From contig NC_090395.1 of assembly GCF_036365525.1 (NCBI RefSeq), positions 65,373,326 through 65,437,325 on the forward strand: 64,000 bases of DNA, read 5' to 3'. The DNA comes from Heterodontus francisci. Taxonomy: Eukaryota. Positions 1 to 64,000 of the stretch are shown here, one piece after another. Both the position numbers and the translations under genes were made by a program. The notes beneath the pieces are model-generated. The model worked only from the letters and a program-made list of their open reading frames with translations. It was not told where the DNA came from and made no database searches. Position 1 is the stretch's first letter; each line of letters opens with the position of its first letter.

Positions 1-1091
1 TGTTTGTAGTATATATAAATGATTTGGAGGAAAATGTAGCTATTCTGATTAGTAAGTTTGCAGACGACACAAAGGTTGGTGGAGTTACGGATAATGATGA
101 GGATTGTCAGAGGATACAGCAGGATATAGATCGGTTGGAGACTTGGACGGAGAAATGGCAGATGGAGTTTAATCCGGACAAATGTGAGGTAATGCATTTT
201 GGAAGGTCTAATGCAGGTGGGAGGTATGCAGTAAATGGCAGAACCCTTAGGAGTATTGACAGGCAGAGAGATCTGGGCGTACAGGTCCACAGGTCACTGA
301 AAGTGGCAACGCAGGTGGATAAGGTAGTCAAGAAGGCATACAGCATGCCTGCTTTCATCGGTCGGGGCATAGAGTATAAAAATTGGCAAGTCATGTTGCA
401 GCTGTACAGAACCTTAGTTAGACCACACTTAGAATATTGCGTGCAATTCTGGTCGCCACACTTCCAGAAGGACGTGGAGGCTTTAGAGAGGGTACAGAAG
501 AGGTTTACCAGGATGTTGCCTGGTCTGGAGGGCATTAGCTATGAGGAGAGGTTGGAAAAACGCGGATTGTTTTTCACTGGAACGACGGAGGTGGAGGGGC
601 GACATGATAGAGGTTTACAAAGTTATGAGCGGCATGGACAGAGTGGATAGTCAGAAGCTTTTTCCCAGGGTGGAAGAGTCAGTTACTAGGGGACATAGGT
701 TTAAGGTGTGAGGGGCAAAGTTTAGAGGGGATGTGCGAGGCAAGTTTTTTACACAGAGGGTAGTGAGTGCCTGGAACTTGCTGCCAGGGGAGGTGGTGGA
801 AGCAGATACGATAGCGACGTTTAAGAGACATCTTGACAAATACATAAATAGGAAGGGAATAACAAAGAACAGTACAGCACAGGAACAGGCCATTCGGCCC
901 TCCAAGCCTGCGCCGATCTTGATGCCTGCCGAAACTAACACCTTCTGCACTTTCGGGGCCCATATCCCTGTATTCCCTGGGATATGGGCCCCGGAAGTGC
1001 AGAAGGTTTTAGTTTAGGCAGGCATCAAGATCGGCGCAGGCTTGGTGGGCCGAATGGCCTGTTCCTGTGCTGTACTGTTCTTTGTTCTTTG
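1..1091 (+). mobile_element. CR1 3' portion (RT C-terminus and tail) containing an inverted copy of the 3' end
   Basis: ORF 24..650 with FADDTK...LEYCVQFW, a frameshift, and a CTTTGTT tail at ~1080-1091; 860-978 is a reverse-complement CR1 3' end. Confidence 0.93.
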
Positions 1092-2294
1092 ATAATGCAC
1101 CTGGACAACATCCAGGCGTGGTTGATGAGCAGCAAGTAACATTTGCATGACATAAAGACTATCTGCACCATGAAAAGGCCCAACCACCCCCACCAACAAC
1201 ACCCACCCCCCCAACCCCACCTCTTCCCTATTTCAGCAAAGCCATGTCTCCACCATCTACATCTTGGCACCACTGACTAGAAAGGAGCTACACCAGCCAT
1301 ATCAACACTGTGGATACAAGTGCAGGATGGAAGCTGTAAATGGAAAGTGTTCTGCAATGAGTGGCTCAACTCCTGACTTCCTTAAGAAGTCTGCATTATG
1401 TATAAGGCTCTAGTAAGATGGAATAACCATAAATTCCTTGGAAGGGTGCAGTTACAGTAACTCTCTGGGAGCTTCATACCAGCTGGAATAAAACAATCTG
1501 CTTGATTAATGCTCCTATCATTGAGTTCAATATTCATACCTTCCACCACCAGTGCACTGCGGTTGCAGCATGTACAATTTATAGCTTGCACTGTAACAAT
1601 TCACCGAAGTTAGTTGGACAGCAACTCACTGCCCTATAACATCTACCAGCAAGGTAATGGAAACACTGAGTCACACACCATCCTGACTTGAAAATATAAC
1701 CATTATTCCTTTATTGTCACTGACTCAATATCCTGGAATTTCCTACCTAACACCATTGTGGGAACACCACCATGAGGACTGCAAGATTCAAGGAAAGATG
1801 CCAGCACCACATTCTCAAGGGAACTACAGATGGGCAATGAATCCAAAATTGATGACATTGCCAGAAAAGTCATCATTGGAAAGAAGCCCTGTTCTTATTC
1901 CTGTGGTAAATATGGTGTTATTTTAGCTATAATGCAGCTATAATTTATGATGAGAATTGGATAATAGTCATTTCTGTTCTTGTGCTACTAAAACATGCAA
2001 TAAATTTCCAATTGCATTGTGTTTATTAATTGGTTAATGTACCTGGAATGATCACTAATTGATTGACATTACATGGGCCCTTAGTTTCGTTTATTTATTC
2101 AGTGTAATTAATTCATAGAACGAAAACGTTACTCAGGACTCAAAATATGCAGTTCCACTCCTCCACTGAAATAATGACCTCTCAGGTATGTGTTGACAGA
2201 ATGAATGGTGCCACGTCCCAGTATTTATCTAGCTGGGACACCCATTGGAGGGAGGTCTGGAAATTGTGGCGTTCTTGTCGAACTGCTGGAGTGG

Positions 2295-2480
2295 ATTTAT
2301 TTATTTATTTATTTATAGATACAGCACTGAAACAGGCCCTTCGGCCCATCGAGCCGACCAACAACCACCCATTTATACTAACCCTACAGTAATCCCATAT
2401 TCCCTACCACCTACCTACACTAGGGGCAATTTACAATGGCCAATTTACCTATCAACCTGCAAGTCTTTGGCTGTGGGAGG
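2295..2480 (-). mobile_element. V-SINE 3' half
   Basis: Reverse complement of the 3' half of 3249-3560. Confidence 0.8.
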
Positions 2481-3248
2481 ACAGCAGAAGAGCGAAGTAA
2501 AGGCTAAAGATTGGCCCCTTTCCCACGAAGGTCGCTTTCCCTTGCAGCAGCTGATCATTGTGGGATCCACTTCTGTGAGAAAATCTTCCTTTACCCAGCT
2601 GATGGTCCCCTTGCCATCCTTCAGAAAGAACAACCAATATGTTGAGAGTCCCAAAGGTAGGAAGTTGAGCAGGTGTATCCATCCTGCCAGTCACGTCCCC
2701 ATTGGTGATGCCCAATTTTGAAGGGGGTGGGGGGCGTGTGCACAAGAACTGCCCTACCTTAAACCTCTCCCCACAAACACCAGCACTGCTCTGATGGGGC
2801 AAAAACCAGATTAACAGGATCCTGCCCCAATTTCCAAATTCACCTGCTCTAGTAGCTTCCAAAGATGCTAGAAATATCGTGAATTTTGGAGCCATCAACT
2901 GGCGAGTACAAAAAAACCTCCACAGATTCAGCCTGAAAATGGCAAATCTAGCCGAGCCTTGGAAAGCAGAGAACGCAAAAATACACGTAAATATTTACAC
3001 TTAGCATGAGCTTACTTAGTGAACTCACAATAATCTCATCACGCAAATGTTTCACGGAAATATTACACGTGATGTGATGAATAAAGCTGGCAAAAAAGAC
3101 TGGAAATTAATTTTTGAATTACAGCAGGCAAATATTGAGTGCAATCATATAATCACATTAATGCACTTGTTAAAGCAATGGGCTGAGCATGTCATAACTT
3201 TTTAGTCATTAATATAGTATTGCTGTCATTTCTACATTAACAAATAAA

Positions 3249-3560
3249 TGAGTGGCGCAGTGGTTAGCACCGCAGCCTCACAGCTCCAGGGACCCGGGTT
3301 CGATTCTGGGTACTGCCTGTGCGGAGTTTGCAAGTTTTCCCTGTGAACGTGTGGGTTTTCGCTGGCTGCTCTGGTTTCTTCCCACAGCCAAAGACTTGCA
3401 GGTTGATAGATAAATTGGCCATTGTAAATTGCCCCTAGTGTAGGTAGGTGGTAGGAATATGGGATTACTATAGGGTTAGTATAAATGGGTGGTTGTTGGT
3501 TGGCACAGACTCGGTGGGCCGAAGGGCCTGTTTCAGTGCTGTATCTATAAATAAATAAAT
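3249..3560 (+). mobile_element. tRNA-derived V-SINE (HE1-like)
   Basis: A box TGGCGCAGTGG, B box GGTTCGATTC, CR1-like 3' end and TAAA-repeat tail. Confidence 0.85.
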
Positions 3561-3787
3561 CAATAATATGCGTACTATTCTCTGAATCTATTGAATATAA
3601 CAACACACCATCTTGCATTGTGAAAATCAAAGGTTATAAAAAGCTTTATGGGCACATACTTATAGACAAATATAACACTGCATGGGTCTGTCAAATACAA
3701 GTCGTAGTTTTTGCAAACACCTGAAGAGAAAGGTAACAAAGTAATTTCTCTCCATCTGGACTTGGATCATTCTATTTTCTTCCTTAC

Positions 3788-3836
3788 CTGATAACGAAAC
3801 AGCGATGAGCATAATTGTAAATTCAATGTTTTTCAT
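3788..3836 (-). CDS. Gene C exon 1, signal peptide (MKNIEFTIMLIAVSLS) of a third paralogue continuing beyond the left edge
   Basis: 49 nt, ATG...TTA TCA G|GTAAGG; same ending, phase and orientation as the gene A and B leaders; no V exon seen in 1-3787. Confidence 0.7.
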
Positions 3837-3897
3837 GTTTAAAACGATCCAGCCAATATTGCAGACAGAATGTCACTTTGTGCAGTCTGGTTTTATT

Positions 3898-3980
3898 CGG
3901 AAACTGTGGTCTCCTTCCTATCTGTTAGATAGAAATCACGGACTTAGTAATAATGAAATGTTTGCCATCAGTTACGCAAA
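3898..3980 (-). promoter_or_regulatory. Putative gene C promoter with ETS, RUNX and C/EBP-like sites
   Basis: CGGAAA 3898-3903, TGTGGT 3905-3910, TTACGCAA 3972-3979; motif match only. Confidence 0.3.
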
Positions 3981-4442
3981 GGCTATTGCGAGGTTATCTG
4001 TTATCCAATGTCACTCCCTGTTTTTAGTGGTTTGAAACTTTGTCATATCAGGTGATATTCTAATATTCACTCATTTACATTTCTTGCCCATGTTGCATAG
4101 ATCCAATCACAACTAAAGTTGTCCTCAGTCTACACATTGTATCAGAATCACTGTTACATATATTAAATACTAAACAGACTGGACTACATTCTGTGACAAG
4201 AACAGTATTTGAAATATTATGTTTTTAAGAAACTTGGCTGGCTTGGGTTACTGACATATTTGGAGGATGAGCAGGCAGATAACACGTGCTTTGTTCATGA
4301 ATATCTGTAAAAAATTAAGCGATTAAATATGTTTGCAGATTCCTTGGGTTTTTCAGCTAGTTGGGTAACAGGGTAACACTCCCAAGTTCCAGCTCCACCC
4401 CTGGATTTCTATAGCAGTATCGGGAATAGATTAGTGCTGTGT

Positions 4443-4985
4443 CAGCTGTAGTTCAGTTGGTAGCACCTCTGAGTCAGAAGGTTATGAGTTTAATCCCCAT
4501 TCCAGAGGCTAGGCTGAAGCTTCAGTGCAGTACTGAGGGGATGCTGCACTGTCAAAGGTGCCATCTTTTGACTGAGATGTTAAAGCAAGGCTCTGTTTTT
4601 CCCTTTGTAAAAGATCCCACAACACTATTCGATGAAGAGCAGGTGAGTTGTTCCAGTGTCCTGGCCAACATTTATCCCTCATCCAACATCACTAAAACGG
4701 ATGAGCTAATTGAAAGCTTCTGATGAAAAGTATTAACCTGAAGTTATAACTCGGTTTCTCTCTCCACAGATGCCGCCTGATTTGCTGAATATTTCCAGCA
4801 TTTTCAGTTTTTTAAACAGATTATCTGGTCATTATCTCATTGCTGTTTGTGGGAGCTTGCTGTGCATGAGTTGGCTGCTGCGTTTCCTACGTTACAAAAG
4901 TGACTTCACTTCAAAAGTACTTCATTGGTTGTAAAGCACTTTGGGAAGTCCTGAGGTTGTGAGAGGCACTAAATAAATGCAAGTT
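4443..4985 (+). mobile_element. tRNA-derived Deu-type SINE (SacSINE1-like) with L2-like tail, interrupted by a Penelope fragment
   Basis: tRNA head, CAGTGCAGTACTGAGGG body, TAAATGCAAG tail; family name from recall. Confidence 0.75.
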
Positions 4986-5825
4986 TTCCCTTTTTTTCCC
5001 ATGAAATAGAAAGAACTTCTGGTATGCTTACGTTTCCTCACCTGTCTGGGCTTCAGTGTTCCAGGTAGAAACCCTCTTTTGACACAAAGGAATGTTGTTT
5101 CCCTTGCTCTGTAGGGGAACACTCTTGGATGCCTCTCAGGAAAGGTCCTGCAGCTGGAACTTCCTCCAGGAAGTCAAAACTGGAGATTATCTGTTCACCA
5201 AGCATCTTCATCCATTTAATAAAGAGCTCTAACAAGTTTTTCTGAAGATGAGCTGGGATTCCTGATATTTGTATCCAGAAAAACCTACGAAGAATTACTC
5301 CCTCAGCACTTTTTTCAAAGTACCCATAGCTAACTTGACTATCATTAGTCTGAAGTCTGATCTGCAGGAATGCACAAAGCCTATTTATGTAGAAATTGTG
5401 TTAGCAAATAATATTGATCAGCAACCTAGATGTTGTCAACACATATTTGACACTAGTGACTGACGGGTGCTCACTCAGATCCAAGGACATCAGAAGATGC
5501 TATTAGTGGGCCTTACACCGTGATACTCGCTGACATCACAGGATCTGATGGGAACAGGCAGCAAGGCAAGGGAGGGAGAAAAGATAAATATTTCTCTTGC
5601 AGCCCCAACAGATCATTGTACCCAGAGGAATTCGGGCTCCTGATCTCCAATGGCAGATTACTTCCCATATTATGTGAAAAAGACAACTGGGCTAATTTGC
5701 CAAGTCTGCACCTGAGTTTCAGATCTGTGCTGTTGTTAGCAAGGGGTCATACCAGCAGCACTAACTACCTTTGTCTTATGACTGCAGTTTACATAATTTG
5801 TTGAATGAATGTGTTTTTAAAATTT

Positions 5826-6135
5826 GTTTATGGGATCTGAGCATCGCTGGCAAGGCCAGCATTTTTTGCGCATCCTTAATTGCCCTTGAGAAGGTGGTGG
5901 TGAGCTGCTTTCTTGAACCGCTGCAGTCCTTGGGGTGTAGGTACACCAACAGTGCTGTTGGGAAGGAAGTTCCAGGATCTTGACCCAGCGATAGTGAAGG
6001 TACGGGGATATATTTCCAAGTCAGGATAGTGTGTGACATGGAGGGGAACTTGCAGGTGTTGGTGTTCCCATGCGTCTGCTGCTCTTGGTCTTCTACGTGG
6101 TACAGGCCTTGAGTTTGGAAGGTACTGTTGAAAGG
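5826..6135 (-). mobile_element. LINE 3' fragment, same family as 10180-10730
   Basis: ORF 5876..6151 ending FKKAAHHHLLKGN. Confidence 0.75.
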
Positions 6136-7244
6136 TAAAACTAAAAGCCACATACTCAAACCAAGTGTTTGTAAAGTTTTAATATCATTGTGGAAGAAAA
6201 GAAAGTATAATAATTTTAACATGTCATCATACACAGATGATAAAGTAACAGGTATCTGGGGGTTAACAATCCTTCACATGCTGCAAAGTTAGATTTATAA
6301 AGTTGTGAGTTAGTGTGCCATTAGTACCTCAGTAAATACATCAGCTAAGTTGTTGATGTATTGCTAATTATGTTGTATTTAGTTATCATTCTTCGAAAGA
6401 CATTTCTAAACGTATTCCTTTGAATTCAGGTATAGTTCTGCTTCAAGATTGATAAAACAAATAGGATTTCAAACTTCTATTTGAACAATTGCAGTCTTTA
6501 GTTTTGTTTATGTACCTGGGAACAAATACTCATTACTTTAAAACAGTTTATAACACAATTCATTATCTCCCATAACATAAAACACATTCTATCACATTTC
6601 ATGTCATCCTCCTATTTACCCATTGCGTTAAACTGATCAGATTCAATGATGAAGAATATTTGTCACCTTAGGATTCCTTCGTAATAAATTATGAATATTC
6701 AGTTCATTCACAGCCTCTGGTTGATTGTGTATTTGACACTTATACATGTTTCTTTTTCATAATACAACAGTCACGTGAAAGATTTGATGTAATACAGGTT
6801 AACTGTACAGCTCAGTAATTATTGATCAGCTAGGCAAAGGATATAGACTAAGACTACAATATAAATTAAAAGAAGAACCATTCTATTTGACTCTACTTAG
6901 TAGTGATTTAATTAGCTATTTACATAGATGCCGATTGGCTGTGGGCTATCATATGTTGGCACACTCCAAAGGAATCAATTGGCGACCTCATGTCAATCAT
7001 ATTGGGCTAGATTTTGGGGTCAGTTACGAAATAATGGTGCTCACTGTTGACCTCGAAGAAAGCTGCCCTCAAAGTGCTACTGATCTCTGTGGCCTGAACA
7101 TCCCCTTTCCCGATGGCAGTTTAAATATGGCACCAAGTCAAGGGGATCGCCAAGTTTGCAGCAGCAGTGATGTCAGCAAGCAGGGTAAGCAGCCAATCAC
7201 ATTGACGTATTCTCACAAACCAGGAAGTGGTTCAATAAAGGGTG

Positions 7245-8632
7245 TAAGGACAAGCCCAGCAATTACAGGCCAGTCAGTTTAACGTCGGTGATGGGAAAGC
7301 TTTTAGAAATGATAGTTGAGGACAAAATTAATAGTCACTTGGACAAATGTGGATTAGTTAAGAAAAACCAGTATAGATTTGTCCAAGGCAAATTGAGTTT
7401 AACTAACTGGCTTGAGTTCTTTGATGAGATAACAAAGGATTGAGAAGGGTAATGTAGAGTACATGGACTTCCAAAAGGCATTTGATAAAGTTTCATATAA
7501 ACAGGCTTGTCAGCAAAGTTAGAGCCCATGGAATAAATGGGACAGGAGCAGCATGGATATGAAATTGGCTGCATGACAGGAAACAGAGAGTAGTTGTGAA
7601 CAGTTGTTTTTTGGACTGGAGGAAGGTATATAGTGGGGTTCCCCAGGGTTCAGTGTTGGGACCCCTAGTTTTCTTGATATATATTAATGGCATAGATGTG
7701 GGTGTACAGGGCACAATTTCAAAATTTGCAGATGACACAAAACTTGGAAGTATTGTGAACTGTGAAGAGGATAGCGATAAATTTCAAGAGAACACAGACA
7801 GGCTGATGGATCAGGCGGACAAGTGGCAGATGAAATTAATGCACAAAAATGTAAAGTGATTCATTTTGGTAGGAAGAATGAGAAGTGGCAATATAAATAA
7901 AGGGTACAATTTTAAAGTGGGTGCAGGAGCAGAGGGACCTGATACGTACACAAATCATTGAAGGTTGCAGGGCAGATTGAGAAAGTGGTTAATAAAGCAT
8001 ATGGGATCCTGGTCTTTATAAATAAGGGCATAGAGTAGAAATACAAGGAAGTTCTGATAACCTATATAAAACATTGGTTTTCCCACAACTGGAGTATTGT
8101 GTCCAATTCTGGGCACCACAACTTTGGACAGATGTGAAGACATTAGAGAGGGTGCAAAAAGATTCATGTGAATGGGACCAGAGATGAGTAACTTCAGTAA
8201 TGTGGATAGCTTGGAGAAGCTGGGGTCTGTTCTCCTTGGAGAAAAGAAAATTAAGAGGAGATTTGTTAGAGGTGTTCGAAATGATGAGGGGTCTGGACAG
8301 AGTAGATAAGGAGAAACTATTCCCATTGGTAGAAGGATCCAGAACCAGAGGACACTGATTTAGGGTGATTGGTAAATAAAGCAACAGCGAAATGAGGAAA
8401 AACATTTTTACACGGCGAGTTGACAGGATCTGGAATGCACTGCCTGAGAGTATAGTGGAGGCAGATTCAACCAAGGCTTTCAAAAGAGAATTGGATAATT
8501 ATCTGAAGGGAAAAGATTTGCAGGGATTTGGGAAAAGGTGGGGGATTGGGACCAGGTAGGTTGCTCTAGCAGAGAGCCAGCATGGACACAATGGGCTGAA
8601 TGGCCTCCTTCTGTGTTGTTACCATTCTATGA
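7245..8632 (+). mobile_element. Decayed CR1 (RT to 3' end)
   Basis: GVPQGSVLGP and FADDTK in ORF 7596..7859; many stops. Confidence 0.88.
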
Positions 8633-9818
8633 TTTGACGAGCCTCCTCCTGCTCTGTTTACTTCATCTCAACCTATCAGCATATCCTACTATTCCTTTCT
8701 ACCTCATGTATTTATCTAGCTTCCCTTTAAAGGCACCCATGCTATTCGCCTTAACCATTCCATCAGATAGCAAGTTCTATGTTCTCACCATCCTCGAAGT
8801 AATGGCCCAGAATAGTCAAAAATTGGTGCATAAAATATTCAAGATTTTCTTTTCCCATAAAGATGCGAATTTACAGCACAAATTGAGCAAACATTTACAG
8901 GACAAATAAACATTAATATGTTTGAAATAAAGTTTTTCAGAATGGAAATTGCTGTGGTGTGGCAAGGACATTGAAACTGAGCATTGACAGAGTGTTGCAG
9001 GGGGGTTTATTTTACATTAAGAATCATCATAAGTGCTAAATGGGGTTTCAGCTGCAGTTACAGGAAATGGAGACTCTCCGAGGAAACTCATTCCTTGTCT
9101 TTTTTTAAATAATTGGTGAAATTTCCAATTGAACTAATCTAGAGTAGTGTTAACACCACTCATTCCCAATTGCAACGATCTAGAGTAGTGTTAACACCTC
9201 TCCTAGTTATATATTTTTATTGAATGGAACAAGCATCTGCACCCATTGATTTTCCAGCATTGCTGAGCACAAGTTGGTGATAGCTTCATCATGTTAAATA
9301 AACCCCAGTACCCTGAGCACCTTCAGTATAGAACATAACCTAGAGAACAGGACTCCAATTGTAGTAAGCCATCAGCATTAAATAAAAATAGGCACACCAA
9401 CAGTAATTGCAATGATGGGAAGCAAGAAAACATTCTAGAGAACAACACTGTTTAACAGCAGTGATTCTCTATGAATCATTGCAGAAACAATTTTTGCCAC
9501 TTTACAGCAATGTTCTTCAAACTAAATTGTTAAAAATTTCAAAGATCAATTAAATATTATTTTGCCTACACATAGTGAATAGTCAGGAAGAAATTACAGC
9601 AGTGTATATTGTCCCGTGTTAATCTGATGCAGTATGTGTCCGGGTGACACAGCCACAGTAGATGAACAGGTCCATAAAAGTACAGGACTGTCCATCAACG
9701 TCTGTGGTTCGCCCATCCATCCATCCTTTGCTAATGAGCAGGATACTTTCTATTTTTCTGTTTTCTCCCAGTTTTGAATATTGTCTGGAATTTTGCCAGA
9801 ATGAGGGTGACTGTCCAG

Positions 9819-9928
9819 CAACATTCCCTCTAATTTTTCTTTATTGTGTGCGGCCTATTTGTTGCACTGCGCAGTCCCTTTAAGATTGCCGCATGGCCAC
9901 GCACCAGTGCAGCTTAGAGGGAACATTG
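9819..9928. mobile_element. Small hAT-type MITE, 110 bp
   Basis: TIR CAACATTCCCTCTAA/TTAGAGGGAACATTG, degenerate 8-bp TSD (CTGTCCAG/CTGCTTAG); related relic at ~16305-16467. Confidence 0.7.
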
Positions 9929-10179
9929 CTGCTTAGGTAAGCAGGCTGTCAGTGATGCTGACTGTGATGTCACAGGCTATAGGTACTTAGGAACAGGAGT
10001 AGGTCATTCAGCCCCTTGAGTCTGCTTCCCCATTCAATTAGATCATGGCTGAGCCGTGTCTTAACTCCATCTACCCACCTTGGTTCCCCTTAATACCTTT
10101 GATAAAGCATTATAAGGAAATATACCATTGTAATTCTGTATGAAACACAATTGTTGCCATTTCACAACAATGTTTTGTT

Positions 10180-10730
10180 TTATTCATTCATGGGATGTGG
10201 GCGTCGCTGGACAGGCCAGCATTTATTGCCCATCCCTAATTACTCTTGAGAAGGTGGTGGTGAGCTGCCTTCTTGAATCGCTGCAGTCTATGTGGTGTAG
10301 GTACACCCACAGTGCTGTTAGGAAGGGAGTTCCAGGATTTTGATCCAGTGGCAGTGAAGGAATGGCAATATAGTTCCAAGTGAGGATGGTGTATGACTTG
10401 GAGGGGAACCTGCAGGTGCTGGTGTTCCGTGCATCTGCTGCCCTTGTCCTTCTAGGTGGTAGAGGTCGCGGGTTTGGAAGGTGCTGCCTAAGGAGCCTTG
10501 GTGCGTTGCTGCAGTGCATCTTGTAGATAGTACACACTGCTGCCACTGTGCGTCGGTGGCGGAGGGAGTGAATGTTTGTGGATGGGCTGCCAGTCAAGTG
10601 GGCCGCTTTGTCCTGATGGTGTTGAGCTTCTTGAGTGTTGGAGCTGCATCCATCCAGGCAAGTGGAGAGTATTCCATCACACTCCTGACTTGTGCCTTGT
10701 AGATGGTGGACAGGCTTTGGGGAGGTGCGG
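10180..10730 (-). mobile_element. LINE 3' fragment (CR1/L2 group; C-terminus SWNSLP...FKKAAHHHLLKGN in sister copies)
   Basis: Similar copies at 5826-6135 (-), 28706-29075 (-) and a degenerate one at 1092-1860 (+). Confidence 0.75.
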
Positions 10731-11338
10731 CCAGTAACTCATCTCCTGACTCCCCAAAGCCTGTAGTATCTCGCTTTTGAATGTCTCCTGCTGGTTTGTA
10801 GATGGTGGAGTATTATTTTCCCTACACATGGTGAATAGTCAGGATAAATTATAGTTGGGTAATAACTCTTTATACCTTTCCTTAACAAAAATCTATCAAT
10901 TTCAGTTTTGAAATTTTCAATTATTCCTCCCCGCCTCCCGCCACCCTGAACCTCAACAGCTTTTTGGGGGCAAGAGTTCCAGATTTACACCAGCCTTTGT
11001 TTAAAGAAATGATTCCTGACATCATCCCTAAACTGTCTAGCTTAATTTAAAGTTTGCTTCCTTGCTCCGGAATCCACCCCTATCAGAGAAAATAGGGTAG
11101 ATAGAGAGAAACTATCAGCTTCAAAGGACACCTGAAGGCAAAGGTCCCGAGGATTCATGCTACTGGCAAATATTGGAAAAAAGTGGGCATGCTGCCTGAG
11201 AATTTTCCAATATGCACCAGCTGCATGTGAGATAGAAAATTATACGTATAATGTAATGGAATAATTTACAATTTACAGGAATCTCGTTCTTCAAAAAGTG
11301 GGTCAAAAGTAACTTGCAGACGTCATGTTGGAAAAAAA

Positions 11339-11530
11339 TTACTTTTTGAATACAACTGTAGAATACTCTGTTGGTTCTGAAGCAGGAGGCGTGGTAACCG
11401 ATGGCTTGATTTTTTCCTGACTGTTGGAAGGTTTCACATTATCGGAAGTAGCGGAGTCCTCCTGAGCGTGATCGCTGGGCTGAATTGTCACAGTGGCATA
11501 GGTAACTCCTTCTTCCAACTCTCTGGACAG
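11339..11530 (-). CDS. Gene B exon 6, cytoplasmic ITIM and ITSM
   Basis: CTCTTTATCTTCAG|LSRELEEGVTYATVTIQ...ASEPTEYSTVVFKK*; VxYxxV is an ITIM and TxYxxV is an ITSM. Confidence 0.92.
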   Translation of the reverse strand: MSRELEEGVTYATVTIQPSDHAQEDSATSDNVKPSNSQEKIKPSVTTPPASEPTEYSTVVFKK

Positions 11531-14500
11531 CTGAAGATAAAGAGTACGAAGGTGTGATTGATGGGACTGAAGTAATGAGACAATTTATCATTGAAAAACA
11601 AAAATAAAATTTCAGGTAATCTTTAATTTTAGAAAACAAACTCACTTTAAAGCATTATCAGTAAATAGGCAGTGAAATCAGTATTAAATGCAGCCACTTG
11701 AGTTAATCAGTAACTTAGTTTTTGGAAAGAATTTTAACCATTTCAGCACCGCTGTGGTACTCAAGGGATCACCAACAAGTATACCATTGGCAGAGGCTCC
11801 TTCAAAGTTTGATGTATAAAAATGCCTCAGTAGTTGAACCTGGTTGCATGAATTACAAGATCGTGTGTTTTAGCTTCATAGCTGATCTCCAACCAGTAAA
11901 AACCCAGGCCCCAAAATTCCGATTCTTGGATGCTTCTGCAACGGTTGGGGACCAGAAAAATGGGAAGGAACATCACAGCTCAAAGTTTTCCGCATGTGGA
12001 GGGTGGATAAGAGGGTAGGTTTTTCACTACTCCCCCCTGCATTCCCCACCCCCCGCCCCCCGGTCATCTCAATGTCAAGGGGGGAGCGAGCTGACGGGTT
12101 ATCCTGACAATACTGTCCATTATATCCTCAGGAGGACTCAGCAGAAGTTTCACCAGCTGAGAGCTAGTGTGATCCCCACTGAGGCCCTGGGAAAAGGCCC
12201 AAAAACTCTCCCAGCCTAAGGCAATCGATTACTTTAAGTGCCCAGTACCCCCTTATGTTACAGTTTTCAAACTTCTCTTTACAGGCATTGGTGGCCCACC
12301 TTGAAGATACAGCAAACTCCATGCCTGGGATTTGTGATGGGTTCTAAGTCTTTCTCCATGATAGGAACATGGGAACAGGAGTAGGCCATCTATCCCCTTG
12401 AGTCTGATCCACCATTTTTTGTATTCAATTCATGTGATGTGGGCATCACTGCCAATCTAAACCAAAATCTATCATTTATTAACCTGTCCCTAATTGCCCT
12501 TGAGAAGCCTTCTTGAGCTGCTGGAGCCCATTTTTTTTTGCACCAGTTTTGTGCAACTGAATGTCTAGGCCATTTCAGAGAGGAGCTAAGAGACAGCCAC
12601 ATTGAGTTGGGTTTGGAGTCACAAACAGCGGAGACTGGGTAAGACTGGGTAAGAATGGCAGATTTCCTTCCCTAGAGGACATTCTTGAACCAGATGAGTT
12701 TTTACAACATTCAATGTTGTAGTTTCATGGTCCCCATTACTGATACTAGCTTTTTATTCCAAGTTTATTTAATTCACTAAATTTAAGTTCCTCAGCTGCT
12801 GTGGTGGAATTTGAACTCATATTTCTGGATCATTAAATGAGATCTCATGGTGGATCTGTGGCATAACTCCATATACCTTACTTTGCCTGATATCCTGTCA
12901 TGCAGGCCCCCACCTGCCAAGAATGAGGCACATTAATTTCACCAGATGGACATTAAATTTCAAATTGTTCCATATTCCTATGGAAGAAGAGAAGGCCTGT
13001 AACAAGGGGTTGCCAGGCCCCTGGCTGGAAAGACATTTTTGCACATTAACAGACAGTGTTTGGGAACAAAGGAGCTATCCCCTGCTCCAATACAATCCAC
13101 AAACAGACATGGTCAGACCAGTTAGTCACACGACTAACCTGCTTGGCAGTCTTTTTTTTCTGAATTGTACAGTTTTTTAAACTGGGAGTCTGGAGAAAGC
13201 TGTTTTGTTCCTGGTTTGAAAAAACCTCTCCTGGCTGACTCGCCACAGCCTCTCCTGTCTGCTCCCATCTCTTTCTCACGGAACTCCAAAAAACAACTGA
13301 AGACACATGAACCCCAAGAGAGAAACGTCTCCTACAGTGAACAAGTTTAAGAAGAATATTGGGCCCCAATGAAAAGCAAGATCTACCTACAAACAAGGAC
13401 TCTACAGTGAGCTCGAAGAGCGATAACAAAAACTCTTCAGATATTGTCTCAAACCTTTCCACTTTATTTGTCCTCTGCTCTTTCTGTCCCTATTCTGTAT
13501 GTGTGTAAGCGTATGCATGGTAGCATGGGCGCATCGTATATCCATAGGCGTTAACTGAATTAGAGTTTAAGTTTAATAAAATGTCACCTTTCTTCCTTAA
13601 ACCTAAGAAAGCCTGTTTGTGCTAGTTTCTTTGACTTATGTTCAGAGATACAGCACTGAAACAGGCCCTTCGGCCCACCGAGTCTGTGCCGAACATCAAC
13701 CACCCATTTATACTAATCCTGCACTAATCCCATATTCCTATCACATCCCCACCTGTCCCTATATATTTCCCTACCACCTACCTATACTAGGGGCAATTTA
13801 TAATGGCCAATTAACCTATCAACCTGCAAGTCTTTGGCATGTGGGAGGAAACCGGAGCACCCGGAGGAAACCCACGCAGACACAGGGAGAACTTGCAAAC
13901 TCCGCACAGGCAGTACCCAGAATCGAACCCAGGTCCCTGGAGCTGTGAGGTGCTAACCACTGCGCCACTGTGCCGCCCCAATTATAACTTATAATTGGAA
14001 AGTGGTGAACAAGGATTGACCAAGGGTGCGCTAATAACAGTGTGTTTAAAAATAAAACCCTGTTACAGTAAGACTAGGTGAAGGCTGAAAGGGAACCCCT
14101 AGACCTCTTTCTCACCTGGTTGTAACAATCCCTTCATAGCTCTGGTTAACAAAAATCTATCAACCTCAGATTTAACATTAACAATTGATCTAGCATCAAC
14201 TGCCATTTGCAGAGGAGCGTTCCAAGATTCCCCATCTTTTATATGTAGAACAGTTTCCTAACTTAATTTCCATAAGGTTGGCTCCAATTTTTAGGCTATA
14301 TTCACATGTCCTTTACTTCCCAAATAGCGGAAATTGTTTCTCTCTATCTACCTTATCAGTTTCCCTTAATATCTTGAAACACACCATGTTCAGGTCTTGC
14401 TGTGCCTCACTAGTATGGGACGGGGGAAGCGGGTGGGTGGAGGTTGTGTGGGTTGGAAATTGGAATTTGGTCCTACCCATAGTTTTTCTAACCTGTCCCC

Positions 14501-17500
14501 CACATACATTATGAAAAATGGGAGCCAGTCAGAAATAAAAAAACAGGTAGTTAAGAGGTTTAAAGCTACATTTTATAAGGGTAAAAGGCTAGATCTCATT
14601 AGGTTAAAAAAGGGAATTAAATTTAGAAATTGGACAAGGAATGAGAAGACGGGAAAATAGTGAGGACAGAAAGAGCAAATTTAAAGTATTATCTTTCTTG
14701 CTGTTAATTGAAATAATTTTTTCATTTCAGTTAACCTTGACATCTCTGTACAGGAACAATGCAAAAGGGAATACTGACTGGCAGAATTTAAAATAAAACA
14801 GTTTTATACTTTTAATTTAAATTCTGATTCAAGTATTCCCTTTTAGCTGTTCCCCAATCACAAATATCAAGGTTAGATAGAACATAAGTTCTACCCCAAA
14901 AAAGCACATAAAATTATGAAGTTCTCACAGCTGCCTTGAGATTACACTGCAGAATTATAGGTACGAACATTTATTTGAAGCTTCTTTGCTAGCTATTTTC
15001 ATCAGTTAACACCACCACTAAAATGGCAGAGAATGCTACCGATATCGGAACTTGCTCCAAGTGGCATTCACCCACCAGCCCTGTGCTCGCTGACCTACAA
15101 TGGCTTTGGATACGGCAACACCTCAAATTTTAAAATTCTCATTCTTGTTTTCAAATGTGTCCTTGACTTCACCCTTCCCTATCTCTGTAACCTCCTCCAG
15201 TCCTACAACCCTCTGAGTTCTCAGTGCCCCTCAATTCTGGCCTTGTTCATATCCCCGATGTTCATCACTTCACCATTGGTGGCTGCGCCTTCACATATGT
15301 GGCTCAGTGTCAAATTTTATTTGATAACACTCCTGTGAAGCGCCTTGGGACCTTTTACTATGGTGAAGGTCCTACATAAATGCAAGTTGTTGTTGTAGAG
15401 AGAAGAATTTGAGATGAATGCATAAAGTGTGTGTATTTATTATCCCAACACATCACTTCACAGACAGTAGATTCCACAGGCATTAAACCAGCCAGTATTG
15501 TCAAGAGGTTGCAGCCTTACCACAGAGTTTGACTTTGGAATAGAATTTTCTATTGTTGATTCCTTCTCTTTGTAGTCTAAAAAATGCAAACATAAAGGTA
15601 ATTAATAAAGCCATTGAAAGCAGCAGGAGGATTTAACATCTGATTGTTTTTGTGTTGTATTAAATGCCATTTAGGAAAAAAAAAATTGCACTTTTTAATA
15701 TTCTCAATTCAACATTAGGTGAAAAACTGGGATAAGTGAGAGTACTGTGGTAATTTTGTTCAATCATTGGGCTATACTTCATGAGTAGCTGACAACTTGA
15801 GCTATTGGGTAACAGTTAAAACCTTGCATTACAATAATTTATTACATAAGAAAACATTAACATCAAACATGGGTTTATATCAGTTACTTATTGTTAGGTA
15901 AAATGCTTCCAGTTTGTGTCAAGCAGTAATTTTTTTGATATATTCTGATAATATTTCACATTCAATCATCTTTTATTAACTTCAAATTGAACACAATTAA
16001 TTTTATGTTTAGCTATTGGTAAAATTGTTCCTACCTATTTTTGTATGCATTAACTAATTGATCTCCTGTGGCATTTCTCTTGGACAAAAGTGGAAAAGAA
16101 AGGTTTTAGTCCTCCTGTAACTGTGTCTCTGCTTGTCTTCCAAGGATAGGTTTTAAAGGTTTCACTGGTGAAGATTCATTTCCCGTTTATGGGAACTGAC
16201 CAGTTTCTATCTCCATTGGGGTCAATGGAAATGAAAAGTAGACGGTTTCTAACATGGGCAGCAGATCCACAACACTAGTTTTACACCCGGGCGGTGAGTT
16301 GCAAATTTGTTCCTGCTAAACTGTGCATGTGCTGTGGCTGTGCAGCAGCCTGGAAGGTACCGCACAGGCCTTGTTCCATGTTAACGTAGCTGTGCAAAAT
16401 AATTTAAAGGTATTGCACATTGAATAAACTGGCCACGCACAACAACAAAATTTAACAGAGAACATTGTCCCCAGTCTTTAATTCTTTCTATTCCCACTTT
16501 GTCATTCCGTTTGCTTTCTACTCTTTGAGTCTCCTTTTTATACCCTTCAGGTTCTCGTACACTTTCACTTGCTGTTGTCTTCCAATCTCTTTGCCTGTCT
16601 CTGATGCTTTGTTTCATTTTTTTCTCTCTCTTTATGTTAGAAAAAAAGTAGATTTTTTTTTTCACATAAATCTCAAATGCCTTCCTGTGATTCATTCAGA
16701 TTTGGTACAGCAATAAATAAGAGTGTTGCTGCAAAGGTTTTGTCAACAAATATGCTTATATATTTGCAGATGTTACTTTACATCATTTAATACTTGGATA
16801 TTGTCCTTACAGAATTATGCCAGGGAGTTTGTAATTCAACAGAACCATTGGAAAGCTTATATGTTTAATTACATATGTATCCACCCAGAAAACCTGCAAA
16901 AAAATGACTCATGGCATCTAAAAAGCTGACGGACATAAATATATATCTTATGACGCACAAACTTCTCATAACTTAAGCTGCAAGCTTAACTTTTATTGCA
17001 AACCTAACCTATTCCCAGCTCCTTCCAGGCACACGTCAATGCTGACTTATGGTAATGCTGCCATGGAATGTAAAACAGTTGTACTCTTCTCACAATCACC
17101 TCACATGTTCACCTTCATATTGGTAGCCAAAAAACAGGGGAGGGAGGGCAATAGGGAGGGTAATTTTTATGCTCTCCCTGCAGTGGGTTTGGAGGTAGGG
17201 AGAGCACAAAGTTGGATGGGATTGTGGCAGGGGTGTTCCTGCCACTATCCCGCTTCTGCCAAAATTTAGTCTGGGGCGGGAAGGCCTGTGAATGGCCTTC
17301 CTGCCTGCCGCCAATTGAGGCCCTTAACTGGGCAATAAACACCCGCCCCAAGGGCCTCTTCCCACCACAGCCACAATTAGCCGTGTGGCGAGTGGCCATG
17401 ACACCACATGGGAAGCATGCGCGACAAACCATGTGGGTTGCTTCCTGGCTCTGTTGGAGTGAGGGTTCCCTCGTTAAAAGGACTTTGTGCCTGAATGATG

Positions 17501-20500
17501 GACCCGGCATTGGGAAGGGGTGGGGGGGGGGGGTGGTGGGCCTGATGAGGGCCCCCCCCCCCCGCCCTTGCTGCCCACCCTCCTCCCCTGGGATTCCCAC
17601 CTCGCGAGACACCTCCCACTCTGACCTACCGGAGGTCTGGTTCACGTGACATTCCTCGGCCTCTGGTAGGTGCAGCTACCGCAGCAGTCACTGTTTCCAC
17701 CGTGGCTGATGCTGCAGCTACTGCCCTCTGATTGGCTGGCAGCTCTGCAAGGACGGGACTTCTGGCGATGGGGTCCTTGATCCTGTGGAAGGCCCACCGC
17801 TGTCCACTTAAAGTGCCTGTTTGGCACTTAATTCGACAGGCCTTCCGGAGAAGAGGTGACATGAGGATCTCGGTGTTGGTTACTCGGGACCCCCGCCGCC
17901 AGGATAAAATTCCTGTCAGAGAGTCAAGTGTGGTCTGATCTATCACTTATCTGTAAGGGGTTACCCTGTTCCCTCATTTATGCCTCTCCCCCTGTCGCCC
18001 TGGCAAAAGCTGTCAATGGATTAAGATACCTTTTTCTTTGAGCCAATGGTTGTAAGAATATTTGACTTACTATGCTGTGACATCCCTTTAATTGACTGCA
18101 TCCCTTTGAATTCCACTCCACACCCATTCAAATCTTCACCTGGAGCTGTGAATGGTTAAGCACAAAGGCGGAGCCACAGAAATTGAGTGCCATCAACAGA
18201 TTATCATTCTGGTGAAATTTGTACTGGTGAACCAATGTATATTAATTATATGGAAATTGGCTCTATTAACTGGTCACTCGTTTAATTTGCAGTTTGCATG
18301 GCCTTGCTGTGTACCCCCTGTCCTATTTAAGAACAATGACGATAGTTCATAAGTAATTCATGGAGTGTGAAATATCTCAGGATGTCCTGAGGACGCTGTA
18401 TAAAATGAAACTCTTTTCATTGTCTAGATGCTTTTAGAGTTGAGGATTATTTGCCTGATTTAATTATTCTACAACTGAATCTAACTGTTAATAGTATAAC
18501 AAATATGAAATTACTAGTGATTCCACATGAGATTATCTAATTAGATGATAGTTTTATTTACAAAGGAATCATTTAGTATTTGATAGCTCATTCATCTTGC
18601 TCTTGATATTTGTTTGAGTAATTATAATTGTTTCACTTCATCATTCGGTACCAAACTGAAACAGTCTCTTGATTTGCAGCACTGAAATGATAGAGAAAAT
18701 ACAGACAAGTGGTCCTTTTAATTAAGAAATAAAATCACCTTTGTGTTGCTAACATGGCTCCCGAGCATTTTAAAATCGTCAGAAAGAAACAATACACATT
18801 GCTATGTGCCATATACAAATTGCTACAATGTTACTGGCAATCCTGTCACCATTATATTATGCTGAATGGACAGAGCAACAGAGTTCCTATTCTTCGAAAC
18901 AGATAAAGCAAGTACCGTCACTTTTGGCTGACTGCTTTGCTGAGATTGGTGCTAGGTTGAAATAAAAATATGAGGAGATTTCTATCCTGACAAGATGTAT
19001 GTACTGCTGAAATGCAGGTGCAGGTAGCACCTCAACCATAAATCAAGACATGGTCCATTAAAAGTTGTTCCACGTCACGCGGCTGGTTTTTGTTTAGTTT
19101 CTTTGAAAGATGGATTTACTTTGTTGCATGAAGATTAGTTTCATTTCTGAACTTACCATTACCTTTGTGCTTTCTTATTTTTTTGATAACTAGGATCACG
19201 AGTCCAAGAAGCATCACCGTCAAAACTCCAAAGATTAGTCCGAGTGTTAGGAAAAGTCTTGGTGGTTTATGAAAAAGAGAGAGAAATTATATGAATACAG
19301 GGATAGGCATAATCAGGCACATATGGGCCATGCATGGTAATGCAACATTTTCAATATCTGCCATATCTCCCAGATGATATTACAGGGCAATGGAGTGGAT
19401 TATTATCCAATGTCACTGAATTAATGGACCAACTATGATAGTTTAATAACAGATGAAAGGTGATCAAACTGAAACGTTAACTCTGTTTTTTTCTCCACAG
19501 ATGCTGCCTGACTTGCTGAGTGTTTCCAGCGTTTCCTGTTTTTATTGTAGAATATTTTAATCCTTAAAATTATTACAAGCTGTGATGCTGAAACAAATAC
19601 TCTCATTACAGATAATGCTAAAATTAACCTTGTTACTATAACATTAACCCTACATAACCAAAGTAGTGTCTTGAATACAGATTTCTTTTGCTCCACCATT
19701 AGCTGACATACCTTCAGCTGTCTAGGTCCTAAGTTCTGGAATTTCTTTCCTAAACCTGACCACGTCTTTACCACATCTCTCCTTTAAGTCGCTCTGTAAA
19801 ACGTAGCTCTTTCGCTAAGCTTTTGGTCACTTCTCTTATCTCTTTATGCGGCTCAGTGTCCAATTTTGTCTGATGATACTCGTGTGAAGTGCCTTGTGAT
19901 GTTTTACTACATTAAAGGTGTTATATAAATGCAAGTTGTTGTAATGGATGTTAAATTATAAAAAAAGAATTTACTATTGCTTGTCCTGTTGTCCCTTCCC
20001 CAAACCTCCACCCGACCCCAACAAGTCTTTCTCCTCTTTCTCTTTGTCTCCTATTTTTAACATTCTAATTCTGCACCTTTATTTCTAATCCCTTATGGAT
20101 TAAAATTCTAGCAGGGCTGTCCCAAACTCCCCGCAAAACCTTGGTAGATGATCAGAGGATGCCCTGGAGAAACAGCGCAAACCTCTTTTAAAAAATGAAT
20201 TGTTTAAAAAAAAAATTGACCTACCTTTCTGAGCCTCTTGGTCCCATCATTCAGTACACAGAAAACGGAACCACACCAGCATGCAAATGGCTTTACTAAA
20301 ACTTGGAAAATGCCGTGTGGCAAATACCACACAACATGCTTTTCTAATACTGTCACAAAACAAAGAGAAGGGCTAAACTTCCCAAAGTTCTCCACGACTG
20401 ATAGTTTGCCTTGCATCATGTCTGGGTCTGCTGTAGACTAATTGATAGAGATTGATTGCTATTATTAGTTATTGTACTGTGGGATTGCCAGGATAGTAGA

Positions 20501-23500
20501 AGCCAAACAAGGTGGATCTTGGTCTTTTTTTGTTTAGCAATTCCTATGTTCCTAAACTCAGGCTACATTATATCACTTGCAGGCAATGAAAACGGCGTGT
20601 GTATTGACTGCAAAGTCTTCAACCACTTAACACTGATATTCCTCCAATACTTAGACCAGAAGTATCAAGAAAGCCCCTATATTGACTTACTTCTGTAGGC
20701 ATAAAACAATTAAACATTTTAAGTCATATGACTTAGTCACTTAACCATTGTGTAAACAGAACATCCATGAACCCCAGTCTAACATACTTTAAGTTACTCT
20801 CGAGCCATGCAGTGGATAGGGCTCGTTGCATGAATATCGAATCACACTGAAACCCAGGGAAAGCACTTCAATCAACGTATATCTGTTAAATCACAAAATT
20901 GTCTTCCCATTGCAAACTGTTATGATGTTAAATCGAGTTACAGTGAAGATTATAAGTGCTTTTGGTCAAAGATATTTCAGTTTTCAGATGTGGTTGACAT
21001 GTAAAATACTGAATTAATGATATGTTATGAAAGCTACATTTCCCTAAAGCTCATAATTATACATGTCGCAAAAAAAACCTAACAATTACACTTTTATAAA
21101 GCGTATTCGTGTCATTTTAAGTTATTTTTCTGGTTTATTTTTAAATTCTCATCCTTTTCAAATCACTCCATCTCCTTGCCCCTCCCTATCTTTGTAAACT
21201 CCTGCAACTCCTCAACCCTCCGAGATATCTGCGCACCTCCAATTCTGGCCTCTTGAGCATCCCCAATTTAAATCTCTCCACCAGTGGCAGCCGTGCCTTC
21301 AGCTGCCAAGGCGCTAAGCTTTGGAATTCCCTCCCTATACCTCTCTGCCTCTCTTTTAAGATGCTCATTGAAACATACTGCTTTTACCAAGCTTTTGGTC
21401 ATCTGCCCTAATATCTCCTTATGTGACTTGATGTCAAATTCTGCTTGATAAAGCTCCTATGAAGTGCCTTGGGATATTTTACTATGTTAAAATGCTAATC
21501 AACGATAAGTTATTGTTGTACTGGCAAGAGTTTGAGAAACCCATAATAGGTAAAATCACACAGCTGATAACTCCTATCTCTTGAGTTTCTGCTAGTTATG
21601 GGGATAATTCTTTGTTCATCCGGAGCAAATAGGAATATTGGATTAGTGCTACCCACCATTTTCTGACCAATTATTTCAATTTCCAATGCATGCCGTGTTC
21701 TCACTAGCACTACAGACTTGTAATGTACTGCCTTAGAGTTAGAATTAGTTACGTGAAGGCCATAAACACATGAATTGTGTCTCACTGACTTGATCTGTGC
21801 TGAGAAACTGAAATAACTCAAAGACTATCGCAAATTTCACATCCTAGTTATCTTTGTCATCCCGCTATATATGAGCTAAAATAATTCCACTAAATTTGCT
21901 TGGCACATACATAATTACGCTGAATCTTACGTATTCACTGAGGCATTATTACTGGATGCAAACTGATACAATTGTACAGGACTGTGAGGTTGTATGTTAA
22001 AAAGGTGCCTTTTCATTGATGGCAGCTGTGTTTGAATCAAACTCAAACTGATGGAAAGAAGATCTCCTCTCCTTGTCTACTCTAAAGGTTTGGATTTGAG
22101 TAGTCTTATCTCAGTCCACAATGGACAAAGGTCAATGGCACAATGCCACCCATAATTCAGCACCTGTTGACAATTCATTGGCAGTTAGGCCACAAGAGTT
22201 GTTGGAGGCAAATGAAAACTGGTGGAGTAGGAGGTTGTCTTCTGGGTCCAAGAGGGGGAATTTCCTCAGCGCTGTTGATTCATCAACAATCTTATTCACA
22301 CGTGAAAACGGGGGTTTTCTGCTCAGCCTCTCCCAAGGTTACACCGGTAGAATGTGGGAAGCACCCAGGAAATTCACCCCCATTGTTTCAAGCACAATGT
22401 TAGGTTGGTGCTGGAGCTGAGAATTACATTCATTCTAAAGTACCGACATTCCCCATTTGGCAGAAACAGTTACCTGAACTTTGCCAGAGAAGTAAATGCA
22501 CAATCTCTCATATGGCAGTCGGACATTTCACATTATTGTACTTGTGCAGAAATAAAACAAATGCTCAGAGTACATCAGTTCAAAAACATTTGACATTTAC
22601 CTTAATCTTTCCTTGTCCTTAGGAAATAGGTTTTGATCTGTTAAAAATGATGTATCAAAATATTATTTGATTATTTACTAGCCTTGTGTGAAAGATTCAC
22701 TCTCAACTACCAAGATCCATTTGCAGTGATTACTGATAGAAGACTGAAATTCTGATTAGATAGATCAAAATGCAACAGGTGGTTTTTCAATATTATCCTG
22801 GCTCACTCTTAACAGAATTATAATTTTAAATCTTGGAGATTTTACAAAATATATAATAGAGCTTGCATCAAATTATATAAACTTGTGATTGTGTAAAAAT
22901 ATATCATTGAAAAATATACACACTAATAAACATACATTTGTGTCCTACCTTTAGTAACTTTGAGTTCTGTGGGACTTAATTCATCCAGAAGGTGAGGTAT
23001 TTCTATTCCACACCAGTACCACCCCTTATCGTTTGTTGTTAATCGCTCCATATGTACTGTAAGTATTCCTTTTACATTATCAGCTTTAATTTTTATTCTG
23101 TCATCATGGCTTTTCCTCTCAGCGCCTTGGGTTTGCACTAAAACAGTACAGCTTCTTCGGTAGTAACCTCTGCACCAGTACTTCTGATAACTTTTATAAT
23201 ATGTGTCAAATTTGCATGTGATATCAACTGATTTTCCCTCTGTTGCAGATTTTACTTTTGGTCCACTTATTGCAGCGTGCGTAACTGTAAATTTGAAAAT
23301 ATTTTAAAGTACAATTGTTGAACACTTCAGAGAAACATAAAAAAATTAAAATTGATGCTCCCTTGTAACTGACTCTATAACTGTTCCACTCATTTTTTTT
23401 CTGTGACCTCCTGTCTCTTTGTTTGCCTTTCATTTGCTCTGTCTGGCTGCCTCATTGTCCTTTCTGTAGCTCTCTGTCTGTTTTTTATTTACTGACTCTC

Positions 23501-26500
23501 CTCTTGCTTCGGTATTTCCCACTGTGTCTACATGGTTGTTACCAATTTACTGAGTTTTGTTTCCTTTACATTGTTGAGGACAAAGGCACACAGCCAGAAA
23601 CAAAAGTGCACTGAGTTGGCGAAGTGGATTTGGGTCAGGCAGAAGAGGTGAGATAAGGGTGGAGAGAGGCTTTCTGTAAGGTTCCAAAATACATAGGGAT
23701 TTCAGAGAAACTGGGAGATAAGTGATGAGTTGAGCTGGTATGTATCGAGGTAGAATTTATCCAAAATCAGACCCTTGTACCCTAAACTGATTGAAGTTGT
23801 ATTGGGCCGAGACTTGTGAAAGTCCCTGGTACTGGTTCAAAAAAGAACTGGTGCAACACACATGAGCGAATCTGAAACAGGAGATGCAAACTTGGGTATG
23901 ATAAGAATGATAGACTAGATAATAGAGCAGGGAAACTTACATTTTAAGAACAGAGCAAGGCGTGGGTAAAGTGACGACAGAGTACAGCTTGAACTGACAC
24001 CTAAAGGTGGAAGGCTCATGAGAGTGGATTATATAAGATTGCATAGGATATACGGCAGAGAAACAGGCCATTCAGTCCATCCGGTCTATGCTGCCATTTA
24101 TGCTCCCCTCGACCCCACTCTCATCTTTCCTCATCTAAATCTAGCGGCTCGACCCTCTATTCCCTTCTCCCTCATATGCCATACTATTCACGTCAACCAT
24201 TCCCTGTGGTAGTGAGTTCCACATTTGCACCACTCTATGGGTGAAGAATTTTTTCTAAATTACCTATTGGACTTCTTGGTGACTATTTTATATTGATGGC
24301 CTCTGGTTTTGCTCATGCCCACAAGTGGAAACTTTCTGTATCCACTCTATGAAAACCTTTCATAATTTTAAAGACCTCTATCAGGTTATCCCACAGCCTT
24401 CTCTTTTCAATAGAAAAGAGACCCAGCCTGTCAATCCTTTCCTGAGATGTATACCCATACATAATTCCCTTCTGAAAACCACGATTGAATCTGCCTCCAC
24501 CACACTCTCAGGCAGTGCATTCCAGATCTTACCTACTTGCTGTGTAAAAAATCTTTTCCTCTTGTCGCCTTTAGATCTTTGTTAATCTCTTTAAATCAAT
24601 GTCCTCTGGTTCTTAACCCTTCTGCCAATGGGGACAGCTTCCCCCTATCTACTCTGTCCAGACCCCTCATCATTTTGAACACGTCTATCAAATCTCTTCT
24701 TAATCTTCTCTTCTTTAAGGAGAACAACCCCAGCTTTTCCAACTTATCCACATAACTGAAGTTCCTCATCCATGGAATCATTCTCATTCTGAACCCTCTC
24801 TTATGCCTGCACATCTGTCCTAAAGTGTGGTGCCCAGAACTGGGCACAGTACTCCAGTTGAGGCTGAACCAGTGTTTTATAATGGTTCAGCATAACTTCC
24901 TTGTTTTTTCACTCTAGCCTCTATTTGTAAAGCCCAGGATCCCATATGCTTCTTCACCACTTTCTCAATTTGCCCTGACACCTTCAATAATTTGTGCACA
25001 TATACCCCCAGGTCTCTCTGCTCCTGCACCCCATTTAGAATTGTATCTTTTATTTTATATTGCCTTTCCTTGCTCTTCCTACCAAAATGTATAACTTCAC
25101 ACTTCTCTGCATTAAATTTCATCTGCCACGTGTCCGCCCATCCCACCAGCCTGTCTGTGTCTCTTGAAATCTAACTATCCTCCTCGCAGTTCACAATACT
25201 TTAAGTACTACAAAGATTGAAATTGTGCCCTACACACTCAAGTCTAGGACACTAATGTAGATCAAGAAAAGCAGTGATCCTGGGAAACCCCACTATGTAC
25301 CTTCCCCCAGTCCAAAAAACAACCTTTCATCACTACTAGGACCCGCATGGGTCCTAGTTATGCCTGTCTTTTTGTGGGGTATGTCAAGCATTCTTTGTTC
25401 CAGTCCTACTCAGGCCCCCTCCCCCAACTCTTTTTCCGGTACATCGATGACTGTATCGGTGCCGTTTCCTGCTCCCGCCCCGAACTGGAAAACTTTATCA
25501 ACTTTGCTTCCAGTTTCCACCCTTCTCTCACCTTTACATGGTCCACCTCTGACACTTCCCTTCCCTTCCTCGACTTCTCTGTCTCCATCTCTGGGGATAG
25601 GTTGTCTACTAATATCCATTATAAGCCCACCGAGTCCCACAGCTACCTCGACTACACTTCTTCACACCCTACCTCCTGTAAGGACTCCATTCCATTCTCC
25701 CAGTTTCTCCGTCTCCGACGCATCTGCTCTGATGATGCTACCTTCCATGACGGTGCTTCTGATATGACCTCCTTTTTCCTCAACCGAGGACTTCCCCCCA
25801 CTGTGGTTGACAGGGCCCTCAACCGTGTCCGACCCATTCCCCGCACCTCTACCCTCACCCCTTCCCCTCCCTCCCAGAACCGTGACAGGGTTCCCCTTGT
25901 CCTCACTTTTCACCCCACCAGCCTCCACATCCAAAGGATCATCCTCCGCCATTTCCGCCACCTCCAGCGTGATGCCACTACCAGTCGCATCTTCCCCTCC
26001 CTTCCCCTGTCAGCATTCCGAAGGGATCGTTCCCTCGGCGACACCCTGGTCCACTCCTCCATTACCCCCACCACCTCGTCCCTGTCCCATGGCACCTTCC
26101 CCTGCAATCGCAGGAGGTGTAATACCTGCCCATTTACCTCCTCTCTCCTCACTATCCCAGGCCCCAAATACTCCTTTCAGGTGAAGCAGCGATTTACTTG
26201 TAGTTCTTTCAATGTAGTATACTGTATTCGCTGCTCACAATGTGGTCTCCTCTACATTGGGGAGACCAAGCGCAGACTGGGTGACCGCTTTGCGGAACAT
26301 CTCCGCTCAGTCCGTAAGCAGGACCCTGAGCTTCCGGTTGCTTGCCATTTCAACACTCCCCCCTGCTCTCATGCTCACATCTCTGTCCTGGGATTGCTGC
26401 AGTGTTCCAGTGAACATCAACGCAAGCTCGAGGAACAGCATCTCATTTACCGATTAGGCACACCACAGCCTGCCGGACTGAACATTGAGTTCAATAATTT

Positions 26501-29500
26501 CAGAGCATGACAGCCCCCCATTTTACTTTCATTTTTAGTTATTTTTTTCTTTCTCTTTTTTTTTACATTTTTTACAATCTTTTTTTTTGCATTTTTTTCA
26601 TTTCATCTTAGTTTGTTCAGTTTGCTTACCCATTGTTTTTTTTCAGGTTTGCACTTGCTGCTGTTCAATATTCAGTGTATTAACAGCTAATCTGTACAAA
26701 TGCTTTGTCTTTCAACACATCATTAACATATTGTTTGCCTTTTCTCCGTGACCTTTTGGTCAGCTATGTGGCCTGGTCCAATCTAGACCTCCTTTGTTAT
26801 CTCTTGCCCCACCCCCACCTCACTTGCTTATAACCTGTGACTTTTCTAATATTTGTCAGTTCCGATGAAGGGTCACTGACCCGAAACGTTAACTCTGCTT
26901 CTCTTTCCACAGATGCTGCCAGACCTGCTGAGTGGTTCCAGCATTTCTTGTTTTTCTTCCATCACTACTCTCTGTTTCCTGTCACTCAACTAACTTCATA
27001 TCCATGCTGCCACTGTCTCTTTTATTCCACGGGCTTTAATTTTGCTGAGAAGCCTGTTCTGTGGCACTTTATCAAGCTGGGAGATCAGTGAAAAGGGTTG
27101 CTGTAGCAGGACTAAAGACTTCAGCCATGTGGAAGAGTAGGACTAAAGCTATCTTACTGTGAAGAAGGGAAAGGACCTGACATAGTGGAAGCAGACTTTG
27201 GTGGGAGAGAGGGAACAGAGTCAGATCTAGAATGATTGAGTTGATCCTGGGAGGGAAGACACCTAGAGCTGGGGTAGTTGGAGTGGGCCTGGGATAGAAG
27301 GAGAGAGGCAATATGTGGTCCGTTTATGACGGTCTTGATTGAAAGCTGTACCTGGAACACTTTGCTTGAAATGGAAATTAGGACATCATGTAAATGACAG
27401 GAAATAGATGTTTTGTATTTTCAGAACATCCTTTTTATCCATCCTCAGATTTCCTCTTATTGGGTTTAGAAAATAAGAAGTGAAGCTGGTTGTGTGACTA
27501 ACTACAATATCTGTATCCATATCTGAGTCAGATCTTCCTGGCCAGTGCTGCTGTTCAAGGAGTTGATGCAGCATGCCACAATAAAGGCTTTAGCCTTCAC
27601 AGGTCAACATGAGCTACAAGATAGTGCAATAGCAGCGAAACCACAGACCGGTGTATTGATCAGACTGGAAACTCACTACATCCTGTGTTATCTTTATAAT
27701 ATACATTGGTGAAGTCTGTGGGCTGGTTTTGTTTTTTTTTTCTGTGGTGGCATCCTCCTGTATAGACCTCAGCCTTGGTTTCTTGCTAATTAAAAATATG
27801 TATAGACAGTCTATAGAAGGAACACTTCACTTTTCATACATAGGAACAATTACTTTATCATTACTTTTGAATCTATTTTCAAGTTACTGCACTCTTCTAC
27901 TATCTTAACTTCTTGAGAACTTCTTCTCTATGTATTTTACCAGAAACCTCAAAGGATACAGTGGCCATTGAATGGTCACAACTTTAAAGTGGTTCTGCAA
28001 TATCCTGGGTCTTTGAGTACAGTAGAATTGATCTCACTTACAGTTAGGTGAAATTAGGAGCACCAGAAATAATGGAGAAAGAATTGTATTAACACAATGT
28101 ATAGACTGGATTTTGTTGAGGTCCTTACGGCGGGATCTGTGACGGGGGGGACTTGCTGGAAGATTGTACCGGCAGCAGTCCGCCATGGAGTCCGACAACG
28201 GGAGTTGCTGCGTGGTAGATCACGGCGGCACGGGGGTCTGAGGCCTGCATGTGCAGGCTGTGATTTTTTTTTGGACCCGCTGTGGCAGTGGGAAAACAAA
28301 ATGCAGTCCTATGTGTGTGCTGTTCCTTAAAGGCCACAACTGTATCTTATATTTTCTGGTTGTGGGGGTGGGGGTTCCCAGTTGGTTTGTATGGATGGAC
28401 AGAGAAAAATGGCAGCCTCAGACATCTAGTGGGGATGTTCTTTTATGAAAATCAGGATTCCATTTCTGGCGGAGTTCTCGGAATAACACCCTAGAAGAGT
28501 TTGGTGGAGTGGCAGAGTGGGGGAGGGGTGGGTGGGAGTTCAAACAGCTGCCCCAGGCTCCACAGTCGATGTTTTTTAAAATAAAAAAAGACTTACCTTT
28601 CAGTGATGGCTGCTGAAGAGTCTTGATAAGGGTAGGCCCAATGCTCAAACAAAGGCCCAATTTGAGTTCTGGGTCAGCTGGTTTTCAAGCTACTTTTAAA
28701 AAATTCTTTCATGGGATGTGGGCGTCGCTGGTTAGGCCAGGATTTATTGCCCATCCCTAATTGCCCTTGAGAAGGTGGTGGTGAGCTGCCTTCTTGAACT
28801 GCTGCAGTCCATGTGCGGTAGGTCCACCCACAGTGCTGTCAGGAAGGGAGTTCCAGGATATTGACCCAGCGACAGTGAAGGAACAGCGATATAGTTCCAA
28901 GACAGGATAGTGCGTGACTTGGAGGGGAACTTGCAGGTGGTGGTGTTCCCATGCATTTGTTGCCCTTGTTCTTCTAGTTGGTAGAGGCCGTGGGTTTGGA
29001 AGGTGCTGTCTAACGAGCCTTGGTGCGTTGCTGCAGTGCATCTTGTAGATGGTACACACTGCTGCCACTGTGCACTTTGGGCGCAGGAAGCTTGTCCCCA
29101 AAATTTGACTTGTTGAGGACTGTTTTAGATGCAAAACAGGCAAGAACGAGGTTCAAATAATTATGAAAAGTAATGATTTCAGATTCATTATGGCCAGTGC
29201 CTTCATTAAATGTGCAGACATACAAAATGCTTTTACCCTGTACAAGATAACATTTTTCTTTGGCAGAGGGTCACAGGCAAGAGGGTAGCATCTATGCTGG
29301 GACAACCTTAGCAAAGAAATGTCTGTGAAATTATTTTAGTATTTGTGTCTTTTCAAAATTTTACCAGGCCTAGTATTGTTGGGAGAAACTGGCAAAGGGG
29401 GAGAATCATCTGTGACAGACATTTTATATTTTTAGTTAAAATTTGATGGAGCCAGCAGATTTTAGTATGCTAGAAATATTTAAAGTCACCACTAAGAATG

Positions 29501-30986
29501 CTGCCAAACCCACCCGCTTCCGTTCAGGGCTCTTTGTACAATCTATTCACAATCAAACATACTGACCAGTCTGTCTCACTAATCGCTGCTTTATAAAATT
29601 CGGAGTATTTATGTTAATTAGGAGATGACAGTATTGCAATGAGTAGCATAATTTTTCCAAAAAATATTAGATAGCATTTGAAACATTTCAAAGATATTTA
29701 GATTTGCATCTGATTATTTAAGGAAACAGTAATTATTTTAAAAAAATAATGAGTTCTGACTTTAAAATTCAATGTGTCCGAGAAGTTGTTCTCTACTCGG
29801 AGGTAAGGTAGCCGTTAGGAGCTGATTCACTGGATTTTTACAATCATTTAAAAGAACCCACATGAAATAGGCATGAAGAAGATTGAAAAGGAGCTGAAAT
29901 GGAGTTCTCTGTTTGCTAATGGCACTGAATATTTCCCAATGGTACAAAATATAAACACATTTGGCTTTTTGTCAATAATGAAAATATTTCATTACTTAAC
30001 AACAGTCAGTTAAATAAATCAATCAGAACTACAGGTAAAAATCAGAATCTTGCAACTGTTGTGACCAATTAGTTGCAAGATTCTGCCTTATTAACATGTA
30101 AGAGGTTAAAATTCCCTTCTAGTCAATATGTGTATAAAACTGGTGACATGCTTGAATCAGCAAAGGCAGGGATTTCTCCCAATGTCCGATTTTGTCGCCC
30201 CATTGCACAGGCAATGAGTGGGAGATTAAAAACACACCATGTTTTACAGCGATTAAAAAATAATGCAAGATGTTTAACAAAAATGTTTACTTGCAGTTTC
30301 TGCTTTGGTATTTGCAGAAATTACAGGAAATGCAGTATTTGAAAGACTTCAAATGATATTTACCATATAATGTCATGATTTCACTTATTATTCTCCTGCA
30401 CTTTGCATTTACATTGATGTCAAACAAAACTGTGCATTATGTTCGAACTCAAAATTATTGGATGTTTCTCAACTGATTTGTGAACTCAAATTTTAACTGA
30501 TCAATTGAACAAGTCAATACATATAAAGAGGCTCAATGAGCACATATTACACTGTGCGAAATGTAAAGCCCTGTTATTACAAATTCAGCGTGAACAGAAA
30601 AATAATTTGTCTAATCAGACAATTCACCTCATCCAGGTTTGAATTTCTAGCTTCACACCAATCAAGACTAAAGAAAATGGACGTTAAAGCAGGTGGTCTG
30701 ATTGCTTGAGTTTGTTAAAATGAGGTTCTGTTGTATTATTTTTGATGTAAAATAGGGGACATATATTTATCTTTTTCTCTAAAGACAATCATTACTGATC
30801 TTGATAAAGAATCATAGTATGAAAAGCAGAAGATATTCCTTAGTCCAATATCATGAGATTTTCAACAGACCACATTTCCAGTCAGACTGACACAACTACA
30901 TGTTTCTATTACTTCCAAAAACTCCAATAAGACCAATATTCCTTACCTGATAGGAAAGCAATGGACAGGAGAAGGATAAAACCCAT
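11339..30986 (-). CDS. Gene B: CD300/pIgR-like (CMRF35-like) single-IgV receptor, inhibitory type (ITIM+ITSM), 253 aa, 6 coding exons
   Basis: Exons 30986-30947, 23284-22949, 22637-22601, 19257-19157, 15576-15521, 11530-11339. All GT-AG, phases 1,1,2,1,0, 762-nt open frame. Leader, IgV, stalk, uncharged TM and a cytoplasmic tail with VTYATV and TEYSTV. Confidence 0.92.
12896..14127 (+). mobile_element. Solo LTR (ERV or Gypsy type) with a nested SINE
   Basis: TGTCA...TAACA ends, 4-bp TSD ATCC (12892-12895 and 14128-14131), AATAAA at ~13575; interrupts a CR1 3' fragment. Confidence 0.8.
13642..13980 (-). mobile_element. V-SINE nested in the solo LTR
   Basis: Same family as 3249-3560, full length. 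Confidence 0.85.
15066..15395 (+). mobile_element. L2-like LINE 3' end
   Basis: FKILILVFK peptide and GTGAAGCGCCTTGGGA...TAAATGCAAGTTGTTG tail; similar copies at 19690-19942 and 21140-21500. Confidence 0.75.
15521..15576 (-). CDS. Gene B exon 5, cytoplasmic (DYKEKESTIENSIPKSNSV)
   Basis: 56 nt, TTTGCATTTTTTAG|...GTG|GTAAGG; phase 1 to 0 bridges the TM exon and the last exon exactly. Confidence 0.82.
17157..17918. mobile_element. GC-rich Harbinger-like MITE
   Basis: GGGTAATTTTTAT / ATAAAATTCC ends; CCAATTGAGGCCCTTAA and CCTCTGATTGG shared with 33409-34129. Confidence 0.65.
19157..19257 (-). CDS. Gene B exon 4, transmembrane (LFLTLGLIFGVLTVMLLGLVILVI-KKIRKHKGN)
   Basis: 101 nt, pyrimidine tract then CCAAG|, G|GTAAGT donor; 24 uncharged residues followed by a basic stop-transfer cluster. 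Confidence 0.92.
19445..19547 (+). repeat. Penelope terminal-repeat fragment (degenerate hammerhead region)
   Basis: GATGAAAGG...GAAACGTTAACTCTG...CCACAGATGCTGCC matches 26861-26955; similar pieces at ~4718-4815 and at 39352-39417/43686-43745. Confidence 0.75.
22601..22637 (-). CDS. Gene B exon 3, stalk (DQNLFPKDKERLR)
   Basis: 37 nt, TTTTTAACAG|...TTAAG|GTAAAT, phase 1 to 2. Confidence 0.88.
22949..23284 (-). CDS. Gene B exon 2, IgV domain
   Basis: 336 nt, TTTACAG|TT...AAA G|GTAGG; VTHAAISGPKVKSATEGKSVDITCKFDTYYKSYQKYWCRGYYRRSC...DKGWYWCGIEIPHLLDELSPTELKVTK; 57 of 112 residues identical to the gene A V domain by manual alignment. Confidence 0.95.
25338..26955 (+). mobile_element. 5'-truncated Penelope-like retroelement inserted in an older CR1
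   Basis: ORF 25347..26510 has RT C-terminus (MG..., RYIDD) and GIY-YIG (VVYCIRC...LYIGET...RFAEH); TSD CATCACTACT at 25328-25337 and 26960-26969. Confidence 0.93.
26857..26896 (+). ncRNA. Minimal type I hammerhead ribozyme-like motif in the Penelope terminal repeat
   Basis: AGTT-CCGATGA-AGGGTCACTGACCC-GAAA-CGTT-AACT; stem II GGGTC/GACCC; the core has CCGATGA instead of CTGATGA. Confidence 0.6.
28706..29075 (-). mobile_element. LINE 3' fragment, same family as 10180-10730
   Basis: ORF 28757..29143 ending FKKAAHHHLLKGN. Confidence 0.75.
30947..30986 (-). CDS. Gene B exon 1, signal peptide (MGFILLLSIAFLS)
   Basis: ACAATGG start context, hydrophobic leader, TCA G|GTAAGG phase-1 donor. Confidence 0.88.
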
Positions 30987-31069
30987 TGTTTTAATGTTTT
31001 ACAACTCTACTTTCCACACACAGATCGTAACTTCAGTGGCCCTGCTTCTGCACTGCAATATCTAACCAG

Positions 31070-31110
31070 TCATTTCCTTCCCTTTAACATGTGCGAGATT
31101 GTGACCACAA
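31070..31110 (-). promoter_or_regulatory. Putative gene B promoter with ETS and RUNX sites
   Basis: GGAAGGAAAT (minus) near 31072-31081 and TGTGGTC (minus) at 31103-31109; motif match only. Confidence 0.35.
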
Positions 31111-31502
31111 CTCTTGCTAGGAACAGAAAATACAGATTACAGTTGTGACACCCTCAGACCTTACAACATGTCTAGTTTGAATAAATAAGTACCAAGGCAT
31201 TCATGGTACTACACTCTGGTGCTATATAAAAGCCTTATTGTTTTTTTTCTTAGCTTTGTTTGAAGAATTGTTTAATTGTTAGTGACAGAATGACTGCTGC
31301 AAGTAGTGTTAAAATCTTACAGCCTTTGCAATCTCTATTAAATCGTTTACATTCTGTACAATGTATTCTATAAGATATGCTTTGTGATGTGTTTAATTTG
31401 CTTTGAGCCATTTTCCTTCTTGGGATTATTTGTCTAAATCCAGAAACACAAATTTGATGCTCTGCAAGTCTTGATGGGAGCTTTTGTTAAATACAATACT
31501 GA

Positions 31503-31950
31503 TGCTGTGGCTCAGTTGGTAGCTCTGTCACGTCTGTGTCAGAAGGTTCTGGGCTCTAGTCCCACTCAAGGACATGAGTGCAATAGTCAAGGCTGACACT
31601 CCAGTGCAGTACTGAGGGAGCACTATGCCATTGGAGGTTTTGTCTTTCGCATGAGATGTTAAACAGATGCCCTCTCTGTCCACTCAGGTGGCTATAAAAG
31701 ATCCTATGGCACTATTTTGAAGAAGAGCAGGGGCATTACCCCCAGTATCTTGGCCAAAATTTATCCCTCAATCAACATTACAAAAACAGTTTATCTGGTC
31801 ATTATCACATTGCTGTTTGTAGGAGCTTGCTGTGTTTCCTACGTTACAACAATAACTAGGCTTCAAAAAAAAAGTGCTTCATTGACTGTAAAGTGCTTTG
31901 CGACATCCAGAGCTTGTGAAAGGTGCTATATAAGTGAAAGATTTTCTTTT
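31503..31950 (+). mobile_element. Deu-type SINE
   Basis: Same family as 4443-4985. Confidence 0.75.
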
Positions 31951-32974
31951 TCTCTTATGATGATGTTACAGACAGAATTGAAAGAGAACTGAAACCCCAG
32001 TTCCCTTCCCCTTACTGCAATCAGTGTGTTTTTGACAAGGAAGATGTATGTGTTTCTTAACCCCTGAGTGGATGGCTAATTTCAATAACCAGCAGCAGTG
32101 GTGAACTTGGAAAGGTACAGGCTTGGAGACCTTAGGATGTTGTAGTCTCCAGTTTTAGGCAGAGGTGTTCTGCCTTTGTTGCTGTCTCTGCAGCTGTTGT
32201 TTGCAGACTCACTAGTTTCTCCCTGGTGCTTCAAGTAAAAAGATTCTTTGCTTGTGATTAGTTTCGGTCAGATGGCCACCTGATCAATACTTCTATTGTC
32301 TACCCAGAATGATTTGAAGGTCAAAGGAATTACTACACAGTGGGAATAGATGATAGCTATTCGCACCTACTTATGATTTAACTGTTTTCTTACAGCTCTC
32401 TTTATTAAGTTACGAGCTCAGAGACTGTGGGCTGAATTTTATAGGGGCCTCGAGGTCGGGAATGGTGGCATGGGGGGTGTGAAGATCACTCCGGATGAGG
32501 CCTGCCACCTGCCACTGACCTCGACGCCGGCAGGACACGTCCCGATCTTGGCGGTGGCAGCGAGGCCTCCTGTTGGCTCCCCTGCCGCTCGACGACGGGA
32601 CCCGGATTACAATATGCAGATGGGAACTTACCATTCATTAACATGCCGGCCGCTGTGATTCAGACAGCATGCTGTGATCCCCATCCTGGCAGCCGGTATT
32701 GACGGCCCTTCGGATCCACGTTCGGGGAAACGGGATACAACTCCTGTGGCAAGGGGGGGAAGGAGGTACCTTTCTCAGTGCGGAGGTGGGAGAGCAGGGT
32801 TAAATTCTTCGGCTTGGTTGGGGAGATGGTGGGAAGGGGTTGAGGGTTAGAGTTTATGAACTTTGGTGGGGGGGGAGAAGGTCATCTAGTCAAAGTAAGT
32901 GTTTTGGGGGGTGAGTGGGCAAGGAATTGAATGTAAGCCTATTGGGGGGGGGGGGGGGTGGGAGAGGGGATCCT

Positions 32975-35250
32975 CTGGGGTAGAGTGATTGCAGTTTGCT
33001 ATAATATCACATTGAGTTCAAGAGTGACATACTTAAGTCGAAAACTAGAGTCTTAAACTTAAATAAAACTAATTACATAAGTATGAGTGGTGAGTTGGCT
33101 GAGGTTGATCGGGAATTAGATTAAAAGGTAAGGCAGTAGTTAAGCAATGGTGAACATTCAAGAAATATTTCATAATTCTCAATGAAGATATATTCCATTG
33201 AGAAATAAAATCTCTATGGGAAAGGTGATTCATCTTTGTCTAATGAAAGAAGTTAAAGATAGTATTAGATTAAAAGAAGAGACTTATAATATTCCCAAGA
33301 AGAGTAATAGGTGTTAGGAGTGGAAGGGTTTTAAAAATGAGCAAAGGATGACCAAAAAATTGAGATACAGGAAGAAAGTAGAAGATGAGAGTAAACTAGC
33401 AACAAATAGAGGTTGGAATTTTATGGTGAGGCAGTGCCCCGCCCACCGGCTGGAAAGCCGGCCACCTCTGCTGGGCTTGAAAGCCATGCTGCTATTTTGC
33501 GTGGCTCAGGCCCTTAGTTGGCTTCAGTCAAGGCTTCTGCACTGCTGAGGCAGGAAGTCCTGCCTCCAAGAGCTGCTGGCCAATCAGAGGGCCGGCAGCT
33601 CTTCAGTCCAAGCAGCACCACTGGGAGCGCTGGCCACTGCTGGCACTGCACCCAGCAAGAAGAGGGCCTTGGGCGTCGGTCTCCAGAAAGGTATGCTGGG
33701 AACAATTAACTAGGCTCCAGTGATGGTGGAGGGGGTGTGTCAGGGTTTAGGGCAGGGGGTTTGTTTTAGCGGGGGGCAGCCCATGCTGCTGGGGTGTCCC
33801 TCTTTGGGGCACAGGGTGCCCGATCAAGAGACCTCCTCTAGCCTGCGAGAAGGTCTCCATGTATTACTAGGCGGCCTCCTCAGGTGCTGAAGGAAAAGAC
33901 CAATGGTGGTGGGATGAGGTCCATAAGTGGCAATTAACTGGCTACTTAAGGGCCTCAATTGGCCTAAGGGTTGACGGACCATTTGCCACCTCCCCTGCCG
34001 CTGGTAAAGGGACAGGTAGGTGAAGGGCATGGTGCCCCCTTCCCCACCACCTCCAACTAGATTTCATGGACTCTTTGGCCCCCTAGCCTGCTCCTGGGGT
34101 GGGAGTGGAGGTAGCATTAAATTCTGGCCATAAAAGCAGATGATAAAAGCTTCTACAAGTACGTAAAAAGGCAGAGAGCAGCAAAAGTAAATGTGGGTCC
34201 ATTTGAGGCTGAGATAGGAGTAATGATAATGGGAGATAAGGATAGGCAGAGATGTTAAACAAATATTTTGTATCTGTCTTCACAGTAGAAGACACAAAAA
34301 ACATACCGGAAATAGTGCGGAACCAAAAGTCTAATGAGAATGAGGAACTTAATTTATATTTGTACAAAAAAAGTACTGTAGAAATGAACAGGACTAAAAG
34401 CTGACAAATCCCCAGAACTGATGGCCTACATATAAAGTGGAGGCTGCAGAGATAATCGATGCATTAGTTGTGATTTTCCAAAATATTCTAGATTCTGTAA
34501 TGGTCCCAGTTGATTGGAAGGTAGCAAATGTAACACTGCTTTCAAGAAAGGAGGGAGAGAGAACACATGGAACTGCAGCCATCTAACCTGACACCGTTTA
34601 GAAAATGCTGGAATCCATTATTAATCCATTGAAGTGCTCTTAGAAAATTACAATATGATTATGCAGTGTCAATATGGTTTTATAAAAAGGCAATTGTGTT
34701 TGACAAATCTGTTTTTGAGAATGGGTACCAATGGATGTAGTATATTTGGATTTTCAAAAAGCATTCAATAAGTTGCCACATGATTGATTGGAATTGATTG
34801 GGGTTGGAATTAATATATTAGCATGGATAGAGGATTGGTTAAAGGACTGAAAATAGAGAATAGGAATGAATGGATCATTTTCACCAAGGCGGTCTGTTAT
34901 GGGGGTGGGGGGCAGGGGGTGCCCCAAGGATCAGTGTTGAGTCCTCAGCTGTTTACAATCTATATTAATGTTGCAGGAGTCAAGTGTAATGTATCCAAGT
35001 TTGCTAATGATACAAAGCGAGGTCGGAAAGTAAGCTCTGAGGAGGACAAAAGAGTCTGCAAAGTGATATTGACAGGTTAAATGAATGGGCAAGAAGGTAT
35101 AGTGTGGGGAAATGTGAAGTTCTCCCCTTTGGTTAAAAAGAGTAGAAAAACAAAATATTTTTGAATGGTGACAAAATATTAAATGTTGGTGTTCGGATGG
35201 ACTTAGGTGTTCTCGTACATGAAGCACAGAAAATTAACATGCAGGTACAG
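32975..35250 (+). mobile_element. Decayed CR1 ORF2, interrupted by the MITE at 33409-34129
   Basis: GVPQGSVLSPQLF and SKFANDTK in ORF 34823..35080. Confidence 0.8.
33409..34129. mobile_element. GC-rich Harbinger-like MITE inserted in CR1
   Basis: Ends (GA)GGTTGGAATTTT / AAATTCTGGCC, ATA on both flanks; internal motifs shared in reverse with 17157-17918. Confidence 0.7.
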
Positions 35251-35254
35251 CACA

Positions 35255-35990
35255 GGAATATAGGAACATAGGAGCAGGAGTAGGCCATTCAGCCCATCGA
35301 GCCTGCTCCACCATTCAATAAGATCATGGCTGATCATCCACTTCAATGCCTTTTTCTCACACTATCCCCATAATTCTCTTATGTCATTGCTATTTAGAAA
35401 TCTGTCAATCTGCTTTAAACGTACTCAATGACTGAACTTCCACAGCTCTCTGGGTTAGAGAATTCCAAAGGTTCTCAACCCTCTGAGTGAATAAATTTCT
35501 CCTCATCTCCGTCCTAAGTGGCTTCCCCCTTATTTTCAAATTGTGTCCCTTGGTTCTAGACTCCCCAACCAGGGCAAACGTCTTAGCTGCATCTACCCTG
35601 TCTATCCCTTTAAGTATTTTGTAAGTTTCAATGTGATTACCTCTCATTCTTCGAAACACCAGAGAGTACAGGCCCAGTTTCCCCAATCTCTCTACATAGG
35701 ACAGTCCCGCCATCCCGGGAACAAGTCTGGTGAACCTTCATTGCGCTCCTTCTATGGCAATAATATCTTCCTAAGGTAAGGGGACCAAAACTTGCGCACA
35801 GTATTCCAAGTGCAGTCTAACCAAGGTTCTATACAATTGAAGCAAGACTTCTCTACTCCTGTACTCAAAACCTCTTGCAATAAAGGTTAACGTACCATTG
35901 GCCTTCCTAATTGCTTGCTGCATGTGCATGTTAGCTTTCAGTGACTCATTGACAAGAACACCCAGTTCCCTTTGTACACCTACACTTTCT
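35255..35990 (-). mobile_element. CR1 3' fragment
   Basis: ORF 35405..35713 LGLYSLVFRRMRG...FTQRVENLWNSL. Confidence 0.88.
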
Positions 35991-36839
35991 TGTCACGTAA
36001 ATATCTTCAGATTAACATAAATTGAAGGTTTCACTGAATTCAAAATGTTTTTGCCTTCCTTATTTTGTGAAAGTCACCACCAAATTCACATCATTTATTT
36101 TCCCCGCAGCAAAAGTGAGTCAGGTGTCAGCCAGTATTCTCAATTTTCCCACAGCTCCCCGATATTGACAGCACTCATTCCTCCCTCCAAGCCCTTGCCA
36201 AATATCTTCTCACTATCATGCTGTAATCCATCCACCACCCCCGCAGCTGATAACATGCAGCTTCAGCATCAACAGCAAACACTCAACACCCTGGCTGCTC
36301 CATTCCACCTTCCTCTGTCCCTCAATGCACCTGACTAACCCTACCCTTCCCTACCCAAGTACCCTGCCCTGATCCTCCATGTAGCCACCCGCCTCATGCC
36401 TTCGCTATCATTGTCTGATATGATTCACCCTTGCTGGTACTGACACTGGAGCAAACATCCATTCCAAAGCTGCCGTTAGTTTTGAGGCTGAGTTAAAGAG
36501 AGAACAACGCAGACCTGACACTTAGCTGCACAAATCCGAATGCCGCACTCCATTGTAAAACAATCGTGAACCGGGTGGCATGGGAATAACGCTCGCTGTT
36601 CACTGGAAGGTAGGATTGAATTGTAACTATGTGTAGAGTAATGTGTACTCATATTATTTAAATGAATGCAAAGCTGCAATCCGCCACCGTGCTGGAGGAA
36701 CCCTGGAATGCCGCAAACACGCCAGCGACTTAATTTCTCTCACATATCCCGCCATCAGGAATCTGAAAAAAAAAGTCCCCCGCCTAATTATATCACCCTG
36801 TACAACACCAAATCTGTTCTTGCACAGCTCTTAAAATTC

Positions 36840-37235
36840 CACCCATATTCTCTGGAGTTTAGAAGAATGGGAGGTGATCCCATTGAAACATATAAGATTC
36901 TGAAAGGGTTGACAGGGTAGGTGCTGAGTGGCTGTTTTCCCTGATTGGAGAGTGTGAAACTAAGGATCACAGTCTGAGAATAAGGGGTTGGCCATCTTGG
37001 ACTAGGATGAGGAGAAATTTCTTCACTCAGAGCGTTGGGAATCTTTTGAATTCTCTACCCCTGACAGCTGTGAATACTCAGTCATTGAGTGTATTGAAGG
37101 CTGAAAACGATAGATTTTTGGACACATAGATATGAGAATAGGGTGGGAAAGTGGAGTTGAGGTTGAAGATCAGTCATGATCTTATTGAATGGCGAAGGAG
37201 GCTCATGGGGCTGTATGTCCTACTCCTGCTGCTAT
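36840..37235 (+). mobile_element. CR1 3' fragment
   Basis: YSLEFRRMGGDPIETYKILKG followed by CR1 3' UTR. Confidence 0.8.
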
Positions 37236-38173
37236 GAATTTAAAGCACAAATTACGCGCAACACAACTCTAGTTTCTGTGATCTTTTGCACTAGTTTACT
37301 GAAACATTGTCCTAACAGCCAGTTCTAACTGCAAAACTGGCCTCATGCCCAGATCAAACTAATTACCATGGCAAATTTCTGCTAATTGTACATGTTTGTG
37401 CACTTTCGAAGAGGCTCTGAAAATTAAGTTCATTTTAGATGTGAGGACACTGACTGGCACCTTTTGAAAGCATTTAATATAAAAGAAATGAATTTACTAA
37501 TAAAACTAAGTGTACACCAATAAGCCTAGTAAATGGTTCTATATAGATTTTTAAAAGTTATTTCCAGTGGTTTAAGATCGGGTCACTCCCAGGTGACGGA
37601 CACTGATTAAAAATGTTTCTTTTTTCCGATAAACCCACTTCCAATTGTATTACTAGAACTGTCCCAGATTGGCATGCTTTGTAGCATTTTGAAAATTGCT
37701 TTGTGCATTTTGTTCATTTGAGGCTACTATACACACATGCCAGCAGAGGGGCTGAAAAGTGAAAGCAAAAGAATAAAGAAGCATCCATTGTTTTCAACAG
37801 CATGTCGTATCATATCTTTTACTAAACTCAGCTAAATCTTACTTCAGTCCTGAGAAGACCACGTGCTTAAACATATTGAGGAATATTTGTTAACACAAAA
37901 AAAGTACGCTATAAAATGCTGCCTGAATGTGCTGGTTCATGGCAGAGTTTGCGCTCGGTGATAATGCAAATGAATTTGAGTGGAAACTTGAGCAAAAAGT
38001 ATCTCCTGAAAACTAGCGCAATTTTCACTCAGATCACAGAATTACATCCATGGTGGAAACTCTACCCCCAGGTACTTCGTTGAAGCAGAGCAGAGAGAGC
38101 TTCATTTTTCATTCAGTGATGTTGAGCCTAACCTGATAGTCGTCAATGTATAAAATGTTCCACTCCTCTACAT

Positions 38174-39152
38174 TGTTAACTGTGGGCGATGAAAATTTGG
38201 TCAAGTAACGCTTTATACCCAGCATGCTCTAAGGCAGCTAAAGATAAGCGCAGAACTTGCTGAAGTTAGCTAACAGACATGTCAAAGCTTGTGCTTAGGG
38301 ATATGTGACCGTTAGACGAGAGTTTTGAACAAGAATACATAAAGGAGGAACAGATATAGGGAAACGAAAAACAACTCTAGACTTCTGTCCAGTTGGCTAA
38401 ATGGCTAATGCTTGCCAAAGATGAAATAATGCTTGAAGATTTGGGCGGCACAGTGGTTGGCACCGCAGCCTCACAGCTCCAGCGACCCGGGTTCGATTCT
38501 GGGTACTGCCTGTGCGGAGTTTGCAAGTTCTCCCTGTGACCGCGTGGGTTTTCGTTGGGTGCTCCGGTTTCCTCCCACAGCTAAAGATTTGCAGGTTGAT
38601 AGGTAAATTGGCCATTATAAATTGCCCCTAGTATAGGTAGGTGGTAGGGGAATTGAGGGAAGGTGGGATGTAAGAGGCTAATGGGATTAATGTAGGATTA
38701 GTATAAATGAGTGGTTGATGGTTGGCACAGATTTGGTGGGCCAAAGGGCCTGTTTCAATGCTGTATCTCTAAATAAAAATAGAATAAATAATTTGTGCAA
38801 AACAAGATCATGTGAGTCATGGGTTCAGCAAGGAGCCTTCAAAGAATATATAAGGGTTAACACTGGAGGGTATTCTTGACGAGAACCTGGGAACAACTCT
38901 CGAAGGCAGGACCCTGAGTCTGGAGGCTCAGTGATCAACTGTGACAAGAGACTGATCACCTCTGTGTTGATGGGTAGTATCTTGTACAAGAAGTGAGACT
39001 TGTACTTATTTGGTGTCTAAATAAAACTGTTGTAAGTATTTGTATGCTTTAGCGATTTTAGTACTAATAAAGTGAAGTTATACAAGACTTTGGTTTTAGT
39101 GTATCTTTGTCCGTCACGTCAGTTGATACCCTACAGAGAAAAAGGGTCAACA
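38174..39152 (+). mobile_element. Probable solo LTR with a nested V-SINE
   Basis: TGTTAAC...GTCAACA ends, TATATAA at ~38847, AATAAA at ~39020 and ~39066; no clear TSD. Confidence 0.5.
38443..38790 (+). mobile_element. V-SINE
   Basis: Same family as 3249-3560. Confidence 0.85.
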
Positions 39153-39693
39153 AAACTCTCACCTTAAACTGGACACAAATTTAATCCGACTGCATGAAAA
39201 AAGAGGCCTTTTTAAGAGTCTGGACTGTTCATTATTGGACTGTGCCAGTGGAATTTGGTGAGAGTTGGCCTGTTCATCAGTTGATGTCTGATAAAGTGCG
39301 AGACGTGCCAGAGGTGAACTCGACTGAAAGGGGTGCAGTGTTGTTGGTCTAATAAAACAGAAAATGTTGGAAATACTCAGCACGTCTGGCAGCATCTGTG
39401 TCAAGAGAGTCATAATTGCAGCAGCTTATTCGGGAGCAGAGAGTGCGAGCGAGTGATCAGCTGGGAAGGGGGCTGCTGGGTAAGTGAAACCCTATATATT
39501 TGGGCCGTTTCTGAACCCGAGACACTACACGGGTAGTGTCTCCCACCCGCCCTCCTCCTCTAACCAAAAAAAAAAGGACTCGGTGGTGTGTAGATAAGGT
39601 AAGGCTTTTTCTATTTCTCTTTTTTTTTATCGTGTGATTGGTAAAAACTTTTCGTTCCTTTTTCATTTAACTAAGTTAAGCTTAAGATGAAAA

Positions 39694-40641
39694 ATGGCAG
39701 GAGATCTCAGACCCGTGTCATGCTCCTCTTGCTCAATGTGGGAGCTCAGGGACACGGCTGATGTCCCTGACTCCTTCACGTGCAGGAAGTGTGTCCAGCT
39801 GCAGCTCTTGTTAGACCGCATGACGGCTCTGGAACTGCGGATGGACTCACTTTGGAGCATGCGCGATGCTGAGGAGGTCGTGGATAGCACGTTTAGCGAA
39901 TTGGTCACACCGCAGATTAGGATTGCTGAGGGAGAAAGGGAATGGGTGACCAACAGGCAGAGAAAGAGCAGGAAGGCAGCGCAGGAGTCCCCTGCGGTCA
40001 TCTCCCTCCAAAACAAGTATACCGTTTTGGATACTGTTGAGGGAGATGGCTCACTAGGGGAAGGCAGCAGTAGCCAGGTTCATGGCACCATGGCTGGCTC
40101 TGCTGTTCGGAAGGGCGGGAGAAAGAGTGGAAGGGCTATAGTCATCGGGGATTCGATTGTAAGGGGAGTAGATAGGCGGTTCTGTGGTCGAAAACGAGAC
40201 TACCGAATGGTATGTTGCCTCCCAGGTGCACGGGTCAGGGATGTCTCAGATCGGCTGCAGAACATTCTGAAGGGGGAGGGTGAACAGCCAGTTGTCGTTG
40301 TGCACATAGGCACCAATGATATAGGTAAAAAACGGGATGAGGTCCTACAAGCAGAATTTAGGGAGTTAGGAGCCAAGTTAAAAAGTAGGACCTCAGAGGT
40401 AGTAATCTCAGGATTGCTACCAGTGCCACGTGATAGTCAGAGTAGAAATGAAAGAATAGTCAGGATGAATGTGTGGCTTGAGAGATGGTGCAGGAAGGAG
40501 GGGTTCAGATTTTTGGGACATTGGGACCGGTTCTGGGGGAGGTGGGACTATTACAAATTGGACGGTCTACACCTGGGCCGGACTGGAACCAATGTCCTTG
40601 GGTGTGCTTTTGCTAACGCTGTTGGGGAGGGTTTAAACTAA
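39694..40641 (+). CDS. CR1 ORF1p: zinc finger/leucine zipper plus SGNH esterase domain, 315 aa
   Basis: CxxC...CxxC, coiled coil, GDS, GTND and DGLH motifs; its stop overlaps the ORF2 start (TAATG). Confidence 0.9.
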   Translation: MAGDLRPVSCSSCSMWELRDTADVPDSFTCRKCVQLQLLLDRMTALELRMDSLWSMRDAEEVVDSTFSELVTPQIRIAEGEREWVTNRQRKSRKAAQESPAVISLQNKYTVLDTVEGDGSLGEGSSSQVHGTMAGSAVRKGGRKSGRAIVIGDSIVRGVDRRFCGRKRDYRMVCCLPGARVRDVSDRLQNILKGEGEQPVVVVHIGTNDIGKKRDEVLQAEFRELGAKLKSRTSEVVISGLLPVPRDSQSRNERIVRMNVWLERWCRKEGFRFLGHWDRFWGRWDYYKLDGLHLGRTGTNVLGCAFANAVGEGLN

Positions 40642-43597
40642 TGTGGCAGGGGGATGGGAACCAAATGAGGAGGTCAGTGGACAGTAAGGAGGTAGTAACG
40701 AAAGCCTGTAAGGAACTAGATAATGAAGTCAGCGTGACTAAGGGAAAGAGTAGGCAGGGAGCAGATGATGAACGCAAAGGGAGTGGTGGTCTGAGGTGCA
40801 TTTGTTTTAATGCAAGAAGTGTAGTAGGTAAGGCAGATGAACTTAGGGCTTGGATTAGTACCCGGGAGTATGATGTTATTGCTATTACTGAGACTTGGTT
40901 GAGGGAAGGGCATGATTGGTAACTAAATATCCCAGGATATCGATGCTTCAGGCGGGATAGAGAGGGAGGTAAAAGGGGTGGAGGAGTTGCATTACTGGTC
41001 AAAAAGGATATCACAGCTGTGCTGAAGGAAGGCACTATGGAGGACTCGAGCAGTGAGGCAATATGGGCAGAACTCAGAAATAGGAAGGGTACGGTAACAA
41101 TGTTGGGGCTGTACTACAGGCCTCCCAACAGCGAGCGTGAGATAGAGGTACAGATATGTAAACAGATCATGGAAAGATGTAGGAGCAACAGGGTGGTGGT
41201 GATCGGAGATTTTAATTTTCCCAACATTGACTGGGATTCACTTAGTGTTAGAGGTCTAGATGGAGAAGAATTTGTCAGGAGCATCCAGGAGGGTTTTCTA
41301 GAGCAGTATGTAAATAGTCCAACTCGGGAAGGGGCCATACTGGACCTGGTGTTGGGGAATGAGCCCGGCCAGGTGGTTGAAGTTTCAGTAGGGGACTACT
41401 TTGGGAATAGTGATCGCAATTCCGTAAGCTTTAAAATATTCATGGACAAAGACGAGAGTGGTCCTAAAGGAAGAGTGCTAAATTGGGGAAGGCCAACTAT
41501 ACCAAAATTCGGCAGGAGCTGGGGAATGTAGATTGGGAGCAGCTGTTTGAAGGTAAATCCACATGTGATATGTGGGAGGCTTTTAAAGAGAGGTTGATTA
41601 GTGTGCAGGAGAGACATGTTCCTGTGAAAATGAGGGATAGAAATGGCAAGATTAGGGAACCAAGGATGACAGGTGAAATTGTGAGACTAGCTAAGAGGAA
41701 AAAGGAAGCATACATAAGGTCTAGGTGGCTGAAGAAAGACGAAGCTTTTAAAGAATATCGGGAATGTAGGACCAATCTGAAACGAGGAATTCAGAGGGCT
41801 AAAAGGGATCATGAAATATCTTTAGCAAACAGGGTTATGGAAAATCCCAAAGCCTTTTATTCATATATAAGGAGCAAGAGGGTAACTAGAGAAAGGATTG
41901 GCCCACTCAAGGACAAAGGAGGAAAGTTATGCGTGGAGTCAGAGAAAATGGGTGAGATTCTAAACGAGTACTTTGCATCGGTATTCACCGAGGAGAGGGA
42001 CATGAAGGATGTTGAGGTTAGGAACAGATGTTTGATTACTCTAGGTCAAGTCGGCATAAGGAGGGAGGAAGTGTTTGGTATTCTAAAAGGCATTAAGGTG
42101 GACATGTCCCCAGGTCCGGATGGGATCTATCCCAGGTTACTGTGGGAAGCGAGAGAGGAAATAGCTGGGGCCTTAACAGATATCTTTGCAGCATCCTTAA
42201 ACACGGGTGAGGTCCCGGAGGACTGGAGAATTGCTAATGTTGTCCCCTTGTTTAAGAAGGGTAGCAGGGATAATCCAGGTAATTATAGACCGGTGAGCCT
42301 GACGTCAGTGGTAGGGAAGCTGCTGGAGAAGTTACTGAGGGATAGGATCTATTCCCATTTGGAAGAAAATGGGCTCATCAGTGATAGGCAACATGGTTTT
42401 GTGCAGGGACGGTCATGTCTTACCAACTTAATAGAATTCTTTGAGGAAGTGACAAAGTTGATTGATGAGGGAAGGGCTGTAGATGTCATATACATGGACT
42501 TCAGTTAGGCGTTTGATAAGGTTCCCCATGGTAGGCTGATGGAGAAAGTGAAGGCACATGGGGTCCAAGGTGTACTAGCTAGATGGATAAAGAACTGGCT
42601 GGGCAACAGGAGACAGAGAGTAGCAGTGGAAGGGAGTTTCTCAAAATGGAGACGTATGACCAGTGGTGTTCCACAGGGATCCGTGCTGGGACCACTGTTG
42701 TTTGTGATATACATAAATGATTTGGAGGAAAGTATAGGTGGTCTGATTAGCAAGTTTGCAGATGACACTAAGATTGGTGGAGTAGCAGATAGTGAAGGGG
42801 ACTGTCAAAGAATACAGCAGAATATAGATAGACTGGAGAGTTGGGCAGAGAAATGGCAGATGGAGTTCAATCAGGGCAAATGCGAGGTGATGCATTTTGG
42901 AAGATCCAATTCAAGAGTGAACTATACAGTAAATGGAAAAGTCCTGGGGAAAACTGATGTACAGAGAGATTTGGGTGTTCAGGTCCATTGTTCCCTGAAG
43001 GTGGCAACGCAGGTCAATAGAGTGGTCAAGAAGGCATACGGCATGCTTTCCTTCATCGGACGGGGTATTGAGTACAAGAGTTGGCAGGTCATGTTACAGT
43101 TGTAACGGACTTTGGTTCGGCCACATTTGGAATACTGCGTGCAGTTCTGGTCGCCACATTACCAAAAGGATGTAGATGCTTTGGAGAGGGTGCAGAGGAG
43201 GTTCACCAGGATGTTGCCTGGTATGGAGGGCGCTAGCTATGAAGAGAGGTTGAGTAGATTAGGATTATTTTCATTAGAAAGACGGAGGTTGAGGGGGGAC
43301 CTGATTGAGGTGTACAAAATCATGAGAGGTATAGACATGTTGGATAGCAAGAAGCTTTTTCCCAGAGTGGGGGATTCAATAACTAGGGGTCACGAGTTCA
43401 AAGTGAAAGGAGAAAAGTTTAGGGGGGATATGCGTGGAAAGTTCTTTACGCAGAGGGTGGTGGGTGCCTGGAACGCGTTGCCAGCGGAGGTGGTAGACGC
43501 GGGCACGATAGCGTCTTTTGAGATGTATCTGGACAGATACATGAATGGGCAGGAAGTAAAGAGATACAGACCCTTAGAAAATAGGCGTCATGTTTAG
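40641..43597 (+). pseudogene. CR1 ORF2 (APE endonuclease + reverse transcriptase), disrupted
   Basis: ITETW, GDFN, PQGSVLGP and FADD motifs; stops ending at 40922, 42508 and 43105, and a frameshift near 41485. Confidence 0.92.
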
Positions 43598-44469
43598 ATA
43601 GAGCATCTGGATCGGCGCAGGCTTGGAGGGCCGAAGGGCCTGTTCCTGTGCTGTAATTTTCTTTGTTCTTTGCTCTTTTATAATTAACGTTTTAGGTGAA
43701 TAACCTTTCATTTCAGGTTTGCAGCATCTGCAGTATTTTACTTCCTTTGGGCTACCTGGTGATTATGTGGCATTGATGGCTGGGGTGTCAAAAATAGATA
43801 GCTTCTCCACCTGTTGCGATTGTGTTGGGACAGCAGGCGATGAAAAAATGGAAATAAGTTAAAATGAATTACACAACTGCAGTGATCTCTTCCACAAAGC
43901 AGTTCAACCACCTTTAATTTTACGAGGCGTGATCAGACTTCTAGTTTATTGAAGAACAATTAATTTTGCAATATAGGTGACTTCCATGAAAAAAATACAG
44001 TTGATTTTTGCACAAAGTTACAGCAACATTGAGCACAACAAAAATCAGTTCACATTATGAAGCTAATTTCCCACTGCGCGCTTCTGACAGCCTCACCCAC
44101 CTGGAGTGTGCAGCAGAGTGTGCATGTTGTACAAGCACACAATTTTCTGAACATTTACTTTAAATGATTGGGGAATCATGCCGGAGTTTCCCAGCTGCTG
44201 AAGCTTCCTGGCAAAGGGCGAAGCCAGAAGATGATCCCAGGTATATATTCCAGGACATTCCATGGGGATTTTCCCAAACTCCCATGGTATCCTTGATGGG
44301 ATATTGGGACAAACACTGTGAGGTTACTGCACGAGGTCAGGAGAACCTCTGAAGAATTTCCAGTCCATTATATACATTGAAAATACAAACACATTGAATG
44401 GAAAAAAGTCAATTCAGTTGTCAACACTGAGGGCTGATGAACCAATGCTTTGGCAAATTGTTATCCATT

Positions 44470-45048
44470 GTTAACCTACAAATCTTTATTGTGTAAAATC
44501 TAGTCACAGCTATAAGTGTTGTGGCCCCAGTTTAAACTTATAGGTCTAGAAACTACGGTAAATGTGAACATTTGCACTTCAACCATTCAGTAATGGGACA
44601 GAAATGTGGCAGTCATTACTACAGTAATGCATCATGCACATGAATCTCACCTTTTAAAAAGCTGAAGTGAGAAACATTCATTTAAGATGAGTAGATTCAA
44701 ATATTTTTTCCACATTCTTTGTTTCTGGCATTGCTGGAACTATTCTGTACTCCTCTGTTGTTGTGGGATTAACTAACCCTTGATGATAGTTTCAAATTAT
44801 TCTGCAAGAGACCTATTTACAGTATTTACCCTGCATTTGCTCTTCATACATCTTAAAGAGAATTAGTGATTTTGAAAGAACAGAGCAGGGTTATTGTAAA
44901 ATATCTTTCAGTCAGTCCATGCCAGACATATGCCGAATAAGGGCACGATGAGGATAGTTTTGCAATTCGGTTGACTGGACATTCTGCAGTGCACTGAAGG
45001 TGTTGATGAATCATGAGACAGTAATGTAAAATTACACATCCTATTGCC
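44470..45048 (-). other. Probable non-coding terminal (3' UTR) exon of gene A
   Basis: Strong acceptor CCTTTGTTTTTGGCTTCCAG|G at 45049-45050 downstream of the post-stop donor at 47810; minus-strand AATAAA at 44485-44490; non-repetitive sequence. Confidence 0.45.
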
Positions 45049-45532
45049 CTGGAAGCCAAAAACAAAGGATAGTTCATATATCGCAATGTAGAATGCTTGC
45101 TTTATGTTAAGTGTCAATTTGTGCTTAGCAATCATTACGTTATTACACAGTCAATAAAAAAGAACATCGAAACGATTGAATTAAGGAAATGTGTTCAGAA
45201 AATGGATCATTCTTAAATATAGCACAAGCTGAATTTTAAGCTGTTTCATTTTCTGGGCTCATCAAGGATAGGAACCACAATGCTGGAGAATAAGGACCCT
45301 TTCCTTCTTCTCTCAGCATTGTGTTAGGTAATCTAACCTGGACTGAATTCTTCTGAAACTGCGATCAGGTGCTTTGTTGGACTAGGTTAGAAAAAACATT
45401 ATTATTCAGTGCCGGATACTGACAATGAGGGAGCAATGTGGAAAAGTTGTTGCTGCTGGGCTGAGTGGCCTCCTTCTTTGATGTATCATTCTAATGATTC
45501 TATGGTAAAATTACTCATCACTTCCCCAATGA

Positions 45533-47450
45533 CATTGGATTTTAACTTTTCGACATGCTGGCTGCAGGGGAGCCCAGCAGCATATGAGGAAGTTGCTGAA
45601 ACCCATCAATCAGTGACTTCTATACGCAGCCAATGCATTAGCATCTGAAGTCTGGCTTTCCCAACAATTAGCTCAAGTGGGTGTGATGATGAACTGCATC
45701 TGCCTATTTCAGCTCAACTATTTAAAAGGACACTGCGAGGAACAGACTATTAAAGGTATTTAAACAGAGCCAATACCTGGAGCTATGGACACTTAATGTT
45801 GCAAGGCAGCACCATGCTTTGCTGATGCCCCCCGATAGCTGATGCTGCAGCTGTAAGGGCCCATAGGGAGACTCTGTTTCCTGCCAATGGGAGAAAGAAG
45901 CCTGCCACAGAGGTGAGGTTGGAAGTCACTGAGGAGATCAGCAACAGGAGTAGGATACTCCTTCAGCTGGAAGAGTTTTAATGATCTAATCAGGGCAGGG
46001 AAGGTGAGTGGCATGGCACATTCAAGTATAGTCTGATGTGCGTCTTACCCTAATTCCACTCAATCTGCCTTCCCAACCCTTCTCTTGCACATCTCTCCTC
46101 ATACCAACACACCTTGCAGGTGCACCCATCCCTCCCTGTCTAGGCACTTTCTCACATCCCCATCTGACCATCCACCAACTGACACTCACCCCCATCTTAA
46201 TGCAATGTCACACCCATCCCTCGCAGTGACCTTCCACATGTTGTCCTTCTATCCTCTCAACACATTCCGTTTCACACGCTCATAGTTCTCTTATTTCCCT
46301 CCTTGCAGGTGATGAGAGCACAGAATGCCAGGGAAAGGCAGAGAACCCTAAGTGGCCCTCCAGCCGTCTCCACATTGACAGCTGCAGAAGATAAGCTGAG
46401 TTTAGGCATGCCTGGCCTTTGGAGATGGTGAGATGGGGGCCTCCCAGCTACTTGGTGATGGAATTAAATATCACACATAGCAAAGCATGCACTCATGTTG
46501 ACTTGATGAAAGATGATAATGTGCACACTGTTGATGGCACCTTCTTACCCTGAAAGTTCTAATTCATGCCTGTTATCTCCCACATGCTTTTCAAGCATTC
46601 CACAGCAGGAAGAGGATGAAGACGCCTTAGAGGAGGCCATTCACTCTGAGGATATGCTGTCACAGGACTTATTTTTATTCCTTCATGAGATGTGGGTATT
46701 ACTGGCAAGTCCAGCATTTGCTGCCCATTCCTAATTGCCCTTGACAACTGAATAGCTTGCTAGGCCATTTCAGAGGGCAGTTAAGAGTCAACCACATTGC
46801 TGTGGCTCTGGAGTCACATGTAGGTCAGACCAGGTAGGGACGGCAGATTTCCTTCTCAAAAAGACATTAGTGAACCGGATGGGTTTTTACAACAATTTAT
46901 GACAGTTTCATGGCACCATTACTGAGACTAGCTTTCAATTCTAGATTTTCATGAATTAATTGTGGGGTTTGAACCCATGCAGGGCATTAACCTGGCCCTC
47001 TGGATTACTATTTCAGTGACATTACCAATACGCCACCACCTCCCCATGCGTTCATGCATACTGTCCATTGGCACACAACAGGTCCTGTGAGTAAAAGACT
47101 TTCACTTAGGCAAGGAAACAGGTGTGAAGTCTCAGGATTTAAAGGATTTTCTTGCCTGTCACTTGTTCAGCCCCCTCAAATCCTACTGTCCTGTCAGCTT
47201 GATTTTCCTGGTGAGTTCCATGGAACTCAGGAAACCCATGCACACACATTTAAATTCAGAAATACCTGTTAAAACAGCTGATAATGAGGTATTTGCATAA
47301 TTACCAACCTGCCTGTCCTTTGGGAGTTTTTCCATACACAGCAAATCACGCTGAGGTTAAAGGTGGAAGTCGGCAGGTTACTGTTGGTTTCCCAATGCAC
47401 CGTCAATTTCGGCCCCTTTTACCAGTCGCCCACTCACAAACATTAACTTT
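45533..47450 (+). mobile_element. Decayed PIF/Harbinger element with Myb/SANT-like gene relic
   Basis: ~45800-46013 gives AAPCFADA..AVRAHRETLFPANGRKKPATEVRLEVTEEISNRS..KSFNDLIRAGK|gtgagt across frameshifts; the next exon from ~46309 gives VMRAQNARERQRTLSGPP; element ends are approximate. Confidence 0.6.
46673..47040 (-). mobile_element. tRNA-derived SINE sharing its 3' tail with the LINE at 10180-10730
   Basis: tRNA-like head at ~46960-47040 and AAGGGCAATTAGG..GGGCA tail; second copy at ~12420-12835. Confidence 0.7.
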
Positions 47451-47823
47451 TTCAAGTTTAAACTCACCCCATTGAGCTTTGGGGCATTTTTAAATATATG
47501 TTCTGTACTAATCATGCTACATTGGTAAAATATTACATATTAATGCACTTAATATTCCGAATCTAGTGTGTCCCACATTTAGAAAATTCATTAAATAAAT
47601 GCTAACTGCATCTACATTTAAGCTTTGAAAGCTGCTTGACTGGGTCAATAAAAAATCTTCCCTAAACATGATCTCAATATAAGATAAAATGCAAGTCTTC
47701 TGGTTGTTATCCTTTCTAAAATATTTATAATGAGTAGGTTATAAAAACTTCATCCAAAGTTTTTGTAGTCAAGCTTAAATGCACAGAAATGATTAAAATC
47801 AACAACTTACCAGTTTTCATCAT

Positions 47824-47923
47824 CTATATTTTCAGTTTGACTAAAAGGGCCCAAACAAGCAGAATGGCAAAGAATGCCCAGCGTAAAATGCTCCATATAA
47901 AATAGTACAGAGAATTATTTTGC
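47824..47923 (-). CDS. Gene A exon 4, transmembrane helix with Arg and very short tail
   Basis: Acceptor TTTTGTCTTCTATCTACCTAG|; encodes QNNSLYYFIWSILRWAFFAILLVWALLVKLKI*; the exon continues 13 nt past TAG to a G|GTAAGT donor (exon end 47811). Confidence 0.88.
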
Positions 47924-50900
47924 CTAGGTAGATAGAAGACAAAATGGTTTAATCAAAATAGTTTTCCATATCCAGAGTTACCTTGGATGTATGAATTATT
48001 TGGTTACACTTGTGATGGAAGGTAACAAGTTTTTCTACTGTCCTGCTCCTGGTGCATGCTGGGAAATGACACACTTTGACCCATGACATTCCATCTATTA
48101 AAATTAGTGGACAGTCAGTATTGAGTTGGAAAGTGCACTGTCTCCCAGTATTAGCTTGTACCAAGAGCATTGAAGTGGCAAATCTCCAGTTTCCTTCTCT
48201 CATTAGATATGATAGCATAATGACAGCATAGTATCACGAAATCAGCTTCTATTGATATCCATGTGCTACAAGAATACTTGCTAACGTTAAAAGTAGAAAC
48301 AGAAATGCTAACGTTAAAAGTAGAAACAGAAAATGTGGAAACAGGCCAGTCAGCAATTACAGACAGAGTAGCTGAGTTGAACATTTCAGGTGTAGACTCT
48401 TCATCAGAACTGAAATGTTACCTTGCCTGTTTTCCCCACAGATGTTGACTGCCCTTTACCATCATTTCCTGATTTTGATTCAGAAATCCAGCATCTACAG
48501 GACTTTTGTTGTCAATAAAATGTATTTTTATGTTTTGATTTAAACATACAATCAATACTGTGAACAAAAGATGTGGGTAGGCTGTTGTTTGCGAGTTTTA
48601 AGTGCAATACTTAATGAAGAAAAAGAAATTGGGGCCAATTTTAATTCTGCAGGCAAGAAATACACAGGATCGGGTGGAACCCAGCTTTTACACCTGGCAA
48701 ATATTAAATTGCGGGTGGGGGATGGTTGGAAAACCAATATTGCACCTGATCCCATCAGTTTCCTGACAGACGCATCAGTTTCCTGACAGACGCATTGGGT
48801 TAAAATTGCTCCGTTAGAAACAGTCTATGACAGGTTAAAATACTTTTTTAGAATATATTCCTTGCACAGTTTGAAACAATGCAGGGCTCTTGGGTGTATC
48901 GGACTTTCATAGACCTCCATCATGTGAAGTAATGAATGAATAATGCTAAATTTCAATCCGTGGGGGTTTAGCGCTTGGAATTTCTACGACTGATCTCGCA
49001 CTTTGGCCATTTGTACCATTTCTCTTGGGTTTTCACCAATTTCCTGCTGAGGTTATGGCGAGAGATGGGGAGAAGCCCCATGAGAATTTGCGCACAGATC
49101 TTTAACTAAAACTAATCAAAGATCTTTTTTTATGTCCTGGTAATTTTTTCAAGTGTAATAAATTGATGACTTTGGTGGCTAAAGGATGGCAAATTACAAT
49201 GTACCATTGGTGCAAGTGAGGATTCAGTTCTGTGTCTGTGGCTTGATTTTAACTATTGGGTGTCCAGGTGTGCGAGACGGCCGACTGATAGTGCTGTCTG
49301 TCCTGACTTTTACTTCTATTGACTTCAACAGGACAAGATCTACAACTGGCTGCCACACACACTTTGCATTATTGCATAAAGGCAAAAATGCCCCCTTTTG
49401 ATTCTGGTATGGGTGTTAAAGATGCATTTCCTTCCACAGGACTGACCTCCCACACTTTGGGCAATTATCCACCTGTACCTTCTCAGAATCTCTCATATTG
49501 CAGTAGGACATTACTCATTATTGTGGTTAGGAACATAGCAAAATAGAAAATTTAAGGCACAGAAAGAGGCCATTCGGCCCATCATGTCTGTGCCCGCCAA
49601 AAGATAATCCAGCCTAATCCCTCTTGGTCATTAGTCCTATAGGTTATGACACTTCAAGTGCATATCCAAGAGTTTTTTTTTTAGAACAATGAGGGTTTCT
49701 GCCTCTACCATCCTTTCAAGTAGTGGGTTCTGGATCCTCTCTGGGTGAAAAAAACTTTTCCTCAACTCCCCTCTAATCCTTTTCACAATTACTTTAAATC
49801 CATGCCCGCTGGTTATTGACCTCTCTTCTAAGGGAAATAGGTCCTTCCTATCCACTATATCTAGGCTCTCAAAATTTTATACATCTCAATTAAATCTCCC
49901 TTCAGACTCCTCTGTTCCAAAGAAAAGAACCCCAGCCTACCCAATCTTTCCTCATAGCTAAACATTCCTGACAATAGCCTCATAAATCTCCAATGTACCC
50001 TGTCTCCAGTATGATCAGAATTGTGCAGAGGCAGATGTCCAGAATGGTCCAGTTTAAGTAGGTATGCCATTTACCTTAGGATTTCCTTGCCCGATGGATC
50101 ACCTGAGATTGAAGGAAGTAACTTGTAACCTGTTAAAAATTACATAAATGATTGATTATATAGATTATACTGTCAAATTGTGGTTCACATCAGTCTTAGC
50201 CATCAGAGATAAATTTATACTGATTTGTGATAAAAAAGATGGAAAATTTCATGGGGATAGAATTAGTACCAAAATGAAACACTTTGTCGTTTTTCACTAT
50301 TCTGCTGGCTTACTCTTAATTGAAAACTTTGGAAATTTTGAAAAATACATAATAAGTCATGCAGCAAATTATGTAAACTCAAAGGCATACAGCTGAAAAA
50401 TATACATGATAATAAAAAAATTCAGATCCTACCTTCATTGACTTTAAGTTCTACAGGACTTAAGATGTCCGACAAAAATCTTTCAATTCCACACCAGTAC
50501 AAGCCTTGGTCATTCTTTGTTAATTGATTCATCGTTACTGAAAATTTTCCTGCTTCATTATCAGCAGCAATGGTTATTCTGCCATCAGAATTTGTCTTCC
50601 TCGGGCCTTGGGTTCGTACTAGAATAGTACAATCTTCCCAGTTGTCGCCTCTGCACCAGTACTTTTGAAAATTGCTGTAGAATTTGTTGTATGTACATGT
50701 GATATGGACTGATTGTCCCACTGACCCATTTACTATATCCGGTCCATCTAGTGCAGCGCATGTAACTGTTCAGTGTGAAATTAAAACACATGTTTTAATG
50801 TACAATAAAAGTAAATAAATGCAACAGTTTAATAGCATAGAGTGTATTTTGAATGTTTAAACTTTAAATATGTGCATTGAGACTCGTAAACTTACTCTGC

Positions 50901-53900
50901 CAATTTGATCATTCTAATGATGTGCTTAAGGGACCTCCATGCTTACTGTCTTTTGCAAAGGAGTACAGAAAGCATTCTGTACTGAAACCCTTCTGCTCTC
51001 GTGGAACTATGGGGCAAGATGTTCGGGCCCCGCCAAGGTCTGGAATGGAAGCGGACGGGGTCTGGAAATACCAGCATGGCAGTGTGCCGGATTCCTGACC
51101 TAATTCCCGGCATCAGCCATTTTGGCTGAGGCGGGCTCGGGGCCGAAGGAGCTGTCCAATCCCACGAGGCAGGCAGCCAATTAGGCTCATTAAGAGCCTT
51201 GTCAAAGGTAAGTTAAGTTAAGGAAAATCCCAGTCGGTCTCCAATTTCCCAATGTGACAGGGGGCAGATCCATTGCCTGGAGGCACGACCCAGTGGCAGG
51301 CCAGGGTGCCAGTGATCCAGGCCAGCCTATGGGCCTGGGTGGGGGTGAAGCCAAAGGCTATCCGGTAGAGGGATATCCTCCCACAGTGTGGCCTGGCTGC
51401 TGTCTCTCTTTTTCAATTAAATTTTTAAAGAAGTGGATGAGAGAGGACCGTCGTGTTGAAGTGCTCTCCCAGTTATTTACTGCTCATTGGAGCCAGATGC
51501 ACCTCTGAAGCTGGAAGGCCTCTGAATGGCCCTCTAGCTTCAAAAGTCCGCCCAACACCCTTAATTGGTCTGGGAACATGTCTCCATGCCAATTAAGGGG
51601 GCGATCTGATCAAAATCCTAAAGAGTGACTGTTTCCCCCATTCCCCACCGGGGTAGATTCAGGAACTGGAAAGAGTCCCAGCTCCTGTTTCCTGCCCCCA
51701 TGGTGAAAATTCAGCCCATGGTCTTTCAGGGCTAAATTATGTGGAGAGATTACTCGTGGAGAGAAGTTGTATTCCTTGGAATTTAGAAGGTTGAGGGGTG
51801 ATTTGATTGGAGTTTTCAAGATATTAAGGGGATTAGATAGGGTAGTTAGAGAGAAACTATTTCAGCTGCTGGGACAGTCTAAGACTGGGGGGCAATGACT
51901 GAAAATTAAAGTCAGGCCTTTCATTATTGAAGTTAGGAAACACAACTACAGAGAAAGGGTGGTGGAAGTTTGGAACCCTCTTCCACAAATGGCAATTGAT
52001 GCTAGGTTGATTACCTATTTTAAATCTGAGACTGATAGAATTTTGTGAACCAAAGATACTAACGGATATGGGGCAAAGGCGAGTATATGGAGTTAGGTCA
52101 CAGAATAGCCATGAACTTATTGATTGTTGGAACTGACTCGAGGGACTAAATGGCCTCCTTCTTTTTCTATGTTCCCATAATATGATGTAAACATTAATGA
52201 AAATTGATTATCACTTCAATGTTTGAAGCAGTGTACATGGAACATTAACCTGCAAATGTTTACATAACAATAAAATGGCCATTCCATACGCCTTAATTCG
52301 AAAATTTTGTAAGCTATCTGTAAAATTTAACGAAGTGACTCCTGACAACACAAAACATGCGCAGAGCGATCGCGGACGTCATCAGTGCGTGCAAACATTT
52401 GCCAACTTGCCAGTATGAATGTGCATATGCGCCCGGTGATGTCACCATGCCATGCTATCATCACTCCACAACAGGCGTGATTGCTGGTTCCATTCCCCCG
52501 AACAGTTCCCCGCTCCTTCCCGCCATCCCCGCTTCAATTGCCGCTTTCAATTTCCCGCTCCGTCCCACCTCGCCGCTACATTCCCTCGACCACTCGTTCT
52601 CACCCTTGCCCTTCCCTCACCCCCCCTCAACCACTCACTCCCAGTCTCGTCTCTTCCACTTCGGCCGATCGCTCCCCACTGCGCCGCCCGAAGAAGTGGC
52701 AGGGGGCAGGGAACAAGCCGCCGAAGTGGCAAGGAGAGGAGCAAGCGGCCAATGGGTGTTGGGCGATGCGGCAGCGAGTGACCAAGAAGAGGGAAGCGGT
52801 GGGGCCTGCATCGAGTGGCCGGGGTGGGGGAGTGGGAGCGAGCGGCCGAAAGGGAGAGCTGGGGAATGAGTGGCTAGTAGACGGGCATGGGAGCGAGTGG
52901 CGAAGAGAAGTGTGATGGGAGGAGGGAGCGGGGTACTGTTGGGGATGGGATGGAAGCGGCGATCGCAGCCACTTTGGGGATTTGGGTTTAAGGCTACGTT
53001 TGCATTTTGTGACAAATTGAGCAGCGCCATCTTTAATACTGGTCGCTGCCCGAGACGTCGCAGAAAGTGACATTTCAGTCGATGAGGCTGCATTTGTGCA
53101 TTTGACAATGCTGCGCCACCTAGTGTTTGAGTTGTCAGCAAACACGGCCAATATTTAATATTAGTCCTGTCATTGTTCAACTGAAGGGATTCTCGATAAG
53201 CTGGTTCCAGCTAACTTCAGTCTGAGATACTGGTCCTTGCAGCTTCCATTGCTCACATTTCATCTCTTGCAGTCACTCTTCACTGACCTATAAATGAACA
53301 TACTTGTACCCGGGTCACTGTACACAGATCACTAAAATATAGTTGTTAGGTACATAGAAAAATCTAAAAGGCTGACGGAATGTTAGCTTTTATAACCAGA
53401 GAGTGAGAATATAAACAGGAGGAAGTTTTGCTACAGCTATAGAAAGCCCTGATTAGACCACTAGGAACAGTTTCTCCAATGATAGGAGGGTTGGTAACCA
53501 GAGGACACAGACTTAATGTAAGCAGCAAAAGAACTAGAAGGGAGATGAGGCAAAATATTTTTACACTGTGCATTTTGATCTGGAATGCGCTGCCTGAAAG
53601 GGTAGTGGAAGCGGATTCAAGAGTAACTTTCAAAAGGGAATTGGATAAATATTTGAAGAGGAATCATATTGCAGGGCTGTGGGTAGAAGTAGAGAAGTGG
53701 GACTAATCGGATATCTCCTTTAAAGAGCCAGCTGAATGGCCTCCTTCCAGCTATATATGATTTTATGATTCTAGGATGTTAAGGGATAGAAAATCAGGCA
53801 CTGATCATCACTCTGTGAGTGGTACTCCTCACCAGTAATACTCAATTGTGCATTCACCTTCCTGTCCACTAGTTTCCTTTCTACACTATCAATTCCAATA

Positions 53901-56900
53901 ATCTTACAACACTGCTGCTGAAAACGAAAGGAGACTTGCCATCTTTGCACTGTGTGTCATTTCCTCAGGTTCTTTGATCCACCGTGTATTGACTGTGGAA
54001 TATGAGGAAAACTCATTCAAATCATGGTGAAGCTTAAAAGAGCTGCATTAGGATGTGTCGCAAAGAAGGGTGACACCCTTTGCAGCAGGCGGCCACACTT
54101 CTGTATAAACCCATGTACTAACAGCTGAGTATGCATCAGGCCGGCTCATATGGACCTGGGAACCAATGCTGTGGTTTTTCTAGTGCAATTGATGTGGTAT
54201 TGGGTGAGGACAATGGTTCTCTATGTTGGTTTGGCTGAGATTTCAGACAGGATGAGCGACTTGCTACAACATGGTAATTTATGCTGTCATTCTTTCTAGC
54301 TCTTTTCTACAAATTGATGTGAGGGGAAGGATTTTTAACTCATGATCACCCAATCAGCACCTGATTAGTAAAATAGGTGTCAGGCTTCCAAATTATGGAC
54401 TGGATTTTCTTTGCTGCCAAATGTGTGGGCCAAGCCCCACCGTGTCCCCGTGATCTTCCTTGATGGGGCCAATGATAATGAGCCGGTCGGGCCACCCCTG
54501 CCCCCACCCCCCCCAATCACGTGGAGGCAGCAATGGCTTCAGCTGCCTGGGCGCAGGCACTGGCACCATTATTAAAGGGCCACCAGCCCTGCCGGGTCTT
54601 TGAAATTTTTAAAGGGCTACCTTCCCCAATGTACCACCGATAAACCTTCCCTCCCCCCAATAACAACTAAATTCAATATTCACCCTCTTCCCCCCTCAAA
54701 ACACTTGACCTTCCCCCCCCCCAAACTGAACAAAGTGCAAAGGTCACTCCTTCTCACCCTCCCCTACACTAGTAATTTGCATCAGAGCCAGTCACCTTCC
54801 CCTCCCCCACCCCCACTGCACGAAAAACCATGTTCCCCCCTTCCCCACCGTGGTGCCGCCTGCTTTCCCTAGACGGGAAAGTGAAGGCACGTGAGTGGCA
54901 GCCGCCACACAGAAGATTGTGGCCCGAAGGTAAGATCGCTGTTGATTTTATTTAAAGGTATTCATTTCATTAATTTAAATATGTTAATCCAGGTCCCGTC
55001 GCCCAGTGGCGGGGTGGGGGGTGGGGTGGTGGGGGGGGGGGTGCGGTCTGCCACGGAGCCTTGCTGCTGCCGGGAAGATCGGGCCCGGCACTGCCGTCGT
55101 TGGTCTACATGTCAGACCGCTGCCGGAACGATCTTCCGGCTCCCCCCGCCACAGAGCCCGATGCAGGAGCTCAGTAAAATCCCAGCCTATGTGTGGTGAT
55201 TTATTTGCGTCCAATATCTGCCAGAACTGCACTTGACATCGTTTTAAGGATCCTTCTGCCAGATTTGACTTCATGAGCGCTGAATTTTTCCATCTTAAAG
55301 CTAGTCCAAAAATCCTGGGTGAGAACAGTCGAGGAGGGCATTATAATAGCAAAATTGTAAAGGGATCCTCACCTGCACTTTGGTAAGTTCCTGGTTATAA
55401 AGGCCTGCTCGGGTCTGCAATAAAAACCCAACCCGAGCCCAACAGAACCACATCCGACCCGAGCCCGACCCGGCCCGAGTCCTTCCATTTTTTCCCACGC
55501 CCGACCCGACCTGGCCCGACCATCAGTTAACTTACTTTCTGTTTTTCACATTGTTGCTGATCTGCACAAGCTTAAAATAACTCCAACAAAACCACCTTTC
55601 TAGTCTAAAAATTAAATTATTAGTGGAGCCACTTATTTGTGATAGAGCATGTCCGACCCGGCCCGAGCTGAGTCCGAATGCTGGACCCGGAAGTGCAACC
55701 CAACCTGACCCGACCCCGACACATGTCGTCGGGTCCCGTCAGGTTCGGGTTGGGTAGCAGGCCTTTACCTGGTTAGTTTGAGATTGATAGTGAGTTTTTA
55801 TACCTACTTCTAACTATGTTGGCTGTTGTAGTTGACTTTAAAAGTGGTAACTTCCAAGCTGTGGTGAAGCTATGCCGAAATAGGACCTATCAATATCCAG
55901 CTGGCTAACCATCTCCATTTGTTGGTTCCCAAAGAGGGAAGAAGGAATCAGAGTAGTTGTGCAGTACAGGCCAACCTAGAGAAATCAGAGTAATCGGATA
56001 CATAAAGAGTGAGCAGCAGAAGCGGATTTTGACAATTAACCCTTTTATATAAGTTAATGAACATGTGTTATGTAAGTACGTTGTATGCCTTCATGTTTGA
56101 TAATTGTTCCTTGCCACAGTTCGGGGGCAGCTATAGAGAGTGCAATGCGAAAAATAGGCATGCTTGTGCATTTGGCAAGTGTGTGCAAAGCTCCATCAAA
56201 CTTATGGTGAAGTACTATTACTCCTACTTTTGTATGACAAGAGATGTGATTAGCAACATTCAAATGCCTACATCTATAGGCAGTCCCTCGGGATCAAGGA
56301 TGATTTTCTTGCACTCTGGTTCTGTGCATTTTAAGAAGGCTATTGCAGTCGATGCATGATCCGCAGACTCTACCACATGTAGAGCAGGTGGTGTTTGAAG
56401 GATCGGGTCGAGGAATTGCTTGGGGGAAGCTGTGCACTCCTTCTGCTGCCTGGACATGGCCTCATTATGCTCCTGTCAACGTCTCTCGAGGTGCTCAGTG
56501 CCTTCCTGAATATTCCTCCTCCATTGTGGACATTTGTGGGTCAGGGACACCCATGAATCGGTTGGATGTTTGATCACTTCAAGTATGGTTTCAGAACATC
56601 CCTAAAGTGTTTTCTCTGTCCTTCTGGGAGTCCCTTGCCACAAAGAATTTTGGAGTAGAGCAGTTGTTATGGGAGCCCAGTGTCAGGCATGTGAATGACA
56701 TGGACTGCCCAGCAAAGTTGATTTTGGTTGATTAACGTCTCGATGCTAGAAACGATGGCTTGGGAAGGGATGACATTAGACTGCCTAACCTGCCAATGGA
56801 TTTGAAGGATTTTGTGACTGATGGTATTTTTCCAGTGTCTTTAGATGCCTGTTGGAGATTGTTCAAGTGTGTTTAAAGTAAGACCCATCCTGTCATATGC

Positions 56901-59900
56901 TTCAGTGAAAGAGTCAACGATGACATGGCACTCAGTCTCTGAGTGAGCACATACCACAAGCATCATCTGTGTGCTGAAGCTCGATGACTGAGCTTGGAGT
57001 GACCTTAGTTTTGGAGTGGAGGCAATGAAGGATGAATAAATTCCCATCTATCTCCACTCCTGTGGGCAGCTTTCTGGAAGTGAGGTGCAGAATTGCGGTG
57101 AGGAAGAGAGAGAAGAGGATTGGTGCAATGACACAGCCTTGTTTGACCCCAATCTTCATTGACGTAGGGTCTGTGGTGGTCCCGTTGGTAAAGATCACAG
57201 CTTGCATATCATCATGCAGTAGGCAAAGGACGGTGACATAATTCTGAGGTCAGCCAAAAACCCTTATGATTGACAGAGTCAAAGGCTTTCGTGAGGTTGA
57301 GACCTTGTAAAACGGTTGGTGCATTTTTCCTGGATTTGCCACACAGTGAAGATCATATCTACAGTGTCACCCATTGGGTGAAATTCACATTCACGACTCT
57401 GAAAGGAGCTCTTCGACCACTGGGATGAGGTGGTTGAGGAGGAGCCTGGCAGTAATCTTATCTGTGAATTCAAATAACCTAGTCTAGACTGGTGAGTATC
57501 CACAGAATTGACTTGGTATAAGTCAGACATGCTAGTGCCAAGTAGTTTAAGCAGGTATTGACTAATAATGTGGTCCATAGTCTGCAATTGGTGTTACATT
57601 GCGCCTTGCCTCTCAGGTGTAAGAAATGACCAAAACTGATACATGATGTTTGGAATCCGATCATTGTTTCTGGGGTAGGTTGAGTGCTGGAAGTTGTTTT
57701 TAGGGGATTGGCAATCGGCTCTTTGTTTGGAACATCAGCATTATCCCAGGATGCTTTCCAGTGTGTCTTTAGGATTAAGTGAGGAAACTGTAAAAACAAT
57801 AGGCTGATCCCAAAAGGCTTGCGAGCTTCCAGCCATGTCTTTGTAAGCTTCTGGAGATCTGCCTGAATTGCTACGTTCAGGCTGGCCATGGGTTGACTGT
57901 ACTCATGAGTTGTATGTGCATTTTTTTGGATTCTGGATGGGGGTATTTGTGCCAAAGTGGGCACCTATTGAACAGGTGTTGATGTTAATGTTCTGGTTTG
58001 GTATGTGCACTGGCCACCCAGAATGATGTGCAATATTCAATGGTTGAACATACTGGTACTAAAGACACTTCAGTGTGTGCATTGGCACCCCAAATACCAT
58101 CCGAGGGTTTAAGAATAAGGCTAGTCCTTGCTTTTACCTTTTAGCATTTCTTTTCCAGGTGAGCTTTAAAAGTTAATCTTGTGTACAAAGTTACACCCCA
58201 CTACTTCAGACAGGGCTAATTTTGGACTGTTCATCAAATAAGGTGACATTAAATGGTTCCTTGGCTTGACTTTGCTGTTTTGGTGAAAAGGTTTGGCTAA
58301 GGTTTTTGGAAGCCGAAGACGGTGATGTCTTTGACCTGTGTCACAATGTCATCATCATAAATGAACTTATGCAAAATTGCGTCACTAGTGTAGATGTGGA
58401 ATAGTGAAGGAACAAGCACAGCTCCTTGAGGTTGATCATCGTTGAGCTTGTGTGCTTTTCTTATCTGTCCATTCAAAAGGCTCTAAGAACAGAACATAAG
58501 AAATAGGAGCAGGAGTAGCTCATATGGCCCCTTGAGCCCACTCCACCATTCAATAAGATCATACTTCAACTCCACTTTCCACACTATCACCACATTTCTT
58601 GAGTCCCTTAATGCCCAATAATCTATCAACCTAACGCTTGAATATACTCAATGATTGAGCATCCACAGCCCTCAGGGGAAGAGAATTTAAAGATTAACCA
58701 CCCTCTGAGTGTAGGAATTTCTCCTCATCTCAGTCTCAGGTTGGCAATTTAAGATGATGACCCCTAGTTCTAGACTCTCCAGCCAGAGGAAACAGCTTCT
58801 CCGCATCTAGCCTGTCAAGCCCTTTAAGAATTTTATAGAGTTTAATGAGATCACCCTCATTCTTCTAAACTCTAGAGAATATAGGCACAACCTACTCCAT
58901 CTCCCCTCATAGAACAGCCCTCTCAGGAATTAATCTAGTGAACCTTTATTGCACCCTCTCTAAGGCAAGTATATCCTTCCTTAGGTAAGGAAACCAAAAC
59001 TGTATTGAGTACTCCAGGTGTGATCTTACCAAAGCCTTATATAATTGCAGCAAGATTTCTTTACTCTTATGCGCCAACCCCCTTGTAATAAAGGTTGACA
59101 CACCAATTCCCTTCCTAATTGCTTGCTGCACCTGCATGTTAACTTTCTGTGATTCGTATACCAGGATACACAAATCCCACTGAATACCAACATTTACCAG
59201 TCTCTCGCCTTTTAAAAAATATTCTGCTTTTCCATTCTTCCTACCAAGGTGGATAATTTCACACTTCCCAACATTACACTCCATCTGGCACCTGCTGGCC
59301 CAACCACTTAACCCATCTATATCCCTTCACAGCCTCTTCTTCCTCCTTGCAGCTTACTTTCCCACTTAACTTTGTATCAAGGGCAAACTTGGATACATTA
59401 CATTCAGTCCCCTCATCTAAGTCATTGATATAGATTGTAAATAGCTAAAGTCCAAGTACTGATATTTGCTGCACTCCATTAGTTACATTCTGCCATCCTG
59501 AAAATGACCTATTTATTCCTATTCTGTTTTCTGTCCATTAATCAATCCTCAATCCATGCTGATATATTACCCTCAGTTCCATGATTCTTGTGCTGAATTT
59601 TACTAGCCCTCCGATGTCGGGGGTCATGGTGATGGGGAAAGTTCTTCTGGGAGAGGCCCGCCATGATCCCTGATGCTCGGAAGGCCCTGTCGCATTTTAC
59701 CAGCAGCGGTGAGGCCTTGGTGCGGCCCCTGCCGCTCGGTGGTGGAGCCTTCATTTTAGTATGCAAATGATATTACAATTAAAGAATAATTACTTACCTG
59801 GTAGCGACGGCTGTCCCAAGCCGATATTCCGGCCATTCCTTCGGAGCTCCGTTCGGAGTTCCAAGGCATGACACTGGTGGGGAGGGGAGAGGAGTGAAAT

Positions 59901-62900
59901 GTTCAGGGTGGGGAGTGGGGAAAACCATTCCGATTGGTTGTGGGGATGCTGGGAAGGGGTTGAGGGTTAGAAGTGCTGAAGTTGTGGGGGGGGGTGGTGG
60001 AAGTTCGTCATTTAAAATATTTGTTTTCCGGGGGGGGGATAGGTTATTTTATTTATTGAGAACTCCATCTTGAAAGTTCCAAAAACATTTTATTTCGCGT
60101 TTCAGTTCAACGGCACCTTTAAAAATTTAAAGTTACCTTAAGGGATTGAAGTCCTTTAAAAATGGCGGCAGCGCCTGCGCAGTAGCACCAGAAGCCATTG
60201 CCGGGGACAGAGCGGTCGCCCCCTCTACGTCATTAGGGCAGCCGCTCCGCCCCCTCCATTTAAATGTGCCCTTGCGCAAATTATTTGGGAGGCTCAGTGG
60301 CAGCTGCTCCGCACGTGTGCCAAACCTTCTTTCGAGCTCACGCCGTTATAAAATTCAATGCTTTGTGTGGCACATCATTGAATGTGTCATGAAAATCCAA
60401 ATATACTACATCCATTGCCCCCGCCCCCCCTCCCAGTTACATCCCTCCAATAGATTTGTCAAACACAATTTTCCTTGCATAAAACCATGTAGACTCTACC
60501 TAATCATATTGTGATTATTCATGCCCCTGATAATACATTCTAGCATTTTCCCTCCTGCCAATGTCAGGCTAACTGGTTTATAGTTCCCCATTTTGCCTCT
60601 CCCTCCTTTCTTAAACAGGGGGGTTATGTTTTCTAGCTTGAAGTCCATAGGGGCTGTTCTAGAATCTAGGGAATTCTGGAAGATCAAAACCAATGCATCT
60701 ACTGTCTCTGCAGCTACATCTTTTAAAAATCTTGGATGTAGGCCAGCAGGTTCAGGGGATTTGTCGGCTTTTGGAAAGAAGGAAATAAAGAAAGACTTGC
60801 ATTTATATAGTGCCTTTCATGACCACAGGAGATCCCAAAGCAACTTGCAGCCAATGAAGTGCTTTTGAAGAGTAGTATTATGTAGGAAACAGAGCAGCCA
60901 ATTTGCGCACAGCAAGCTCCCACAAACAGCAATATGATATTGACCAGGCAATCTTTATTTTACGGATATTCATTAAGGGACAAATATTGGCCAGGACACC
61001 AGTAATAACTCTCCTACCCTTCTTTGAAATAGTGCCATGAAAGTTTTTATGCCCACCCAAGAGAGCAGCCAGGACCACAGTTTAACATCTCATCCAAAAG
61101 ATAGCACTTCCAACAGTGCAGCACTCCCTCAGTATTGCTCTGGAGTGTCCTTAAGTCACTGGTGTGGAATTTGAACCCAGAACCTTCTAACTCAGATGCA
61201 AGAGTGCTACCAACTGAGCCACAGGTACACTCGGCTCATTAATTTTCCAGTCCATTATCTTCACATATCAATTACTTTAATTTCCTCACTCTCACTAGAC
61301 CCTTGAGTCCCCACTATTTCCTATATGTTATTTGTTTTCTATTATAGAGGAATAGATTTGAAAAATAGAGAGGTTATATTCAACTTGTATTGAATCTTGG
61401 ATGGACCACACTTAGAGCACTGTGTACAATACTGATCTCTATGGACATGAATGTAACTCAGTGCAAGTGAATGGATTTTGAGTTTTTGAGTTACAAAGTG
61501 GATACAGAGGCACTGAAGAAGGTGTAAAAAAGATTTACACAGTTGATACCAGAAGTGAGAGGTTATACCTATCATGAAAGTCTGAGCAGGTTTGACTTCT
61601 TTTCTTTAGAAAAGAGAAGGCTGAGGGTTGACCTAATAGAGATTTTAAAAATTATGAAGGGCTTTGACACGATAAACAGAGAGATGTTTCCACTTGTAAG
61701 AGAATCCAAAACCAGAGGACGCAAAAATAAGATAGTCACCAATAGAGAAGTCAGGAAAAACTTCTCTAAGCAGGAGCAGTTAGAATATGGAACTTGCTAC
61801 AAAATGAGGGAGTTGAGGTGAATAGCATAGACGTATTTAAGGGAAAGCTAGATAAGTGCATGATGGAGAAGGAATAGAAGGTTATGAAGGTAGGGTTAGA
61901 TGAAGTTGTATTGAAGGAGGCTTGTGTGGAGCACAAACACCAGCGTTGGGGCTGAATGGCCTGTTTCTGTGTTGTAAATTCTATGTATTTACATTTACAA
62001 AATGATGTAAAGTTTAAGAGTATTTATTTTGACAACCTTTCACACACCAGCAAATTTCTTTCTCACCTGGGTGTGGTCATAGGTGAGAAAACATTCACTG
62101 ATTCTGATAATTCCATCCATTTTTGTGCTACTCGCCAGAGGTTGCTGTCTTTATCGCCCCTACCACTTCTTAAAAATTACCATTTAATTTTACTTTTCTT
62201 AGTCTTGTGCAATAAGGCTGCAGAACATAATAGTACAGCGAGTGAAACAGTAAGAAGTAGAAAGTGATTAAAAGGATTACGACATGGATGGGTGTATGCT
62301 ATCCTTTTACATTATGAAGAGGCTTTTCTTCGGAGCAGATTGCTGACACATCAAACTGCATGGATTCATAAAATGGCTTTAATTATTTGAAACTGATATT
62401 GAAACAAAACATACAAGAATAGCTGAAGCTACATTAAAAAGAAACAAAAAGAAAGAGTTGCAATTATATAGCGTCTATCACACCCTCAGGATGTTTTACA
62501 GCCAATAAAATGCTTTTGAAATGTAATCACTGTTGTAATGTAGGAAAACATGGCAGCCAATTTGTGCACAGCAAGCTCCCACAAACAAAAATTAGATGAA
62601 TGACCAGATGATTTGTTTTTATGTTGGCTGAGGGATAAATATTGGTCAGGACAGAGGAAGAGCTCCACTGCTGTTCTTCACATTGGTACCATGAAACTTT
62701 TTACATCTACCTGAAAGGGCAGGTGCGTTGTCTCAGCCTTCAGTACTACCCTCGAGTGCCATCACGGTTTATGGTCTCTGGAATGGGACTTGAACCCAGA
62801 AACCTTCTGGTTATAGAGACTAGTGTACAACCATTGAGTCACAGTTGACACCAAAGAGGCATTGATATATGGGGCTGGATTTTCTTGTTTTTATGCCTGG

Positions 62901-63165
62901 GTGCGTTGGATTTCCTATAGGAAAATTGGGTAGGGAAGATTATACCCTCTCCAGCAACGGATACCATCTGGTTTTCTGTACATTTAAATTAACTCTTAAT
63001 GTTAACAAATTTTAATTGGACAACAATTCTAGAAGAGAGTTCTGCTAATAATACTTATTTCTATAAATCTCACACTAACGCACACAATTGTCATGCACCC
63101 ATAGAAGTTCATAGCAATTGTTTCTTACCTGAGGAGATCATGAAAAGATGAAATGCAAAATCCAT
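47824..63165 (-). CDS. Gene A: CD300/pIgR-like (CMRF35-like) single-IgV receptor, activating type, 174 aa, 4 coding exons
   Basis: Exons 63165-63129 (leader), 50765-50433 (IgV), 50129-50075 (stalk), 47923-47824 (TM+stop). All junctions are GT-AG with phases 1,1,2, giving a 525-nt open frame. Protein: MDFAFHLFMISSVTCAALDGPDIVNGSVGQSVHITC...QKYWCRGDNWEDC...DQGLYWCGIERFLSDILSPVELKVNEGYKLLPSISGDPSGKEILRQNNSLYYFIWSILRWAFFAILLVWALLVKLKI*. Confidence 0.88.
48345..48412 (-). ncRNA. Penelope-derived hammerhead-like motif in gene A intron 3, sense orientation
   Basis: Minus strand CAGTT-CTGATGA-AGAGTCTACACCT-GAAA-TGTTC-AACT. Confidence 0.5.
49545..50000 (-). mobile_element. CR1 3' fragment
   Basis: LGFFSLEQRSLKGDLIEMYKI. 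Confidence 0.8.
50075..50129 (-). CDS. Gene A exon 3, stalk (GYKLLPSISGDPSGKEILR)
   Basis: 55 nt, TTTTTAACAG| ... CCTAAG|GTAAAT, phase 1 to 2; similar to gene B exon 3 including its splice sites. Confidence 0.88.
50433..50765 (-). CDS. Gene A exon 2, IgV domain
   Basis: 333 nt, AACAG|TT...GAA G|GTAGG. Has B-strand Cys (ITC), KYWCRG with a second Cys pair (CX7C) and DxGxYWC, the CD300/pIgR/TREM signature. Overlaps ORF 50422..50721. Confidence 0.95.
51012..51717. mobile_element. GC-rich Harbinger-like MITE
   Basis: GGGCAAGATGTT / AAAATTCAGCCC ends, ATG on both flanks. Confidence 0.65.
51735..52178 (+). mobile_element. CR1 3' fragment
   Basis: Nucleotide similarity to the other CR1 3' ends in the window. 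Confidence 0.75.
52342..53138. repeat. CpG-rich unclassified element with short inverted ends
   Basis: CTGACAACACAAA ... TTTGAGTTGTCAG; internal pyrimidine-rich then purine-rich halves; no TSD found. Confidence 0.55.
53300..53775 (+). mobile_element. CR1 3' fragment
   Basis: WNALPERVVEADSRVTFKRELD. Confidence 0.8.
54397..55187. mobile_element. GC-rich non-autonomous DNA transposon, Harbinger-like
   Basis: Ends GGACTGGATTTT / AAAATCCCAGCC, with TAT on both flanks. Confidence 0.7.
55398..55767. mobile_element. hAT-type MITE, 370 bp
   Basis: Perfect 12-bp TIR TAAAGGCCTGCT/AGCAGGCCTTTA, perfect 8-bp TSD CCTGGTTA, subterminal CCCGA repeats. Confidence 0.92.
56260..57470 (-). mobile_element. RTE-clade LINE fragment
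   Basis: GVKQGCVIAPILFSLFL and ELQHTDDA (YADD site) in ORF 56932..57207. Confidence 0.8.
57480..58480 (-). mobile_element. Vingi/Ingi-like LINE relic
   Basis: Minus-strand translation gives PQGAVLVPSLFHIYTSD, KFIYDDD and WGANAHT...STIEYCTSFW. Confidence 0.6.
58488..60772 (-). mobile_element. Decayed CR1, interrupted by the MITE at ~59590-60361
   Basis: ORFs 58946..59284 and 60496..60693 give CR1 RT peptides. Confidence 0.85.
59590..60361. mobile_element. GC-rich Harbinger-like MITE inserted in CR1
   Basis: GCTGAATTTTA / TAAAATTCAATGC ends; GAAGGGGTTGAGGGTTAGA shared with the truncated copy at 32429-32970. Confidence 0.65.
60785..61222 (-). mobile_element. Deu-type SINE
   Basis: Reverse complement of the same family. 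Confidence 0.75.
61340..61985 (+). mobile_element. CR1 3' fragment
   Basis: FSLEKRRLRVDLIEILKIMKG. Confidence 0.8.
62455..62848 (-). mobile_element. Deu-type SINE, degenerate
   Basis: Reverse complement of the same family. Confidence 0.7.
63129..63165 (-). CDS. Gene A exon 1, signal peptide (MDFAFHLFMISS)
   Basis: ATG...TCA G|GTAAGA phase-1 donor. Shares the TCAG|GTAAG end and similar 5' context with the gene B and C leaders, and joins the IgV exon in frame. It lies 12.4 kb from the V exon, so the linkage is inferred. Confidence 0.78.
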
Positions 63166-63219
63166 ACTTTAATGTTTTAAAAATGAACAAGTATCACAAA
63201 GTTATAGAACTGTTCCTAC

Positions 63220-63316
63220 TTTTTCACTTCACTCAGCTTTACTGAGCAACGTGACTGAAAGCGAAACAATAATATTCCAGATTCTGGTTTTCATCTGTTC
63301 AAGTTGACAGGAAGTA
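63220..63316 (-). promoter_or_regulatory. Putative gene A promoter with IRF/ISRE and ETS sites
   Basis: GAAAGCGAAAC at 63257-63267 and CAGGAAGT at 63308-63315 (both read on +), plus GAAGTGAAAA (minus) at 63221-63230, all within 150 bp upstream of the ATG. Motif match only. Confidence 0.45.
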
Positions 63317-64000
63317 TATTTTAAGGAATGGGGAGGGACTAATGACAAATGAATTATTTTGGTCTTTATTAAACTTTTTAATGGATTTTTTTTGGCTGTT
63401 TCTGCAAGTCTGGCAGAACAAAAGCTATTAGTATGAGTCCGATTTTGGAGGGTTTTCTCAAACAAAGCTGTGTTTAATATCCAAATATCAATGGAAGGTC
63501 AAATTTTATTTTTTGATCGCTGGCTGGATGGCTACCATAGATAATCTGGACACTTGAATTAGAAGAATGAATCATTACATTAAATAAAGTAGATTTAAAA
63601 AAAAGTGTTTTACTTGATGTAGTAGCTCCCTCTTGATCACTGCCCTCCTCCCCCATACCCGAAGACCCCCCCTGAAGGCTGCCACCAGAATTATAGCAGC
63701 TGGGCATTCTTCCGGCCTTTGCCAGTGAGTTGCCAAGTTACACGCAATAAACATCTGCAGCTTGCTGGTCTTATTAAAATGAGGCTCTCGGCCCAATATC
63801 AATCGAACTGTGGACCTAGCTATTCCGGCACAGCGATTGACAGATCCTGTCAATAGGTCATGTGAACCACTTTGTACTCTAAAGTACTTTGGTTTCTAAA
63901 CTGTCCTGGGAGGAAGTACCCAAGTTTCTGTTGCCATCTATTGCTTTTTGAACTTTATTCCCATCACACTGGAGCCTAGCTTTCAAATGAACTTTAATAA

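Follow-up and report, generated by a model that had tools for sequence, protein, structure and literature searches.

A tandem pair of CD300-like receptor genes with activating-type and inhibitory-type features in the horn shark

As a rule, pairs of activating and inhibitory receptors are of recent origin, variable and confined to single species. The 64,000-nucleotide stretch of DNA analysed here (the window, below, means this whole stretch) was initially annotated, from its letters, as carrying such a pair of CD300/pIgR-like genes in a probable cartilaginous fish, and the animal is indeed a shark, the horn shark Heterodontus francisci. This raises the questions of whether the genes are intact, to which known receptors they are related, how old they are, and in what sense they form a pair. 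Our preferred reading, which we consider very probable, is that the locus encodes two intact tandem type I receptors with one CD300-type IgV domain each, derived from an old duplication, of which A would activate and B would dampen.

Gene structures and transcripts

The window contains two complete single-V receptor genes arranged head to tail, Gene A (63165-47824) and Gene B (30986-11339), together with a third leader exon and transposons, and nothing else. All mapped features lie on the minus strand, as follows.

Gene A
63129..63165, minus strand: exon 1, start codon and leader (MDFAFHLFMISS), with a phase-1 donor GTAAGA; equals residues 1-12 of RefSeq P0157
50433..50765, minus strand: exon 2, IgV, 333 nt, phase 1 in and out; Pfam V-set, 100% identical to P0157
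50075..50129, minus strand: exon 3, stalk, 55 nt, phase 1 to 2, from a splice-site and homology scan; P0157 residues about 124-142
47824..47923, minus strand: exon 4, transmembrane (TM) helix with Arg, KLKI tail and stop codon; TM residues conserved in orthologues

Gene B
30947..30986, minus strand: exon 1, start codon and leader (MGFILLLSIAFLS); 92% identical to the Heptranchias orthologue leader
22949..23284, minus strand: exon 2, IgV, 336 nt; Pfam V-set, covered by contigs of runs X1-X4 with zero mismatches
22601..22637, minus strand: exon 3, stalk, 37 nt, predicted; both junctions found in contigs of four runs
19157..19257, minus strand: exon 4, uncharged TM and juxtamembrane KKIRKHKGN; contig pieces span exactly 19157-19257 in 4/4 runs, frame checked
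18071..18145, minus strand: candidate cassette exon, 75 nt, phase 1 to 1, containing GCGVEFKGMQSIKG; canonical AG and GTAAGT sites
15521..15576, minus strand: exon 5, cytoplasmic (YKEKESTIENSIPKSNSV); 80-85% identical to orthologues, splice sites and frame checked
11339..11530, minus strand: last exon, ITIM VTYATV, ITSM TEYSTV and stop codon; 89% identical to the Heptranchias orthologue

Gene C
3788..3836, minus strand: leader exon, MKNIEFTIMLIAVSLS, from a motif scan; can be aligned with the leaders of A and B, the remainder of the gene lying beyond the window start

The leader, V and stalk exons of A and B had been described as homologous and of the same phases, and alignments and splice-site checks agree with this. 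These exons are flanked by canonical AG/GT sites in both genes, their phases are identical (leader 1, V 1, stalk 2 into the TM exon), and the leaders can be aligned along with an upstream AAAACATTAAA box. Exons were used as search queries singly and not as joined spliced protein models. The V exons (50765..50433 in A, 23284..22949 in B) matched the Pfam V-set with E values of 4.7e-18 and 2.8e-15, respectively, and are 70% identical to each other as DNA and 52% identical as protein (60/115, E 4e-43), close to the 51% first estimated. Both V domains carry KYWCRG, a second cysteine 8 residues further on, and D-x-G-x-YWC; the cysteine positions predict a second (C-C') disulfide in each.

The two genes differ in their membrane and cytoplasmic ends, in the manner initially proposed. 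The TM exon of Gene A encodes YYFIWSILRWAFFAILLVWALLV-KLKI-stop, that is, an arginine inside the TM segment and a tail of 4 residues. Gene A is identical over its full length to the 174-aa RefSeq protein "CMRF35-like molecule 7 [Heterodontus francisci]" (P0157). For lack of a cytoplasmic tail it might be taken for a decoy or degenerating copy that does not signal, with an incidental arginine. Against this, its frame is intact and equals the RefSeq model, elasmobranchs of at least 8 species have a 1:1 orthologue, and no other part of the protein is as conserved as the TM segment in the orthologue alignment, where the arginine and 9 other TM residues are invariant among 7 orthologues from sharks and rays, as is the surrounding W-x-x-L-R-W. 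The W-x-x-L-R-W start of the TM segment is also common to family members in skate, electric ray and sturgeon, and we regard the decoy explanation as highly improbable. The arginine is followed by 14 hydrophobic residues, a count equal to that after the TM lysine of the bat CD300 protein 'CLM-5'.

Gene B combines an uncharged TM segment with an ITIM and an ITSM in its last exon. Its CDS is open over 762 nt and encodes 253 aa, and the orthologues of Carcharodon, Heptranchias, Rhincodon and Pristis are equally long. In the alignment, the ITIM is retained in all B orthologues and the C-terminal motif is retained as either an ITSM or an ITIM. The candidate cassette exon matches a 24-aa insert of the ray 'isoform X1' proteins P0166 and P0185 (E 1e-4).

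Reads were placed on Gene B only, from runs X1-X4, whose source type was guessed and which we presume to be RNA because spliced joints argue for RNA. Contigs of all four runs contain the junctions joining 22949 to 22637 and 22601 to 19257, across GT..AG introns and with no mismatch. Gene B, and of the two genes only Gene B, was thus seen to be transcribed and spliced, over its V-stalk-TM part and at the joints that had been predicted.

The presence of two complete tandem genes on one strand is therefore confirmed by sequence and by orthologues, and for B also by transcript contigs. Pseudogene and chance-ORF readings of A and B are ruled out by intact frames, conservation and spliced contigs. 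The suggestion that these genes were hidden did not hold up, as Gene A was already a RefSeq model and orthologues of A and B are annotated 'CMRF35-like' in many elasmobranchs; those of Gene B in other sharks and rays are named "CMRF35-like molecule 1". The genes are real and very old, and automatic annotation already lists the gene family. To our knowledge, none of the elasmobranch orthologues carrying these automatic names has been characterised. The horn shark Gene B protein was absent among the database relatives of the catshark B orthologue and of Gene A; in the protein database it may lack annotation or have been merged with a neighbouring gene. At present, the finding is mainly a confirmation and refinement of automatic annotation.

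Relatives and age of the pair

The initial assignment of both V domains to the CD300/pIgR group, based on their motifs, is borne out by the V-set matches, by KYWCRG and D-x-G-x-YWC, and by the structural comparisons. The best single-domain PDB match of V-A was human CD300f (2nms, 78.5 bits, compared with 48.9 bits for pIgR D1). For V-A and V-B alike the best single-domain matches were CD300f/CLM-1 and CD300a, with pIgR D1, NKp44 and TREM below them, and Foldseek with a Gene A model also placed CD300f on top. Human pIgR reached the highest summed score (four stretches with V-A, two with V-B), because several of its domains match. pIgR has the same V-domain type but 2-5 tandem V-type domains and a long sorting/transcytosis tail, whereas A and B have one V exon each and end in KLKI or in the ITIM/ITSM tail.

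The mammalian CD300 family (CMRF35-like, CLM/LMIR/IREM) resembles A and B in having one IgV domain with the extra C-C' disulfide, KYWC and D-x-G-x-YWC, and in comprising members that either are tail-less with a basic TM residue at equal depth or bear an ITIM, CD300f/CLM-1 being inhibitory. The tail of turtle CLM-1 resembles the motif order of the B clade, namely an ITIM, Y-x-N-V (in most species), a terminal T-E-Y-x-x-V and then KK, although the likeness between the B tail and the turtle CLM-1 tail is not statistically significant. B orthologues also show a weak Pfam 'SIT' match, the same as is carried by CD300f-type clusters. There are differences as well: the TM residue is Arg in Gene A but Lys or Glu in CD300, A and B have each been kept 1:1 across sharks and rays whereas mammalian CD300 genes evolve fast, and the chromosomal region may not be the same.

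In our trees, A and B form one elasmobranch clade (support 98/99) outside the tetrapod CD300 clade, the CD300 domains of mammals, turtle and caecilian grouping elsewhere. The nearest outgroups are gene C and the multi-V 'pIgR-like' proteins of skates and rays. Within the A+B clade, the B sequences of sharks and rays are united at 100/100, and monophyly of A was not rejected (p-AU 0.35). Judged by these trees, A and B appear as family-level relatives of CD300 and not as orthologues of any named CD300 gene. Sharks and rays alike have orthologues of A and of B, and the pair is therefore ancient and has not been recently homogenised. The two genes would have arisen by an old tandem duplication that predates the shark-ray divergence, each persisting since then as a single orthologue.

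That the family might not be new had been allowed for from the start. Skate MDIR (modular domain immune-type receptors; Cannon et al. 2006, Immunogenetics 58:362, cited in PMC3031540) are described in PMC3031540 as a cartilaginous-fish multigene family with CD300/TREM/pIgR-like domains in activating and inhibitory forms. A and B fit this description, a comparison made by description only; unlike skate MDIR, each has only one V domain, and together they make up a separate clade with good support. With CD300 and skate MDIR already known, A and B therefore represent no new kind of receptor. PMC3031540 was the only match in our search of the literature on CD300, CMRF35 or MDIR in sharks.

Signalling and the ligand

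Under our preferred reading of an activating and a dampening receptor, Gene A would most likely signal through a dimeric, ITAM-bearing adaptor (DAP12, FcR-gamma or CD3-zeta type), its arginine pairing with the adaptor's aspartate, and this pairing would activate the cell. Since the arginine could fit several such adaptors, none can be named. The tail of Gene B, once tyrosine-phosphorylated, would most likely recruit SH2 phosphatases of the SHP-1, SHP-2 or SHIP type and dampen activation. Both receptors would be expressed by, and signal in, leukocytes; adaptor, phosphatases, ligand and cell type are the parts of this scheme that we infer.

The layout of the locus and its signalling polarity support the paired system that was initially proposed. 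A stricter sense of pairing would have A and B bind a common ligand, such as a membrane phospholipid, and set the threshold for activation of a cell that carries both. Mammalian CD300 proteins bind membrane phospholipid. Consistent with a common ligand, the genes are neighbours in the same orientation, with homology in their leader, V and stalk exons; the two clades resemble each other in the FG-loop region CGIE...D.LSP.EL and in the stretch preceding KYWC; and in Heptranchias and Stegostoma, at least, the A and B orthologues share a chromosome (matching contig sizes). However, ligand-sharing pairs (KIR, Ly49, PIR, CD300a/c) are usually far more similar than the V domains of A and B, and the C-C' loop enclosed by the predicted disulfide is consistently acidic in A but basic/aromatic (YYRR) in B. 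Given that V identity is only 52% and that both lineages arose before sharks and rays split, the pairing does not imply that A and B share a ligand, and we think it rather unlikely that they do.

In sharks and rays alike, A and B have each been conserved as one copy, with hardly any change in the membrane helix of the activating partner. This conservation points to a conserved, probably endogenous ligand and to a fixed adaptor partner. The pair also offers a clean system for dating CD300-type signalling.

TMIGD3 and the third leader

TMIGD3 is a little-studied Ig gene interleaved with ADORA3 on human 1p13, whereas the human CD300 cluster lies on 17q25 (RAB37, NAT9, GPRC5C region). It is conceivable, but in our view doubtful, that the B lineage, or A and B together, is the elasmobranch counterpart of tetrapod TMIGD3 and not of the 17q25 CD300 cluster or PIGR. 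Among the matches of B orthologues are mammalian TMIGD3/ADORA3 read-through proteins (E about 1e-13), and one B orthologue is named 'TMIGD3-like' in UniRef. V-B and wombat TMIGD3 are 39% identical (86.7 bits), with a single V domain and KYWCRGYYRxxC in both. The best matches of TMIGD3 are B-clade domains, within a sequence set that is biased because it was chosen by likeness to V-A, and a tree constrained to unite B with TMIGD3 was slightly better than the free tree (p-AU 0.54). Against such a counterpart, TMIGD3 sits on a very long branch and the support for A+B+TMIGD3 is only 45/0; V-B matches skate and mammalian pIgR-like/CD300 domains equally well, and therefore the relation is not reciprocal; and no significant similarity between TMIGD3 and Gene B was detected beyond the V domain, that is, in the TM segment or tail.

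A broader proposal, more speculative and in our estimation improbable, is that A and B constitute a single-copy activating/inhibitory CD300-like module, kept 1:1 since before the shark-ray split, in which the inhibitory lineage, B, would be the ancestor or counterpart of tetrapod TMIGD3 (in a 1p13-type region). TMIGD3 would then be a relic of an ancient paired receptor, and the membrane exon with the arginine-containing W-x-x-L-R-W, which ray and sturgeon relatives also have, would be the sign of a partnership with an adaptor that goes back to before cartilaginous and bony fishes diverged. If the link to TMIGD3 were true, it would provide an origin for a poorly understood human gene.

A third leader exon had also been noted. 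It exists at 3836..3788, outside the range given at that time; it was not detected by blastn and was recovered by a motif and splice scan. The leader is 82% identical over 17 residues to the N-terminus of a Heptranchias 'pIgR-like' protein (P0020) and also matches the N-terminus of catshark P0021, both of which are multi-V 'pIgR-like' proteins. By these matches, the exon appears to begin a multi-V "pIgR-like" gene C that follows A and B. The same order, B then C, is found in catshark, where the two genes have adjacent locus tags; read-through models from Stegostoma and Scyliorhinus show it as well.

Structure of genes A and B and splicing of gene B

We delimited the exons of gene A, the tail-less single-IgV receptor gene with a transmembrane arginine, by mapping database-matched shark proteins onto the window and by scanning for splice sites. 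All AG/GT sites of its four exons are canonical, with phases 1, 1 and 2, and the last exon encodes ...YYFIWSILRWAFFAILLVWALLV, then KLKI and the stop codon. In a protein search, the V exon was 100% identical to P0157, a RefSeq protein of 174 aa named "CMRF35-like molecule 7 [Heterodontus francisci]", and the full sequence of this protein corresponds exactly to the four exons as delimited beforehand. Downstream on the same strand lies gene B, the ITIM/ITSM-tailed receptor gene, with six constitutive exons. Its coding sequence sums to 762 nt (253 codons and a stop), and every junction codon keeps the frame; the transmembrane segment is uncharged, and the last exon carries VTYATV and TEYSTV, which fit the ITIM and ITSM consensus, respectively.

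Features of genes A and B
63165..63129, minus strand, gene A leader exon
50765..50433, minus strand, gene A V exon
50620-50650, minus strand, gene A loop enclosed by the extra disulfide
50129..50075, minus strand, gene A stalk exon
47923..47824, minus strand, gene A transmembrane exon and stop
30986..30947, minus strand, gene B leader exon
23284..22949, minus strand, gene B V exon
23140-23170, minus strand, gene B loop enclosed by the extra disulfide
22637..22601, minus strand, gene B stalk exon
19257..19157, minus strand, gene B transmembrane exon
18145..18071, minus strand, gene B candidate cassette exon
15576..15521, minus strand, gene B cytoplasmic exon
11530..11339, minus strand, gene B last exon

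Splicing of gene B was checked by comparing contigs of four small sequencing runs, all from one sample, with window positions 19000-23400. The complete V exon was present in all four, and the contigs matched the gene B exons of this interval with zero mismatches. Each of two joints, 22949|22637 and 22601|19257, bridges an intron that has GT..AG boundaries on the minus strand. The runs are presumed to be RNA, for which these spliced joints argue. The transmembrane-exon piece stopped at 19157 in every run, which settles the choice between two possible donors for this exon. One contig record extends 30 letters past the transmembrane exon, and others run on upstream of the V exon for 94-189 letters; these extra letters have no match within 19000-23400. 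No horn-shark gene B protein appeared among the protein-database relatives of gene A or of the catshark B orthologue; the gene may lack an annotation or be merged with a neighbour, as happens in the zebra shark and catshark models P0013 and P0156.

The candidate cassette exon (75 nt, with AG and GTAAGT sites) keeps the frame and matches a 24-residue insert of the "isoform X1" sawfish and manta orthologues (E 1e-4). It may be an alternative cytoplasmic segment that rays and a shark have both conserved.

V domains, family assignment and phylogeny

A six-frame scan returned two open segments of Ig V type, 50769..50425 and 23303..22926, both on the minus strand and both matching Pfam V-set (E 4.7e-18 for V-A, the gene A domain, and 2.8e-15 for V-B). 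KYWCRG, a second cysteine eight residues on, and D-x-G-x-YWC are present in both. The initial annotation described the genes as paired activating and inhibitory receptors, and this holds for layout and signalling polarity; the V domains, however, are only 52% identical (115 residues, E 4e-43; 70% at the DNA level). All A orthologues have an acidic C-C' loop (DNWED, DDQED and similar) within the extra disulfide, whereas in all B orthologues this loop is basic/aromatic (YYRRS). Given this ectodomain identity and the opposite loop character, we think that A and B would more likely bind distinct or merely overlapping ligands than a single shared one.

Against solved structures, pIgR gave the highest total scores, since it matches through several domains. 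Among single domains, CD300f/CLM-1 matched best (78.5 bits for V-A, 72 for V-B), followed by CD300a, whereas pIgR D1, NKp44, TLT-1 and TREM-1 scored lower. The AlphaFold model of gene A has a mean pLDDT of 68 (about 80 in the V domain), and Foldseek placed human and mouse CD300f first and pIgR D1 next. In the ESM Atlas, the neighbours of one B orthologue fell into CMRF35-like and pIgR-like clusters, some bearing the weak "SIT" Pfam match that B orthologues also have.

Orthologues of gene A (164-175 aa, named CMRF35-like molecule 2, 5 or 7) were found in Heptranchias, Stegostoma, Mustelus, Chiloscyllium, Amblyraja and Narcine (171 aa), together with a 154-aa Cetorhinus isoform. Gene B has orthologues of 252-277 aa in Carcharodon, Heptranchias, Rhincodon, Pristiophorus, Pristis, Rhinoraja, Mobula, Scyliorhinus and Chiloscyllium punctatum; most bear the name "CMRF35-like molecule 1", and one is called "TMIGD3-like". 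Maximum-likelihood trees built from V domains join A and B in a single clade (98/99). Within it the B sequences are monophyletic and include both sharks and rays (100/100), and monophyly of A is not rejected (p-AU 0.35); the two lineages therefore predate the shark-ray divergence. As nearest outgroups the trees give multi-V "pIgR-like" proteins from skates, stingrays and sharks, and the CD300-type domains of mammals, turtle and caecilian form a separate clade.

The B orthologues also retrieve mammalian TMIGD3/ADORA3 read-through proteins. TMIGD3 shares the YYRR loop, V-B is 39% identical to wombat TMIGD3 with KYWCRGYYRxxC in common, and within our own sequence set the best matches of TMIGD3 are B-clade domains. 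Constraining B and TMIGD3 together slightly improved the likelihood (p-AU 0.54), but TMIGD3 is a long branch whose grouping has support of 45/0, the relation is non-reciprocal, and the two do not align outside the V domain. We regard a relationship between the elasmobranch B lineage and TMIGD3 as a lead of fairly low probability.

The receptor family is already known from the CD300 family and from the skate MDIRs described in PMC3031540. RefSeq already lists gene A and the orthologues of both genes, with automatically assigned names, and a literature search found no paper on them. What is new here is the verified horn-shark gene B structure, the candidate cassette exon, the 1:1 elasmobranch conservation of both partners, and the transmembrane geometry.

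Proposed signalling

The transmembrane segment is the most conserved part of gene A, with Y148, W152, L155, R156, W157, F159, A161, I162, L163 and W166 invariant in 7 species. About nine hydrophobic residues precede the arginine and exactly fourteen follow it, the same geometry as that of the transmembrane lysine of bat CD300 "CLM-5". Mammalian activating CD300 members differ in the residue itself, but its depth is the same, and this correspondence speaks against a specifically FcR-gamma-type reading. Tail-less immune receptors with a basic transmembrane residue are known to pair with Asp-bearing ITAM adaptor dimers, and the gene A arginine would likely do so as well. The W-x-x-L-R-W start of the segment is shared with multi-V "pIgR-like" proteins from a sturgeon (P0043), the little skate (P0057) and the electric ray Narcine (P0187), which suggests that this exon type is old.

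The ITIM of gene B is present in every orthologue. In most sharks the C-terminal motif is an ITSM (T-E-Y); ITIM-like or variant forms replace it elsewhere, with I-E-Y in the rays and in C. punctatum, and M-E-Y found in Pristiophorus. By the standard inference, such a tail would recruit phosphatases with SH2 domains. Most B orthologues (P0161-P0185) have a middle motif, Y-(D/N)-N-V, which is a Grb2-type site; the horn shark (last exon, 11339-11530, minus strand) and Heptranchias have lost this tyrosine, with serine in its place.

Gene C and the remainder of the window

A third leader exon had also been noted and does exist, but at a position beyond the range assigned to the cluster.

Leader exon of gene C
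3836..3788, minus strand, aligns with the gene A and B leaders, common donor included

Two multi-V "pIgR-like" proteins match its sequence at their N-termini: Heptranchias P0020 (82% over 17 residues) and catshark P0021. In the catshark, the locus tags of the B orthologue and P0021 are consecutive, and two RefSeq "pIgR-like" proteins, P0013 (zebra shark, Stegostoma) and P0156 (catshark, Scyliorhinus), read through the B orthologue's stop region into the leader and V domains of the next gene; these two are probably fused gene models. The consecutive tags and read-through models indicate that the B-then-C order is conserved.

The window is without N runs, and its remainder is mostly transposon sequence. 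Intronic stretches at 19441-19587, 19882-20028 and 21205-21498 are matched by contigs of the four runs at 95-99% identity with depths in the thousands, and probably belong to repeat families that are abundant or strongly expressed. Intron 1 of gene B contains a 387-aa ORF (25347-26510, plus strand) that resembles a Penelope-type element; its GIY-YIG match (E 7e-4) is weak and falls below the Pfam cut-off. A LINE with a fragmented reading frame occupies 39694-43597 (plus strand) in the interval between genes A and B; a GDSL-type esterase domain (E 1.5e-13) is present in one of its ORFs, and reverse transcriptase (E 3.8e-17) in later ones.

Follow-up and report, generated by a model that had tools for sequence, protein, structure and literature searches.

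The principal feature of gene A, a shark receptor gene of the CD300/pIgR type, is a conserved and reusable transmembrane (TM) module with the motif W-x-x-L-R-W (hereafter LRW), rather than a shark-specific switch to the adaptor FcR-gamma. Gene A and its relative gene B were studied in the window, the whole 64,000-nucleotide stretch of Heterodontus francisci DNA that was analysed, to which all coordinates refer.

Structure and transcription of gene A

The following features were assigned to gene A:

63129..63165, minus strand: leader exon of phase 1 with 37 coding nt, matching the N-terminal end of NCBI model P0163 without differences
50433..50765, minus strand: IgV exon, 333 nt, CD300/pIgR-type V domain
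50075..50129, minus strand: stalk exon of 55 nt (phase 1 in, phase 2 out), fitting a 54-letter gap in the spliced contigs
47811..47923, minus strand: TM exon, the fourth coding exon, phase 2 to phase 1, with juxtamembrane residues, the W-x-x-L-R-W helix and the KLKI tail
47881..47883, minus strand: CGC codon of Arg156, with Trp152 at -4 and Trp157 at +1
47826-47824, minus strand: stop codon in the 3' part of the TM exon, followed by 13 nt of 3' UTR
43918..45048, minus strand: last exon, 3' UTR only, low end approximate, with hexamers resembling poly(A) signals at 43950 and 43918

Reading of the minus-strand exon 47923-47811 (113 nt, AG/GT ends, phase 2 entry) gave QNNSLYYFIWSILRWAFFAILLVWALLVKLKI, followed by the TAG codon. 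A preliminary description of this DNA had placed a TM segment ending in KLKI and a stop at 47923-47824; this interval corresponded exactly to the distance from the exon start to the stop, and both the splicing and the stops of the orthologues agreed with it. The product was identified as NCBI model P0163 (XP_067913491, "CMRF35-like molecule 7", Heterodontus francisci, 174 aa), which contains a single IgV. Pfam matched no family (0) to the TM reading frame, and the ESM Atlas gave no usable match for residues 125-174.

Spliced contigs from runs X1 and X2 connected the IgV exon, the 54-letter gap, the TM exon (0 mismatches) and the exon at 45048. They originated from two of three runs of one sample in one study and were taken to be RNA by guess, none being listed as RNA on record. 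No joining contig was present among those listed for run X3. Because these contigs were spliced through the TM exon to the exon at 45048, the stop codon of gene A was considered to be real. The same stop position was shared by the shark orthologues P0001, P0162, P0203 and P0037 (Rhincodon, Stegostoma, Heptranchias and Mustelus), and in rays the stop was found near it. The cytoplasmic tail of gene A comprises the four residues KLKI and has no tyrosine motif.

The 3' UTR of gene A was found to harbor a minus-strand intron (47810-45049) with its donor 13 nt past the stop, and this donor is of phase 1, as is the donor of the gene B TM exon. The intron may be left over from a tail exon that was once coding. 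Transcript decay is not expected from it, the donor being so near the stop.

The use of this phase-1 donor, together with the longer tails of some LRW paralogues, fits a reading of gene A as a degenerate or truncated copy, in which the stop arose recently by mutation of an exon that formerly extended into a cytoplasmic tail. However, the ORF is intact and spliced, and four other shark species have their stop at this very position, with that of rays close by. Because the stop is conserved in the orthologues, any truncation of gene A must be old and fixed; this reading was largely refuted, and we regard it as highly improbable.

Omission of the 55-nt stalk exon (50129-50075) from gene A would frameshift the TM exon (47923-47811) and yield a soluble IgV. 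The basking shark model P0170 (isoform X2) reads the TM exon in this stalk-skipped frame. Among the gene A contigs listed, no skipping of the stalk exon was seen.

Ectodomain of gene A

The IgV of gene A matched the Pfam V-set (E 4e-18), its top PDB sequence matches were pIgR and CD300LF, and its best fold match in Foldseek was IREM-1/CD300LF (E 1e-12). An additional Cx7C pair, C50-x7-C58, was found in this domain, with both cysteines invariant in alignment A2. By these features of the IgV, namely the Cx7C pair and the best structural match, gene A is a CD300/pIgR-like receptor. In the IgV tree, the clade containing genes A and B was not joined with support to the mammalian CD300 clade. No flanking genes suitable for synteny comparison were found within the 64-kb window. 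Between genes A and B there are two long plus-strand ORFs, which we take to be a CR1-type LINE ORF (39691-43594) and a Penelope-like reverse transcriptase ORF (25278-26507).

The preliminary description had recognised a CD300-like receptor of the activating type that has an Arg within the membrane and lacks a signalling tail; the fold and sequence matches, the helix predicted by AlphaFold at residues 146-171 and the four-residue tail all agree with it.

Distribution of the LRW module

A profile built from 12 TM stretches, and from the TM only, matched at least 27 proteins among the best 7999 candidates scored, all of them CD300/pIgR-like. Ig Pfam domains were present in 26 of the 27, and the remaining one was an isoform from the same turtle lineage. 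When the profile was applied to 207 proteins, a clean split was obtained: members scored at least 27 bits and all others less than 5. Mammalian TMs of the Lys/Glu (K/E) type gave no match in this set of 207. None of LILR, FcaRI, GPVI and NKp46 was matched among the 7999 candidates scored, and of the four matches to PDB none was better than E 0.65.

The pattern W-x-x-x-[RH]-W was present in 34 of 35 profile matches, so that the two Trp residues were as conserved as the Arg. In the 32 distinct motif TMs, the basic position was occupied by Arg (31) or His (1) and never by Lys (0). Position -3 was Ser in 11, Ala in 10, Gly in 9, Arg in 1 and Asn in 1; gene A has Ser. Pro was found at -5 in 12 of the 32. 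Among short-tailed LRW relatives, 26 of 29 had no YxxL/I/V/M motif, and some LRW paralogues had longer tails.

The carriers that could be named comprised six shark species, five rays and skates, two sturgeons, four turtles and nine lizards, plus teleost-type variants. A search of chondrichthyan relatives for the motif, as the preliminary description had proposed, was thus successful in both sharks and rays, and the motif was also found beyond chondrichthyans. No mammal, bird or amphibian LRW protein was present among the 7999 top candidates scored, which is weak evidence of absence. Judged from this distribution of sequences, the LRW TM is an old module of jawed vertebrates and not a shark oddity.

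Several variants and relatives were noted. Arg is replaced by His in Lacerta agilis, and a true NxxR occurs in one Hemitrygon member (proteins P0172 and P0166). The eel and bonefish pIgR-like proteins P0070, P0184 and P0110 have a related-looking L-R-[HK] TM start, which was missed by the LRW profile. A lineage with V and C2 domains (P0177, P0187, P0195, P0200, P0205, P0007 and relatives) extends from teleosts to turtles, crocodilians and lizards, with GI[DQE]RP[YF]ADIM conserved in the V domain; most members with a complete TM have the LRW TM, and the lizard models have no second domain. This lineage is annotated only as CMRF35-like or TREM2-like.

A search of the full-text literature by subject, in which the motif letters were not queried, found no description of a W-x-x-L-R-W TM motif. 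The motif may already have been figured in the primary MDIR or PIGRL papers. PMC9321927, the NILT preprint (10.1101/2022.04.21.489081), PMC4536121, PMC11961605 and PMC6795676 had little bearing on the LRW TM.

Position of the arginine in the membrane

AlphaFold predicted a single helix in gene A, in which the Arg is residue 156; this TM prediction placed Arg156 inside the helix, as opposed to outside the membrane. Its depth was estimated in nine hydropathy scans with the Kyte-Doolittle scale, a biological hydrophobicity scale and an end-damped version of our own, with windows of 19, 21 and 23 residues. The positions obtained were 3, 6, 3, 7, 7, 3, 7, 10 and 7, i.e., 7 in four scans and 3 in three, and in the best 21-residue windows Arg156 was at position 7. 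Arg156 is followed by 14 apolar residues if the count ends at the first residue that is charged, an amide or His. The distance from Arg to the cytosolic edge was also 14 residues in 19 of the 32 LRW TMs, and in five mammalian-type CD300 TMs the Lys/Glu was followed by 14, 14, 14, 15 and 9 residues; P0031, a sixth match to the pattern, was excluded as another type.

It was reported that Arg is at TM position 3 in FcaRI and that the Asp of FcR-gamma is at TM position 6 (PMC1440944). In KIR2DL4, Arg is at TM position 4 (PMC8102735), and NxxR was described as the defining motif of TMs that pair with FcR-gamma (PMC2413239). DAP12 partners have a basic residue at TM position 7-12, and type I partners use Lys (PMC1440944). 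Compared with the latter, the depth of Arg156 is compatible, but the residue is Arg.

It had been proposed that the Arg occupies an outer, FcR-gamma-type position of the NLxR/NxxR class, in contrast to the central Lys of CD300. The scans gave positions of 3-10, most often 7; Asn was found at -3 in 1 of 32 motif TMs, with no profile match to LILR, FcaRI, GPVI or NKp46 among the 7999 candidates scored; and both the Arg and the CD300 Lys were approximately 14 apolar residues from the cytosolic edge. Neither depth nor motif bore out the contrast between an outer Arg and a central Lys, the side chain alone being a clear fit, and the label "FcR-gamma-type" was half right: it suits the Arg side chain but not the motif, and the depth estimates extend from 3 to 10. 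The premise that a CD300 Lys implies DAP12 proved to be leaky, considering that mouse LMIR8/CLM-6 has a TM Lys and yet couples to FcR-gamma (PMC5974347), as does catfish LITR2.6b (PMC4810170).

The depth estimates also bear on the reading that Arg156 is located in the outer interface region or screened by the flanking Trp residues, so that, with no salt bridge, the TM would associate with itself, pair in cis with gene B or bind an adaptor independently of charge. The placement of Arg156 at position 3 in three of the nine scans, which applies if the tail lysines snorkel, would be consistent with this reading, and so would the equal conservation of both Trp residues with the Arg and the binding of adaptors by catfish LITR2.6b without its basic residue (PMC4810170). 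However, the 14 apolar residues after Arg156 are insufficient to span the membrane alone, and strict retention of Arg together with a motif-less tail is the usual signature of activating receptors. Therefore, we consider this reading unlikely.

A periodicity of conservation on the Arg face of the helix (peak at 90-100 degrees) was rejected as evidence, since 2041 of 10000 shuffles reached it.

Gene B and probable recoupling of the TM exon

The features of gene B, the putative inhibitory partner of gene A, were as follows:

11342..30986, minus strand: gene B, with leader 30986-30947, IgV 23284-22949 and stalk 22637-22601
19257-19157, minus strand: TM exon of gene B (uncharged), followed by tail exons, the last of which encodes VTYATV and TEYSTV

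Gene B is approximately 27 kb downstream of gene A on the same strand and combines its uncharged TM with two ITIM-like motifs. The IgVs of genes A and B fell into one clade (support 97-98), which included shark and ray orthologues. Genes A and B form a clustered pair of activating-type and inhibitory-type genes, an arrangement that characterises CD300/pIgR-like receptors. A leader-like exon of a third family member was found at 3872-3786 of the window (minus strand) and is fused to gene B in NCBI model P0002; the shark and ray models P0001, P0003, P0021, P0086 and P0144 look fused in the same manner.

The exon phases of genes A and B were identical, and in both genes an Arg codon is split by the phase-2 stalk/TM junction. 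Their DNA could be aligned in the leader, in a 531-nt stretch of the IgV exon and the intron behind it (68%), in the stalk and at the start of the next intron; no alignment was obtained for the TM exons and their flanks. Because shuffled sequences scored as high as the real pair in 35 of 1000 trials with DNA and in 1339 of 2000 with protein, there was no clear similarity between the two TM exons, in agreement with what the preliminary description had noticed. The fact that aligning introns precede non-aligning exons suggests that the 5' halves of genes A and B share a more recent ancestor than their TM exons.

When the LRW label was mapped on a tree of 154 IgV domains, 11 changes were required, of which 8 were forced by starred branches, and a single clade of LRW-bearing IgVs was rejected by the AU test (39 chosen rows, p-AU 4.6e-36). 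The stingray proteins P0030 and P0098 are near-identical in IgV and stalk up to an Arg, after which one continues into the LRW TM and the other into an uncharged TM with ITIM-like motifs. In the white shark model P0144, the two units differ likewise, with an LRW TM in one and an uncharged TM with ITIMs in the other. As judged from the proteins, the ray pair would switch at the phase-2 intron. Because the LRW exon is joined, through a shared phase-2 junction, to IgVs of several unrelated clades, some of which are near-identical to the ectodomains of ITIM receptors, recoupling of this exon throughout the family is supported. Of the two origins suggested for the gene A TM exon, exon swapping or deep divergence, both appear to be partly true, the exon being very old and also repeatedly recoupled.

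The LRW TM exon would be an activating cassette of long standing within the cluster, joined to ectodomains again and again, either by unequal crossover or by a conversion in which an inhibitory paralogue supplied the 5' half. The same scheme of TM-exon shuffling was described for the Xenopus XFL receptors, which use an NxxR exon (PMC2413239).

Proposed adaptor pairing

Receptors of this class that lack a signalling tail must signal via a partner, and the same therefore applies to the tail-less gene A. The best explanation, to which we give an even chance, is that the Arg of this tail-less CD300/pIgR-like receptor pairs with acidic residues of a dimeric ITAM adaptor, most likely FcR-gamma/CD3zeta, and that gene A is the predicted activating partner of gene B. 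Counted in favour of it were the four-residue tail, the presence of Arg in 31 of 32 LRW TMs, the uncharged TM and ITIMs of gene B, and the grouping of the A and B IgVs. FcR-gamma/CD3zeta was chosen because type I receptors with Arg prefer FcR-gamma and because of capping by Trp at -4; the choice was not based on NxxR. The preference of FcR-gamma for Arg was reported in PMC1440944. Against this choice are the occurrence of NxxR in just 1 of 32 TMs, the CD300-like register of 14 residues, position 7 in the best 21-residue windows, which is within the 7-12 range of DAP12 partners as opposed to 3-4 for FcaRI and KIR2DL4, and the finding that a KIR with Arg at position 9 did not bind FcR-gamma (PMC1440944). 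The catfish LITR2.6b result and the 2014 shark survey described below also count against it.

In this explanation, the Trp at -4 (in reptiles, also the Pro at -5) would cap the helix, the chain would enter the membrane approximately 5 residues before the Arg, and the Arg would lie approximately 5-7 residues in. Arg156 would form an Arg-Asp-Asp assembly with a dimer of the FcR-gamma/CD3zeta type, and ligand binding would cluster the receptor-adaptor complex and trigger Src/Syk signalling.

Arg156 could instead correspond in position to the CD300 Lys and pair with DAP12 or DAP10. DAP10 takes Arg from NKG2D. The register of 14 residues matches that of the mammalian CD300 Lys/Glu, position 7 was obtained in four of nine scans, and the AlphaFold helix begins at residue 146, ten residues ahead of the Arg; moreover, Arg from type II receptors is accepted by DAP10 and by rodent DAP12 (PMC1440944). 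However, according to the same source, type I DAP12 partners have Lys, and the K9R substitution in KIR costs 85% of assembly with DAP12, decreasing it to 15%. None of the 32 LRW members has switched to Lys. Mammalian K/E TMs escape the LRW profile, so that the common register need not reflect homology. We consider pairing with DAP12 or DAP10 less likely than pairing with FcR-gamma/CD3zeta but a serious alternative.

As for the adaptors themselves, CD3zeta transcripts are documented in sharks (PMC10768021), whereas a 2014 survey did not find the FcR-gamma chain in the shark data of that time (PMC4016189). In one supplement of PMC3964593 on the elephant shark, 12 adaptor or CD300 terms gave no match; its other supplements may bear on this. 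For catfish LITR2.6b, the basic residue was no predictor of the adaptor, and K-to-R and K-to-A substitutions were without effect on binding (PMC4810170).

Significance

It is tentatively suggested, as a rather speculative proposal, that LRW represents a third, ancestral class of activating TM module in jawed vertebrates: a portable phase-2 exon that predates the split of sharks and bony fish, was widely reused by CD300/pIgR-like ectodomains, was lost in mammals or gave way there to the Lys/Glu type, and has a Trp-flanked Arg that docks an ITAM adaptor by a geometry unlike those of NxxR with FcR-gamma and of Lys with DAP12. If so, it would provide a handle on the wiring of the first immunoreceptor-adaptor pairs. 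Gene A, which is short, intact and transcribed and has a strict Arg motif, would be a clean probe for adaptor choice in early jawed vertebrates, and LRW receptors bear on the antiquity of the mammalian rule of Arg with FcR-gamma versus Lys with DAP12. Because paired CD300-like receptors, TM exon shuffling and an FcR-gamma-coupled CD300 were already known, the surprise is limited.

Comparison with known systems

The mammalian activating CD300/CMRF35/LMIR receptors (CD300b, c and e; mouse LMIR8/CLM-6) resemble gene A in having a single CD300-type IgV, a short stalk, a short tail, an ITIM-bearing neighbour and a charged TM residue approximately 14 residues from the cytosolic edge. However, their TM has Lys/Glu in L-[KE]-[LV]-P, whereas gene A has Arg in W-x-x-L-R-W, with no profile similarity between the two. 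Gene A would function in the manner of these activating CD300s.

Skate MDIRs (modular domain immune-type receptors) and teleost PIGRL (pIgR-like) receptors are, like gene A, CD300/pIgR-like receptors of fish with activating and inhibitory members. Activating and inhibitory multigene families of the CD300/pIgR/TREM-like type were reported for skate MDIRs and zebrafish (PMC3031540). Skate relatives carrying the LRW TM were found in this study.

The NxxR receptors (LILRA2, PIR-A, NKp46, GPVI, OSCAR, FcaRI and Xenopus XFL TM1) have ectodomains of C2-type domains. Like gene A, they are type I members of the Ig family with Arg in the N-terminal half of the TM and no signalling tail, and in XFL the TM exons are shuffled between paired receptors (PMC2413239). 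Gene A differs from them by Ser instead of Asn at -3, two conserved Trp residues, a CD300-like V-type ectodomain and an Arg that is apparently deeper (approximately 5-7, with scans spanning 3-10, versus 3-4). As far as its amino acid sequence indicates, the TM of gene A is outside both the NxxR class and the Lys/Glu class of CD300 TMs.
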